Source of the DNA: Klebsormidium nitens
Taxonomy: Eukaryota; Plantae; Klebsormidiophyceae
Length of the DNA stretch: 43,540 bases
Direction of reading: 5' to 3'
Assembly: GCA_000708835.1 (NCBI GenBank)
Contig: DF237545.1
Location: forward strand, 1 to 43,540
Part shown: piece by piece, positions 1 through 43,540 of the stretch
Numbering within the stretch: position 1 is the stretch's first letter
Layout of the letters: every line of letters begins with the position of its first letter
The notes under the pieces: model-generated
The model's database searches: none
What the model was told of the DNA's origin: nothing
What the model saw: only the letters and a program-made list of their open reading frames with translations
Program-made: the position numbers and the translations under genes

Positions 1-460
1 AATCATCCCGAACGGTGGCAAAGGCTTTATAAGAGCCGATCCATCCGGGACATTAAATCGACTGGTTAGACAGCCCACAGAGCGTCGTTTAAGACGTAAC
101 CCCTGTCGTTTCGTTAACCTAATCGTTAACGAGAACCTGACGAGAACTAGACCGGGATCGGTCAGCTGTAATCGTCACAATGAGCACGTTAAAAGATAAT
201 CAAAGCATCGTGCCAGAACATATTGCAGTGGTGCACTGATCTCTGGAAGGAAATTCGGCCTTCCCGTCGCCTGAACATCAGGCTAAGTTGCAGAGTTAGG
301 CGAATCGAGCCGCCTTTTACCCCTGACCTAAACATCTCTGGATCTGCCCAATGCGTTGTACAGTACTGAGGAAAGAGGGGAGGAAAAGGGGCAAGCTTAA
401 TCAGGAATTTCACACTTCTTGCAGAATCATTGGTGCCTAGGCCGGCTCTACGTTACCTCA

Positions 461-566
461 AACCGGCTTCCATAGCCCCAACCCCTTGATAAAAAAGAGT
501 GCAAAATCCCAGAACCGGCTTCCACACACCCCAAACGAACTCGAAAGCGGCTCAAAACCGGCCTTC
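461..566. repeat. three dispersed copies of AACCGGC(C)TTC in the LRR gene intron
   Basis: Copies at 461, 513 and 556 with similar flanks (ctcaaa...cccca). Confidence 0.5.
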
Positions 567-707
567 ATGGCCCGCTCGGAAAGCCTTACGAAACTTTAGT
601 ACACCACTGTAAATGTGAAAAGTTGCAATATATACGCCATTGAAAAGGTTAAGATCTTCGTGCAAAGTATATGATATCTATTTTGAGTCAACCGAGCAAT
701 GACTCAC

Positions 708-2254
708 CTGTGAGAGCGGCGTTCTTGTACTGAACTCCCCCGAATTCTGCGGCGCCATCGCGCTATGACGACGATGGAGAAAGTCGCCAGCAGCAAAGCG
801 ACGGTGAAGGCGCCAAAGAGGGCCGCTGCAACCGCCTTTGCCTCGGGGTTGCTGCACAGATTGCCCGACTGGACCCGCGAGAAACCGACCCCCGTGTACG
901 CCCTCCCTTCGGGCCCCAGGTCAATCGTATCGACGAAGTCAGGGTCCGCCAAGTAGTACAACCCTTGCTCGTTCTTGAGGGTGTTGTTGAACCGGAATTT
1001 CTGATCATAGAGCTGATACGGAATGTCGCCGCCAATAAAGATTGAAATCCTACTCAAGCAGACCTTCCTTTTCGTGCTGCGGGACAGACTAGCCTCCGTT
1101 CCCGCTAGGCTCACTACACAGCCTGTAGAGCAAGCTCCCCAGAAGTTGATGCTTTCCAGGTGGGGATGGGAACCCGTCAAATTGACGAGTTTGCACGAGC
1201 TGGGCACCAACGAGAGATCCAGACTCTTGGTGGACTGGCTGCCAACAGGTTGAGCCAGGTAGGTAAGGTTGGTGTGTTTCAGCGAGGGGGGCGGCGAACA
1301 AGGAAGGCCTAATCTTGTCAGATTCTCAACCAGCGACAGGTTTACCTCTCTGCAAACCGTGTCCGTGAGATTATTACTGAAGAGGTAGAGGGTGACTAGT
1401 TTTGACAGGTTGCCGAGCGAGGGGGGAATTGGGCCGGAGAGGTTGTTGCCGCAGAGGAGGAGGTTAGTAAGATTTGACAGGTTGCCAAGCTCGGGCGGTA
1501 CGGGGCCAGAAAGTCTGTTGCTGTGGAGGTAGAGGTCGGAGAGGTTGGTCAGACTGCCGAGGTTGGCGGGGATAGGGCCAGAGAGCTGGTTGGAATCGAG
1601 GTGGAGATTGGTAAGTTGAGATAAGCTCCTCAGATCGGGAGGGATGCCACCAGAAAGTCTGTTGTTGAAGAGGGAGAGGTAGGTGAGGTTGGTGAGTTTA
1701 CAGAGCTCTTGTGTAATGGGGCCGGAGAGCCGGTTGCTGGCAAGGTCAAGGTATTGGACTTTGGTCAGGTTGCCTAGCTGGGAGGGTATGGGGCCAAAGA
1801 AGTTGTTGCTTCCAAGATAAAGCCCGGTGAGATTGGTGAGGCTACCAAGCTCCAAGGGGATGGGGCGTGAGCGGAGGCGGTTGAAGGAGAGGGAAAGGTA
1901 GGTAAGGTTAGTCAAAGTACGAAGCTCGGTGGGGACCGGCCCAGCAAGATTGTTGTAAGTGAGGTCAAGGTATGCGAGGTTGGTCAGGTTGCTAAGATGG
2001 GGGGGAATGGAACCATTGAAGGCATTGCTGGACAGGTTAAGATGAACCAGGTTAACGAGGTTTCCAAGTTCGGGAGGAATAGGGCCACAGAGGTTCTTGC
2101 CGGACAGGTTGATGAGAGTCTGGTTCCAGAGGGGCCCCTCGACCAGGTTGCCAAACTGCTCTATGGTTGCCGCGTGAACCCCGCCCATAACGCATCCGCA
2201 CAGGATAGTCAGAACCAGCATCCTAGCGCACAGGAGAGGCACAGCAACAGCCAT
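708..2254 (-). CDS. LRR receptor-like protein/kinase, ectodomain + TM exon; downstream exons (probably a kinase) lie left of the window
   Basis: Hydrophobic N-terminal signal (MAVAVPLLCARMLVLTILCGC, ATG at 2254). About 11 plant-type 24-aa LRRs (LxLxxNxLSGPIPxxLGxLxxL), about 170 aa of non-LRR sequence, then a TM helix (AVAAALFGAFTVALLLATFSIVVI) and basic stop-transfer RWRRR. The reading frame runs into a CAG|GTGAG donor at 708/707. The kinase domain is not visible, so kinase status is inferred. Confidence 0.85.
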
Positions 2255-2852
2255 TGTCACCCCCACGGAATGGGAAGGGTACCTGCAAGGTAAACCCCAT
2301 CACCTCAGAAAGGCATCCATACCCATTGGTAAATATGATCAGTCAGGGAATTAGCTTGCTCTTGCTGACAATGTTGCAATCTGCTTCAGGGCTCCTGCAA
2401 ACATGAAGCTGCATCTGCGGATTGTACTGCATTATTTGCGCATCACTAGGCATGTTCCTTCAAACATCTACTTTCCTATGGAACATTGATGTTTAGATTG
2501 GCCCGCAAAAGTGAATGGCCTTGACGGGGCGTGTTAACAAGCAATGCTGCGACTCAAACAAGGCTTTCAAGGGGGGACATCAATTTTTGCTGCCAAACAG
2601 GTGGAGTGGAAAATTGCTTGGTTCCGAAGAAATCCCAGTCGCAGAAGAACCAACCAAGCAGCAAAATCATTCAAGATAGCCATACCCGGTGGTAGGATCC
2701 CCTGCGCACACAAGTTGACAGCCCAATTACCTCCCCTCAAGCTCCGCTTCCTGTCTGCCGCCGAAGCTCTAGAGCTCCCTATACGACTAAACGAAGCTCC
2801 TAGCACTCCCACGATGCTTCACGAACTACAAAGGCCTATCCTGGACTCGGAG

Positions 2853-3076
2853 GTCGCAGAGTCGCGGTGAAAGTCGCGGACAAAAGTCGCGTAAGATCGC
2901 GGAAAGTCGCGTAACGTCGCGGAGCATTGCAAGCATCTAAACACAAAACTTGCTTGAAAACATGTTTCCTAAAGCTTAGTAAGGTTTTGGTGAAAGTCGC
3001 GAAGATCGCGAAACAAAGTCGCGGAGCAGTCGCGTAAAGTCGCGAAGAATCGCAGAAAGTCGCGCAACGTCGCGGG
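2853..3076 (+). repeat. two clusters of direct (G/A)TCGCG motifs, about 15 copies at about 10-nt spacing, separated by an AT-rich spacer of about 70 nt
   Basis: Read directly: gtcgcaga gtcgcggtga aagtcgcgga caaaagtcgc gtaagatcgc ggaaagtcgc gtaacgtcgc ... aagtcgc gaagatcgcg aaacaaagtc gcggagcagt cgcgtaaagt cgcg... Confidence 0.85.
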
Positions 3077-3899
3077 CAACTCTGGCAACCTCCGGGTCCC
3101 GGATAGGCCTCTACAAACAACGCCTGCGGCCTTTCTAAGTTTCTCGCCAGGTCCTCGTGATACCGACCGGAACTGTCTAAAGTGTACCCGTAGTCCAACG
3201 TGATAATTTCGACCGATTTTATTTCGAATTATTTTCCAACAATCCGACCAGGAAAGCGGAATTATTTATGCACATTCCGAAAACAATCCGAATGCCCTAT
3301 GTTCCCGGTAAGAAGGGGGTTTTAACTTTTAAGGCCGATTTTGGCCGCTTTGGGGCTTCTGAGGACCATTCTAGAATTATTTAACCTTTCCGAATTTCCA
3401 CTTCTATTAGGGACTGGTGAAATCGGAGTTATCAGACGGCCCGGGGGAAGCCTCCGGAATATTCTCCACCGTCCGATGAGACCCCCCGCCAGAATAAAAT
3501 TCGACTCGGAACACACTCGCGAACCAAATTAAGGACGGGGTAAAACCTCGTTTACATCGAAACCCGCAACGAATTCACTCGCGCCGCAAACGGCGGAACC
3601 TCGACCCACCGGGCACTGACCCCAGTCTGACCCCTCCCTGAACATCCGGAGCACACCTGCCACGTGGCATAACGAACAGAGACCGGGACCACTGAACGTG
3701 CCCTAGGTTCACTCGGAAAGTTACTGCTGGGCACGTTACGTGAGTCTCCCCGGTACATACCAATGACTTGGGTAGGAACCTCATGCCCAAGTCCAACTAG
3801 CAGTGCCATAATTTTGACATCTCAGTTTGACTGTTGTACGTAGAAACATGAAGTCCAAGACCAGCTAGCAGTCACCTTTTCAGGGCAAGGTAATGGTTT

Positions 3900-4041
3900 G
3901 AGCTCCCAGAACAAACCCTGGTGAGCTCCCATGTCCAACAGGGTTTGTTGAGCTCCCAGGTCCAACAGGGTTTGTTGAGCTCCCAGATCCAACAGGGTTT
4001 GTTGAGCTCCCAGGTCCAACAGGGTTTGTTGAGCTCCCAGG
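3900..4041 (+). repeat. 27-bp tandem repeat (GAGCTCCCAGGTCCAACAGGGTTTGTT) running into an assembly gap
   Basis: At least 4 near-identical units before the Ns at 4042. They are preceded by an inverted partial copy (AACAAACCCTG 3910-3920 vs CAGGGTTTGTT 3939-3949). Confidence 0.95.
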
Positions 4042-4784
4042 NNNNNNNNNNNNNNNNNNNNNNNNNNNNNNNNNNNNNNNNNNNNNNNNNNNNNNNNNNN
4101 NNNNNNNNNNNNNNNNNNNNNNNNNNNNNNNNNNNNNNNNNNNNNNNNNNNNNNNNNNNNNNNNNNNNNNNNNNNNNNNNNNNNNNNNNNNNNNNNNNNN
4201 NNNNNNNNNNNNNNNNNNNNNNNNNNNNNNNNNNNNNNNNNNNNNNNNNNNNNNNNNNNNNNNNNNNNNNNNNNNNNNNNNNNNNNNNNNNNNNNNNNNN
4301 NNNNNNNNNNNNNNNNNNNNNNNNNNNNNNNNNNNNNNNNNNNNNNNNNNNNNNNNNNNNNNNNNNNNNNNNNNNNNNNNNNNNNNNNNNNNNNNNNNNN
4401 NNNNNNNNNNNNNNNNNNNNNNNNNNNNNNNNNNNNNNNNNNNNNNNNNNNNNNNNNNNNNNNNNNNNNNNNNNNNNNNNNNNNNNNNNNNNNNNNNNNN
4501 NNNNNNNNNNNNNNNNNNNNNNNNNNNNNNNNNNNNNNNNNNNNNNNNNNNNNNNNNNNNNNNNNNNNNNNNNNNNNNNNNNNNNNNNNNNNNNNNNNNN
4601 NNNNNNNNNNNNNNNNNNNNNNNNNNNNNNNNNNNNNNNNNNNNNNNNNNNNNNNNNNNNNNNNNNNNNNNNNNNNNNNNNNNNNNNNNNNNNNNNNNNN
4701 NNNNNNNNNNNNNNNNNNNNNNNNNNNNNNNNNNNNNNNNNNNNNNNNNNNNNNNNNNNNNNNNNNNNNNNNNNNNNNNNNNNN
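4042..4784. other. assembly gap
   Basis: Run of N. Confidence 1.
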
Positions 4785-5072
4785 TAGGTCGGGACAGCCG
4801 GGACGGCTGGGACAGCCGGGGGACCCTTTCTGACCTCTAAAACGACTCGGGGACAGCGCGGTCAGCTGGGACAGCGTTTTGCGCCCTCGGAAGATTCCGA
4901 GAGAAAGTTTGGGGGTGTATTCAGGGTGGTATGGGTGGTTTCACAAACGAGGTCGTTTTTTCTATTTTCTGAGACTCTCGAAAGTGCTGTCCACGCTGAC
5001 GATGCTGTCCCCGACTCATTTATTTAATCGAAAAGGGGTACCAGGCTGTCCGAGCCGTCCCAGCTGTCTCTA
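4785..5072 (+). mobile_element. family-1 palindromic (GGGACAG/CTGTCCC) MITE-like element, copy A, left end lost in the gap
   Basis: Left arm GGGACAGCCGGGACGGCTGGGACAGCC...GACTCGGGGACAGCGCGGTCAGCTGGGACAGCG is an imperfect reverse complement (about 90 nt) of the right arm GTGCTGTCCACGCTGAC...CTGTCCCCGACTC...GGCTGTCCGAGCCGTCCCAGCTGTC. Confidence 0.7.
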
Positions 5073-5225
5073 GTCAAAGTCTCTTACTGCTTCTCTTGAT
5101 CATATAAAAGTATCAAGCAATGAGTAAGCAATCCGACACAGCCCATGCCGCTGCGCAGGGTGCACGAGAGCAGCAATCAGAGGACGCTCTTTCCTTCGAG
5201 GCCACCACACCGCAGGCGAGAACGT

Positions 5226-5515
5226 GCCACGTGTCAGCATCTGATGAGGCCAAACAGCCGGGACAGCTGGGACAGCCGGGAGACCCTTTCTGACCTCTCA
5301 AATGACTCGGAGACAGCGTGGTCAGCTGGGACAGCGTTTTGGTGTCGGGCCAGATTCTTAAAAAAGCTCTCGTATGGGTGGGTGTGCATTCAAGGTGGTA
5401 TGGGCAACTCAAATCTCAAATCTCCCAACTTCCGAAAACCCTGTCCTAGCTGACCACGCTGTCCCCAAGTGGTTTCAGAGTTCAAAAAGGGCTCCCCCAC
5501 TGTCCCAGCTGTTTC
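5226..5515 (+). mobile_element. family-1 palindromic element, copy B
   Basis: Starts GCCACGTGTCAGC, with a GGGACAG left arm and CTGTCCC right arm. Its right half is nearly identical to copy D. Confidence 0.7.
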
Positions 5516-5667
5516 TCATCATAGTCCTCTGATGGTTTTCTTAATGATACAAAACAGTAAGAAACAAGTGAGCAATTATATATGCAGGTCACAAGGAGGC
5601 AATCCATGGACGAATCCCCCTCTCCACAGGCCACTGCTGCAAAGGTAAGTTCTGCCTGTCGAGAGGT

Positions 5668-5785
5668 GCTACGTGTCAGCCTCTGATTGGCCGGGACAGC
5701 TGGGACTGCTGGGACAGCCAGGGAGCCCTTTTCGACCTCCGAAACCACTCGGGGACAGGGCGGTCAGCTGGGACAGCACTTTCAC
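5668..5785 (+). mobile_element. family-1 element, copy C (left arm only)
   Basis: CTACGTGTCAGCCTCTGATTGGCCGGGACAG...GGGACAGGGCGGTCAGCTGGGACAGC. No right arm is seen before the MSV199-like ORF. Confidence 0.6.
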
Positions 5786-5972
5786 TCTCTCTCAGATATT
5801 GCGAAAATGTCTTTTTTGCATTCGATGTGGTATGGGTCATCCAGATTTCACGCATAAAGGCATGAGGGAATTCACCCCTTGGTCAAGGGGATTGCATGAA
5901 AAGCGAGGACGCGCATTCTTATTCACGATATGTAACACAAATCTTCTTCGATCCTGAGGCTTCTGCCCCCGT

Positions 5973-6539
5973 TCACATATTGTACTCCTCAAAATATCCT
6001 GCTGCGTCTGTCTGGATCTGTTTTAGCATACATCGCAACTGTCTCTGCTTGAATCTTTCCATCTTGATCTGTGAGTATATCTGTTCTCGATAGCGCTTCT
6101 CGACCTCCATGTTCCAATTCTGCACGATCATTTGCGCTTGTTTCCTGTCTTTGCTCCGCTGCAGTTCTTGCGCTACCTCGTCACAACCTTCTCTGAACGC
6201 TCGGAAGAACAGCCGCACGTTGTCGCATGTCTCGCTCATTGCTACCATGGTGAAAGACTCGAAGGCAAAGGCAGTCATGTAGTGTTTGCGAACTGTGCGA
6301 GTTATTCTCACCGTGTAATCGACTCCTTCCTTAAAACCTTCGTGCTTTAGCTTGAGAATCCCGTCAGCTTTACTTGCGTACCCAACAAACCGCCAGACTT
6401 CATCAAGGTCGATCGGGAACTCGTTTCCCTCGTCGCTGAACGCCTTGAGAAAAACTGCAGCCAGGTTCTGATCGCCTTCGAACCTAGTTGCAGCCACTCG
6501 AGGATGCCCCAACACCGTCTGCAGGTCCATTGCCCCCAC
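5973..6539 (-). CDS. MSV199/KilA-N/AntA-like DNA-binding domain protein of large-DNA-virus type
   Basis: Intact, intronless 188-aa ORF. The motif FPIDLDEVWRFVGYASKADGILKL..GFKEGVDY resembles the FxIDLDxVWxWxGYxxKxxAxxxL...DY signature common in NCLDV proteins. The C-terminus is coiled-coil-like. Confidence 0.6.
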   Translation of the reverse strand: MGAMDLQTVLGHPRVAATRFEGDQNLAAVFLKAFSDEGNEFPIDLDEVWRFVGYASKADGILKLKHEGFKEGVDYTVRITRTVRKHYMTAFAFESFTMVAMSETCDNVRLFFRAFREGCDEVAQELQRSKDRKQAQMIVQNWNMEVEKRYREQIYSQIKMERFKQRQLRCMLKQIQTDAAGYFEEYNM

Positions 6540-6739
6540 CTAAGCGCCCTGTCTCGGATGTCTCCTCTCGGCACCATGGCGGTTCCTTATGACCCTCTCA
6601 CCCCAAGAATCCTCCCATGCCCAGATATGCCTTTGTTGTTCTCTGTTCAGGTCGACAAGAACACCGCTGCATTTGCGCGGGCTCAGGGGCATGAGGACGC
6701 TGCCACTGCTGCAGATGTAAGTTCTGCCTGTCTAGAGAC

Positions 6740-7025
6740 GCCACGTGTCAGCCTCTGATTGGTGGGGGACAGGTAGGACGGCCAAGACAGCCTGGGAGCC
6801 CGTTTTGACCTCTGAAACCACTCGAGGACAGGGCGGTCAGCTGGGACAGCGTTTTTGCTATCTCAGATATTGCAGGAAGGTCTCGGTGTATTCAAGGTGG
6901 TATGGGCAACCCGAATCTCAAATCTTCCAACTTCCGAAAACCCTGTCCTAGCTGACCACGCTGTCCCCAAGTGGTTTCAGAGGTCAAAAAGGGCTCCCCC
7001 ACTGTCCCACCTGTCCCAGCTGTTT
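6740..7025 (+). mobile_element. family-1 palindromic element, copy D
   Basis: GCCACGTGTCAGCCTCTGATTGG start, with both arms present. Confidence 0.7.
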
Positions 7026-7228
7026 CTCATCAGACTTGTCTAATGGTTTTCTTAATGAAACAAAAAGAGTAAGAAACAAGTAAGCAAATTTGTGCGCTAC
7101 CCGAACTTTTTGACGGACCTGTTGATAAGCCAGATCCAAGTCCAACCTGCAAGTACATTTCTCCCACTCCACGCAGGGCACGCAGAGACATCATATGCAG
7201 GCGACGCACGATCCGCAGGCCTTTGGTG

Positions 7229-8178
7229 NNNNNNNNNNNNNNNNNNNNNNNNNNNNNNNNNNNNNNNNNNNNNNNNNNNNNNNNNNNNNNNNNNNNNNNN
7301 NNNNNNNNNNNNNNNNNNNNNNNNNNNNNNNNNNNNNNNNNNNNNNNNNNNNNNNNNNNNNNNNNNNNNNNNNNNNNNNNNNNNNNNNNNNNNNNNNNNN
7401 NNNNNNNNNNNNNNNNNNNNNNNNNNNNNNNNNNNNNNNNNNNNNNNNNNNNNNNNNNNNNNNNNNNNNNNNNNNNNNNNNNNNNNNNNNNNNNNNNNNN
7501 NNNNNNNNNNNNNNNNNNNNNNNNNNNNNNNNNNNNNNNNNNNNNNNNNNNNNNNNNNNNNNNNNNNNNNNNNNNNNNNNNNNNNNNNNNNNNNNNNNNN
7601 NNNNNNNNNNNNNNNNNNNNNNNNNNNNNNNNNNNNNNNNNNNNNNNNNNNNNNNNNNNNNNNNNNNNNNNNNNNNNNNNNNNNNNNNNNNNNNNNNNNN
7701 NNNNNNNNNNNNNNNNNNNNNNNNNNNNNNNNNNNNNNNNNNNNNNNNNNNNNNNNNNNNNNNNNNNNNNNNNNNNNNNNNNNNNNNNNNNNNNNNNNNN
7801 NNNNNNNNNNNNNNNNNNNNNNNNNNNNNNNNNNNNNNNNNNNNNNNNNNNNNNNNNNNNNNNNNNNNNNNNNNNNNNNNNNNNNNNNNNNNNNNNNNNN
7901 NNNNNNNNNNNNNNNNNNNNNNNNNNNNNNNNNNNNNNNNNNNNNNNNNNNNNNNNNNNNNNNNNNNNNNNNNNNNNNNNNNNNNNNNNNNNNNNNNNNN
8001 NNNNNNNNNNNNNNNNNNNNNNNNNNNNNNNNNNNNNNNNNNNNNNNNNNNNNNNNNNNNNNNNNNNNNNNNNNNNNNNNNNNNNNNNNNNNNNNNNNNN
8101 NNNNNNNNNNNNNNNNNNNNNNNNNNNNNNNNNNNNNNNNNNNNNNNNNNNNNNNNNNNNNNNNNNNNNNNNNNNNNN
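7229..8178. other. assembly gap
   Basis: Run of N. Confidence 1.
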
Positions 8179-8629
8179 ATTCAAGACCGTAGGATGAGCA
8201 TCGTACGGCATATTTCAGGAGAGTAGGCCCACAAAAGTCGATTCCTAAGAATGAAACGTTTATAGCCTCGATTCGCCAAAGCATGTTCGTCCCGAGAGGG
8301 ACACCGGTGACAACCAAGCCGGAGGCGAGTGGTATGCAACACCGAAGGACGGACCTGCGAGAACCAAGCGGAGAAGACCCAAGTAGTTGCTAACACTGGA
8401 GGATGTAGATAGCCTCGAATGAACCTGGCGTTGCCAGGGGACGAGTCGGAGAGATGGCTCCGAGTCTCAGAAGCATGAGGGATTTGGTACTAGGCTAGAG
8501 GCGGGAGATAGCACGGTACACAGAAACATGAACAATGTTGCTCAAGTTTCATCCATCGGGTATAAGTTTAGGGAAGTTATTTTTTCTTCGAATCAAAATG
8601 CCAGTCAAAGCGTCGCATGGGCATGCCCT

Positions 8630-8745
8630 GCCACGTGTCGGCATCTGATTGGCTTGGCCAGCCGAGACAGCTGAGACAGCGGGGGGACACTTTCCGACCT
8701 CTCAAACCACTCAGGGACAGGGCGGTCAGCTGGGACAGCGTTTTG
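8630..8745 (+). mobile_element. family-1 element, copy E (left arm, degenerate right side)
   Basis: GCCACGTGTCGGCATCTGATTGG...GGGACAGGGCGGTCAGCTGGGACAGCGTTTT. Confidence 0.6.
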
Positions 8746-9469
8746 GGTGCGGTCGAGATTCGTGAGAAGCGGCTTGGTTCATTCGGGGCGGGATGGGGGA
8801 TATAAACAAGGAGGGATGTGCAAGTTTTGGAATAGCTCCCAACATCTCAAATCGTGCTGTCCTCTAGTCTTTTCAGAGGTCACAAGGACGCCCCAAACTG
8901 TCACAAGCCTTCCCAAATGTCTGTCTACTGCTTTCCGTACTTACGTCTGTCTCTTAGAGAAGATCGAGGGAGCTGCTCCCTGCATACAGACGTTTTGTTC
9001 ATATCTTTTGTGCAGGACGAAACCAATCTAGACGAGAGCACTGCTGTAGTTGCACCACGCGAGGAGAGATGTGCAGATCAGGGGGAGCAGGGGGTCGATC
9101 GCCTGTCGTCGCAGGCTGCGGTATCAGAGGTGAGTTGAAACGTTATCTGACCGTACGTCCTCGTGACTGCGAGTCGAGACAGGAGTGCCGTGTTGATGCA
9201 TCGGGGGTGCCACGTGTGAAACTCCCAGTCGTCCCAGCCGTCCTGATCAACTTTCTGTACTTAATATGTTGATCAATTCTTTCTAGTAGAAACGAAGCAC
9301 GATGTTCAGCTCCTTGTCCTCCTTCTCACGTGACTCTGTGCAGGATGCGATGAAGATAGACGAGAGCACTGCTGTGACAATGCGAGGCGAGGAGAGTTGT
9401 GCAGATCACGGCGAGCAGAGAGGCGATCACCCCACGCCGCATGCTGAGAGGTCAGAGGTAAGAATGGGT

Positions 9470-9772
9470 GCCACGTGTCACCAACTGATTGGTGGGACAG
9501 CCGAGACGGCTGGGACTGCCATGCACCCCTTTTGGACCCCTAAAAGCACTCGGGGACAGCGCGGTCATCTGGGACAGCGTTTTGCACCCTTCGGCAGATT
9601 TCGAGAAGAAAGTAGGGTGGTATGGGTGGTGTCGCAGACGAGGTGGTATGAGCAAGCTTTTCATTTTTTGAAAAACTCCTGAAAGTGCTGTCCACGCTGA
9701 CCACCCTGTCCCCGACTCATTTATCTAGTCAAAAAAGGGTACCAGGCTGTCCCAGCCGTCCCGGCTGTCTCT
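9470..9772 (+). mobile_element. family-1 palindromic element, copy G
   Basis: Full two-arm copy, closely similar to copies A and H. Confidence 0.7.
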
Positions 9773-10141
9773 ATTCAAAGTCTCTACTGCTTCTCTTAAT
9801 CAAATAAAAGTGTTAAGCAACGAGTAAGCGATCCGACACAGCCCATGCCGCTGCGCAGGGTGCACGAGAGCAGCAATCGGAGGCCGCCCCCATTACCGAG
9901 GCCGCCACACCGCACTTAATGGCGTCGAACGAGGTATGCCACGAGTTCGGACGCTCTGCACACTCCCACACAATAGCCCCCTGTCTCTCACTGTTTAAGA
10001 AAGGTGGTCCTATTCTGGCGTAGGTTGGCCACAAGGATTCGAAACCCGCTGAGCAAACCATGGGAGACTTGGTTCACCAGTAAAAAAATCGAACGAATCG
10101 CATGCCAACTGCAGCAAAGGTACGAGCATCTTGCGAACGGT

Positions 10142-10508
10142 GCCACGTGTCAGCAAATAATTGGTCGAGACAGCTGGGACGGCTGGGACAGCCGGGGGAC
10201 CCTTTCTGACCTCTGAAATGACTCGGGGACAGCGCAGTCGGCTAGGACAGCGTTTCTCACCCTTCGGTAGATTTTGAGAGAAAAGTAGGGTGGTATGGGT
10301 GGTGTCGCAAACGAGGTGGTATGAGCAAGCTTTTCATTTTTCCAGAAAACTCTTGAAAGTGCTGTCCACGCTGACCACCCTGTCCCCGACTCATTTATCT
10401 AGTCAAAAAGGGGTACCAGGCTGTCCCAGCCGTCCCAGCTGTCCCCGATCGACTCTACTCATTTTTTTCAATCGTTTCGAGAATATATGAATAGAGTTTG
10501 ACACGTGT
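10142..10508 (+). mobile_element. family-1 palindromic element, copy H, with CACGTGTCA...TGACACGTG outer termini
   Basis: Both arms present. Begins GCCACGTGTCAGC (10142) and is followed by TTTGACACGTGTC (about 10497-10509), the reverse complement of the start. Confidence 0.7.
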
Positions 10509-11092
10509 CTTTTGCCCTTCGATTGATACATAAGGAACCCGACGCACCTGGTTCGTCGCACCAGGCTCCGGTGGCGATGGAAGTGCAGCAGGAAGGGAGG
10601 GGTCTCAAGCGGCGTCGGTCGTTCGATGGGGGCCAGGTGAGTCGATGACCGCCACGTGTCGAATCCGCTTCGACGACTGAGTGGCCACCGCCATCCAGAT
10701 CTCTGAAAAGGAACAGGTGAGGTCCGCTTCAGAAGTAGAGGAAATATGACTGCGTCGTGATCTGCGAGAATCTAGTTTGCTCCCGACGCGGATCGCCCTC
10801 GACGAGACAAGGCCCCTCGTCTCACAGTGTCGCTCCGCCCATGTCGCAGAAGGCTCTCGCCCTGCGCTACAAAGCATGCGGGTATCCGGTATTCTCCGCA
10901 TCGATCTCCTGGGACGCCGCCAAGAACAAGAAGGTGCTCAGGATGCCCGATCGATGGCAGCGCTGCGACCTGCGAAACTGCCTGGCCTCTTTCTTCGACC
11001 CCATGGAGCCTGCCATCCTGATCAACACCACCACGTGCGACCTCGTAGCCCTCGACGCGGACGTCTGGACATGATGGGGGCATGTCCACTTT

Positions 11093-11797
11093 NNNNNNNN
11101 NNNNNNNNNNNNNNNNNNNNNNNNNNNNNNNNNNNNNNNNNNNNNNNNNNNNNNNNNNNNNNNNNNNNNNNNNNNNNNNNNNNNNNNNNNNNNNNNNNNN
11201 NNNNNNNNNNNNNNNNNNNNNNNNNNNNNNNNNNNNNNNNNNNNNNNNNNNNNNNNNNNNNNNNNNNNNNNNNNNNNNNNNNNNNNNNNNNNNNNNNNNN
11301 NNNNNNNNNNNNNNNNNNNNNNNNNNNNNNNNNNNNNNNNNNNNNNNNNNNNNNNNNNNNNNNNNNNNNNNNNNNNNNNNNNNNNNNNNNNNNNNNNNNN
11401 NNNNNNNNNNNNNNNNNNNNNNNNNNNNNNNNNNNNNNNNNNNNNNNNNNNNNNNNNNNNNNNNNNNNNNNNNNNNNNNNNNNNNNNNNNNNNNNNNNNN
11501 NNNNNNNNNNNNNNNNNNNNNNNNNNNNNNNNNNNNNNNNNNNNNNNNNNNNNNNNNNNNNNNNNNNNNNNNNNNNNNNNNNNNNNNNNNNNNNNNNNNN
11601 NNNNNNNNNNNNNNNNNNNNNNNNNNNNNNNNNNNNNNNNNNNNNNNNNNNNNNNNNNNNNNNNNNNNNNNNNNNNNNNNNNNNNNNNNNNNNNNNNNNN
11701 NNNNNNNNNNNNNNNNNNNNNNNNNNNNNNNNNNNNNNNNNNNNNNNNNNNNNNNNNNNNNNNNNNNNNNNNNNNNNNNNNNNNNNNNNNNNNNNNG
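11093..11797. other. assembly gap inside the primase-helicase gene
   Basis: Run of N. Confidence 1.
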
Positions 11798-12042
11798 AGC
11801 GGAGGACCCCTCATTCACACTGCGCCCATTGCTTCTCTTCCCTCCGTCGTTACCGACCCGTCATGTCAACTCTCTCAGATCTCGTGCTTTTCGACCTACG
11901 TCGCATTCGTACGCCTCTCATGCACGACTCGCTTTTCCCCTCCTTGGACCCCGTGCCCCTGCGTGATGAGGTCGTGTACTCTTACAGGTCTGAAAGGTGT
12001 GCGGGTCGCGGTATGCGAAGAGGCGAGCAACTCGGACACTCT

Positions 12043-12070
12043 GAACTCGAACTCGAACTCGAACTCGAAC
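12043..12070 (+). repeat. (GAACTC)4 microsatellite at the helicase frameshift
   Basis: gaactcgaactcgaactcgaactcgaacactcaag. The helicase frame changes at its 3' end. Confidence 0.9.
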
Positions 12071-12185
12071 ACTCAAGAAGCTGGTGGGGACGGAGGTCAT
12101 CACGAGCAGAGAACTGTACAAGGCATTCGTCACATTCGAGACGACCCAGCTGGTGAGATGACCTGACTAGATTGGAATTGGTGAC

Positions 12186-12390
12186 GTGCCACGCGTCACC
12201 GTCTGATTGGTGGGACAGACGAAATGACTGGGACGACCTTCGGGATGCCGGCCAGATTCTGGAAAGGATCCCATACCACCCAAGGCGGCATGACTTTTAC
12301 CGTTCCAGGATTCGAATGTGCTGTCCACGCTGACCACCCTGTCCCCCACTCTGATCGAAAATCGGTACCAGGCCGTGCCAGTCGTCTCGG
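12186..12390 (+). mobile_element. family-1 element, internally deleted copy I, inside the D5 helicase intron
   Basis: GCCACGCGTCACCGTCTGATTGGTGGGACAG...TGCTGTCCACGCTGACCACCCTGTCCCC...GGTACCAGGCCGTGCCAGTCGTC matches the ends and right arm of copies G and H. Confidence 0.75.
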
Positions 12391-13378
12391 AAACACCCTC
12401 GCCTACCCCTGCAGCACATACTCTGCACGAACGAACTTCCCGCACCCGAGAGCAGCTGGACGATCGCCCTGCAGCGACGGATCACGATGGCCTACTTCAT
12501 GAAGAGGTACTTCGCCTCAATCGAGGATGGCTACGACCCAGACAACCCACTGCACGGCAGGGCTGATCCCACGCTGATGACGAAGTTGTCCGACTTCGTC
12601 AACCAAGCGGCGTGCTTGGTCTTCCTGGTTCAAGGGGCTGTCAGCTACTTCCGAGACGGTCAAAAGCTGCTGGAGATGCCATCCAGGAGCCGCGATATCA
12701 TGAACAGCTACCAACTCTCGACGGACCCATTCTTAGCCTTCCTTGACAACAGCTGTGTTGTCGGAGACTACTTCGTGGGATCCAGGGAGCTCCTGGACGA
12801 GTACAACAACGGAAACAGGAAGGTCGATGGCAAAGAGGTTGGACGCCTCGTCAAAATTGATGCTAGCCAGCTGAAGCGTATGATGCAACTAAGGGGTTTT
12901 GAGGAGCCTAACAAGGCGCGGACCCTCGGATTCTCGGAGTTTGGCGCGACCAGAGGTTACAAAGGTCTCAGGCTCAAGACCGATGTCGAGTTAGAGAACG
13001 ATGCAGAATAGTTAGAGATGCATTGTGGGCATTTGGTGTGATTATGTACATTAGTCGTTCAATTGTGTAGAGTATCGAGATCGACATACAAGGTTTAAGA
13101 TCGTACTTTTAGCTGAGCGGTTGTAGGAGCTAGCTGAGTACTTGGGCAAAGCGGCACATTCGATTGTTCTCTCTTGTACATTGTACATATCGTTATTGAT
13201 GTTTCGTTCACCCTTATTAAGCAACACAGCGCACAACATCGCTCGTGATGACCGCAGCAAATAATAAGCGTCCAAATGGCGCTACTAGGACATGACGCAA
13301 AAAAACAAAATGGGTCTAGGCGATTCCTTGGTTTTAAGGTTTTAGGGTCATGTCTATCTGTAAACCTTGACGTATTTA

Positions 13379-14749
13379 CTAGCTCCGTTTCCGCTTTCGT
13401 CCTACCGAACCACCTCCAGCATCGCTCTTCCATTCGAACCCGTCATAGAACATCTGCTCCACAGTCAGTTCGCGATCGGGCACGTGCGCGAGATGATAAC
13501 GCAGACGCTCGATGTGTGCGCTCATGCGGGCCTCCCACATAGATTGGTCCCGGATCACTGGCACTCCGATCTTGTTGTGCTTGAAGCAGCTTGGGTATCT
13601 GGTCCCGTCCGCAGATGTGAACCCGTCTGGATTGAACCGGAGCTGCACCTGGGGGCGGTTGCCCGCATCCTGGAAGAGCTCCATCAGCCTCTTGTTCTCA
13701 CACGTAGTGCTCCGGTGCTGATCTTCGTCGTTCTCACAGTGCACCGTATGAGTATACAAGTCCACGAAGATGTCGGGCCTCCTCCCCGAACAGCCCCCTT
13801 GGATCCGCTTGTCGAAGGTGATACCCGCATCCTCTGAAAGGACGCCTGCCGCCTCGATGTAATCAGTAAAGTGCTGCTCCTTGACCTTGTAGTTGCGAGA
13901 CACCTTCTCGCCTGGGAACAAGTGCACGAAACACCGCAGACAGTGTCCTTTGTAGCGCTCATGAACGGCCCTCGTACCGCACCCGTTAACGCACTTCAAG
14001 CTGTGTATGTCCAGCATATCATCGGACTTGCATTTGCAACAATGTGTAGCCTTGCCGCCCTCCAGGCCGAACGTAGGCTGCGACCTTCCACAGACGCACT
14101 TGGGGCTTTTTACGTCCACCATATCTTCAGACTTGCATTTGCTGCAGTGACTAGCCCTGCCGCCTTTGAGTCCGAAGTTCGGCTGCGAATTCCCACAGGT
14201 GCACCTCGCTGCCCTGACATCCGCCATGTCGACAGACCTGCAATTGTTGCAGTGAGTGGCTCTGCCGCCTGCAAGTCCAAACGAAGGCCTCGTCCCACAG
14301 GCGCACCTCGGGTGCCTAACGTCCACCATATCGTGGGACTTGCATTTGCTGCAGTGGGTGGCTCTTCCCCCTTCAAGTCCAAAGCTAGGCCGCCCCCTCC
14401 CACAGGCGCACATCGGGTCTCTTACATTCAGCATATGGTGGGACTTGCATTTGCTGCAGTGGGTCGCCTTGCCCCCTTCGAGTCCGAAACTAGGCCGCCC
14501 TTTCCCACAGGCGCATTTTGAGTGTCTTGCGTCGAGCATATCGTCGGACTTGCATTCGCTGCAATGGGTGGCCCTTCTCCCTTCGACTCCGAACGTAGGT
14601 TGCCTCCTCCCACAGGCGCACTTCGGATTCTGTACGTCCACCATACTGTTGGACTTGCATTTGCTACAGTGAGTCGCCTTGCCGCCCTTGGATCCAAAAG
14701 TAGATCGCGCCCTACCACAGGCACACTTCTGGCCGACTACTTTCACCAT
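13379..14749 (-). CDS. Cys-rich repeat (EsV-1-7-like) protein with a C-terminal restriction-like (PD-(D/E)xK/Vsr-type) endonuclease, NCLDV type
   Basis: Intact, intronless 456-aa ORF with seven ~35-aa repeats CxCGxxxPxFGLEGGxATHCSKCKSxxMxDV. These are followed by KVKEQ...FDKRIQGGCSGRRPDIFVD...CENDEDQH...CENKRLMELFQD...LRFNPD, a pattern I recognise from giant-virus endonucleases. Confidence 0.8.
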   Translation of the reverse strand: MVKVVGQKCACGRARSTFGSKGGKATHCSKCKSNSMVDVQNPKCACGRRQPTFGVEGRRATHCSECKSDDMLDARHSKCACGKGRPSFGLEGGKATHCSKCKSHHMLNVRDPMCACGRGRPSFGLEGGRATHCSKCKSHDMVDVRHPRCACGTRPSFGLAGGRATHCNNCRSVDMADVRAARCTCGNSQPNFGLKGGRASHCSKCKSEDMVDVKSPKCVCGRSQPTFGLEGGKATHCCKCKSDDMLDIHSLKCVNGCGTRAVHERYKGHCLRCFVHLFPGEKVSRNYKVKEQHFTDYIEAAGVLSEDAGITFDKRIQGGCSGRRPDIFVDLYTHTVHCENDEDQHRSTTCENKRLMELFQDAGNRPQVQLRFNPDGFTSADGTRYPSCFKHNKIGVPVIRDQSMWEARMSAHIERLRYHLAHVPDRELTVEQMFYDGFEWKSDAGGGSVGRKRKRS

Positions 14750-14914
14750 TTTTGTAGATGGAAAGCTCTGAATGGGTTGTCGCCCTGCTTATCTTTCTAT
14801 GTTTTAAGTGCCCCCCCTTTGCTTTCTTAAGCCACACGACGATTTCAAAAGGGACGGCAAAGTCCCTGGCCTGGCTCCATTGGTCCTTGGAAAGAAATAT
14901 CTCCAGAGTTCGGA

Positions 14915-17900
14915 ATGGTCGATGCTAGGCGTACATCGGGTCTTTTCATTTCCTTACAACGCAATGTGCGCGCGCAGTGCGCGTCTGCATATGTAAACTT
15001 CAGAAAGATTAAGCACCCTGGACGACTCAGCATCTGGCTCTTGGGAGCGGGCAAGTCGAGAGAGCTATTCCATGGCCTCCTGCCCCGCCTCGCCCCCGAA
15101 GCCTCCGTCTGTCTGATCGCTCCGAACATCGCACTGGCGCGGAAGTACCACGAAGAGACCAAGAGGAAGGGCCTGGACTACGTCTGCTACCTCGACGAGC
15201 CTGGGGGGAAGATCAGCGCACGGCGGGTGGTGGTCTGTGTCAACTCCTTACCGAGAGTGCTGCCGCGCTTCGACATGGTGGTCATGGACGAGGTCAACTT
15301 CACGCTGACCAACATGGCGTCCACAGTTATGAAAGACAAGAAGCAGGTAAGAATGAGGTCGGAGGGTCGGACATGTCTCGGGCCCACCCATGACAAGGCA
15401 TTCGGTACCTTGGTCTTCGAGTGCCCGGCGATCATACTCTGTCGAAAAACGAGCTCTCTTTCGCTTGCAAGGTTTTCATGGCCCTGGAAGGGGTCGTGGC
15501 GGGCGCTAAGGCAGCGTTCCTGTGTGATGCCCACCTCAACTGCCCCCGTGTGGTGGAGTGGATCTAGGCCCTGCGGCACACAAGCCGCTTCTACACCATC
15601 CGGAACCGTGGCGTCTGGCCCTCGTCGCGAAAGGCCTTCATATTGCCGATGCCCGGGCCGTTGGTGGGAAGAGGGCAGCCAAAAGCCACATACTCTCTCG
15701 TGGTCGATGGTATCGTGGACCTCGTCGCAAGCGGGAAGACGGTCATGGTGAGAGAGCTGTCAGAAATTCGCACATTCCCACATGACCTGCCACGGGGCCA
15801 CCTCTTCCCCATCTTGAGCACACAGGGCCACAGGCCACAGAAAAAATAGCTTCCGAGATACAAGAAGGTTATAAATTTAGGAGAGTTTTTTTTCTTGACT
15901 CGTTTCGCTAGTCAGACCTTCGCACACCACCACCACGACGTGCCACGTGGCCACCTGAGCACCCAGGGCCACGGCCACAGAAAAAAAAGCTTCCGAGATA
16001 CAAGAAGGTTATAGATGATTTAGGAGAGTTATTTTTTCTTGACTCGTTTTGCTAGTCAGATCTTCGCACACAAAAACGACCTGCCACGTGGCCATCTCTT
16101 CTCCATCTTGAGCACCCAGGGCCACGGGCCACAGAAAAAATAGCTTCCGAGATACAAGAAGGTTATAAATTTAGGAGAGTTATTTTTTCTTGACTCGTTT
16201 TTGCTAGTCAGACCTTTGCACACCACCACCACGACGTGCCACGTGGCCACTTGAGCACCCAGGGCCACGGGCCACAGAAAAAAAAGCTTCCGAGATACAA
16301 GAATGTTATAGATTTAGGAGAGTTTTTTTTTTCTTGACTCGGTTTTGCTAGTGAGCTTTGCCAGCTGGTTGGTGTGTGCTGCACGTTAAGGATGGTTGTC
16401 AGATGACGAAGCTTTTCGAGCGACGCAGATACCCGCCACGAGTAAGACGTTCGTGGAGCTCCTGGAGGTGGAGTTCAAGGCCCGACTCCCGGGGAAGAAT
16501 CTCATCGCCTTCCACGGAGCTAAGAGAGAGGGGGCCGACAAGAGACTGCTGCAGCATGCGATTTCCAACCCGAACGATGCGCTTATCGCCGATTGCCTCG
16601 CATTCACGCCCACCATAGGCCCCGGTGTTTCTATCGAGAAGAAGGGGAGCTACGATTTGGTAATCGGGGTGGCGGTCAACTCCGACAACCACCCCGACGC
16701 CCAGGTGCTGATGCAGCAGATTCAGAGAGCTCGCGATGCCGGCGACATCCGGATTTACTACGGCGAGATCCAGAGCCGTCGGAAGGTCGCCTACCCTACC
16801 ACCAAGGAAGAGGTGTTCCAGATGCTAGAGAACAGCGATCTGCAGCTCGCAGACTTGATGCAAGGGGTCTCCGTGGACCATCTGGACATGCTGCGGGCTG
16901 CCCCCGGAGAGCGTGCTATCTATGACAGGAGCTCTGCAACGTGCAATCTGTACGCCAACAACCTGCTGGGCCGTCTACAGAGCCGGCAGTACTACATTCA
17001 TCTCTTGACAGAAGACCTTCGGCGACAGGGGGTGACTGTGGTCAACCAGTTGAACGTTCGAACATGGGGAGGGGATGCAGAAGTTGAGCTGGTGGCGAAA
17101 GAGGAGCTCGTCGACGAAACGATCGAGCAGTGGCGCGAGAGACACCTCGTCTCGTGGGAGCAATTTGAGCGGATAAGGGGAATGATGAGCTCTCCGTCCG
17201 GGGGCGTAAGCAGACAGGACGTCCTGAGGTATGAGATATTCGATGCAGCCGTTTTCTGCTACGGGATTCAGTATGAAAAGGTCGACCCCGAGTTCGTGGC
17301 TGAGTTCGTCCAGGGAAAGCACGCGAAGGACCTCATGACGAAATTCAAGAGCTACGAGAGGTAAGACTCCGTCCTCCCTCTGTGCACTTTCTGGTTTCTC
17401 CGGGGCTTTCTCGGCATGGTTTTACAACCTCTCGCGCTTGCATCGCATCTTTGAATTTCTGCGTGTGTGCAATGTACTATGAGGCAGAAGTCAGACTGAT
17501 GATGACGAGGGTTTGTCTTACAGGTTCGTGACTTCAACGTATGCCTCTACCATCGGGACCCTCAGCGCGGCTATCGAGGAGGGGGAGCAGAAGCGGAACA
17601 TCCAAGAGTACCTTGAAGTCAGGGATAGGTCGGCAAACGGGATCACGTATGCCTGGTGCGTGTTGGCAGCCTTAGTGGGTATACCTGCTGAGAAGGTTGA
17701 GAACACGGTGTTCGGGAGCTACAAGATTGTGGATGGACGGTTGGGGGAGGAGATGCTGTCCGCGGTCTTTGACATGGACGACTTTAACATGTCTGCTTCG
17801 CTCGAAACCCTCGAGAGGTTATTCAAGCCGCGGACGTCGTTCGCTGGGAAGGAACTGACGATCACACGGAGGAGGAACGTGATCAAGATGGTCTTGGAGG

Positions 17901-18073
17901 GAGGCTTAGGTCTGACGATACGGTTGGCACACTTTTCAAACGGGTGTCGTCGGGGATTTCACCGGATAGTCCCCATACAGAAGTGGAGGGCCCTGGATGA
18001 ACGGTACGGAGGGCTGAAGGACAAACTGGTCGAGAAAAAGAGCAAGCCTTGTCTCGTGGAAATCGATGAGTAG
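14915..18073 (+). pseudogene. UL9/origin-binding-protein-like SF2 helicase, 4 exons, one in-frame stop
   Basis: Exon 1 (to 15346): LGAGKS (Walker A), VVCVNSL, VVMDEV (Walker B). Intron 15347-15471. Exon 2 (15472-15747): FLCDAHL, with TAG at 15565. Intron 15748-16428. Exon 3 (16429-17360): FTPTIGPGVSI...QQIQRAR. Intron 17361-17523. Exon 4 runs to 18073. All junctions are GT-AG and keep the frame. Confidence 0.8.
15790..16355 (+). repeat. family-2 tandem repeat, 4 units of 140-154 bp with GCCACGTGGC palindromes, inside helicase intron 2
   Basis: The unit anchor GGCCACAGAAAAAA...GCTTCCGAGATACAAGAA occurs at 15833, 15973, 16127 and 16270. Units 1/3 and 2/4 share diagnostic variants. Confidence 0.95.
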
Positions 18074-18601
18074 ACGGGTCGATGATAGACGGGGCGACAT
18101 GCAGGATGATCATACGTAGTTGATATGAATTTTAATGAGGGAAGTGTGTACATATGTTATCTTCTGCGAGGTCAAGTGTACATGAATCGGTCACCAGCGG
18201 CGAGGGGAGCTCTCCCACCCGCTGATGGATAGAAGGAAGTGCAAGTTGAGCTGTATCATATATGTAGACGAGTGACTGGACGGCCGATGATGTGACCGAG
18301 GCTGCCAATTCATGCAAGATTGTTGCTTGACGGGTATTCGGCGTATTGATGAAAAATGCATGACCACAACGTAAATTCCCGACACGAAGGTGGGTGCTTG
18401 ATGTTAAGTACTGTGGGAACGGTCCTCAGCACTTGAGTGCGCTCATTTTCCACCGGAGTTGACGACTCTCTATCATTTTGTTGGGCTCGGCCGACAAAGT
18501 AAAAGTGCGTCCTCCATGCGGAGCTCAATGTCGTTGCCAAAGCAGTTTGGGCGTCTCAATGCACGGTGCGACGTGCCTTGAAATCACTATTCTAAATCTG
18601 A

Positions 18602-18626
18602 TTAAATCACTGATTTAGTGATTTAA
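18602..18626. other. AT-rich perfect hairpin TTAAATCACT-GATTT-AGTGATTTAA
   Basis: 10-bp perfect inverted repeat with a 5-nt loop, among further AAATCA copies from 18581. Confidence 0.7.
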
Positions 18627-19429
18627 ACTAATCATGATCATCCCATTAGGGGGCCCGGAAACTGTGCATCATACGGATGGGTGTAGGTGCTATACGTGAG
18701 CAGAAGAATGGTGCTTGCCCAAAAATCGTGTTGAGGATCAAGCATTGTTCTCTTGGTAGAATCTACATCGAAGCACAGATCTTGTTGGGCCGGGAATTTG
18801 TGAGGGACATGGGGGTCCCAGTATTGTGTGAGGAGGAAGAACATCAGACAATCTGACCAGTCTCTCCCCGGGATAGAGTGCAAGGGTGCAACTCAGATGA
18901 CGCTCGCGTGAGCAAATGAAGTCAGACTTCTCGCCTCTCCGACTATTAAGGCTTGAAAACGGTTTCTTATTGCATTGCGTTCTGGGAATTGTTCAAACGA
19001 AACCAAATACTCCTTCTTTGTATTTTCACTTTCTTGTTGACAGCTGAGCTGGGGTTATATGCCTTGAATGTTCAAGCAACTTTGTGATGTCTAGTACTAC
19101 AAATAGTATCTTAGGCCGAGGCACAATCCTTGAGACATTACCCTAAGCAAAGCACTGTTACAGTGTGATATGACAGTCTGTGCACTGTAGATTCCAACAT
19201 TGTTATGAAGTAATGTGAAGAAGGAGAGTTGATGGAACTTGCACATCAAGCTTGCTGGGCACATCAGGACGACAATATCAAGTTCCACATGTGTCTGCTT
19301 TCATGCGTCTATATTCTGTCATTTGTATCATTCATGACATTTCCTTCTGCTTTTCAGAGTTGTTAGTCTGTGTCCTGTGCGTGTAATGTCATCATAGTAT
19401 TGTTTCCTTAGCACCCCAAAGCAGAACCT

Positions 19430-20065
19430 TCAAACCTCAAGATTGCTTCTGATGGGATCTGTACCATCAATCTGATCAATTATCCAAGTAGAGAATGAAT
19501 GCATTAGCTCTCGATCTGGATTGCCTGTCAGCCAGTACTTTGCTACAATACCCATAAGATACTTGCATGTGAAGTGAGGACCTCTCATAGCTCCCTCCCG
19601 TCCTCTGGTTGCTTCTTTGAAGACGATATCCAAGGGAATGATGAGCTGATAATAAATGCGAGCCCGAACCAACCATACCCCTTGATTACTTCTCCAGAAT
19701 TCCGCTCCAAGATTCAGATTTTTGATTCTCTCCCAAAACAATTTTAGATGCTCTCTATTTGAAGCCACCTCCCTTATTTGTGCTTTATCAATCTCACTTT
19801 TTGATATATGCATGTTGCGATACTTTTCCATAACTTTGACCATGTCTTTGACTGTTCCTTGGCCGAAATTTACTTGCGCACCTTGATCCACTGCAAATCT
19901 TGCCAGATCGCCTGCCGCAGGGCTACATTTGCTATAACTGTCCATTATGTCTGACATCAGCTCCTTTCTTTCTTTCTTCCTGCTGAAATAGAATGAAATA
20001 GCAAATAATGTGACGGTCAGGATTGCGTTGCAAATCCCCAGCAGCAATGCTGCAGACCAGGCCAT
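19430..20065 (-). CDS. hypothetical protein with one N-terminal hydrophobic/TM segment
   Basis: About 211-aa open frame from the ATG at 20065. MAWSAALLLGICNAILTVTLFAISFYF is followed by SRKKERKE. No family recognised. Confidence 0.5.
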   Translation of the reverse strand: MAWSAALLLGICNAILTVTLFAISFYFSRKKERKELMSDIMDSYSKCSPAAGDLARFAVDQGAQVNFGQGTVKDMVKVMEKYRNMHISKSEIDKAQIREVASNREHLKLFWERIKNLNLGAEFWRSNQGVWLVRARIYYQLIIPLDIVFKEATRGREGAMRGPHFTCKYLMGIVAKYWLTGNPDRELMHSFSTWIIDQIDGTDPIRSNLEV

Positions 20066-21637
20066 GCTGCCTACAATGAGACAGCCGCAACGTATCAAAA
20101 CTACTCCTCTTTACGCCCGGTGTGCCTACTTCGCCAAGTTTTGTGCACTCGGTGGATACAAGATGGGAAGCTTCCGGCCTCAAATGAGCCCCACCCTTTG
20201 AATTCTAAACCCCCACCCACGCGCACTCGCGCCGAGTTATCAAAGCAGCACCATGCGCGCACCGGATTCCGCCGCACGTCCGGCGAAAGCGAATAAGTGA
20301 GGCAAGTCCACATAGCATTCGCTGCCACAATTTAAGCCGCACTCCCAGAACAGCTAGGGGGAACAAAATACTTGTCTAATATACCCGTCTTCTACTCGAG
20401 GCAGCTGCTTTGATCTCCACCAATGGCGATGGAACTTCAGGATATAATTCTCTTAAATGCAGGAGTCGATCTCTATGATGCAACTTCACTCAGAAGACAA
20501 TATAAGCTGCCAAGGCGTCGTGGCCTTACGTGCTCTCCTGTAAATGCCGATTCCATCTGCTCCTTTGTAGTTTCTTGACACATTATGTAGTTTCTGGACA
20601 CTTTCTAAGCATCATTCAGAGCCAATTTAACATGTCATTCTGCATTCATGGCTCTAGCGTAAAGAACCACATTTATGCGTTACGAACAATCAACCTGGCA
20701 GGCTGCCCTGATGCTCACTATGGGTCACTCTTCTGCCTGTCCACCTGTCAACATCAGCTCACGTGTATCTAGCAGGGCGCCATAAAAATGCTTCTGATGT
20801 AACACATTTGATGCTACCAAAACCAACCAGCGCCATTGGTAGCCTCAGGTGACGTCCCCCTCCCATTTCTTTTGGCAACTCTGTCATCTCCCCAATACAA
20901 AACCAAAACAAGAGTTGAGAGAGTATGTCTCACGCGTTTCGGGAAACCTGAGGACGTGTGATAACGCCATCATCCTTTTATACCCACCTTACAGTCTTGG
21001 TTCTGTCGACATTACATACGAAAAAGTAGTGGCAGCCAATTTCAAGCTCGCTGATATTTAGGTCATATAATCTAGAAGCACCTGATTGGAGCTCTTGCCC
21101 CCAGTGTTTTCACATATCCTGAAACCCGTTTCGCCAGGTGCCCGTGTCCGACAGAGCCTCCGCTGGCACCCCATCTTCAGGCGCGCGCGACGGCAGCGGC
21201 ACTGCTGTTGGACCTTGAAGCTGCAGCACCCGAAAGAGGCACTGTTCGCAGGTAGGGTCTACAATAGCTCGAACTAATGAGCGAGATCGCAAACAAGAAC
21301 GTGCGACACCGTCCATCCCGATTCGCTATCCCTCCATGCCGCCCGGGATTCGGGCCGCCTCCGAGAACGACACGGAACAATTTCGCTTCCGAGTTCTATG
21401 AAAGTGTATATACTAGAGTTTGTTTTTTTCCCGCTGGTCGATTCGCGTATGAGAGCTAGGCGGGGGCAAGCAGCCGCTGATCTCGTGACACGTGTCCCCA
21501 CAGACCGCCTGGAATCTCCGGGTATGCTCCCGTCCTGCCACGTGTATCGCTTTCATCGGTCGCCCTCCCTTCAGAGTCGGGCCTCCGACGGCGCTCCATC
21601 TTCTGACGACCCGGGCGACAGCATCGAGCTCAACATT

Positions 21638-21664
21638 CAATAACAATAACAATAACAATAACAA
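21638..21664 (+). repeat. (CAATAA)n microsatellite
   Basis: caataacaataacaataacaataacaa, just upstream of a TTCAG acceptor. Confidence 0.9.
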
Positions 21665-21869
21665 ATTCAGGAGGAGCGGTCCAGCGAGAGCCAGACCAGC
21701 GGCTCTCTGGCAGACCTCAGAGACGATGTCGGCACCCCCCGGGAAGGTGCGGCGTTCTACCCGGCCATCGACAACGAGCATGCAGCAGCACTGGAAGATC
21801 ACAATCTGCAACAGGTCGGCATCTATATTCCTTCTGCAGACCGTTGTTCCAACCTCCGCATGCGGGCCA

Positions 21870-22910
21870 ATCCTCCAAAATATGACCGTGACATTACGGA
21901 TTGCCTCCTCAAAAAAGTGGACAGGACTGACTCGTGCCGCCAGATCCAACCGGCGGACAAGTCCTCGGCCCCCAGGGCCAACCGTCCACATTCTGACTGT
22001 GACATTACGGATTGGCTCATCCAAAATGTGGACAGTACTGGCTCGTGCCCCCAGGGCCAACCGTCCACAATCTGACTGTGACATTACGGATTGCCACCTC
22101 CAAAATGTGGACAGGACTGGCTCGTGCCCCCCGGGCCAACCGTCCACATTCTGACACTGACATTACGGATTGCCTGNNNNNNNNNNNNNNNNNNNNNNNN
22201 NNNNNNNNNNNNNNNNNNNNNNNNNNNNNNNNNNNNNNNNNNNNNNNNNNNNNNNNNNNNNNNNNNNNNNNNNNNNNNNNNNNNNNNNNNNNNNNNNNNN
22301 NNNNNNNNNNNNNNNNNNNNNNNNNNNNNNNNNNNNNNNNNNNNNNNNNNNNNNNNNNNNNNNNNNNNNNNNNNNNNNNNNNNNNNNNNNNNNNNNNNNN
22401 NNNNNNNNNNNNNNNNNNNNNNNNNNNNNNNNNNNNNNNNNNNNNNNNNNNNNNNNNNNNNNNNNNNNNNNNNNNNNNNNNNNNNNNNNNNNNNNNNNNN
22501 NNNNNNNNNNNNNNNNNNNNNNNNNNNNNNNNNNNNNNNNNNNNNNNNNNNNNNNNNNNNNNNNNNNNNNNNNNNNNNNNNNNNNNNNNNNNNNNNNNNN
22601 NNNNNNNNNNNNNNNNNNNNNNNNNNNNNNNNNNNNNNNNNNNNNNNNNNNNNNNNNNNNNNNNNNNNNNNNNNNNNNNNNNNNNNNNNNNNNNNNNNNN
22701 NNNNNNNNNNNNNNNNNNNNNNNNNNNNNNNNNNNNNNNNNNNNNNNNNNNNNNNNNNNNNNNNNNNNNNNNNNNNNNNNNNNNNNNNNNNNNNNNNNNN
22801 NNNNNNNNNNNNNNNNNNNNNNNNNNNTTTCAAAATGTGGACAGGACTGGCTCGTGCCCCCAGATCGAACCGGCGGACAAGTCCTCGGCCCCCAGGGCCA
22901 ACCGTCCACG
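21870..22910 (+). repeat. family-3 array 1: 79-bp units with a palindromic core GTCCACATT...AATGTGGAC; spans a gap
   Basis: Core starts at 21984, 22063 and 22142 (period 79). The array resumes after the Ns at 22828. Confidence 0.95.
22177..22827. other. assembly gap within family-3 array 1
   Basis: Run of N. Confidence 1.
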
Positions 22911-23209
22911 TTTGGCCTCGGATGTACTATGTATCCAAGGGCGATGCCAGAATGCCAGCCGACTCCTGCGTGCGTCCCTCCTTGCAGCCCTCGACTCCCA
23001 TCTCTACCCCGTCGCATTTGCGCGAAGTCCAGCAGCCCGCTGTTAACCGAGAAGCGCACACCGAGAGCGATCCGGGCTTCGGAGATGCCGCCAGCAACGG
23101 AGCAGAATCCAACGCATCCACCGACGGCGAGCGTGCAGCTGCGTGGCGCCGTGACAGTTTGCCGAAGGTGAAGTTATTCATAGCCCCTCGAACCAGTCGT
23201 CTATTCTGT

Positions 23210-23300
23210 GCACCCAGAGCCAACCGTCCACATTTTGAAAGAGGCAATCCATAATACCATGATCAAAATGTGGACGAGTCTGTCTCGCGCACCCAGACCG
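23210..23300 (-). repeat. single family-3 unit with the core in reverse orientation
   Basis: GCACCCAGAGCCAACC-GTCCACATTTTGAAAGAGGCAATCCATAAT...CAAAATGTGGAC is the reverse complement of an array-2 unit. Confidence 0.85.
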
Positions 23301-23495
23301 ACCGGCAAAAACAGAAAATGCTTTCCCTCAGGGCCAACTCTTACTTCCAGGTGGCACGGCCAGTAGGTCAGGCCGACCTTCGAAACTTCACATTCTACAA
23401 GCCTATTTTCCAACATATTCACGTGCTTCCCTCGTCGACTACGCGTACCAATCATCAGAACGATTGTCTTTTTGAATTCACAGGCAAGGAACGCA

Positions 23496-26400
23496 ATGAC
23501 GGACACTGAGCGATCGGGGCTTCGAAAACAAACAGCAGCCCTTCGCCCCCGTCCTCTCGGCTGCACCGTGGTCCATTCCGAGCAGGAGGGCAAGGTCCAA
23601 ACCGTCCGACAGGACAACTTGCTGGGCACCTCTTTCTTCTTCAAGCTCAGCGTGCCCGCTCTGCACCACCGTGACACCAGGAACGGGCCGCAAGCGCTTC
23701 GCAGCAGCCATGGGCCATGGGATAGAGGTCAGACACCTCACGCCCCATCGGAACTACGGATCCTATCCGGAATGGCCGACCGCAGCCCCTCTTCTCCACG
23801 GCCAGCTTCACCTGGAAGAAGTGATGGCGGAGGGGAGACCATGCAAACCGTACTTGGATCTGGAAAGGGACGATGGGCTGCCGCCCGGGGAGGATCTCTC
23901 GACGGTCATCGCCCGCATCCGGGAGGGGGTCAAGGAGGTGTTCGACCAGGACTACGACGTGCAACTGGCCGACGATGACTTCAACTGGTTGCATTGCGAT
24001 TACGGTCCAAAGGGCAAGTTCTCCCTCCATCTCATCGTATCGACTCACGGCCCGCAATTCGTCTATCGGTCGAACCTAGTGCCGCCTGCTGATCCTCAGG
24101 GGGCCGGCCATCTCGCAAGGCGCCTGGCAAAGATCCTGGCCGCTCACTTGGCCGAGCTCATCGACCAGAGCGTGTTCACGCGGAACCGGGGGATGCGTCT
24201 GCCATTCTGCTCGAAACCAAAGACACCGGGCAACCCGCTCATCCCGATAGACCCGAACAAGCCTTTGGCGGACTCCGTCATTACGTGGATCGACGAGTAA
24301 GCCTGCACCTTCGGATTGGCATACAACCGACGATTGTATCAGAGCGATGGCGGCGTTCAGCTTGCGCGTCTCCGTCTCATCGTCGTTCCGGGACCGTGGA
24401 TTCACACTCGCCTTCCTCCCTGTAGGACACGTGCTTCATCCCCGTGCCAATCTTGGTCCCGGATGCGGTCCGGGAGAACCGTCCACGGCGCACGCCTGCA
24501 GATATGACGTACGTCAACCCACAAGTGGCGTCGAGCTTTCACGTTCAGCGCTGCTTGGAACTCCTTCAAGAGAGGTTGCACCCTACCGCTTACAAAAGGG
24601 GTTCCTCCGCAGCGCTGAGCTTCAGCTGGACGGACAGGCTCGGAGAGCCTTGCTACACGAATCACATCCACTCGGGGGACCGAGACATTATCTGCATCAT
24701 CGACGAGCCTGGGAACGCTGTGCTGGCGAAGTGCTGCAGCGAGCGCATCGATCCGGGCACGGGTGTCTGCTGCAAGGACCAAAAGGCCTTCTACCTGGGG
24801 CCCCTCCATGTCGACGTGGAGAGCTGGCGGGCCGGCGCAGTGGAGATCGACATGCGGTTCCTAGAGCGGGATGCTCTTTCGGCGGCCGACATGGACTTGT
24901 GCCTCATCAAGGCCGGTGTGAAGCCGCTGACTGACAAGATGTCCTTGAACGTCATCCTCAACAGGTGAGTGTCTGGGCGAGGCCCGTCGGGAACCCTTCT
25001 TTCCGAGAAACAACGCATTCCGTTTGCACTAAGATGCGATTCTTCGTGTCACTTTCAAATTGTGGACGGTGTGAAGCGGTTCCCAATACCTGGACTGTTG
25101 GTCCCGTGTTTGTACGGACAGAAATTATCCACAGTGTGACTTTGAGTTCACAGTCTCGTCCACATTCTGACTGTGACATTATGGTTTGCCTCTTTCAAAA
25201 TGTGGACGGTTGGCTCTGGGGTGCGGAAGATAGTCTCGTCCACATTCTGACTGTGACATTATGGTTTGCCCCTTTCAAAATGTGGACGGTTGGCTCTGGG
25301 TGCGGACAGCACTCTCGTCCACATTCTGACTGTGACATTATGGTTTGCCTCTTTCAAAATGTGGACGGTTGGCTCTGGGGTGCCGAAGACAGTAGCGTCC
25401 ACATTTGACTGTGACATTATGGTTTACCCCATTCAAAATGTGGACGGTTGCCTCTGGGTGCGGACAACAGACTCGTCCACATTCTGACTGTGACATTATG
25501 GTTTGCCTCTTTCAAAATGTGGACGGTTGGCTCTGGATGCGGAGGACCTCGCGCACCGCGTTCTGGTGCCGAGCCCAATCGTGTCCGTATCTTGAACGAC
25601 CCCTCGTCCACATTTCGAGGAGTCATTCCAGCACGCCGCGTGCGAATTGTGGCCGGCTGATCGTGTAGGCTTAGGCAGTCTTGTATACATCTTGAAAAGA
25701 TAATTGTGAATCCAGCAGGTCAGAGGTGAGTCGTGGCCGGTCATGAGTGCCTAAGACAGTCTCGTCCACATTCTGACTGTGACACCATGGATTGCCTCTT
25801 ACAAAACCTGGACGGTTGGCGCTGAGTGCGAAGGACATTCCTGTCCACATTTTGAAAGAGGCAATCCATAATATCATATACAAAATGTGGACCGTTGGTC
25901 CTGGGGCCGTAGGATTGTCTGTATACATTTCAAACTAGGCAAACCATGTTGCTCACGTCCAAGATGTTGTCGCTTGCAAGACTTTGTCAATTTTGGAGTC
26001 GATGCATTCAGGTTCTCGGTCTCATCGGACTTCATTTCCGTCCTGCAGGTGGCAGGCCGGGAAATTGAAGACCCTCCTTCTGAAGAGCCCTATGGGCACC
26101 GGCAAGTCGACTCTCCTCCGAGCGTTGATGTCGGAACAGCCTCGAACACGGACGGCCCTCATGATCACGTATCGGCAGACGCAGGCCAGTGACGCGCATG
26201 GCAAGAATGCCGACTTCTTCCAGTATGACCATCTTGTCAGGCCGTGTCGTCGATGACAGCATGTTTATCGAGGCATTGGCAGACAGAGACCGCTTCCCCC
26301 GTGTGATCTGCTAGGTCGACAGCGTTCCCCGACTTCTGGTTGGGGGGAGGCTCGTCACGTCATTCGATCTCATCAAAGTTCTGGACGAGAGCGAATCGAT

Positions 26401-27577
26401 CTTTTCGCACCTGTCCGCCGCCACCCTCAAAACTAGGCGCAAGACGATGAGCTTCATGGTTCAGCTCTTCCAAGAGGCTAAGAAGATCGTCGCCATTGAC
26501 GGTCACTTGGGTCAGCGCCCTTACGACTTATTGTCCATGCACCGGATCGCATGCGGACCCCGCAGCTCTATCAGAGTGTAGCTAATGATATCTGGACATA
26601 TAAACGAGCACCTCCCAGCCCGACCGCTCTGCTTCGAGTTGGTCACCGGTAACGAGGGTCTGGACGTCTAGACTGAAGCGATCTGCGGGGTTCTCTAAGT
26701 GGCGAGAATTACTTCGTCGTCAGCATGTCGTCGGAGGCAGCCTATCGGCTGGCAGACACAATTTCGGGGACCCGGTTGGTGCCGGAGTCTGAGGTTCCGA
26801 TGGTGACAAGACATTCGGCGGGAGATGTGAAGAAGGCGCTGGAGAACGTTCATGTTGCGTGGCTGAGACGCGTCGGCATCATCAGCCCGAGTGTCGAGGA
26901 GGGGGTAGACTTCAACCGGGAGTGGTTCGACTGTACCTTCATCTATATGTGCCCCTTCAGTACGACTCCACGCGGCCTTGATCAGATGAAGGGCCACGTC
27001 CGATACGTGCGAGAGCCGACTGTTTTGTGCTTCGTGCACTCGCGGATGGTTCTATCGACCGTTTCGACCGGATGCTTTTCTGACGTGGACGAAGCATCCG
27101 GTGAGGATCAAGCCAACCTCTTCGAACGCTATTATGGTGCTCGTCGCGCCTATGCAGTGAATCTATCCGTCGAACCGTCCTAAGCTCGAGCCGTATCGCT
27201 CACTGGCTTCCTCGAAAATTTCCAGGATCGTCCGCATCTCATTAGTCGAAACCGGTCTGCGTGCAGATGTCGAAGAGGAGCTGTACTCTACGGGAATGGC
27301 ACCCAAGCGGGCTGCCTTCAGCTGGCTGGGGGTCGAAGAGACCTACCAATTCTTCCGCCGGGTGGATGGCAAGCTGGACAATATTGTGGCAGGAAAGACT
27401 CGTCACAGAGGGGATGCAGGGGAGCCGGAATACATCCCTGTCGAGTTCGCGGCGGGGCGGATCCGCCAGAGAGAGGAAGGAGGGGTGTCAGAAGTCGTCC
27501 CTGCCGAGGACGCGGTGATCAGGATGTTCGCTCACAATGAGGCCGAGCAAGGCAGATATTTTGCTCTTGGCACATAA
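23496..27577 (+). pseudogene. AEP (PrimPol/UL52-like) primase + Zn-finger + UL9/origin-binding-like SF2 helicase fusion, intron-containing and decayed
   Basis: AEP motifs HLEEVMAEGRPCKPYLDLE (I), KFSLHLIV (II) and IDQSVFTRNRGMRLPFCSK (III). Donor at 24297, acceptor at 24425. Cys/His region PCYTNHIH...LAKCCSE...CCK. Intron 24965-26048 joins in frame to LLKSPMGTGKS (Walker A), ITYRQTQA, VIC*VDSVPRL, VLDESESIFSHL (Walker B) and AIDGHLG, then IYMCPF. Stops at 26312, 26669 and 26696, plus several frameshifts. Confidence 0.8.
25060..25905 (+). repeat. family-3 array 2: 78-80-bp units inside the primase-helicase intron
   Basis: Units start at 25155, 25235, 25314, about 25394 and 25472. Further cores lie at about 25764 (forward) and about 25843 (inverted). 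Confidence 0.95.
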
Positions 27578-29336
27578 TTCTAATTCGTTGCTTAATCAAA
27601 CAAGAACGCACTTGATTCCTTGTTCCAATGCCCATTCTATAGCACTTCCAATCACTTGTGTGCTGTCGTATATCCTTGCCGAGCTGCTTTCTGCTTCATA
27701 TAGCTCCCCTGAGCAACGTCGGTCTCTACACATATTCAGAAAGAGCCCGCGAATTAGCCTTGCCCCTCAGCATTTCTCTCGACCAATTTGAGGGTTTGCA
27801 CATCGTTACTTTCTCTGCCCACCAAGAAATGCAATCTGGGATCTTATCAAGCCTAACTGCAAAAGGGAGGACTGCTTACAATAAAGAGTGTGAAGGAGTG
27901 ATAACCAGGGGAATGCTTGCATTGTCCAAAAAGGTACGAGTATCGCGGGGTTGCAATTGATTTCTGATCGTCCATATCCTCAAGCATTGGGCACAAACGG
28001 GGTCATGTTTAAGGGACATTGCAAAAAAGGGGCAAATAATGCGCTATCCTTCGAGGGGGTGCACGCTGGCGAATACGGACTTTTTGTGTGAAGTAGAGAC
28101 ATTGTCTAGCTGGGGACCACCTACAGGCCATATGTTGTGGGGTGAAGGGCACCCAACTCTCGAGCGGGGTGCATATTATGCGTGCGTGAAGATGGGGTTT
28201 TACCGAAAAAGGAGTGTTTTTCGGTGTTTTTTTTAAAACCGCAACACATTTTCAGGGCCCGGTTATATGAAGTGCCGAAACTTAACATGCGTAACTTCCA
28301 TGACCGGTGCAACCTTTTTTGAGTCTCTATTAGTATCAAATTCAAGTTTGTTCGCCACCACGGACGTTCGGAAGGCATAGGTATCTGCAAGCCTAGCGAG
28401 GCCTTTTCGTGGGTTGTGCGTTTGATGCGTTGGACCTCCATCAACCGACGTCCGGTGGACGATTCAACCACATCGAGCAGACGCTGACACTGTCGAGACC
28501 GTGTGAAGATGAAAACGTGCATGCTCAACAGCCTTGCCACGGGTGAATTTGCGTATTAGGGTTTTGGAGGCGAGTTTGGTTACCAAACTTATTGACCCGG
28601 GTAGTTGTCAAGGCTTGGAGTGTTTTAGAATTATCAGCGCTGCCTAAATCAGTCATGCAATACTTGTCGAGCTGATTGGTAAACTCTAATTTGAGAGAAC
28701 GTTCATAATAGCTAATGGGCGGGCATGGGGTACAAAACTACACCAACTTGCGACCATTGATGAGGATATTTAGATGTCAAATGTCACAACACCTGCGGCG
28801 CATACAATACTGCCAGAGCTGAGGTGAACAACGTAAGTGATCCTCCACGGTTTCAACTTTGTTGCTATAGCGAATGTTCCAAATCGTTGTTCAAAGCCCA
28901 TTTTCCCCTGAATTTTCATGTATCACATACATGTCATGCCTTCCTCCATATTCCATACTACATCTTGCGTATGTCTTCCAGGTACTACATTCTTCAAGCT
29001 ACCGTTGTTTAAAGACATTCTACCATTCTCTGCTCTGCGTCCAAAATATAATCGTGCAAAATCCGTCACACATGGGAACCGCAATACACCACCATTGCAA
29101 GGCTTAACAAATCGGTCTACATCAATCTGGTGACAACACACAGTAAGTCCTTCCTACACTTAAGAAGACATGCATCGAAAGAAGCAACTAGTAACAACGC
29201 AACAACAACGTGGCCCGAGAAAGCCTCCCCACCAGATGTCATCGAGAAGCACTCAGGGTGCGCGATTACTCAGATTGCCCAATTGTCTGATGAGGTTTGC
29301 CAAGTACTGGTGAGCCCCAAAACGTCAAGTAATCCA

Positions 29337-32300
29337 TTAACGTCCGGTATGGATATTGGTAAAATTTTGCATTACCGTCAAGTTCTTTGGGGGCTCCGGA
29401 CCGCCTCTTTGATACCCACTCATAGTGCCAACGGCGGAAGAGCCTCCTGTAGTGGGAGGAGCGTCATAGGAATCCGCTGAGCCCGTCAACGAAGTGGTTG
29501 CTGCAGGACCCTGGGCGACCGGTGGATCCGTGTTCACATGGCGACCACTGGTGGGGAAGAAGACCTTTTCTGCGGAGGGCGGCTGCAATCTTGTAATACT
29601 TATCAGTTGCTCAATGCGCTGATGGACCTGCGGTAGACATGGAAAGATGCAACCGTCACTCAGCCGATCTGCCGAGATCTTACCTCCGGATTAAGGAGGA
29701 AAGGTGTCGTTCTGATATGCTATTTCCGGCGCATACTGTCTTCAAGATACCTTTCAGCCCTTGGGAAATTCTTGCTGTTTCCCAAGTAATGAGCGGTCGT
29801 TACAAGAGCTCAATGCCGAAGTTAGCCTTCTCAAATTTGAGCACGGTTGTTAAGCTTAAATAAAAAGCAGAAGACAAGAACACAAGCATCAGTATATTTG
29901 ATGTCAGTACTGCTTGTCTATGTAGATCAGTGATCAACAGCATGTCTTCTTGAGATCCTAGCCCTTTTTTTTGAGGACTAGAACCTGGCCCAGATTGATG
30001 GACTTGTATCTAAGGTATCATGTCTGCAACACCACTCAAATCACCTTCTCTGAACTTTAATTGTGTTGCATAGAATTAGCTTCGTGGGAGTGTTGGCAAA
30101 TTGTGATTCGTATTGAACTGGATGAAAAGAGGGAGCAAGATGGGAAAAGGGGAGAACGCAAGAATGAAAGTGCGGATCAAGCAATCTTAACAACAGAAAT
30201 TGTGTTGACGCGCACCTGGGCAGCTAGAGGACGTGCGGTAGGTTCATGCTGGTTCATGCATTCAACGGCCAGCTGAATGATTCCAATGGCCTGTTGAGGA
30301 TGAAAGTCATTCCCCAAGGCCGGGTCCACCAGAGCCAGAGGCTGGTGCTTGTTCTCAACGACCTGTGAACGTTGCAGAGCAGCCTGCTTCAGTGCTACAT
30401 GGACCAACGCTGGCTTGCAAATCAAGAGATTGATACAGTTGGCCATGTGTCACACTTCGTATAAGTACCATTTCTAAATAACATTACAAGAGGTCCTGAA
30501 GGTCTATGCAAAGGACAATGTAGACAAGCCGCAGGATGCATTTGCACGTTCTTCATCAAACGTTCCATTCTATGAGCAGGCTGGCAAGGACAGGAAGATT
30601 CTGATAATTTCGTAATTCCTCATCCATCCGAGCAAAGGACACGTACAAAACAAGCACAAAAGGCATAAAATAAATATCTAGATCGAGTTGCAACGCACCC
30701 AGTTGCGCAGGGTTACCGAATCATTCCCCATTTGGAAGGTACAAGGACGTCCAGTGACCAACTCGGACAGAAGCACGCCGAGGCTGTAGATGTCGGTATA
30801 CCTACTAACCTGAGAGAGGACACCATCACATGCGTTGCAGACACAAGGAAGCAGTGACAACAAGTATAGATACAATTTTGAACGCAAGACTTAGCCTGAA
30901 CCCCTTTTCAACAACCAGGTTCTTGAAGCCTGCCAAATGAAAAAACATCGGAGAGCGAGGCTCGATCTGATGACTGGGATCATACTGGGAGAGAAAGTAT
31001 AAAGACCCGACCAATAGGTACCCGGAAGTGAACTTACCTGTCCAGACTGAAGGTACTCGAGCGCAATGTAGCCTGAACATTGGAAATAAAACGCTTTCAG
31101 CCCACAGGAGCAGACTGGAGCAAAGATAAGGATTGAGAAGGACCGAGAGATTCACCCTCTCTAAGCAGGAATGCTGCGACAATGGGATTTTTGACTACAT
31201 ATATTTAAATCAAAGTTGGTGGGCAATGCTCGACCGCGCACACATTGCAGAAGTACAGGAAGTCCTGACGTTTGCGTGTCCTTCGTCTCTTTTGAGATTC
31301 TCTGGTGCACTGGATTTAAAATTGGCCAGGCGAAACAGGGTTGCTTTGGTTTCTGGTCACCACATTGTGGTATCTTTCAGAAGGACCACTTGTCCCTAAG
31401 TAGTGCGCCCAATGCAGCGAGAACATTGTAGACAGAACTTGAAGCTCGCACTCTGAAAGGAATCCTTACCCCTGGTACCCAAAACGCGAGTCCGAGCTGA
31501 CATGGCACCATCTTCAAACTTGGCCACCCCAAAATCACTCAGCTACAAGCAGAACAAAAAAGTGCCAATTGTCTGCATGTGCGTACTCAAATCGATAAAC
31601 ACCGTTTAGCCAGAGCTTGTCGGTTGATTGTCCACTGCTGAAGTATTATTATTGAATGTACTGCCAAATGACTAGCAGGCCCAGGAAATTTTTGAATCCA
31701 TGAACAAACACACTTTTCTTTTATGAACCTTCTGAACATATTGCCAGGCTTGACAAATAACTTCCAAGAGCGTATCAGGAACCGTAATTTTGACAACAAG
31801 TACCGCACAATCTCAGACTTGAGCACCAGGTCCCGCAATGGAGCACCCACAGAAGACTTGGATCACGTGCTGTTTAGAATCAATTCAGAATCTGACGTTG
31901 GAGCATTCTCACCTTGGCAGTAAGTCTGTCCACGTCGGCAAAAAGGACATTCGCGCTCTTGATGTCCCTGGAGTTGGCTCACAAGAGTCGATGTCAGGTG
32001 GTCTACGTGGCAATGCTAGAACTGATATCGCTACTGATGCTGGATCACCACAACATTCTCATTTTGGTTCTGGCAAGGCCAACAAACTGCTGGGTAGTCC
32101 AGCGAGTCACAAAATATGTGATCGGGAATATTTGATGGGCAATAAGCAACTTTTTAAGACAGTTGATCAATCTCACCAACCACGTAAAGACCCGCTACAG
32201 ATTGTAGCCTCCGAATTCTGAATCATCGCACTAGCAACTCTTGCGAGTTTGCTTTCTTCGACAAGCACGTAGGTAGCTCAGCTTTTGGAGATCGATTGGT

Positions 32301-35300
32301 GCCCGTCCTTCACTTATGCCGTGGCTTGGTACAAGTATATGTTCTAATTATTTGACAAACCGCTCAGCCGATGACTTGAAGACCTCTTACGTGTATGGCA
32401 ACCCACTTTCTCCTCCTTTTTCAACAGAGGAGACATCATAGCATTTTCTTGAAGTTCAGACTTGATTGATTCACCTGTGCATAATAGGGGGTTCAATGCC
32501 GTCGTGCAGATACTCCAGGCCAATTGTGACGTAGAGTGCTGTTCGCAGGCGCTTGGACCAGTCAAATCTTTCAGGGCCTGCAGTAGTCAGCAGCACGCAC
32601 CCTTCACAACGTGCGAGCGACTCATGGAACGGTGGGCGACATAACACAAAGAAAGTGGGGTATGGGATTGAAGTATCAAGCATCAGATTTTACTACTTGT
32701 TGTCCATTTCAATGTTAGGAAACTCATCCAATAAGCACCCAACGACCATCAAGCCTTACCATGGAGTGCTTGAAACAGATTCCCCCCCTTGCAAAACTCA
32801 AGGACAATAATCCGTTCTGTTCCCGCTATGGCGTACCCAAGCATGGACACGAGGTACTTGTGGCGCAAACTGCTCATGATAGCCATCTCAGTGTAAAAGC
32901 TTTCGTTGTTGGGCCCCTGCAACAGAATACTCTTGCGTTCCAATTTCTAAGCGCCGGTGATGATTTTGATTGATGAATTTTTCACTTTCAGGAAAGAGGT
33001 CATCTGAAAATGTCATATATCTCCTGCCGTCTAAAAGGGAGGTTTTGCCCTTATTGGGAGGTTTTGCCCTTACGGACGACGCCCTATTCTCCGATTATTA
33101 TATTATCGTATATGGAGGGCTATCGCTACTCCAATAATCATGGATTTCAAAGAGCTAGCCCTACACCGTTTCCAGGCTTTGAGATGCATGAACAGCTCGA
33201 GTGTTCCTCACGTCCACCAGTTTCTAGACAAACATGGCATCAAAGACATTAATGAAGATTTAGTAGAATCTGACTGCAAACAACCGCTTTTAATTTGCCG
33301 CTTATTACACTGGCGGCCGACTGTCTTGATTGTTTACCTTTTTTCCTTGTCATTATGGCTTTCGTAAATAACACACAAAATGGTTCACACGCTGTGTTGA
33401 ATTCTTATTTGAAGCTTTCTTATTCAGAGCGGTGTTTGTGGGCTCTGTATACCGCTCACGCACTGTAGCAATGAGGCCTCGATTGACCAGGAAAGTTTCA
33501 TGAGTTTTCTAGGATAAAGAGGGGCGATCTATTCAAATATCTTGACACACAAGAAAAGGCTCCATTTTCAAAGTTGCGTGCTCACATTTACAGGGTCGGA
33601 CTGCAAAACCTTGACCGCCATAGATGTGCCATCCACCTGTGTTCCTTTGTAAACTGCACCAGGGCGGGGGGTGGGGCATTCGTTTCTGCGTTCTGGAAGG
33701 TCTTTAAAAATGGCTAGCATTGCAGTTTGCGATTTGGTAGAACCTACATGCGGCTGTAGAGAACAAGCTTTAGGCAGCAGCTGAGACAAGAGCACGCGAT
33801 GAGGCGCAGCCCGAAATACTCGATTTGCAGATATTTATGTCAAGAATTGGAAACTCAGGAAAGCTATCAAGCTCCAATGTTAATGAGAGCCATTTTTCTA
33901 GCCAGAACCACAAAGCTTTCGATCCAGACAGATGACTCTTCTTACATCGATCATATGTTGCCCAAGAGGCTCGGGAAATATGATTAGACAGCTGCAATTC
34001 CACTTCGATTCATTGCATCCTTACCTTTTGAAAAGCCTCCTTGGCCAACAAGGTTCGACATACTGAACCCATTTGTTGCGGACAGCACCTCCTCATAAGG
34101 ATAAATTCTGCTTTTGCTATCTCTGGCAGAGCTTGCAAATGATGTGCTGCTTCCACCTGATGTTGGTAGGAGGATATCAGCCTGAGGATTGGTGGAATCA
34201 AGAAAGTGCTTGAGACCTGAAAAGGATATGTCTCGACGGCAAAGGGTGTGAAAAATGGATGCCAAGGTGACAGACTGGAAGACAAATAGAAAAAGAGCTG
34301 AAACCATGTTGTCAAAAGACTCTTTCCTGGATGGCTGTGTCCACACCATCCTTGGAAGCCCAGTTGACAAATGATAAAGTAAACACAGCAGCCACTCCTG
34401 AATTGCCCCAGTTATTGCTGATCAGTTCCCTATTTATTGCTGATCCTGAGGGAAGTCATGCAATCAATAGATTTTGCTTTGAGACATTGATGGTTGAGGA
34501 ACATGATCTCTGCAAGATCAGAGGTGGACGCAATACCAAGTCATGGCAGGGCCAAGCTCATTACTTCTCTTGACCATTTAAGCATTTGCAACAGCTGGAG
34601 TTTGATTGGACTTTGATTATGCTACAGCTTACCAGCCTGCTTAGTTGGAGCAGCAGGGTGGTGCGGCACTGCAGCCTCTTTGGGTGCTTCATGGGTTGGC
34701 AGGTCATTGGAACGCTCCTTTTTCCGCCTTTGGTTTTTGAAAAGGCAACAGAGGACAATGCCGATAATTGCAGTGGTGACAACCGCCGCACCAGCCACAC
34801 AACCCACAATTATGCCAACTTTGGATCCACTGGAGCCTGCATATACGATTACTGGAGGAGGAGGAGCAGACGCAGGCGGGCGAATAGGGGGTGCAGGCGT
34901 TGCGGCAGGGGGCGTAGGCGTGATGGCCGGGGTCGTAGGTGTAGCACAACTGCTCACAGTGTCGACGAGGTAGTCATTGCAGCACGACCCTATAGGGCTG
35001 GAACTTGGACAAGAGCAAGTGCCGACCACATTGGCATATGGTCCAACAGTACATGTGCTAGTATCTGGTTGGCAGCAGGCGCCGTACGGGCTGGGGCTGC
35101 TGCAGGTTGAGTAGTACGTGGAGGAGGAGCCCGGGCCCGGTGCTTGGCATAGAGGGCCACTGGAACCGGCGGGACAGAAGTAGTACTGTGAGAAGCTGGT
35201 GCAACAGGAGAAAACGGGCAGGCTGTCTGGGCAGGGCACCCCTCCGAGGTTGCAGCTCTTCTTGAGCACAATGCCCAAGCAAGTCGATCCTGATGTAGAG

Positions 35301-37105
35301 CAGCATCCGGTGTAGAGATTCTGGGGGCAATACCCCGAAGGAGCACTCGTGCAGGTGTACGTAGTGACCAGTTCCCGGCCTTGGATGTGGTGTGCCGACA
35401 TAAACCCTGCAAGGAGCAAACCGAAAAGACATCAAAACACTGCTATCAAATGGAAAAGCTTGTAGCAAGGACTTTGGAAGCCCAGGTTGCTGCATTCAGC
35501 CTCCAGAGTTCCTTACAAACTCATGCTGTAGGCATCTCAAGCGTTTGCAATCGCAGGCGTTTTTTTGGTGCATATCGTACTTTCTGTTCCGACCTTGTCC
35601 CCCGTTCCCAATAACAGATCCTTCAAAGTGCTGATGGGTGATGGAAAAGTGTACCAATCGCAGAGCAACTAGCTGATGGCCTAGGTACAACAAATTATGG
35701 TGCCCGCATTTGTTCGCAGACCCCTGGAGCCCTACTTCTGCAGAGGACGGAGAGAGGTACCGAGCCACAAGCGTGCCATTTGACTTCAAAGCCTTGTTAT
35801 TTAATATGTGGTGATTACATATTGACAACATGAGGACCTTCTCAGTTCAAGTGTGAACCAATCATAGACTCACATCATCCAGCAGGTGCATTGTATTGTA
35901 ATGCCAGCTGAGTGCATTGCATCTGGGAAAGAAGCAAAGCATGTCACTAACTAAGCTTCTGATGAGTAGGAGCAATAGCTAGCAGGTTCTACTGGGACAA
36001 GATGCTTAAAGGTGTGGTTCTCTGATTATAGTTTTCCACCCACCGTGCTCACAGTGACTGTCGCAATCTGGAGAACTCAGAGTACCTTAGCACACAAAAA
36101 AGCCCGACTTACCTGTTAGGTTGAGGACAGTCTGGCCTGCGACGCCCTCCTGGAACACTCTGTCCCCAACCGGAGAATGCCCCAGATCAGATTGCGCCTG
36201 GCAGAATCCACTCTGGCACACTGCTGCGCGGCAATAAATGTTTCTTTCACAAAAGGCACAAGTGGAGGCTCCTCCATCAGACCCTTGTGTGTATGATGCA
36301 GCCGGCCATGGCAGGCTAGTGAACAGTTAGGATCTTCTCAGCCTAAGCTAAATCGCTCAAGAAATAGCAGACCAGATAGACTCCTTCGTAAAGATCCTTC
36401 ATGGTCAATCAGGTAGGCTCTTGAGATGCTCATTCTCTGTCTTAAAGAGAGAGCTGCTTCCATTTGATTGGGCTATGACCCTGATGACCCAATTCAAAAA
36501 AAAAAGACAGTCGACAAGACCTGACACAAAATCAACTCAGATGCTGCAAGCTCGGATAGGAATGCTCCAGGCATCCCCTCAGGTTGTAAGCCTTCAATCT
36601 AAGAAAGTACTTGAAAATTTGTGTCCGAGTGACTGTTTTCTTTGCTCCTCTTGGACATATTGCATCAAAGCTGGCAGTCCTTAATTATCTAGAAGCAGCA
36701 GAGAAACACGGTCAAAATAACACCTAAATGAGAGCTCTCAATTCTCCGCAGTCAGTCTGAGATGCACATTTTGCATATGCAACTTCTTGAACATGTCAGA
36801 CAGCAAACTCTACATCATAGACTGATGAGCGGAAAGTCAGAGAAGCCTTGCCCTGCACAGTAACAGGAAGTGAAGAGCACCCCACCCAGGATACATGCTA
36901 AGCAGACCGTATGCTACTTCTTCTCGACAGGATTTCTTGCCCGCGAAAGTATCTGTGGAATACTTCTGGACTGCTGCCAATACTTTGTTGCATTGCAACT
37001 ATGAGTTGGAGTCTCACCCAAATATAACAGGAGCAGCAACGTCCACTTTGAAGCTCCCGTCTGGCTCACCAGCACACCCTTCACAATCTTCCGTATCATC
37101 GTCAT
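29337..37105 (-). CDS. receptor-like Ser/Thr (RD) kinase with a Cys-rich ectodomain, Pro-rich stalk and TM helix; about 12-13 exons
   Basis: Signal exon 37105-37018, exon 36223-36113, and ectodomain/TM exon 35406-34633. Kinase exons give VGQGGFSK|VYKG...MAVK, FYTEMAIMSSLRHKYLVSMLGY, LEYLHDGIEPPIMHR|DIKSANVLF (31967-31913), LSDFGVAK (31542-31470), GYIALEY, DIYSLGVLLSELVTGR and AVECMNQHEPTARP. The last exon stops at 29337. Junctions are GT-AG. The exon(s) between 34632 and 34181 are not fully resolved. Confidence 0.85.
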
Positions 37106-37891
37106 TTTCGCTGCAAAGGACTAAGTAAAAAGTGGAAGTCCTACTAGAGTGGTTGCAAGCTCTTCCAAACGGAGGCGGTGTAGTTGTTCAGAGGAGCTCA
37201 GCTTTGTGAGGTGACGGCTGTTGAGGTGACACGAGCTCACTGACAAAGGAGTGCTTGACCACTCAGCTAGGCCCTAGTTTTTGGAGCTCAGAAACCAGTC
37301 CGAACATTTCCCCTTGGATGGATGTGGACCCGATGACACAACTTGATACATGCCAGAACAATCGCGTTCACGTATCCCGAACGGCACCCCACACGCACGC
37401 GAAGGGGCAAAACCACATTCCCGCACTAGCATCGTAGGGAGTGGCGTTACACCAAAACGAGGAAGACTCGTTGGCCCTTTGTACGTTGCACGCCACGTAC
37501 CGCTCAGCCGTCAGCATCGCTGTAAATCTGCGATTCCGACCCCTAGAGTACCGTACTTGGTTGTTTGCCGACTGGACTTCCGACTAGGAAGCTACATTCG
37601 GGTGAAACGACACCATCAATCCGGACCCGTACAACCAAACCAGAAGCAGCCGATCAACAGGGGGGGTGGACGGCAGCTCCGGGCAGACTCGGGTTCCTAT
37701 TCCATACCGTTAGCTCCAATGTGCCGGCATTTGTGTTTTTGATTTGGTGAGCGCTATTGGTGCCACGTGGAGCTCCTGTGTGCGCTCCGCTTGGCTGACG
37801 AATGCACAAATGTCTTCCCGGAAGTGTTGAAACGAAGACCGTACCGTAGTTTCGGTAAGGTCCTTTGCGACGCGACGCCTAGTATCTCAGC

Positions 37892-37930
37892 TCAGCCAAT
37901 CACAGTATCCTAGGTTCAGCCAATCACAGT
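37892..37930 (+). promoter_or_regulatory. duplicated CCAAT box (TCAGCCAATCACAGT x2) in the divergent intergenic region
   Basis: 15-bp exact direct repeat at 37892 and 37916, about midway between the two divergent start codons. Function is inferred. Confidence 0.4.
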
Positions 37931-38778
37931 GTAAGAAATCATCTGACCGTTCGATCAAGTATCGACGACCCCCGTGGAAGATTCTGCCTGTCAACACATT
38001 TCGTTCATCACAGTTCCCGGGTGATGATGTCGACACTTTTTTTAAACTCCGGTACATACCTCTGGTGCGTTGAACAACGTTCGGCACCCCGAGCTGCAGC
38101 ACCGGGACTACGGCACACCGACAAACGGAAGGGGAACCCCTCGCACCTTACGTACGGATCAAAGGATTGAACACACGATTTTTCTGTCGAAAACGAGCCT
38201 GCGGAGATAGTTCAGTCAGCGCGTTACCGTACCACGGTCGTTTCACACCGATCTCTTTTCTTTAGGGTTAAAAAATAATAATCTAGGGTGTGAATTGTGA
38301 AAAACAGAATTGACTCCACGGTGTCCTTGCCAACTACCCTCAGGGCCCCAATTAATGTGAAATGGCAATCGAGAGTACCTAGAACTAATTTGTACGGTTC
38401 GAAATGCAAACGAAAATGGTCTAAACTCGATTACCGTATTTCGCACCTGGTGGTGTGAAATGACCGCGGCGGTATGGTATCTAAGAGCATGTGTCTCGGT
38501 GGCTCCCTCAATACCGTAGTGACCAATACGGTCCTGTTTTCAGGCCTCTTCTGTGCGGATAAAGAGTAGATCCTTCATGAACTCAGCTGCTGACACTGAT
38601 CCTTGGCAAGGGAGAATGGTTGCTGTTGGTCCTTCACAAATCAGGGATAGGTACCATACTGCTCTTCAGGAACACCGTACGCTCTTCACGCACACCAAGC
38701 GACACGGAGCGATAGCTGCGACGCCCAAGTTCCAGTAAACTACCAGTTTCTCTATCAAGGTCTTGTGCAGCAGTTTTC

Positions 38779-41177
38779 ATGATGAAAACTCCGAAAGGCG
38801 CGCCGATGAGGCAAACAGGAGCTCCGAAGTGGACGCTGCTGCTCCTGCTCCTATGCTATGGTGAGGGTCAAGAATTTGCTAATTGCAATGCAGAAAGCAC
38901 TGTCACCACGTACGAACCATCTGTATTTTGTAGAAGATACTTTGAGCGTTGTCAAAATAAATGTTGAGGGGTTTTCTCAGCAATGTCCTGGGTTGATGCT
39001 CTTCATCTTCTGTCACCGCGCAGGGTTATATAATTCTCACTCATCAGTCTCTGACGCAGAATTTGCAGTCGAACATGGTCAAAATGTCGCAAGGGCAATT
39101 TTTGTGTATCAAGCCCAAGTGATGCGAATAGAGGGTTTCTTTTAGGTGTCATTTGGACTGAGTCCCTATCAAAGATCAGGGTTGCCTTCTCATTGTAATG
39201 TTAGTTTCTGATCATAGCAAGTTCTACAGTCCTCAGGCACAGACCGTCAAATGTGTATCTAGCTCAAAGTTACGATTTGAGTGAACTACTTTGGATTGTA
39301 CACACGCTTGCAGTCATTGGTCATTGGATGTGTAGTGCTGATTGTCATTTATGTGGTGGTCTGTAGAATTGGAAGATTTGCTTAATCTGAACATTTTCCT
39401 CCCCACCTATTCACGAACCTGCCATGGCCGGCTGATCATACACACCTAAGGGTTTACTGGAGGAGCCGCCACTTGTAGATTAGTTTGAAAGAATCTTGTG
39501 GTGCCGTGCAGCAGTGTGCCGGAGTGGATTCTGCCAGGCGCAAACTGATCTGGGACCTTCTCAAGTCGGGGACAGAGTGTTCCGGGAGGGCGTAGCAAGC
39601 CAAAGTATTCTCAACCTGACAGGTAAGTGTTGTCGCTTAGGTGCCCCCCGAGTCCTTCAGAACGTAGAATTACTTGGGGTAGAATTTCGTAAATTGGTCC
39701 ATTTTAAGCTTTTTAGCCTACTGGCCTAATAGAACCTGCTAAGCACTATTCTTCTCACAGAAAACTTACACATTGGCACTCTTTGCTTGCCTCAAGATGC
39801 GCTGCACTTGCTGGATGACTGCACATGTCTATTATTGGTTCAGGCTTGAATTGAGGAGGTCATGTTCTCAATATGTAAACCCTACATGTGAAATTATAAG
39901 GCTTTAACTTCAACTGGGGCTGCTTGCAGTTCTGTCTTCCTTTCCATTGGTTGCCGAAGTAGGGCTCCAAAACCTGCAAACAAATGCTAATTAACGACAT
40001 TATAATTCGATGTACGTTAGGCCCCCAGTCAGTCGCTCTGTGATTGAGGCAATATCCTTCATACACAGATCATCGTCCGGGAGGGCCTGGCATCAAAAAT
40101 CTAGGACAAGGTTAGAATAGAAACACAATTGGCACCAAAAAAAACACCTGCAACTGCAAAAGCTTAAGATGCCTAAAACAGGGGTTTGTAAAGAACCTGG
40201 AGGCCGAATGCCAATTTGCAACCTTGGGTTCCGAAGTCCTTAATAAGCTGTTCCAATTAATCGCAGTCCTTTCATGTCTTTCCCCTTTCCTCATTGCAGA
40301 GTTTATGTCGGCACACCACATCCAAGGCCGGGAACTGGTCACTACCTACACCTGCACGAGTGCTCCTTCGGGGTATTGCCCCCAGAATCTCTACACCGGA
40401 TGCTGCTCTACATCAGGATCCACTTGCTTAGGCATTGTGCTCAAGAAGAGCTGCAACCTCGGAGGGGTGCCCTGCCCAGACAGGCTGCCCGTTTTCTCCT
40501 GTTGCACCAGCTTCTCACAGTACTACTTCTGTCCCGCCGGTTCCAGTGGCCCTCTATGCCAAGCACCGGGCCCGGGCTCCTCCTCCACGTACTACTCAAC
40601 CTGCAGCAGCCCCAGCCCGTACGGCGCCTGCTGCCAACCAGATACTAGCACATGTACTGTTGGACCATATGCCAATGTGGTCGGCACTTGCTCTTGTCCC
40701 AGTTCTAGCCCCATAGGGTCGTGCTGCAACGACTACCTCGTCAACACTGCGAGCAGCTGTGCTACACCGCCAGCATATACGACCCCGGCCATCACGCCTA
40801 CGCCCCCTGCCCCAACGCCTAGGCCTCCTGCCCCAACCCTGGCGCCCCCTGCCCCCACGCCTGCGCCTCCTGCCCCAACCCTGGCGCCCCCTGCCCCAAC
40901 GCCTGCGCCTCCTGCCCCAACCCTGGCGCCCCCTGCCCCAACGCCTGCGCCTCCTGCCCCAACCCTGGCGCCCCCGGCCCCAACGCCTGCGGCCCCTTCC
41001 CCTACGCCGGTGCCCCCCGTCCTAACATCTGCACAAACTTCTAGCAGTAGCGCGCTCTCCACCCCTGCCGTCCCGTCGCCCCCAGTTGCTATTTCAGCTT
41101 CTGCCTTACGTATTATGTCTTCAAAGGTCGTTACTGGAGCATTTTTGGCTGGTGTTCTCGGCTGGATGCTCTTCTGA
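38779..41177 (+). CDS. secreted Cys-rich, Pro-rich protein with a probable GPI-anchor signal; kinase-less paralog of the adjacent receptor kinase
   Basis: Exons 38779-38860 (signal ...KWTLLLLLLCYG|), 39512-39622 and 40300-41177, all phase 1 and matching the kinase gene's exons. Same 20-Cys domain, then PAPT repeats, a Ser-rich linker and a terminal hydrophobic tail (VVTGAFLAGVLGWMLF-stop) with no cytoplasmic domain. Confidence 0.85.
40824..40991 (+). repeat. 42-bp coding tandem repeat (PPAPTLAPPAPTPA)x4, AGP/extensin-like stalk
   Basis: Four near-identical units, visible in both DNA and translation. Confidence 0.9.
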
Positions 41178-42859
41178 TACGATTGACTCAACAGGGTATA
41201 TGCTAGACAATTCTCTGCGGATAAAGCATTGCCTGAATGCTTTCTTCCCTTCGACACCAATTGCACTAGCAGCACTGATGAGTGTCCAGCTGCAGCTAGG
41301 GTTCACTCTGCTGTTTGCTGGAAAAAAGACCTTTCTTTTATTGAACGTATCATTGACCTTCGTTAATGGCAATAGCGGTGAGAAGAGAATCAATTTGATG
41401 GAACGAACTGTTGTGCATTTGCATTCGGATCTAATATATGCTCAAATACCGCCACCCCATCTTCAAAAGGGGTAGAAGATAATATTGCCTCCCGCAAATC
41501 CATCAGTTTTTGTGTTTATATTACCAGACTTCGTAGAATGCAACGACAAAAAGCACATGTCGGCTTCTTACGTTGGTAGATGCGGTTTTATATTCGTGGT
41601 CGTTATTAATAGTTCTTTTGAAAGTGCTTAGCCGCACATACTTCAGAAAAAATCTTTACTACTACCTACATTATGTTATTATTGTTCTTATCATTATTAT
41701 TCGGTGAATCGCCGCCAATACAAAAGCAATGCTGCGCTACCGTGATTAACAAACATGCAATACACCCAACCTTTCGTCCGGAGAAATGAAACCCTCCCCT
41801 TGCCGTAAAGAATGTGAGAATTTTGCCAGCCCCTTCTACGGAGCCAATAGCTAGGGTCGGTCAGCAGACTTCGCACCGCTCGATAATGGCAACATCGAAT
41901 TCATCATCAATATATCAAGTAGCCTGAAAACCGCATGAACGATTATCTATGCTGTGAACTGGAAATCATATTAGATAGGAATATTATTATATTAGATTGT
42001 AATCCCTTTGCTGCAGCAAGGCAACTTTTCTCTCAAACGCATCCTTGCATTCATAGTGGCGTTCATCCGATGAACCTGTCCTACTACCAAGCCAGGTGTG
42101 CTGCGCCACATGTCCTTGCCCGGCAGCTTTCGCGTACAACCCAGTCGCGCGCACCTTGCCCTTTTCCACGCCGATCCACAAGCATAAGACTGGCCCATGT
42201 TCCACTGCACCGCCGCAAGGCCTTGATTGGCAGTGTCTGCGTACAACTGTCGTGCCGTCATATGTACATCTCACTCCTCGCAAGCCCGAGGTATAAAGAT
42301 TGAGAGGTTGTGCAAATGAAGGAAGCCCTACATGTTTAGTAGCTCAATGTGCCCAACGCGCCGCTGCTGCTAGCACGCATGCTGATGTCACAAAAGGGGG
42401 TTGCAAAGGAGTCCTGCACGAGTGCTCTGTAAGCTGAGATGCGCTAGCGCCAAGAATGCTCTCCAAATAGCTACTTACAAAAGGTGTTCAAGGAGAGGGA
42501 AGGAGGCAACATTTAGCAAATGGGGTCGATGCTACCTGAAGTCTTGCCCGCTCCTCGACACCTAGAGTAAACGCTACCATGTGACACTAAGGTCGGAATA
42601 AAACATGACTGGATACGCTGAATATGGACGCTCTAATTAACGATCTGAACCGTTGCCGGGATGAGATCGAGGCATGATATTCTACGTTGCTGAGTCGACA
42701 TGAACGCTATGGCCAATCATGATGTGAATAGGCACTCAGTCTGAAATGTAAGTATGATCTATTGTAACAAAGTAATCTAAGCCGTCCAAGGGGGCGTCGA
42801 CGCTCAAATCTATGGTCGAACTGGCGCTACTAGCTGGATCGCAAATCTCTATGCGCTCG

Positions 42860-43540
42860 TCACACCGATGAAATCGCTATGAATGGAGAAGTGGCCCAAG
42901 TGGCACAGGCAACGTGGCCATGAGGCCTAGCAACTACAATGACGCTAGTATGCATCAAATGCACAGCCCTAACGTGGCGCTGATGTATGCTCAAGGCTGT
43001 GCTGCGACGATCATCCGTGGCATGACACAGCTCGGCGGCGCGCACCTCGTCCTTCTCCACGCCATTGCCGCTGTAGTGGCACACACCCAGGTTGAATTGC
43101 GCCCTCGCGTCATCCTGCGCTGCTGCCCATAAGTATTGACAGGCACCCTGCAGCGCCTCGCACCCGCTCAGGTCCAGGCTCGTCATCCCCGTCAGCCGCC
43201 GGACCGACTCCGGCAGGCTCCGCAGCGCCAGGCACAAGCTCAGGTCCAGGCTCGTCATCCCCGTCAGCTGCCCGACCCACTCTGGCAAGCTCTGGAATGA
43301 ACTCCTATCTGAAATCAGACCGAAAAGGGAATACAAATCCAGGGTCCTGAGCGGCAACAATTGCTTCATGAGCCCTGTCAGCGCCCCGACCGACTCCGGC
43401 AGGCTCGTCAGCGCCCTGCACCGGCTCAGGTCCAGGCTCGTCAGCCCCGTCAGCTGCCCGACCGATTCCGGCAGGCTCGCCAGCGCCGCGCACCCGCTCA
43501 GGTCCGGCTCGTGAGCACCATCAGCCCCCCGATCCACTCC
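42860..43540 (-). pseudogene. LRR + Sel1-like repeat gene fragment, frameshifted, 5' part off-window
   Basis: LRRs of type LDLSGCxALxSLPESVGQLTGLTS, followed by a Sel1-like AQFNLGVCHYSGNGVEKDEVRAAEL. Near 43505, AGC-CGG-ACC stands where other units have AGC-CTG-GAC, a 1-nt loss that shifts the frame. Confidence 0.65.

Follow-up and report, generated by a model that had tools for sequence, protein, structure and literature searches.

Decayed viral-type replicase genes and candidate cognate boxes in their introns at a Klebsormidium nitens locus

Introduction

Where DNA replication begins in giant viruses, virophages and PLVs is, to our knowledge, largely undefined. A stretch of 43,540 nucleotides from Klebsormidium nitens, referred to here as the window, holds an island of primase-helicase genes with palindromic repeats in their introns, which raises the question of whether gene and repeat belong together as replicase and site, and whether they have moved together as DNA. 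An initial annotation had proposed a family of capsid-less, self-replicating elements, each with one initiator gene and its own origin-like repeats. A literature search, with subscription journals outside its coverage, returned no paper that deals with the locus or describes intronic boxes in genes of this kind. AEP domains joined to UL9-like SF2 helicases occur in mimivirus R8, ASFV pF1055L and the yaravirus SF2_hel (Nucleocytoviricota, mriyaviruses; PMC11253617), and at the herpes simplex virus oriS the UL9 boxes are inverted and subject to a spacing requirement (PMC13458718).

Results

Two replicase designs in three broken genes

By their predicted domains, the three genes of the island are of two replicase designs: a D5/P4-type SF3 primase-helicase (gene 1) and an AEP-Zn-UL9 fusion (genes 2 and 3). 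All three are broken and represent pseudogene copies, a point absent from the initial annotation, which was right that the genes are real and mistaken in calling them three different primase/helicases.

The core of gene 1 (10841-13011, + strand) has a Prim-Pol-like start, which we take to be Prim-Pol by motif; the 77-aa piece before the assembly gap gave no significant match in Pfam and other searches. An SF3 helicase domain is present, with Walker A unseen at the gap (11093-11796) and motifs at 11987-12480 that are presumably Walker B, B′ and C. In the 3′ part, matches were obtained to phage primase/polymerase/helicases by tblastn (E 8e-6) and to a PHROG DNA primase (E 1e-4). The frame is broken at an (AACTCG)n run (12038-12070), and an intron inside the helicase domain (12153-12414) holds a unit of the repeat family F1. 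No relatives of gene 1 were found among the longer proteins or viral contigs searched. A 5′ extension (4785-10636, + strand) is predicted, consisting of F1-bearing introns and seven short phase-0 exons of 57, 57, 66, 114, 114, 75 and 102 nt, which are open and acidic and include two duplicated exon pairs. An antirepressor-like ORF (5976-6539, − strand; tblastn to phage antirepressors E 6e-4) is inserted in one F1 intron, and another copy runs from 5882 directly to 7124 without it.

Gene 2 (15041-18073, + strand) contains a PF02399 helicase, an in-frame stop at 15565 and introns at 15347-15471, 15748-16428 and 17361-17523. Its paralogs P0002 and P0003 have at their N-terminus an AEP domain plus a Zn finger, and their alignment to the window begins at 15041, at Walker A; the AEP domain is thus missing from gene 2 because the 5′ end is truncated. 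P0003, whose architecture is AEP-Zn-UL9, aligns with the family of gene 3 (family A) over 489 columns (prob 96.4), so that gene 2, previously held to be a distinct helicase type, is a truncated fusion (family B) homologous to gene 3. The place of the missing half is occupied by a gene for an EsV-1-7 cysteine-repeat protein (13382-14788, − strand; PF19114 E 6e-35) at depth 32-70, depth here and below being taken from run contigs as a rough measure rather than a copy number. Its C-terminus is, we assume from motifs, nuclease-like.

Gene 3 (21662-27577, + strand) is a PrimPol-type AEP-Zn-UL9 fusion with low-complexity 5′ exons. Its frame breaks near 23695, 24297, 26235 and 26690, a stop lies at 26312 and the 3′ end is lost. 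The profile of its paralogs matches human PrimPol (E 1.8e-8) and HSV UL9 (E 1e-21); PF02399 is found here as in gene 2, and UL9 was matched in the PDB. The PrimPol-type AEP has its catalytic motifs in gene 3 and in family A, where paralogs with 59-64% identity to the gene 3 AEP exon retain them, and an AEP domain is present in P0003 of family B as well. Two AlphaFold models were unusable (pLDDT 38 and 36).

An island without viral hallmark genes

The replicase genes in the window derive from at least three lineages and have no hallmark genes beside them. Searches of 150 of the 154 ORFs that lie outside the main genes and reach 70 aa or more gave no Pfam match to capsid, polB, A32, integrase or VLTF3 in the window, of which 3,048 bases are N and unread, with the caveat for capsid and packaging genes that PLV capsids can escape Pfam. 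This bears out the earlier remark that no capsid, polB or integrase is visible; the NCLDV hallmark genes MCP, polB, A32 and VLTF3 were likewise absent from the window's Pfam matches. Self-BLAST of the window found no long terminal repeats, Rfam gave no match, and at the window copies we found no target duplication, termini, integrase or raised depth.

Genes 2 and 3 are separated by a single-copy spacer (18330-21100, with an ORF at 19433-20110 on the − strand) that was correctly described as host-like: its CpG o/e is 0.68 (0.49 in the ORF) vs 0.86-0.98 for the viral-like genes, and a single contig runs across 16274-21977. The host-like spacer, together with the absence of core genes, upholds the view that the island is not a single conventional giant-virus insert.

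The left flank is a host LRR receptor-like gene (707-2299, − strand; Pfam LRR; CpG o/e 0.67). It is followed by a moderately repeated sequence rich in AAAGTCGCG (2849-3111, seven copies; summed contig depth ~250-670 vs 16 for single-copy DNA), which is probably unrelated to the helicases, and by the end of a very high-copy element (3188-3403, + strand) with a sharp left border, loose ends at 3188 and depth up to 9435. Other copies of this element, which we take to be Tc1/mariner-like, are preceded by TA. It was considered as a terminus of the island and rejected, since the window holds neither a second end nor an inverted copy. At the right edge lies a low-copy repeat (28030-28540; depth 45-71) with no Pfam match.

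Two repeat families are private to their genes

F1, the GGGACAG family (4785-12395), is built of dyads of ~290 bp with ~90-bp arms and a G-box head; a GCCACGTG box heads most of the units. Six are full (4787, 5224, 6738, 8628, 9467 and 10140), and there is a shortened unit at 12187, a half unit at 5667 and a remnant at 9209. The family is limited to the gene 1 zone, as first reported: 33 of the 38 GGGACAG matches in the window fall inside 4791-12345, where composition predicts 0.79. All 33 are in candidate introns drawn by hand, two of which (4785-5158 and 8199-9015) begin at or just after an assembly gap that leaves the donor unseen. Five of the seven units tested fold strongly (z −7 to −12), and no arm-to-arm co-evolution was seen within units. 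The GACAG boxes are conserved, with compensatory pairs at 1/43, a pattern that suggests DNA sites read by their sequence.

F3, the GTCCACATT family (21868-25909), is an inverted box pair with fixed spacing, as at HSV oriS. The span is 50 bp in eight of nine complete units and 49 in one, the period is 79 bp, and both orientations occur. All 21 matches of the motif lie in three GT-AG introns of gene 3 (21815-22939, 23168-23483 and 24965-26048); F3 is therefore confined to gene 3 as had been stated, and the copies once placed upstream of the gene are in fact intronic. Both families are at low depth in strain DNA (15-55 for the F1 zone and 10-22 for the F3 zone, vs 16 for single-copy sequence; run X1, 80% likeness), unlike the unrelated high-copy element at 3188, and this contig-based check agrees with repeats that are gene-specific rather than genome-wide. 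Runs X5 and X11 contained short low-depth pieces only and were set aside.

F2 (GCCACGTGGC) is of another kind. Its tandem array (15784-16361, + strand; about four units of 140-154 bp in intron 2 of gene 2) folds weakly (z −2.4 and −2.6), and a 95%-identical piece is present in run X8. A profile built from F2 only also matches a diverged module fused to an F1 unit (8558-8637, + strand; nhmmer E 6e-8) and, weakly, a module upstream of gene 3 (21376-21495, + strand; match at 21382-21457, E 0.024) whose alignment score of 42 compares with a maximum of 34 in 2000 shuffles; another contig repeats 21339-21499 in tandem. F2 is thus not private to gene 2, and the GCCACGTG box at the head of most F1 units likewise speaks against its privacy; it looks more like a promoter module common to several genes. 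With two replicase designs and an F2 relative in the gene 1 zone, the picture of three initiator types, each with a private repeat family, is not supported.

Family A likely multiplied as intron-bearing DNA

Seven named family-A proteins and three of family B lie on different contigs. An intron-less paralog of gene 2, which is without the repeat-bearing intron, occurs in DNA and RNA-labelled runs and is apparently expressed. Family A forms one clade (99) within a 30-row clade (98) of which P0012, from locus L001, is a member, and contains recent sister pairs (P0006/P0008 and P0010/P0011). The placement of family B carries a long-branch warning; gene 2 itself (win_g2_exon3) fell on a long branch away from that family and was disregarded.

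Five further gene-caller ORFs (P0004, P0015, P0054, P0086 and P0101; 48-78% identical pairwise) stop at the very codon at which the window exon ends at 24965, and the acceptor of the 24965 intron is where P0023 comes in, from which it follows that this intron predates the family-A radiation. Since family A shares an old intron and has seven paralogs on other scaffolds, it likely multiplied as intron-bearing DNA.

The age of this intron bears on a further explanation, namely that the dyads are introner-like elements, small transposons that create introns and are known inside viral elements (PMC12166617). The F1 introns are indeed homologous over most of their length between unrelated exons. However, depth at F1 and F3 is low, with no sign there of high-copy homologous introns across unrelated genes, four introns are free of such repeats, and the 48-78% divergence of the paralogs is more recent than the F3-bearing intron at 24965. 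We consider an introner origin very improbable.

Dispersed multicopy families, recent sister pairs and a radiation after intron gain are what could be expected if gene and boxes were an entire nuclear mobile element, copying itself and inserting through a tyrosine recombinase encoded elsewhere or by break repair. The helicase domains also match CyRepA1 (NF042913), a family of single-gene plasmid initiators, with E 2e-34 for P0012 and E 2e-13 for P0003, although their scores of 119 and 50 bits fall short of the family cut-off of 200 bits. Autonomously mobile AEP replicases have been proposed in a preprint (10.64898/2026.10.13.758929). Against such autonomy, the window contains no termini, target duplication or recombinase, and its genes and the intron-less paralog are at chromosomal depth (10-18 vs 16, from the contigs of one DNA run of an uninduced culture). 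The pseudogene state of the window copies, the loss of the repeat-bearing intron from that paralog and the frequent location of relatives in capsid-encoding contigs point the same way. We regard autonomous replicons as a tentative reading, rather doubtful on this evidence.

Inverted repeats recur beside AEP-UL9 genes in viral contigs

Among 17 IMG/VR loci, with stem thresholds chosen after the loci had been inspected, stems of at least 12 bp (span 40-80) lie within 700 bp of 8/17 AEP-UL9 genes vs 15/99 other genes (Fisher p 0.006), and at 9 bp the counts are 13/17 and 35/99 (p 0.002). Nine of the 17 viral loci fail the 12-bp test, and AT-rich intergenic hairpins in viral contigs may be terminators. 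In L018 a tandem array directly follows the AEP-UL9 stop codon, with a 50-bp span, a ~77-bp period and both orientations; its sequence is unrelated to F3 and its geometry is alike. Repeat geometry like that of gene 3 thus recurs beside viral AEP-UL9 genes, which suggests that a private inverted box pair of ~50-bp span is a candidate site for such proteins. The F1 pattern has no match in the viral contigs; the F3 pattern yielded 13 palindromes, all of them single and away from any related gene, which we attribute to chance. Scans with A1 and A3 found no match in viral contigs or prokaryote genomes.

Relatives of these genes often reside in capsid-encoding virophage/PLV-like contigs: L028 carries Sputnik-type capsid genes, and L024 and L029 carry A32 and integrase matches. 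No such stem accompanies the AEP-UL9 gene of L001, the nearest relative for which DNA was available. There, an ORF lying head-to-head with the intact gene can be aligned to tyrosine recombinases of virophages and PLVs, a label that rests on weak tblastn (E 2e-4 to 0.02) and on an alignment with R, K, LRH, H and Y in place, residues whose recombinase roles we assume; searches of the ORF against Pfam, PHROG, NCBIfam, PDB and phage sequences gave no match, and as a query it matched nothing in the window. No capsid ORF was recognised in the 7.4 kb of L001, an arrangement that would suit autonomous replicons, but the contig is too short to exclude capsid genes.

These contigs also bear on ordinary decay of giant-virus or PLV inserts, in which scattered fragments would carry intron satellites or MITE-like repeats unlinked to the proteins. 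More than one kind of NCLDV insert, several in all, is present in K. nitens (PMC5294986), methylation is enriched on its viral genes (PMC12344493), AEP-UL9 proteins are known from the viruses named above (PMC11253617) and endogenous giant viruses gain introns (10.64898/2026.10.09.758095). The EsV-1-7 and antirepressor-like genes of the island fit such decay, exon-intron duplication accounts for part of F1, and F2 is common to genes. Yet core genes are absent from the locus, and decay leaves unexplained why F3 keeps a fixed 50-bp span in both orientations, why L018 has a matching geometry and why stems are enriched at viral AEP-UL9 genes. Unlinked decay is an unlikely account, less so than introners.

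Discussion

Our preferred reading, which we hold to be somewhat probable, is that the island is a nest of decayed viral-type replicase modules, and that the intronic dyads of genes 1 and 3 are candidate cognate boxes of the encoded proteins, for binding or as origins, copied in cis and tolerated where they are spliced out. It draws on domain content, breaks, intron positions, the confinement of F1 and F3, the dispersed paralogs and the shared family-A intron. Against it stand the stem-free flank of the L001 gene, the nine viral loci below the 12-bp threshold, the intron-less family-B paralog, the F2 modules common to several genes, and the search for gene 1 relatives, which found none with DNA. 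The modules would derive from virophage/polinton-like or giant-virus replicons, in which AEP-UL9 genes often stand beside private inverted box pairs. In the nucleus they would have gained spliceosomal introns and then multiplied as DNA. Within each gene the boxes may have spread, possibly with re-initiation at these sites as the driver: exon-intron duplication would account for the 5′ part of gene 1, and insertion or conversion among introns that are not homologous for its helicase intron and for the three introns of gene 3. Copies would then have accumulated at this site, recombined and decayed.

The locus also hints at a family of capsid-less mobile DNA elements. In its fullest form this would mean capsid-less, intron-bearing replicon families in Klebsormidium, each with one primase-helicase and with origin boxes hopping in cis into introns, which arose from virophage/PLV replicase modules, multiplied as DNA and nested here; such replicons would be the spliced, nuclear equivalent of plasmid replicons with a single gene. 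We put this forward as a possibility that we think unlikely. If true, autonomous families would constitute a class of eukaryotic mobile DNA with a primase-helicase and without transposase, capsid or polB, and would back the independent mobility recently proposed for AEP replicases. If the replicons are not autonomous, the locus nonetheless shows clearly how replicase genes of viral origin acquired introns and multiplied in a relative of land plants. A private inverted box pair of ~50-bp span, present beside AEP-UL9 genes of viral contigs as well as in a nuclear gene of an alga, is a direct candidate for the sites that these replicases read.

Several known systems resemble the island in part. 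Giant endogenous viral elements of algae, among them K. nitens inserts in the same host, combine viral-type genes with gained introns, whereas the window has replicase genes only and no hallmark genes. Virophage/polinton-like replicase modules (10.64898/2026.10.13.758929) have the same replicase types, tandem replicases and a nuclease-like neighbour, and their relatives lie on contigs with A32, integrase or Sputnik capsid matches; the window, in contrast, is without capsid, A32, recombinase or terminal repeats, and boxes in spliceosomal introns are not mentioned in the accessible part of that preprint. The AEP-UL9 proteins of Nucleocytoviricota and mriyaviruses have the same domain order of PrimPol-type AEP, Zn finger and UL9-like helicase, but the island is nuclear, multicopy and intron-bearing, with dyads in its introns and no core viral genes nearby. 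CyRepA1 has a related helicase domain, although it is prokaryotic and its N-terminus is different. HSV-1 UL9 lacks a primase domain, no AT run forms the spacer of F3 and the F3 boxes are multiplied in introns; nevertheless, the helicases are homologous (E 1e-21), and in both systems inverted boxes stand at a fixed spacing.

Genes 2 and 3 share one fusion architecture

Gene 3 is a member of family A. K. nitens has seven other named members, each on a different contig; all retain the AEP motifs and are 59-62% identical to the AEP exon of gene 3. A paralog profile of this family matched human PrimPol (E 1.8e-8) and HSV UL9 (E 1e-21), bearing out the initial annotation of gene 3 as a primase-Zn-UL9 fusion. 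In the window, gene 3 is interrupted by frame breaks near 23695, 24297, 26235 and 26690 and by a stop at 26312, and its 3' end is missing. Its decay is likely to be recent, because in other samples there are close relatives (P0050, 96%; P0101, 98%; P0051, 79-90%) with intact reading across several of the broken sites.

One exon of gene 2 shows 99% identity to K. nitens KFL_005960040, which assigns the window to this streptophyte alga. In family B, to which gene 2 belongs, the paralogs P0002 and P0003 both have an AEP and a Zn-finger domain, and P0003 can be aligned to family A across 489 columns. Since the match of these two paralogs to the window begins only at 15041, at Walker A, gene 2 is a truncated AEP-UL9 fusion and no third design, and the description of three different genes has to be given up. 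An opposite-strand EsV-1-7 repeat gene lies immediately upstream of 15041, and gene 2 has a stop at 15565. For gene 1, annotated as Prim-Pol/D5 SF3, the helicase end is indeed D5/P4-type SF3, and its start is putatively Prim-Pol, judged by motif; the reading frame is broken at a hexamer run. The window contains four assembly gaps totalling 3,048 N.

Repeat families within the introns

The units of F1, the GGGACAG family of gene 1, are dyads about 290 bp long, with a fold z of -7 to -12 in five of seven units. Within 4791-12345 there are 33 of the 38 GGGACAG matches (0.79 expected), all 33 in candidate introns. Between these introns lie seven open phase-0 exons, among them two duplicated pairs; one of the introns interrupts the helicase domain of gene 1, flanked by unrelated exons. 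The GACAG boxes are conserved, and just 1 of 43 pairs has a compensatory change. The F1 heads (5224-5250, 6738-6762 and others) hold a G-box and CTGATTGG; the opposite strand reads CCAAT-N10-CACG, which we take to resemble a plant promoter element, and the F1 and F2 heads may be promoters or enhancers. One contig links 7228 back to 4785-like sequence and a second omits 5883-7123, which suggests further collapsed exon-intron units inside the assembly gaps.

Each F3 unit is a pair of inverted boxes with a span of 50 bp in 8/9 complete units; the period is 79 bp and both orientations occur. All 21 motif matches fall in gene 3, within three of its introns. The tandem array F2, located in intron 2 of gene 2, is not private because relatives occur at 8558-8637 (E 6e-8) and, weakly, ahead of gene 3. 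A private repeat family for each gene, as first proposed, thus holds for F1 and F3, both confined to introns of their own gene, and fails for F2. Nor do the repeats look spread genome-wide, the pattern that would have counted against the initial annotation: when DNA contigs of the strain are compared at 80% likeness, the repeat zones have a depth of about 10-55 vs 16 for single-copy sequence, contig depth being a rough guide.

Intron history

A DNA contig of 5356 bp (depth 18) carries a family B paralog that lacks all three introns of gene 2, so these introns are not common to the whole family. Pieces matching this paralog (window 15096-17928) occur in RNA-labelled runs at depths of 165 and 355, and the paralog is possibly expressed or domesticated. 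In family A, five ORFs (48-78% mutual identity) share the final codon of the window exon that ends at 24965, P0023 begins at the acceptor of the 24965 intron, and P0050 and P0073 continue into an intron at the position equivalent to 24297; this family likely multiplied as intron-bearing DNA.

Sequencing run X8, from another organism, contains a 96%-identical gene 2 copy (window 16430-18325) without intron 3 and with its own stop at 16702, a 95%-identical piece of F2, and a family A paralog in which the inserts at 24297 and 24965 are missing. We infer that X8 is RNA, because exons are covered and the spacer is not; the run is labelled 'DNA?'. Its gene 2 copy is suggestive of a transcribed gene decaying independently. 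The motif G(I/V)E(S/P)NPG, presumably 2A-like, occurs in N-terminal extensions of P0003, P0006 and P0008, representing both families, and is absent from the window's reading frames.

Relatives and their loci

A profile search gave 6,745 matching proteins with an E-value of at most 0.001; the 19 distinct top matches inspected among the best 150 of these are nameless or 'hypothetical', on contigs mostly shorter than 40 kb. In a FastTree phylogeny of 54 helicase rows, family A forms one clade (99) within a 30-row clade (98) that includes P0012 and has no IMG/VR loci. Family B clusters with the viral loci L023, L024, L028 and L031, a placement carrying a long-branch warning. The Atlas clusters around both families are those of Nucleocytoviricota, Preplasmiviricota and eukaryotes, with Mucoromycota the commonest among the last; the nearest are mostly eukaryotic, hinting at parallel expansion in fungi. 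Scanning 10 viral loci (57 ORFs) for neighbours returned Sputnik-type capsid genes in L028, A32 and integrase matches in L024 and L029, and A32 in L031.

The most probable reading, favoured somewhat over even odds, is that replicase modules of viral type nested here and decayed, and that their dyads are putative cognate boxes which reached the introns by spreading in cis. Stems within 700 bp of the gene were scored at 17 IMG/VR loci, with thresholds chosen after the loci were viewed: stems of at least 12 bp adjoin 8/17 AEP-UL9 genes vs 15/99 other genes (p 0.006), nine of the 17 failing, and at 9 bp the counts are 13/17 vs 35/99 (p 0.002). Long stems spanning 50-71 bp adjoin the gene in L016, L017, L018, L020, L021, L022 and L027; those of L017, L018, L020, L022 and L027 are members of a contig-specific repeated family, which in L018, L020, L022 and L027 occurs elsewhere in the contig too. 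The L018 array begins 6 bp past the coding end and has the geometry of F3 (50-bp span, about 77-bp period, both orientations) in unrelated sequence. Such hairpins could be terminators, and L001 has no such stem beside its AEP-UL9 gene. Ordinary viral debris with unrelated satellites, which would leave the F3-like geometry of L018 unexplained, is an improbable account.

Fully autonomous capsid-less replicons, as the initial annotation proposed, are a less doubtful alternative than debris, though still unlikely. Its remark that no capsid, polB or integrase is visible agrees with zero Pfam matches to these or to A32 in 150 of 154 window ORFs. P0012 comes from L001, a GC-rich contig on which an intact, intron-less AEP-UL9 gene and a recombinase-like ORF lie head-to-head, the pair occupying 1097-6168 and 6168-7120, and a perfect direct repeat of 300 bp comes after them. 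The recombinase-like ORF can be aligned to ORFs in viral contigs that resemble tyrosine recombinases, and it has no match anywhere in the window. Self-comparison of the window gave no terminal repeats, and the strain's contigs no raised depth over genes 1-3. The overall observation is upheld in part, and decayed modules remain the preferred reading.

Flanking DNA

An element end at 3188-3403, unrelated to F1-F3, is of very high copy (depth up to 9435 vs 16); other copies have TA ahead of the border, and RNA-labelled runs contain copies too. Positions 2849-3111 hold a AAAGTCGCG iterated element of moderate repeat number, with an imperfect inverted pair at 2831 and 3095, and a tandem repeat with a 27-bp unit (3922-4041) continues into the first of the four gaps. 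Farther right, a host gene rich in cysteine and proline is duplicated in inverted orientation (34895-36326 and 39407-40820, 79%), and 42863-43540 is a fragment of an LRR plus Sel1 gene with 72-bp tandem repeats.

Comparison with known systems

Our search of the openly accessible literature found no paper on this K. nitens locus or on intronic boxes within such genes. Published work describes AEP-UL9 fusions in mimivirus R8, ASFV pF1055L and yaraviruses (PMC11253617), several NCLDV inserts in K. nitens (PMC5294986; PMC12344493), spliceosomal introns acquired by endogenous giant viruses (10.64898/2026.10.09.758095), and inverted boxes bound by UL9 with a spacing requirement (PMC13458718). A preprint (10.64898/2026.10.13.758929) describes tandem polisuvirus elements with several replicases, links AEP replicases with tyrosine recombinases, and considers autonomous AEP mobility possible.

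Follow-up and report, generated by a model that had tools for sequence, protein, structure and literature searches.

How the genes of integrated giant viruses gain introns of the host type is treated as an open question in the available part of a recent report (bioRxiv 10.64898/2026.10.09.758095). The same question is raised by a stretch of 43,540 nucleotides from Klebsormidium nitens, referred to here as the window, in which one gene has nearly all of its predicted introns filled by a single hairpin repeat. According to a preliminary description, the repeat "creates or colonises introns" and is possibly an introner. The analysis described below bears on which of the two verbs applies.

Copies of the hairpin repeat

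The repeat is 200-370 bases long, is capable of forming a hairpin, and occurs in eight copies in one virus-derived DNA-replication gene. These were identified with an nhmmer profile that was built from five copies and searched over the 43.5-kb window. All eight significant matches lie on the plus strand, which is the coding strand of the gene, and all fall within 4785-12390 (7.6 kb). The motif GCCACGTGTC, with at most one mismatch, is found 24 times versus an expectation of 2.46. Blocks of N conceal 2.4 kb of the locus.

Copy A (4785-5133, E 2.2e-84) comprises the palindrome and the tail, its 5' side being truncated by the N block at 4042-4784. Copy B (5224-5586, E 9.6e-110) fills the predicted intron 5216-5587, the donor of which is GC. 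Copy C (5667-5849, E 5e-46) is limited to the head and left arm, with a match covering profile positions 2-195 only. Its predicted intron, 5645-6650, also carries a minus-strand open reading frame of 188 residues (5973-6539), for which no matches were found in Pfam or PHROGs. Copy D (6739-7098, E 2.1e-107) lies downstream of the donor at 6717; an N block begins at 7229, and the predicted intron has no placed acceptor. Copy E (8629-8979, E 1.8e-87) has partly lost its right arm, and by inspection there is no recognisable donor in the 40 nt upstream. Its start at 8632 is 72 nt past the end of another repeat. Ahead of it is a module, "U" (8558-8631, plus strand), that recurs in the tandem repeats at 15759-16361, with blastn identities of 71% across 82 nt (E 4.7e-07) and 74% across 61 nt (E 9e-06). 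Remnant F (9208-9295, plus strand) retains the head and the end of the right arm within the predicted intron 9130-9343, with an nhmmer E value of 0.011 for 9223-9295. Copies G (9468-9833, E 2.4e-110) and H (10141-10508, E 1.6e-108) fill and lie within, respectively, the predicted introns 9458-9828 and 10120-10534. Finally, copy J (12187-12390, E 1e-06 for the head and 1.7e-14) is internally shortened and is located in the predicted phase-0 intron 12153-12414. The core of its right arm, 26 nt, is identical to those of G and H. The predicted intron 10637-10849 contains an exact match to the GCCACGTGTC 10-mer at 10651-10660 (plus strand). A decayed copy at 10653 was considered and rejected, given that the family profile is silent there at E values up to 10.

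Long inverted arms are present in copies A, B, D, G, and H, and in B, D, and H the palindromes span the whole element. The arms of A (4793-4875 and 4986-5068) and of G (9496-9578 and 9687-9769) are each ∼83 nt, with 64/84 and 65/84 positions complementary, respectively, and the RNA fold of copy B has a free energy of -164.1 kcal/mol (z -8.89). The repeat thus displays the inverted repeats of a MITE or fold-back DNA transposon. The arms were initially described as ∼90 nt; in J they measure only ∼20 nt. No signal of selection on the hairpin was detected (5 of 84 pairs compensatory, covariation term +5.86), and a scan of 4785-13100 against Rfam at E values up to 0.1 gave no matches. Note that an asymmetric head and a tail sit outside the palindrome.

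The remnants are internal deletions. The palindromes are prone to deletion, and head-only remnants are left behind. Run X6, from a relative, has the element in full at the site of the window's remnant F (contig joint 9217 to 4792), and run X5 lacks 8650-8905 of copy E. The head motif TGCCACGTG occurs 12 times compared with 0.40 expected, always on the plus strand except for a palindromic pair at 3658/3661, and it persists in remnants without arms. The same head is present in a second repeat family, in a predicted intron of the neighbouring gene.

Exon-intron modules and donor spacing

Judging from their lengths, open frames, and predicted donors and acceptors, the stretches between the repeats are probably real exons. 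The lengths of all eight short predicted exons are multiples of three, and seven of the eight are open in one frame. Among the eight predicted introns examined, seven have a GT donor, the exception being the GC of B, and the seven with a placed 3' end all terminate in AG (CAG in five). The exons were compared by local alignment scores against shuffles; semi-global identity was uninformative since shuffled exons reached 0.76. Predicted exon a1 (5120-5215, plus strand, 96 nt, open, phase 0) is a paralogue of a2 (9829-9933), to which it is 92% identical (z 43). Likewise c1 (9016-9129, plus strand, 114 nt) is a paralogue of c2 (9344-9457, z 27.9), with many residue differences. In the case of predicted exon b (5588-5644, plus strand, 57 nt), homology to b' (6651-6716) and b2 (10024-10119) is confined to the last 12-19 nt, the exon end plus donor being 88% identical; b2 carries an in-frame stop. 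Predicted exon d (10535-10636, plus strand, 102 nt) is open, has a KRRR motif, and is unique.

Duplicated exons or exon ends are common to copies A and G, to C and H, and to B, C, D, and H. Exon and intron were thus duplicated together in A/G (with a1/a2) and F/G (with c1/c2), and in C/D/H the duplication includes the exon ends. The same does not hold for J, nor across the four exon classes a-d. In run X1 a contig joins 7228 back to 4785, indicating a tandem unit of ∼2.4 kb. By local alignment, no significant similarity links the helicase exon and classes a, b, c, and d to one another, and the introns that follow the dissimilar classes are nevertheless ∼80-84% alike over ∼115 nt. Plain co-duplication therefore cannot account for all of the copies, and one has to suppose either several insertions or gene conversion confined to the element.

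Seven pairs of a splice donor and a CACGTG-type start had been taken as evidence that the element occupies a fixed position 12-37 nt inside introns. The offsets are correct (12, 25, 25, 14, 24, 16, and 37 nt), but they do not represent seven independent events. One pair, at 10653, is a 10-nt motif with no match to the family profile, another depends on the GC donor at 5216, and the copies at 8632 (no nearby donor) and 9211 (81 nt from a donor) fall outside of the rule. That introns consist mostly of the element was borne out for B (372 nt), G (371 nt), H (415 nt), and J (262 nt), and where an intron is almost wholly element, proximity to the donor follows automatically. In copies B, D, G, and H the likeness begins 12-25 nt past the donor and extends almost to the acceptor. 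The initial 12-37 nt are not alike, and the donor-to-head spacers vary in length with no significant likeness. A derivation of the spacers from the "U" module was rejected against shuffles (lowest p 0.05 among 32 comparisons). In J the likeness is interior, with flanks of 37 and 25 nt that are not element. The introner criterion given in the accessible text of PMC9860276 is at least four introns that are alike over approximately their whole length, with likeness that sets in close to the intron-exon boundaries. The donor hexamer of B and of G is followed by the head after a gap of only 2-4 nt. This placement, together with the single orientation, is what an introner carrying splice signals would show, and it counts against the explanation favored below.

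An RNA-like run with the same species label, X14, yielded three contigs, whereas X17 and X21 yielded none. One of the three matches 8331-8496 exactly, one is a paralogue piece of 38 nt, and one is a paralogue of 12633-12896 at 95%; all lie off the element introns and junctions and have no bearing on expression. No RNA dataset was listed for 11797-21796, and no RNA contig extended over the introns or the exons next to them. Among the best-supported joints listed for runs X5, X6, X7, and X9 there was no exact intron removal, which is a weak indication.

The intron in the helicase core

The virus-type replication genes here include a D5-like primase-helicase, a Herpes_ori_bp-like gene, and EsV-1-7 repeats. 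An exon at 10850-11074 (plus strand) translates to the N-terminal part of a domain that, from its motif, we take to be primase-like, and ends in a stop just before an N block; it has no Pfam match. The helicase exon upstream of intron J (11988-12152, plus strand) was delineated by three-frame translation and comparison with protein P0005. It shows a frame shift within an (AACTCG)n run at ∼12040-12075, and a word search of this exon against longer proteins gave no matches. The last helicase exon (12415-13011, plus strand, 198 residues, open to the stop) has 53 phmmer matches, the best at 2.6e-40, and the nearest named ones are Klebsormidium nitens SF3 helicase proteins.

As was proposed initially, the intron 12153-12414 divides a conserved motif, FETTQL/HILCTN, in phase 0 (the slash denotes the intron position), and a homologue reads the motif unbroken. 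The surrounding exons are conserved and not duplicated, and thus exon duplication cannot explain this copy, again as was proposed. The position itself proved not to be novel. It is common to Klebsormidium-type homologues that are only 41-46% identical and to two other homologue groups. The spliced K. nitens protein P0055 reads ...TFTATVL/LIICTN, and the position is spliced in the annotated Klebsormidium model. An unspliced metagenome open reading frame, P0057, reads ...EPLLQ/LIICTN, is identical to P0055 from LIICTN on, is listed in the same protein cluster (90% identity grouping), and aligns to the window from LQ/HILCTN. P0003 begins with LQ/HLLCTN, and P0036 and P0070 both read HLPLQ/HVVLT. 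The 47 intron-derived residues of P0057 gave no significant match to the element. The shared position, and an intron end in the homologues that is unlike the element, indicate that intron J predates the element, which consequently did not create it. J is the sole position that could be compared with homologues.

Origin of the repeat-filled introns

Outside 4785-12390, neither blastn nor nhmmer found a copy in the remaining 36 kb of the window. Contigs from the genome of the source organism, 89 of which matched an 8.3-kb stretch at 80% identity or better, gave summed depths of 13-39 for most element bins and 21-40 for non-repeat bins, with only two bins at 68-82. The expected genome-wide copies were thus not apparent as an excess over the element, with the reservation that depth in short contigs at 80% or better gives a rough indication, does not amount to a copy number, and would miss more diverged copies. 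The right-arm pattern had no matches in viral or metagenome contigs, an element-spanning open reading frame used as a protein query had none, and related loci numbered zero in viral contigs and zero of 58 candidate metagenome stretches confirmed. The dispersed copies typical of introners and of MITE or fold-back elements were therefore not seen beyond the locus in these searches, and the copies occupy one locus, with exons duplicated along with introns, rather than non-paralogous genes. Visual inspection of the homology boundaries of copies J, G, and H, which are uncertain and belong to few copies, revealed no target-site duplication, and no transposase or other insertion signature was found. 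A search of the literature on introners in Klebsormidium returned nothing relevant.

Given that no copies were seen elsewhere and that intron J is older, the likely course is that the element inserted into introns already present and was copied together with them afterwards. The explanation that we favor, at roughly even odds, is a low-copy fold-back repeat of one virus-derived primase-helicase locus that sits inside pre-existing predicted introns and was multiplied mostly by duplication of exon-intron modules, as opposed to a genome-wide introner. The element would enter spliceosomal introns already in place, with one or a few insertions or conversions at the DNA level putting it into non-homologous introns such as J, and most copies would subsequently arise as short modules were duplicated in tandem or segmentally. 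By looping the insert out of the pre-mRNA, the strong hairpin (z -8.9) may keep the splice sites close, so that the insertion is tolerated. Proximity to donors would reflect short host introns and shared descent with no targeting rule. Of the two verbs in the preliminary description, colonises is supported by J in its non-duplicated context, and creates is not supported, given the older J intron, the co-duplicated exons of most other copies, and the searches that found no copies elsewhere.

A true introner would be mobile, would bring or recruit splice signals, and would make introns where it lands; its family, found here in virus-derived genes, would be young or highly local. Such a unit would account for the sense orientation of all eight copies, the heads 12-37 nt from predicted donors, the introns of B, G, H, and J with little beyond the element, and the similar introns behind exon classes without detectable similarity. 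MITE-like introners with terminal inverted repeats are indeed documented in the accessible text of PMC9860276. The screen described there excludes paralogous gene regions, however, and the present copies, all within one gene, lie in part in such regions. The old position of J, the confinement to one locus, the variable spacers, and the lack of a visible target-site duplication likewise make this reading unlikely. An introner bound to the locus we regard as similarly doubtful. In that case a hairpin-cored unit would have copied itself to several non-homologous sites within a replication gene of an endogenised giant virus, and the intron of the neighbouring gene would have received a related head module.

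The introns might instead be non-working. The "exons" would then be relics, neither spliced nor translated any more, of an endogenous viral gene that is in decay and has had a local repeat amplified within it. The frame change in the (AACTCG)n run, the stops in b2 and closing the primase-like exon, and the divergence of c1 and c2 at many residues are in accord with decay. This reading is rendered improbable by the exon lengths and frames, by the GT donors and AG ends, by the splicing of the J position in the annotated model, and by four other runs (X5, X6, X7, and X9), in which the locus is retained with 90-99% identity. A selected intronic module, with the oriented TGCCACGTG...CTGATTGG head serving a regulatory role or the hairpin acting as a small-RNA precursor, and likeness maintained by selection or concerted evolution, would explain the excess and strand bias of the head, its survival in arm-less remnants, its presence in the second repeat family, and the stability of the hairpin. 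Simple palindrome deletion also predicts retention of the head, however, and with neither covariation nor an Rfam match in support of the hairpin, this reading has only a slight chance of being correct.

The evidence as a whole points to the ordinary route, in which a repeat lands in existing introns and is then locally duplicated, and not to intron creation. The locus thus serves as a caution for introner screens, from which intragenic and paralogous copies should be excluded. With RNA data to hand, it would also offer a small test case for the tolerance of long hairpins in short introns. Should the locus-bound introner prove true, it would be a live example of virus-derived genes gaining and multiplying host-type introns.

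Introners are MITE-like, intron-generating transposons of Micromonas, Aureococcus, dinoflagellates, and other organisms. The locus shares with them sequence-similar introns, inverted repeats, the sense orientation, and introns scarcely longer than the element, but differs in its copies being in one place, in its many duplicated exon flanks, in the lack of an observed target-site duplication, and in the prior age of intron J. Introner-like elements were reportedly described in fungi by van der Burgt in 2012 and Collemare in 2013. In those, too, the unit is a whole intron whose predicted secondary structure is unusually stable, but they occur in many unrelated genes with both splice sites in the conserved unit, whereas here the donor-proximal 12-37 nt vary. 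Fold-back or MITE-type non-autonomous DNA repeats land in existing introns. The repeat resembles these in its long imperfect inverted arms built of short subrepeats, its intron-internal placement in J (flanks of 37 and 25 nt), and its proneness to deletion; it is unlike them in having an asymmetric head and tail outside the palindrome and no dispersed copies, target-site duplication, or partner transposase seen. In the accessible text of Gozashti et al. 2022 (PMC9860276), introner families are counted genome-wide across non-paralogous genes, and secondary insertion of transposable elements in intron interiors is treated as a separate cause of intron similarity. Lastly, spliceosomal introns also occur in giant-virus genes endogenous to green algae, and for one integrated virus 61 of 506 genes are given as containing introns in the available part of the report (bioRxiv 10.64898/2026.10.09.758095). 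Both cases combine virus-type replication genes with host-type GT-AG introns, which are predicted in the present one. Repeat-filled or paralogous introns are not described in that part of the report, whereas here one repeat is common to the introns of one gene.

The repeat family and the gene that carries it

A profile of the family-1 repeat, a hairpin-forming element of 200-370 bases, was made from five copies for nhmmer and gave eight significant matches in the window, all on the plus strand, at positions 4785 (copy A), 5224 (B), 5667 (C, left half), 6739 (D), 8629 (E), 9468 (G), 10141 (H), and 12187 (J). A remnant, F, at 9223-9295 of the same strand is marginal (E 0.011), and neither blastn nor the profile revealed a convincing copy in the remaining 36 kb of the window. 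The full copy is composed of three parts: an asymmetric head running from GCCACGTGTC to CTGATTGG, two imperfect inverted arms, each ~83 nt long and composed of units resembling GGGACAGC, and a tail extending nearly up to the acceptor. The RNA fold of predicted intron B has an energy of -164 kcal/mol (z -8.9). Given that just 5 of 84 pairs display a compensatory change among the five copies compared, and that the covariation term is unfavorable, the hairpin looks inherited rather than selected.

The region from 4785 to 13011 was read as a single gene on the plus strand. Its short predicted exons are a1 (5120-5215), b (5588-5644), b' (6651-6716), c1 (9016-9129), c2 (9344-9457), a2 (9829-9933), b2 (10024-10119), and d (10535-10636), 3' of which lie a primase-like exon that starts at 10850 and two helicase exons at 11988-12152 and 12415-13011. 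Part of the window is hidden by four blocks of N (4042-4784, 7229-8178, 11093-11796, and 22177-22827). The last helicase exon gave 53 phmmer matches, the nearest named ones being SF3-helicase proteins of Klebsormidium nitens with 42-44% identity; one such homologue, P0005, contains both D5_N and DUF5906. Paralogues in K. nitens include the proteins GAQ92800.1 and GAQ86625.1. The earlier labeling of the gene as virus-derived is fair because adjoining ORFs match Herpes_ori_bp and EsV-1-7 repeats.

On the minus strand, 105-nt tandem DNA repeats encode the seven cysteine-rich EsV-1-7 repeats (Pfam E 6.3e-35) of a 469-residue frame at 13379-14788. Farther along, a primase-like ORF (23500-24300) is flanked by 79-nt tandem repeats with small internal palindromes (21864-25904; families D2, D9, and D15). 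A membrane-type protein rich in cysteine and proline is present as two near-copies in opposite orientation, at 34622-35431 (minus) and 40116-41177 (plus), the latter lengthened by 21-nt tandem repeats (40738-41052).

Against a working gene stand a frame change in a helicase exon, within an (AACTCG)n microsatellite at 12040-12075 between VAVCEE and LKKLVGTEV, which reflects a pseudogene lesion or else a mistake in the assembly, and two stops, one in b2 and the other ending the primase-like exon. The predicted introns, on the other hand, are supported indirectly by short exons with lengths that are multiples of three (8 of 8) and frames that are open (7 of 8), by GT donors in seven of the eight introns examined, by AG in all seven whose 3' end can be placed, and by a Klebsormidium gene model that splices at the position of copy J.

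Placement of the head relative to splice donors

The preliminary description paired the head with a nearby upstream donor in seven cases. The observation is largely real, and all seven coordinate pairs are correct, with offsets of 12, 25, 25, 14, 24, 16, and 37 nt. They do not, however, represent seven copies: at 10653 only the 10-nt GCCACGTGTC is present, with no profile match. The donor at 5216 is GC. Copy E, with its head at 8632, has no donor nearby and begins 72 nt past the end of a different repeat, and for remnant F the donor-to-head distance is 81 nt. The different repeat (8179-8559) ends sharply at 8558/8559 in the genome contigs of the source organism (X1) and in three other runs (X5, X6, and X9), each of the four runs showing this in several contigs; positions 8331-8496 are matched exactly by one contig of the RNA-guess run X14, and the repeat has no match in Rfam.

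The head is common to a second repeat family, as can be seen at 15759-16361 in a predicted intron of the neighboring Herpes_ori_bp-like gene (predicted donor GTGAGA at ~15748). Approximately four tandem units of ~147 nt are located there, each with TGCCACGTGGCC and, upstream of it, a module homologous to the stretch 8558-8631 that lies 5' of copy E. TGCCACGTG occurs 12 times versus 0.40 expected (3658-21544 and 37761), always on the plus strand except for the palindromic pair 3658/3661, and 11 of the 12 sites fall between 3.6 and 21.5 kb, in the virus-derived part. As a reverse complement, the head with CTGATTGG resembles a CCAAT-N9/10-CACG stress-response element.

Age of the helicase-core intron and multiplication of the copies

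The predicted intron at 12153-12414, which carries copy J, cuts the conserved helicase motif exactly and in phase 0, as previously described, for P0005 is unbroken across YVTFETTQLHILCTN. Its position (12152/12415) is not new, however, and is judged to be common to the homologues. In K. nitens, the annotated protein P0055 has TFTATVL/LIICTN (slash at the corresponding boundary). P0057, an unspliced metagenome ORF listed in the same cluster (grouping at 90% identity), reads EPLLQ/LIICTN and is identical to P0055 from LIICTN onward. The alignment of P0057 to the read-through ORF of the window begins at LQ/HILCTN, P0003 (46% identical) begins LQ/HLLCTN, and P0036 and P0070 both have HLPLQ/HVVLT; P0003 and P0036 likewise come from metagenome contigs. 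We infer from these proteins that the homologues are interrupted by an intron between the corresponding two codons. In P0057, the 47 residues derived from the intron bear no likeness to the family-1 element, and, together with the shared position, this indicates that the helicase-core intron predates the element. At the sole position that can be judged, the element thus appears not to have created the intron.

Duplication is evident among the other copies. Exons a1 and a2 are duplicates (92%, z 43), as are c1 and c2 (z 27.9); the last 12-19 nt plus the donor are common to b, b', and b2; and the block A-a1-B-b-C recurs as G-a2-(90-nt remnant)-b2-H. A tandem unit of ~2.4 kb is indicated by one genome contig in which 7228 is joined to 4785, and further modules would accordingly be expected within the N blocks. 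Exon classes a, b, c, and d and the helicase exon have no detectable likeness to one another. The predicted introns behind these unlike classes are ~80-84% alike, so that duplication has to be supplemented by a small number of separate insertions or by gene conversion confined to the element. Copy J is the clean independent case; a 26-nt core in its right arm is identical in copies G and H.

The 90-nt predicted intron 3' of a2 (9934-10023) begins GTATGCCACGAG and looks like the counterpart of copy B minus its palindrome. Predicted intron C contains, on the opposite strand, a 188-residue open frame (5973-6539) with no match in Pfam or PHROGs, and a paralogous unit among the genome contigs is without it (joint 5882 to 7124).

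The locus is present in relatives, at ~90-99% identity in four other runs. Run X6 has a full element at the site of remnant F (joint 9217 to 4792), and run X5 is without 8650-8905 of copy E; the head-only remnants are thus internal deletions of an unstable palindrome. The helicase intron of X6 carries a D-like head (12167 to 6740). Exact intron removal was not observed among the joints listed for X5, X6, X7, and X9.

Copies beyond the locus and comparison with introners

Four DNA runs, all from a single sample, contain 67-97% of the words found in 11797-21796. Only 89 contigs from one of these runs could be placed on the 8.3-kb stretch of the locus at 80% identity or more. The summed depth is 13-39 over most element bins versus 21-40 over non-repeat bins; two element bins have values of 68-82, as would fit contigs being placed across local copies and a paralogous unit. 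Contig depth does not measure copy number, and some contigs were filtered out; the result therefore argues against a large family, although diverged copies could still exist. Viral and metagenome contigs scanned by pattern contained no family-1 match, and an element-spanning ORF employed as a protein query gave none either.

The suggestion that the element is an introner is not borne out, the intron at the J position being apparently older and no copies having been seen beyond the locus in the window, the genome contigs, or the collections searched. The best fit, for which we put the chances of being right or wrong about level, is that the element would have colonized pre-existing introns and then been carried along by local duplications. 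The published introner screen demands similarity across non-paralogous genes (PMC9860276), and family 1 would therefore be filtered out under its rules.

What the first reader, a model, noticed from the sequence alone, without database searches (positions are those of the whole stretch)
21870..25905. Family-3 repeat shows cores and linkers in opposite relative orientations, like an invertible cassette
Seen: each unit has a ~50-bp core bounded by inverted arms (GTCCACATT(C/T)TGA ... TCAAAATGTGGAC) plus a ~30-bp linker. In array 1 the linker reads AGGACTGGCTCGTGCCCCCAGGGCCAACC. In array 2 the core keeps the same orientation but the linker reads GGTTGGCTCTGGGGTGCGGAAGATAGTCTC, whose reverse complement (GAGACTATCTTCCGCACCCCAGAGCCAACC) aligns with the array-1 linker. 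At about 23225 and about 25843 the core itself is inverted, and at 25764/25843 two neighbouring cores face opposite ways. Inference: recombination across the arms has flipped segments repeatedly, through cruciform-driven or enzyme-driven inversion.
Basis: partly seen in the sequence, partly recalled or inferred. Interest (0 to 1): 0.7.

Follow-up and report, generated by a model that had tools for sequence, protein, structure and literature searches.

The report
Hairpin minisatellite with flipped spacers
A 79-base tandem repeat lying in and just upstream of a decaying virus-type replication gene of a Klebsormidium-like alga occurs in two forms that differ by a flipped segment between short inverted arms; the flips were likely old DNA-copying errors that became fixed, not an active genetic switch, so this is a tidy but ordinary case.

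Summary
The unit is 79 bp: a 50-bp core (arms GTCCACATT(C/T)TGA / TCAAAATGTGGAC around a 24-nt interior) plus a 29-30-nt linker. In array 1 (21864-22176, N gap, 22828-22930) and array 2 (25150-25553, plus 25764) the cores point the same way and the linkers are reverse complements. The cores at 23226 and 25843 are reversed.

Contigs from public runs of one sample reproduce the sequence exactly. Contigs from four other studies hold both unit forms at about 83-96% identity with no strand-changing joint.

Segments between the arms did flip, probably at least twice. Nothing suggests an active invertible cassette:
- No recombinase family was found in any of the 103 ORFs of at least 100 aa.
- Orientation is fixed in relatives.
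- The flipped piece is only 24-32 bp.

The size and anatomy fit hairpin-associated spacer inversion by replication template switching, followed by tandem amplification.

Array 2 fills 952 of the 1084 nt of a GT-AG intron in a pseudogenised PrimPol-type primase / UL9-like helicase gene (a giant-virus-type origin-binding protein). Array 1 lies upstream of that gene. The window also encodes a protein 98-100% identical to Klebsormidium nitens KFL_005960040.

Verdict: a new member of a known kind, of low to moderate interest.

The parts
21864..22176 (.). Array 1, left part. Type-A units: linker ending ..CCAACC, then a core in + orientation. Cores at 21873, 21984, 22063 and 22142 (the last cut by the gap). 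A 61-nt double linker lies at 21923-21983.
22177..22827 (.). Run of 651 N inside array 1. One contig in each of X1, X2 and X3 joins 22176 directly to 22828, which restores one intact 50-nt core. The true content is likely zero or a whole number of repeat units.
   Evidence: (table 5); X5 loose end at 22828
22828..22930 (.). Array 1, right part: end of a + core, a 61-nt double linker (94% identical to 21912-21992), then a truncated, degenerate core from 22904.
   Evidence: (D7)
23199..23305 (.). Solitary unit S1: linker, reversed core (23226-23275, perfect 13-nt arms), linker. It is the whole-unit reverse complement of a type-B unit (84-89% to array 2).
   Evidence: (I3, I5, I6, I8)
23496..24297 (+). 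Exon with a PrimPol-type primase (AEP) domain. The reading frame shifts near 23691, where the window lacks 11 nt that an X6 contig has and that proteins P0001/P0002 imply.
   Evidence: (table 4)
24444..24964 (+). Exon with a Cys/His-rich region. I read it as a UL52/PrimPol-type zinc finger from recalled motifs only. It is colinear with K. nitens homologues.
24965..26048 (+). Predicted 1084-nt GT-AG intron (GTGAGT ... CAG). Removing it joins ..LNR to WQAG.., where K. nitens P0024 reads ..LNK WQAG.. without a break. 952 nt of it (25020-25971) are family-3 repeat.
   Evidence: P0004 and P0011 end at the homologous residue
25150..25553 (.). Array 2: five type-B units, each a core in + orientation followed by a linker starting GGTTGG... 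Cores at 25158, 25238, 25317, 25397 and 25475.
25606..25654 (.). Degenerate core with recognisable arms and a diverged interior. It carries the only compensatory arm change in the family (C-G where the others have T-A).
25735..25842 (.). Type-B unit B6: core 25764-25813 in + orientation, with array-2-type linkers on both sides.
25843..25971 (.). Reversed core C1 (25843-25892), an array-2-type forward linker (25893-25920), and a second, degenerate reversed core (25921-25971).
   Evidence: (I14-I19); contigs X3 25507-26032 and X5 25850-25998
26049..27063 (+). UL9-like (Herpes_ori_bp) helicase exons of the same gene, with a frame change at about 26236-26240 and in-frame stops at 26312-26314 and 26579-26581. 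This makes the copy a pseudogene.
15759..16361 (.). Related feature outside the finding: the family-2 tandem array (about 147/294-nt period) inside an intron of a second origin-binding-protein-like gene. It shares a 23-33-nt module with the family-3 linker-arm junction.

Best explanation
The region holds a 79-bp minisatellite with a hairpin-forming core. Its two unit forms differ by inversion of the segment between 9-13-nt inverted arms. These flips were likely made at least twice by replication template switching at the arms, then fixed and amplified into separate arrays, and not by an active invertase.

Shown directly:
- The unit anatomy and the discordant orientation of cores and linkers.
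- Breakpoints that lie within the first 9 nt of the arms.
- Both isomers in contigs from independent studies.
- The position of the arrays: array 2 fills a GT-AG intron of a pseudogenised PrimPol-type primase / UL9-like helicase gene, and array 1 with the solitary unit S1 lies upstream of it.

Inferred mechanism:
- During replication the single-stranded arms pair, either within one strand or with the sister strand.
- The nascent strand switches template within one arm, copies the spacer from the opposite strand, and switches back in the other arm. This inverts the 24-32-nt segment.
- Because arms alternate along a tandem array, flipping a core is equivalent to flipping a linker.
- Unequal exchange then spread each isomer into its own array. 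Odd units (C1 and the degenerate core after it) survive at an array edge.

The repeats are most likely neutral passengers of the intron and the upstream region.
For: Anatomy fits spacer inversion.
- 8 perfect 9-nt arm pairs occur against 0.00 expected.
- Interiors and linkers are homologous only in opposite relative orientations.
- The arm variant at position 10 moves with the interior.

Structure potential.
- Cores fold as DNA hairpins at -5.8 to -11.3 kcal/mol. S1 has z=-4.9 and C1 has z=-3.9.
- A linker between the arms of two neighbouring cores also folds, at -9.4 and -10.6 kcal/mol.

More than one event.
- C1 is 92% identical to S1, 88% to array-2 cores and 80-82% to array-1 cores.
- C1's flanking linkers are of array-2 type.

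Arm homogenisation, the other stated outcome of template switching. S1 has perfect 13-nt arms and C1 has 12-nt arms, whereas + cores carry a C/A mismatch at position 10.

The flips are fixed, not switching.
- Relatives at 83-96% identity keep the same orientations.
- The only joints in those contigs are copy-number joints ('goes back 101/105').

No recombinase family was found in any of the 103 ORFs of at least 100 aa.

Literature.
- Template switching between short inverted repeats gives arm homogenisation and spacer inversion. [quoted passage not shown]
- Chloroplast small inversions of 5-50 bp bounded by 11-24-bp inverted repeats are widespread (passage in PMC12928735 citing Kim & Lee 2005).
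Against: - No direct evidence of mechanism exists. Template switching, cruciform processing and arm-mediated ectopic exchange leave the same product.
- The count of at least two events rests on about 3 shared sites between S1 and C1 and on linker scores of 12 against 6. One flip followed by later conversion is not excluded.
- The yeast spacer inversions in PMC8604942 involved 2-5-bp spacers in coding DNA, much shorter than the 24-32 nt here.
- All runs were available only as contigs, which drop rare variants, so low-frequency switching cannot be excluded.
- The arms are better conserved between isomers (96% and 89%) than the interior (82%) or the linker (76%). This could also reflect a function.
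- Only 43.5 kb were searched for a recombinase, and no whole genome is held.
Confidence: 0.68

Rival explanations
1. Arm-mediated ectopic exchange between oppositely oriented copies. The reversed core C1 would have been copied from the S1-like unit 2.6 kb upstream (both read the same way on the chromosome) by a microhomology-guided template switch or conversion tract ending in the arms. Type-A units would have arisen likewise, with no in-place inversion.
For: S1 and C1 are each other's closest cores (92%). They share three states absent from all other cores, and both are in - orientation. Units in opposite orientation coexist within 4 kb. Because the arms are palindromic partners, they read alike in both unit orientations.
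Against: Only 9-13 nt of homology would guide each switch. The product cannot be told apart from an in-place flip. The argument rests on very few informative sites.
Confidence: 0.15
2. Functional cis-elements. The inverted arms with a less GC-rich spacer would be recognition sites (iterons, a relic or working origin) for the giant-virus-type origin-binding primase-helicase encoded at the locus. Flips would be a by-product of protein-driven hairpin extrusion.
For: The arrays lie inside and just upstream of an origin-binding-protein-type gene. A second such gene in the window also carries an intronic array. That array shares a 23-33-nt module with the linker-arm junction (CCCAGRGCCA: 10 hits against 0.24 expected, all in these two arrays). 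Arms are the best-conserved segment. Interior GC is 0.42-0.46 against 0.60-0.69 for linkers. HSV-1 UL9 acts on two closely spaced sites in its origin (abstract of PMC13458718 in the listing).
Against: The gene copy is a pseudogene. The arrays sit in a conserved spliceosomal intron of a long-resident nuclear gene family. The stem shows no covariation: 1 compensatory cell, matched or beaten by 294 of 500 shuffles. No binding data exist. Identity of the repeats to relatives is no higher than that of neighbouring coding DNA.
Confidence: 0.07
3. An active invertible cassette driven by a site-specific recombinase encoded elsewhere in the genome.
For: Perfect inverted arms bound the flipped segments, and two neighbouring cores face opposite ways.
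Against: No recombinase family was found in any of the 103 ORFs of at least 100 aa. No strand-changing joints appear in 8 runs, and orientations are conserved in relatives. Arrays are homogeneous per isomer. The 24-32-bp segment is far below the size of known invertase-switched segments (recalled, not tested). No gene or promoter is carried by the segment, and the host gene is a pseudogene.
Confidence: 0.03
4. An assembly artefact: short-read assembly mis-joined near-identical palindromic units.
For: The scaffold is a draft with 4 N gaps, one of them inside array 1. Contigs break at the arm of S1, and that junction is spanned by no contig.
Against: The arms (9-13 nt) are shorter than any assembly word. 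Single contigs span type-A junctions, type-B junctions and the B6-C1 pair with 0 differences. Contigs from four other studies carry the same junctions.
Confidence: 0.03

Closest known systems
Spacer inversion between short inverted repeats by replication template switching (quasi-palindrome template-switch mutations; yeast study PMC8604942; short template switches in human, PMC5453318, abstract seen only in a search listing)
   Same: Short inverted arms of at least 9 nt bound an exactly reverse-complemented spacer while the flanks stay collinear. Arm homogenisation accompanies it. Events recur and are reversible.
   Different: Here the spacer is 24-32 nt, against 2-5 nt in the yeast coding cases. 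The substrate is a tandem array in which arms alternate, so either the core or the linker can be taken as the flipped part. Each isomer was later amplified into its own array.
Hairpin-associated small inversions ('flip-flop' loops) of chloroplast non-coding DNA (Kim & Lee 2005, as cited in a passage of PMC12928735)
   Same: The size class matches: 5-50-bp inversions bounded by 11-24-bp inverted repeats that form stem-loops. They are recurrent and lie in non-coding DNA.
   Different: This locus is nuclear (spliceosomal introns, LRR genes nearby), the arms are 9-13 nt, and the hairpin is the repeat unit of a minisatellite.
Site-specific invertible DNA switches (Hin/Gin/Fim-type; recalled from general knowledge)
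   Same: Inverted repeats bound a segment that is found in both orientations.
   Different: No recombinase was found, no coexisting orientations were detected, the segment is about ten times smaller or more, and there is no regulated gene. Tested features were not met, so this is not filed as a member.
Origin-binding-protein recognition sites in viral origins (HSV-1 UL9 acting on two closely spaced sites; abstracts in the listing) and mimivirus R8-type primase-helicase origin-binding proteins (PMC2373305 passages)
   Same: The neighbouring gene has the R8-type layout (AEP primase + Cys/His region + UL9-like helicase). The repeats are paired inverted sites around a less GC-rich spacer.
   Different: No evidence exists of binding or replication. 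The sites lie in an intron of a pseudogene, and no sequence relation to any known origin was tested.

Membership tests
Inverted-repeat spacer inversion (template-switch / hairpin-associated small inversion) | The inverted segment is bounded by short inverted repeats | tested here: met
   9-nt perfect and 12-13-nt near-perfect arms at 8 cores, against 0.00 expected; folds
Inverted-repeat spacer inversion (template-switch / hairpin-associated small inversion) | The segment between the arms is reverse-complemented while the flanking sequence stays collinear | tested here: met
   Interior and linker orientation scores with shuffles. C1 is flipped between forward array-2-type linkers.
Inverted-repeat spacer inversion (template-switch / hairpin-associated small inversion) | Breakpoints lie inside the arms | tested here: met
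   The C/T variant at arm position 10 travels with the interior in type A against type B, so the switch points lie in the outer 9 nt
Inverted-repeat spacer inversion (template-switch / hairpin-associated small inversion) | Dependence on replication (nascent-strand switching) | not testable with these tools
   Needs mutation-accumulation or replication-mutant experiments
Site-specific invertible switch | A recombinase encoded at or near the locus | tested here: not met
   0 of 103 ORFs of at least 100 aa hit a recombinase, integrase or transposase family. Only 43.5 kb could be searched.
Site-specific invertible switch | Both orientations coexist at the same unit within a population | tested here: inconclusive
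   No strand-changing joints in contigs of 8 runs, but contigs drop minority forms and no raw reads were available
Minisatellite (tandem repeat) | Head-to-tail units of tens of bp, with copy number varying among relatives | tested here: met
   TRF period 79, 2.7 and 5.0 copies. X6 contigs 'go back 101/105' within array 1, and an X7 contig has a further linker where the window's array 2 begins.
Replication-origin iterons for an origin-binding protein | Specific binding by the protein and origin activity | not testable with these tools
   Only circumstantial: location beside two origin-binding-protein-type genes and a shared module
Structured RNA family | A match to a curated RNA family, or covariation that keeps the stem paired | tested here: not met
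   0 Rfam matches at gathering score and at E<=1. 1 compensatory cell, with 294 of 500 shuffles as high.
MITE / foldback transposon | Dispersed copies with terminal inverted repeats and target-site duplications | tested here: not met
   Within the window the family is confined to 21864-25971 and is tandem. 0 exact pattern matches in viral or metagenome collections. The rest of the genome could not be searched.
PrimPol-type AEP primase fused to a UL9-like helicase (host gene of the repeats) | AEP catalytic motifs and a Herpes_ori_bp helicase domain in one colinear protein | tested here: met
   A profile of homologues plus the window's exons hits human PrimPol 5l2x/7jk1 at E=1.1e-7 over two conserved blocks. 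The window exon scores 19.6 bits on PF02399 (cut-off 20), and the colinear K. nitens P0024 scores 45.4 bits. Colinearity is shown. The window copy itself is broken.

The most novel reading that the evidence does not exclude
The inverted arms and the shared CCCAGRGCCA-containing module are recognition sites for the giant-virus-type origin-binding primase-helicases whose genes carry them. They would be relic or still usable replication-origin iterons embedded in host introns, and protein-driven hairpin extrusion at these sites would cause the repeated spacer flips.
Probability: 0.06. Interest if true: 0.75.

Novelty: new member of a known kind. Interest (0 to 1): 0.27.

Why it matters
If the main reading is right, this is a clean nuclear example of hairpin-mediated spacer inversion. 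The arms, breakpoints and both isomers are all preserved, and each isomer was later amplified into its own array. That makes it useful as a natural marker of template switching and minisatellite turnover in a streptophyte alga, but it does not change any concept.

It also shows that an intron of a giant-virus-derived gene family can consist almost entirely of such a repeat (952 of 1084 nt).

The finding would matter far more only if the arms proved to be binding sites of the encoded origin-binding proteins. In that case origin function of endogenised giant-virus replication genes would become testable.

Tried and rejected
- Mirror-symmetry idea. The layout reads A-forward x about 13, B-reverse x1, gene, B-forward x6, A-reverse x2, which suggested one flip plus one large inverted duplication. 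I rejected this as the whole story. C1's core and linkers are of array-2/S1 type and not array-1 type, and blastn found no mirrored homology outside the repeat units.
- Whole-genome search: no genome is held for this window.
- Related DNA elsewhere.
  - The protein-guided metagenome scan gave 202 pattern matches, none confirmed.
  - The arm-pattern scans of metagenome and viral contigs gave 0 matches.
  - The viral-contig scan with alignment A1 could not run. The scan with P0004 gave 2 pattern matches, none confirmed.
  - As a result, no paralogous locus could be read as DNA.
- RNA evidence: no RNA holder is listed for the stretch. Splicing of the predicted intron is untested.
- Structured RNA or snoRNA idea: 0 Rfam matches and no covariation.
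- Coding potential of the arrays: long stop-free frames cross them, but 79 is not a multiple of 3 and none has a Pfam hit.
- Transposon insertion making the intron: CAGGTG occurs at both intron borders, but it coincides with ordinary splice-site consensus. There are no terminal inverted repeats, and the intron position is shared by distant paralogues.
- Earlier notes of this scan: nothing on this genome, sequence or topic.
- Literature: searches for Klebsormidium with origin-binding protein or primase, with giant-virus or transposable-element terms, and with tandem-repeat or satellite terms listed no paper on these repeats. The search on palindromic minisatellites with spacer inversion listed no description of isomer-specific arrays.


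Full report
**What is there**

Between 21864 and 25971 the window carries one repeat family, found nowhere else in its 43.5 kb. The unit is 79 bp. It has two parts:
- a 50-bp core, made of arms GTCCACATT(C/T)TGA and TCAAAATGTGGAC around a 24-nt interior;
- a 29-30-nt GC-rich linker.

Perfect 9-nt arm pairs at this spacing occur 8 times, against 0.00 expected.

The layout from left to right is as follows.
- Array 1 runs from 21864 to 22176, continues through a 651-N gap, and ends at 22828-22930.
- A solitary unit, S1, lies at 23199-23305.
- Two coding exons follow.
- Array 2 lies at 25150-25553.
- A degenerate core lies at 25606.
- A further unit lies at 25735-25842.
- A reversed core, C1, lies at 25843-25892.
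- A degenerate reversed core lies at 25921-25971.

**Check of the observation**

I scored interiors and linkers separately in both directions, each against 2000 shuffles.
- The interiors of array 1 and array 2 match only in the forward direction (p=0).
- Their linkers match only as reverse complements (scores 10-15, p<=0.0025; forward scores 2-4).
- S1 is a whole-unit reverse complement of an array-2 unit (84-89% identity).
- C1 has a reversed interior between two forward array-2-type linkers.

There are therefore two isomers of the unit. In type A the ..CCAACC end of the linker abuts the arm next to CTGTGAC. In type B the same linker end abuts the arm next to AAGAGG. Each array is pure for one isomer.

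The arms differ at position 10 (C on one, T on the other). This variant stays with the interior in both isomers, so the breakpoints lie in the outer 9 nt of the arms.

The only corrections are that the quoted array-1 linker is a 1-mismatch consensus and that some degenerate units were missed.

**Is it an assembly artefact?**

Contigs from four runs of one sample lie on the region with 0 differences. That sample may be the window's own source, so these runs are not independent.
- Single contigs span type-A junctions (21960-22066) and type-B junctions (25354-25501).
- In run X3 one contig spans 25507-26032, which holds the two opposite cores.

Contigs from four other studies lie on both arrays at about 83-96% identity. 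Three of these runs are labelled as other organisms and one is a freshwater metagenome. They keep the same junctions, including C1 with its downstream linker (X5, 25850-25998). Their only joints are copy-number joints in array 1.

No contig in any run spans the left edge of S1 (23220-23240). Its junction sequence is identical over 32 nt to the reverse complement of array-2 junctions, which breaks word-graph contigs there. S1's right junction is spanned.

One contig in each of X1, X2 and X3 joins 22176 to 22828 and restores one intact 50-nt core. The N gap therefore most likely stands for zero or a whole number of units.

**Genomic setting**

The window encodes a 697-aa protein over four exons (14915-18070). 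It is 98-100% identical to Klebsormidium nitens KFL_005960040, so the window comes from that species or a near-identical strain.

The ORFs flanked by the repeats are colinear with K. nitens 'replication origin-binding protein' paralogues at 46-62% identity. The matching segments are 23692-24297, 24444-24964, 26047-26235, 26240-26668 and 26698-27063.

The domain assignments are these.
- N-terminal domain: a profile of homologues hits human PrimPol at E=1.1e-7 over two conserved blocks.
- Its Atlas look-alikes are Nucleocytoviricota AEP/UL52-type clusters.
- C-terminal part: a UL9-like Herpes_ori_bp helicase.

This is the mimivirus R8-type layout of primase + zinc domain + UL9 helicase described in PMC2373305 (passages).

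Removing 24965-26048 (GTGAGT ... CAG) joins ..LNR to WQAG... P0024 reads ..LNK WQAG.. at that point without a break. Two unnamed homologues end at exactly that residue. The stretch is therefore a conserved intron, 1084 nt long, and 952 nt of it are family-3 repeat.

The copy is decaying.
- It lacks 11 nt at 23691, which shifts the frame. The 11 nt are present in an X6 contig and are implied by P0001/P0002.
- The frame changes again at about 26236-26240.
- There are in-frame stops at 26312-26314 and 26579-26581.

**Mechanism**

The anatomy matches spacer inversion between short inverted repeats.
- Template switching between inverted-repeat arms yields both arm homogenisation and spacer inversion. 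[quoted passage not shown]
- Chloroplast non-coding DNA shows widespread 5-50-bp inversions bounded by 11-24-bp inverted repeats (passage of PMC12928735 citing Kim & Lee 2005).

Here the arms are 9-13 nt and the flipped piece is 24-32 nt. Cores fold as DNA hairpins at -5.8 to -11.3 kcal/mol. A linker between the arms of adjacent cores also folds, at -9.4 and -10.6 kcal/mol. In a tandem array either part can therefore be the 'spacer'.

The two reversed cores have homogenised arms, 13 and 12 perfect pairs. The + cores carry a mismatch at position 10.

At least two events are likely. C1 is 92% identical to S1, 88% to array-2 cores and 80-82% to array-1 cores. Its linkers are of array-2 type. C1 is therefore not an inverted copy of array 1.

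A variant mechanism, given as the first rival, is that C1's core was copied from the S1-like unit by an ectopic switch guided by the arms.

After the flips, unequal exchange must have amplified each isomer into its own array. That step is inferred.

**Why not an active switch**

- None of the 103 ORFs of at least 100 aa hits a recombinase, integrase or transposase family. The hits are LRR families, EsV_1_7_cys, Herpes_ori_bp and weak P-loop matches.
- No strand-changing joints occur in 8 runs, and orientations are conserved in diverged relatives.
- The arrays are homogeneous for one isomer each.
- The segment is too short for duplex looping (my own reasoning).
- It carries no gene, and the host gene is broken.

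Contigs cannot reveal minority forms, so a low level of polymorphism remains untested.

**A possible function**

- The arms are the best-conserved segment between isomers: 96% and 89%, against 82% for the interior and 76% for the linker.
- The stem shows no covariation. There is 1 compensatory cell, and 294 of 500 shuffles do as well.
- No Rfam family matches.

One point remains open. The second origin-binding-protein-type gene in the window also has an intron filled by a tandem array (15759-16361). That array shares a 23-33-nt module with the family-3 linker-arm junction, with local-alignment p of 0.000-0.010. The motif CCCAGRGCCA occurs 10 times against 0.24 expected, and all 10 hits lie in these two arrays. 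This could reflect a common satellite origin or a cis-element. I give the cis-element (origin iteron) reading about 6%.

**Verdict**

The flips are real, are mediated by the arms, and probably recurred. They are old and fixed, and there is no evidence for an enzyme-driven invertible cassette. This is a new instance of a known mutational phenomenon, found in an unusual host: an intronic minisatellite of an endogenised giant-virus-type replication gene.

Noticed in passing
window 14915-18070 (+), array at 15759-16361: A second origin-binding-protein-like helicase gene, 98-100% identical to K. nitens KFL_005960040 over 4 exons. Its intron at about 15751-16416 is filled by a tandem array of about 147/294-nt period. 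That array shares a 23-33-nt module with the family-3 linker-arm junction.
   Followed up: partly
window 13382-14788 (-), tandem repeat 14009-14686: A 469-aa open frame with 7 EsV-1-7 cysteine-rich motifs (PF19114, E=6.3e-35), encoded by a 105-bp tandem repeat. It lies directly beside the helicase gene, so there are two virus-associated gene types side by side.
   Followed up: no
window 23691; 26236-26240; 26312-26314; 26579-26581: Lesions of the primase-helicase copy: 11 nt missing relative to a relative's contig and to P0001/P0002, a second frame change, and two in-frame stops. Same-sample contigs confirm the first lesion with 0 differences.
   Followed up: partly
window 4787-10445: A dispersed repeat family of about 85-440 nt, 67-88% identical, in both orientations, rich in GGGACAGC-type motifs. 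It has at least 8 copies and lies around three N gaps.
   Followed up: no
window 34895-36326 and 39407-40820: A 1.4-kb inverted duplication (78.7% identity). No Pfam hit was found in ORFs of at least 100 aa lying in its arms.
   Followed up: no
window 707-2299 (-) and 42863-43540 (-): Leucine-rich-repeat ORFs at both ends of the window, overlapped by or adjacent to 72-nt-period tandem repeats (1381-1536, 43150-43540).
   Followed up: no
window 21923-21983 and 22843-22903: A 61-nt 'double linker' (two linker copies with no core between them) at both ends of array 1, giving 111-nt units. Contigs of run X6 'go back' 101/105 nt here, which suggests that this longer unit is itself tandemly repeated in a relative.
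   Followed up: partly
window 21638-21664; 3922-4041; 40794-41017: Other simple repeats: (CAATAA)x4.5 just upstream of array 1, a 27-nt repeat x4.4 abutting an N gap, and a 21/42-nt C-rich repeat.
   Followed up: no

Follow-up and report, generated by a model that had tools for sequence, protein, structure and literature searches.

What does it take to found and maintain a matched pair of a receptor kinase and a kinase-less twin? The partnership of receptor kinases with kinase-less relatives, many of them GPI-anchored, is a central theme in land-plant signalling and immunity, and the origin and upkeep of such pairs have been inferred mostly from angiosperms. Among lineages with canonical plant receptor kinases, that of Klebsormidium is one of the earliest to branch. 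We analysed a stretch of 43,540 nucleotides of Klebsormidium nitens (contig DF237545.1; hereafter, the window), in which two head-to-head genes have three exons in common. An earlier note on this DNA had described them as a receptor kinase and a GPI-type paralog that arose by an old inverted duplication, with one exon homogenised by gene conversion.

Gene A lies on the minus strand (ATG at 37105) and gene B on the plus strand (ATG at 38779). Both start codons agree with those given previously, as does the 1.67-kb spacer: the divergent intergenic region (37106-38778) is 1673 nt long and holds no homology between the copies, with an identity of ~50% upstream of the two ATGs in global alignment. 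Exon 1 (37018-37105 in gene A, 38779-38860 in gene B) carries the start codon and a signal-peptide-like hydrophobic run, ending in gene A at a phase 1 donor, G/GTGAGA. Exon 2, of 111 nt in each gene, encodes a two-Cys module with a GDRVF.EG motif in gene A (36113-36223; CAGCAG tandem acceptor, GTAAGT donor) and was placed in gene B (39512-39622) by sequence reading and alignment to its gene A counterpart. Exon 3 of gene A (34633-35406) encodes a 20-Cys domain, a short Pro-rich stalk, a putative 27-residue hydrophobic transmembrane helix, the basic residues KNQRRKKE and the start of the juxtamembrane region. Exon 3 of gene B (40300-41177) encodes the 20-Cys domain (to ~40768), a Pro/Ala/Thr/Ser stalk and a 16-residue hydrophobic C-terminal tail, with a TGA at 41175-41177. 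The predicted proteins are ~650 aa (A) and ~356 aa (B). No further copies of the Cys exon were found elsewhere in the window, and neither Rfam nor a tRNA scan gave any match within it.

Beyond exon 3, gene A is predicted to continue on the minus strand through ~10 small exons that encode an RLK/Pelle kinase. A strong donor at 34633 (G/GTAAGC) and the acceptor at 34216 are compatible in phase, which predicts a splice between them; if intron 3 were retained, a stop would follow 3 codons on. Our hand model of the kinase part (30177-34216), built from six-frame reading with GT/AG phase bookkeeping, consists of exons 34216-34025, 33653-33592, 32916-32760, 32577-32475, 31967-31913, 31542-31470 and 31072-31038, followed by three uncertain exons (30809-30717, 30600-30562 and 30362-30177), which may instead be 30809-30699 spliced straight to 30362. 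Protein searches were made exon by exon for both genes, and the joined gene A CDS was checked for frame, stops and motif order. This CDS of 1968 nt has no internal stops, and the motifs GxGxF, VKVL (with the lysine), HRDIK, DFG and ALEY follow one another in canonical order and spacing, as in kinase domains of the RLK/Pelle (IRAK-type) family. Exon pieces match the kinases of BRI1 (E = 6e-8), CERK1 (1e-5), BAK1 (9e-4) and also FLS2 in the PDB, and among solved structures the N-terminus of the CERK1 kinase is most similar to exon 4. Because the single kinase exons are short, Pfam reaches only E = 0.008 on them. With these matches and all catalytic motifs in order, the minus-strand gene is, as proposed earlier, a plant-type RLK/Pelle receptor kinase, predicted to be made as a single polypeptide.

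The plus-strand gene had been taken to be kinase-less, and this is borne out: tblastn and blastn detect no kinase remnant downstream of gene B, whose stop codon follows directly after the hydrophobic tail, leaving no cytosolic residues. By inspection, the C-terminus resembles a GPI signal, with S-A-S, an 8-residue spacer and the 16-residue hydrophobic tail up to the stop; the GPI call is a rule-of-thumb reading of these features. We detect no significant homology, against shuffles, between this tail and either the transmembrane helix of gene A or the tail of the relative described below. The stalk is 85% P, A, T or S (98 of 115 residues) and is built on the repeat unit PAPTPAPPAPTLAP, encoded by a 42-nt tandem repeat (40801-41017; 5.2 copies, 93%) that is not present in gene A. 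Chimeric arabinogalactan proteins (AGPs) are recognised by a signal peptide, a region of >50% Pro/Ala/Ser/Thr with AP/SP/TP dipeptides and, in most cases, a GPI signal, and the gene B sequence has this composition together with a signal-peptide-like run and a GPI-like tail. Gene B is a kinase-less, putatively GPI-anchored paralog of gene A.

The domain that the two proteins share is 155 residues long and arranges its 20 Cys in four CP..CC..C units with the spacing C-x7/8-CC-x6/10-C. Neither this domain nor its one relative has a Pfam family match at E <= 10, and the domain has no match among PDB sequences. Among 1.84 billion representatives, the only relative is GAQ87093.1, also from K. nitens (266 aa, 53-56% identical, E = 8e-36). 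This protein, like gene B, is kinase-less with a terminal hydrophobic tail, which argues that the kinase-less form is conserved and not a decaying fragment. Two metagenome scans for relatives gave chance matches only, three matches from a word-based protein search were proline-rich noise, and the ESM Atlas yielded no usable match; an AlphaFold2 model from the three-sequence alignment was unusable (pLDDT 33). A likeness of CPxNL..CCS..G..C to hevein (CBM18) has no support from Pfam (E <= 10) or the PDB. The same blank results speak against a LysM, malectin or DUF26 ectodomain, and Pfam, blank at E <= 10, likewise against the S-domain family of SRK/SLG (B-lectin, S-locus glycoprotein, PAN). By its sequence, then, this is a previously undescribed Cys-rich domain without a Pfam or PDB family.

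Divergence between the copies is uneven beyond chance along their length. A repeat search recovers inverted-repeat arms of 524 nt with 95% identity (34938-35461 and 40245-40768) and of 143 nt with 85% identity (36107-36249 and 39486-39628), and picks up exon 1 and the introns as weaker arms. In global alignment, exon 1 is 73% identical, intron 1 60% and exon 2 86.5% (15 differences between 39512-39622 and 36223-36113; dS 0.33, dN 0.105). Intron 2 is 67% identical overall and 76% in its last 50 nt; its last 100 nt are at 80% and the rest at 65%. The Cys exon (40300-40768 versus 35406-34938) reaches 97.4%, with 12 differences in 469 gap-free nucleotides and a longest identical run of 215 nt (40485-40699), in agreement with the dozen or so differences in ~455 nt and the run of ~200 nt first counted by eye. 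The signal exon, the 111-nt exon and the adjacent intron are indeed more diverged, and this per-exon comparison of identity and dS departs from the uniform pattern of a simple recent duplication. The background dS of ~0.33, with introns 60-67% identical, fits the proposed old inverted duplication. Within the Cys exon itself, dS is ~0.04 over 40302-40700 and returns to 0.35 over 40701-40766, the last 22 codons of the Cys domain. Since dN is low throughout the compared coding segments, purifying selection acts on both copies and only silent sites show the drop.

The homogenised tract spans 399 nt, at 40301-40699 in gene B and 35007-35405 in gene A, with 4 differences in all and an identical core at 40485-40699 (35007-35221 in gene A). 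At its 5′ end it begins at the splice acceptor, with 40293 and 40300 as the final sites of difference before it, and the next 45 nt have none where ~5 would be expected at background. At its 3′ end it stops within exon 3, where differences resume at 40700, 40706 and 40712. A run of 215 nt among 580 coding nucleotides with 27 differences has P = 4.5e-5 by run-length permutation, a fragment long enough for ectopic gene conversion under a Sawyer-type fragment-length criterion. Third positions differ at 4 of 133 sites in the tract versus 12 of 60 outside it (Fisher P = 2e-4), and when only third positions are counted, the run is 71 long (P = 0.008). The tract has a GC3 of 0.65, little more than its neighbours, so a clear footprint of biased conversion is lacking. 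The earlier claim of a homogenised exon therefore holds for these ~400 nt and fails for the whole exon and the whole Cys domain, whose last 22 codons are as diverged as the background.

With this heterogeneity in identity and dS and the permutation and Fisher P values, the best reading of the A/B pair, compared here within one genome, is that old inverted paralogs underwent ectopic gene conversion. We consider it likely that the pair, now at a silent divergence of ~0.3-0.4, was founded long ago when the first three exons were duplicated in inverted orientation, and that a recent DNA-level ectopic conversion between the inverted copies overwrote ~400 nt of the Cys exon. Conversion would have occurred recently at least once and possibly twice, as the 215-nt core is identical and 4 differences fall in the other 184 nt. 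The tract probably ends at the intron for lack of enough similarity between the introns to support heteroduplex extension.

The same 5′ boundary could be explained if the donor had been a spliced transcript of one paralog, with a cDNA or RNA template that ends the tract at the exon end, since exon 2 takes the place of the intron in such a template. The limit at most 7 nt from the splice acceptor and the clean 45 nt beyond 40300 are what such a template would leave, but exon 2 was not homogenised (dS 0.33), both genes keep their intron, and the higher identity in the last 100 nt of intron 2 looks as if older DNA-level tracts had sometimes entered the intron. A divergence barrier to heteroduplex extension accounts for the boundary more simply, and we regard an RNA-templated event as unlikely. 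It is still less probable that a short-read assembler put one near-repeat consensus through both loci. The window is a gapped draft with four N runs, all of which fall outside 28-43.5 kb, and the 215-nt run exceeds typical k-mers; however, 12 sites in the exon still differ between the copies, and the flanks are unique, well diverged and gap-free nearby. At the 10-13% by which coding sequence diverges in the background, the two loci would yield distinct k-mers, and merging would not be expected. A collapse would need true copies that were already nearly identical.

Least probable of all, in our judgement, is that no conversion took place and that silent sites are held by RNA structure, splicing enhancers or extreme codon bias, or lie in a mutational cold spot. 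The tract does open at the exon edge, the home of splicing enhancers, and GC3 is slightly raised, yet constraint of this kind would have to hold silent change down ~8-fold across 133 codons and then disappear partway through one exon and one domain, with dS back at 0.35 and dN still low. Exon 2 and the kinase exons have no such effect. As the 3′ end of the tract falls inside coding sequence where protein constraint is unchanged, conversion is favoured over selection.

Under the favoured reading of duplication followed by conversion, what would the pair do? The first 133 ectodomain residues of A and B differ at one position, so both ectodomains should bind the same partner. We infer that gene B would serve gene A as a co-receptor, a ligand-presenting protein or a decoy, located at the cell surface or in the wall. 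The earlier note had pointed to CERK1-LYM2/CEBiP and FER-LLG1, and these analogies carry over in design only, because the domain here is neither LysM nor malectin. CERK1 with CEBiP/LYM2 does combine a receptor kinase with a GPI-anchored protein (putatively anchored here) bearing the same type of ligand-binding module, which there is LysM. These partners are not known to be adjacent genes kept alike by conversion.

The S-locus receptor kinase and S-locus glycoprotein (SRK/SLG) of Brassica are a better and the closest precedent, with a receptor kinase beside a closely linked kinase-less ectodomain paralog and conversion between the ectodomains. Such conversion is documented, and in a B. rapa S-54 mutant SLG and the S domain of SRK are 100% identical (PMC4596330). 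SLG is secreted, whereas gene B is putatively anchored; the S-domain (B-lectin/S-locus glycoprotein/PAN) is unrelated to the 20-Cys domain; and SRK/SLG belongs to an angiosperm mating system, whereas the present pair is head-to-head and inverted in a streptophyte alga. The DUF26 proteins, described as a land-plant family, likewise place a Cys-rich ectodomain on both RLKs and kinase-less proteins, with GENECONV-detected conversion among tandem copies (PMC6368629). Their spacing is C-x8-C-x2-C, unlike the four units found here, which have no DUF26 match. Finally, gene B resembles the chimeric AGPs (fasciclin-like, phytocyanin-like and xylogen-like) in its putative signal peptide, Cys-rich module, AP/TP stalk and GPI-like end; its folded module falls outside the known classes, and its glycosylation and anchoring are putative.

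Gene conversion between close paralogs is common, and neutral conversion between close inverted repeats also occurs; the evolutionary mechanism itself is therefore not new, and a known kind of event is seen in a new setting, on a previously undescribed Cys-rich domain. The locus displays how such a pair may be born, with three ectodomain exons duplicated inversely beside a kinase, and how it may be homogenised on a continuing basis, here within a streptophyte alga and in a domain lacking any database description. Only tentatively, we suggest that Klebsormidium already has the design of a receptor kinase with a GPI-anchored twin, here with a lineage-specific 20-Cys module of undescribed structure, and that recurrent conversion of the binding exon keeps the ligand match. 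As part of the same suggestion, a crossover at the 400-nt identity could flip the 4.8-kb segment between the copies, which, if true, would give the kinase the promoter and 5′ exons of the anchored form and vice versa. The gene pair offers a compact test case for whether the design is older than land plants and for what the ligand of this orphan Cys-rich module is. Near the midpoint of the intergenic region, a 15-mer with a CCAAT box occurs in two exact copies (37892-37906 and 37916-37930). Elsewhere, the window contains intron-rich genes, an EsV-1-7 repeat ORF and LRR genes.

The first three exons of a minus-strand receptor kinase gene (gene A, ATG at 37105) and a plus-strand kinase-less paralog (gene B, ATG at 38779) are mutual inverted copies with divergent transcription. 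A repeat search of the window recovers inverted arms at 34938-35461/40245-40768 (524 nt, 95%) and 36107-36249/39486-39628 (143 nt, 85%), while weaker arms cover exon 1 and portions of both introns. When the minus copy is reverse-complemented and globally aligned to the plus copy, identity is 73% in exon 1, 60% in intron 1, 86.5% in the 111-nt exon 2 (15 differences), 67% in intron 2 (76% in its last 50 nt), and 97.4% in the first 469 nt of exon 3, which holds 12 differences and no gaps; homology is absent upstream of the ATGs. The longest identical run spans 215 nt (40485-40699). On the 3' side of the matched exon 3 segment, a 9-nt indel is followed by 52 nt at 90%, beyond which homology disappears in a proline-rich region. 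The inverted pair with a near-identical Cys exon described in the earlier note is real and statistically solid, and the alignment reproduces all of its figures, including the difference count and the identical run. Four N runs of 651-950 nt (4042-4784, 7229-8178, 11093-11796 and 22177-22827) show that the scaffold behind the window is a gapped draft, and all of them are distant from the pair.

Exons 1 and 2 of gene A (37105-37018 and 36223-36113, minus strand) are the counterparts of those of gene B, and exon 3 (35406-34633) encodes the Cys domain common to both. A short stalk rich in Pro then leads into a hydrophobic helix of 27 residues and a basic stop-transfer stretch, and the exon closes with a strong donor. 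A six-frame reading places a full set of kinase subdomains 3' of this exon on the same strand, in ~10 small exons reaching ~30177. Our hand model, with consistent GT/AG phases, comprises 1968 nt and 655 codons with no internal stops and has GxGxF, the VKVL lysine, HRDIK, DFG and ALEY at canonical distances, an alternative model being equally good for the last three exons. In exon-by-exon searches of both genes, single exons of gene A match the kinase domains of BRI1 (6e-8), BAK1 (9e-4), CERK1 (1e-5) and FLS2 among solved structures. These matches to plant kinases and the ordered catalytic motifs support the proposal that gene A is a receptor kinase. Gene A would previously have been classed as proline-rich or unknown.

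Gene B consists of exons at 38779-38860, 39512-39622 and 40300-41177 (plus strand), with all introns GT-AG and phases consistent. Its third exon encodes, in order, the 20-Cys domain, a stalk, a Ser-rich stretch and a 16-residue hydrophobic tail, with the stop codon directly after. The stalk is made of 5.2 copies of a 42-nt repeat and is 85% Pro/Ala/Ser/Thr; by this composition, together with the signal and hydrophobic tail, gene B looks like a chimeric arabinogalactan protein. No kinase-like sequence was found downstream, in keeping with the earlier description of gene B as the GPI-type paralog. A CAGCAG tandem acceptor before exon 2 is kept in both paralogs (39509-39514, plus; 36226-36221, minus), and since either AG preserves the frame, two isoforms one alanine apart are possible.

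Silent divergence gives good support to gene conversion between the receptor kinase and its paralog, which lacks the kinase and is probably GPI-anchored. By the Nei-Gojobori method, dS and dN between the copies are 0.33 and 0.105 in exon 2, 0.07 and 0.007 in exon 3 at 40302-40484, 0.02 and 0 at 40485-40700, and 0.35 and 0.04 at 40701-40766. Silent divergence is thus about eight-fold lower across 133 codons and is back at background within the same exon and protein domain, with strong amino-acid constraint on both sides of this 3' edge. Third-position differences number 4/133 inside the tract versus 12/60 outside (Fisher P = 2e-4), and a permutation test gives P = 4.5e-5 for an identical run of 215 nt when 27 differences are spread over 580 coding nt; together with the drop in silent divergence, these tests uphold the conversion claim. 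The tract occupies ~400 nt (gene B 40301-40699; gene A 35405-35007). Its 4 differences are confined to the first 184 nt, which may reflect two events. Outside the tract, dN/dS is well below 1 in both copies, which makes gene B a working gene rather than a decaying fragment. The simplest account of these sequences is an old inverted duplication, with silent divergence of about 0.3-0.4, followed by a recent non-reciprocal transfer of ~400 nt of exon 3.

The tract begins within 7 nt of the splice acceptor (aligned differences fall at 40293, 40300 and next at 40346) and ends inside exon 3. A cDNA-templated event is an unlikely alternative source that would produce an equally sharp 5' edge at the acceptor, but exon 2 is not homogenised. 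The preferred reading of the 5' limit is a divergence barrier, the introns being too dissimilar for heteroduplex extension. The last 100 nt of intron 2 are 80% identical versus 65% elsewhere, which fits older tracts extending slightly further.

The shared domain contains 20 cysteines in four C-P-x(6-7)-C-C-x(6-10)-C units. For this domain Pfam offers no family at a cutoff as loose as E <= 10, the PDB and the ESM Atlas contain no matching sequence, and AlphaFold2 with a three-sequence alignment gives an unusable pLDDT of 33. Searched exhaustively with phmmer, 1.84 billion representatives yield only one relative (E = 8e-36): GAQ87093.1 (KFL_003310050), a hypothetical Klebsormidium nitens protein of 266 aa; metagenome scans returned chance matches only. 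GAQ87093.1 is 53% identical to both copies, keeps all 20 Cys, carries the exon 2 motif RVF.EG and terminates, as gene B does, in a hydrophobic tail, which makes the kinase-less form a conserved architecture. If the window is from K. nitens, this protein would be a third member of the family, at an unlinked locus.

Brassica SRK/SLG is the nearest precedent, in which a receptor-kinase ectodomain and a linked kinase-less paralog exchange sequence by conversion (PMC4596330); conversion has also been reported among receptor kinases with the Cys-rich DUF26 domain and secreted relatives of these (PMC6368629). The present locus lacks the domains that define these two families and so belongs to neither. 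The design is alike, whereas the domain is new and the host is an alga; the conversion mechanism is of a known kind, and the ectodomain and lineage are new.

Both genes are intact, with a common promoter-side spacer, and their ectodomains differ at 1 of the first 133 residues. A functional partnership is plausible: both proteins would bind the same extracellular partner, with gene A signaling via its kinase and gene B, presumably lipid-anchored to the outside of the membrane and carried on a long, putatively glycosylated stalk, capturing, presenting or sequestering that partner. In this one genome, conversion may be upheld by selection or may be an ordinary outcome of close inverted repeats. 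Two exact copies of a CCAAT-box 15-mer (37892-37906 and 37916-37930, starts 24 nt apart) lie almost exactly halfway between the divergent start codons, where ~0.1 matches are expected by chance, and could possibly be a shared promoter element.

Elsewhere in the window, an intronless 456-aa ORF (13379-14749, minus) with seven cysteine-rich EsV-1-7 motifs (Pfam E = 5e-35) adjoins an ORF (14915-15751, plus) with a weak match to a herpesvirus-type origin-binding protein (E = 1e-6); the two look like what is left of a phaeovirus-like giant virus inserted into the genome of a streptophyte alga. A 531-codon open frame (707-2299, minus) has plant-type leucine-rich repeats throughout (LRR_1 E = 5e-27) and is probably the ectodomain exon of a further receptor gene. 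Finally, an open frame running past the window end (42863-43540, minus) combines RPS4B-like LRRs with a Sel1 repeat and is made of 72-nt tandem units with 82-87% matches (tandem repeats at 43150-43540).
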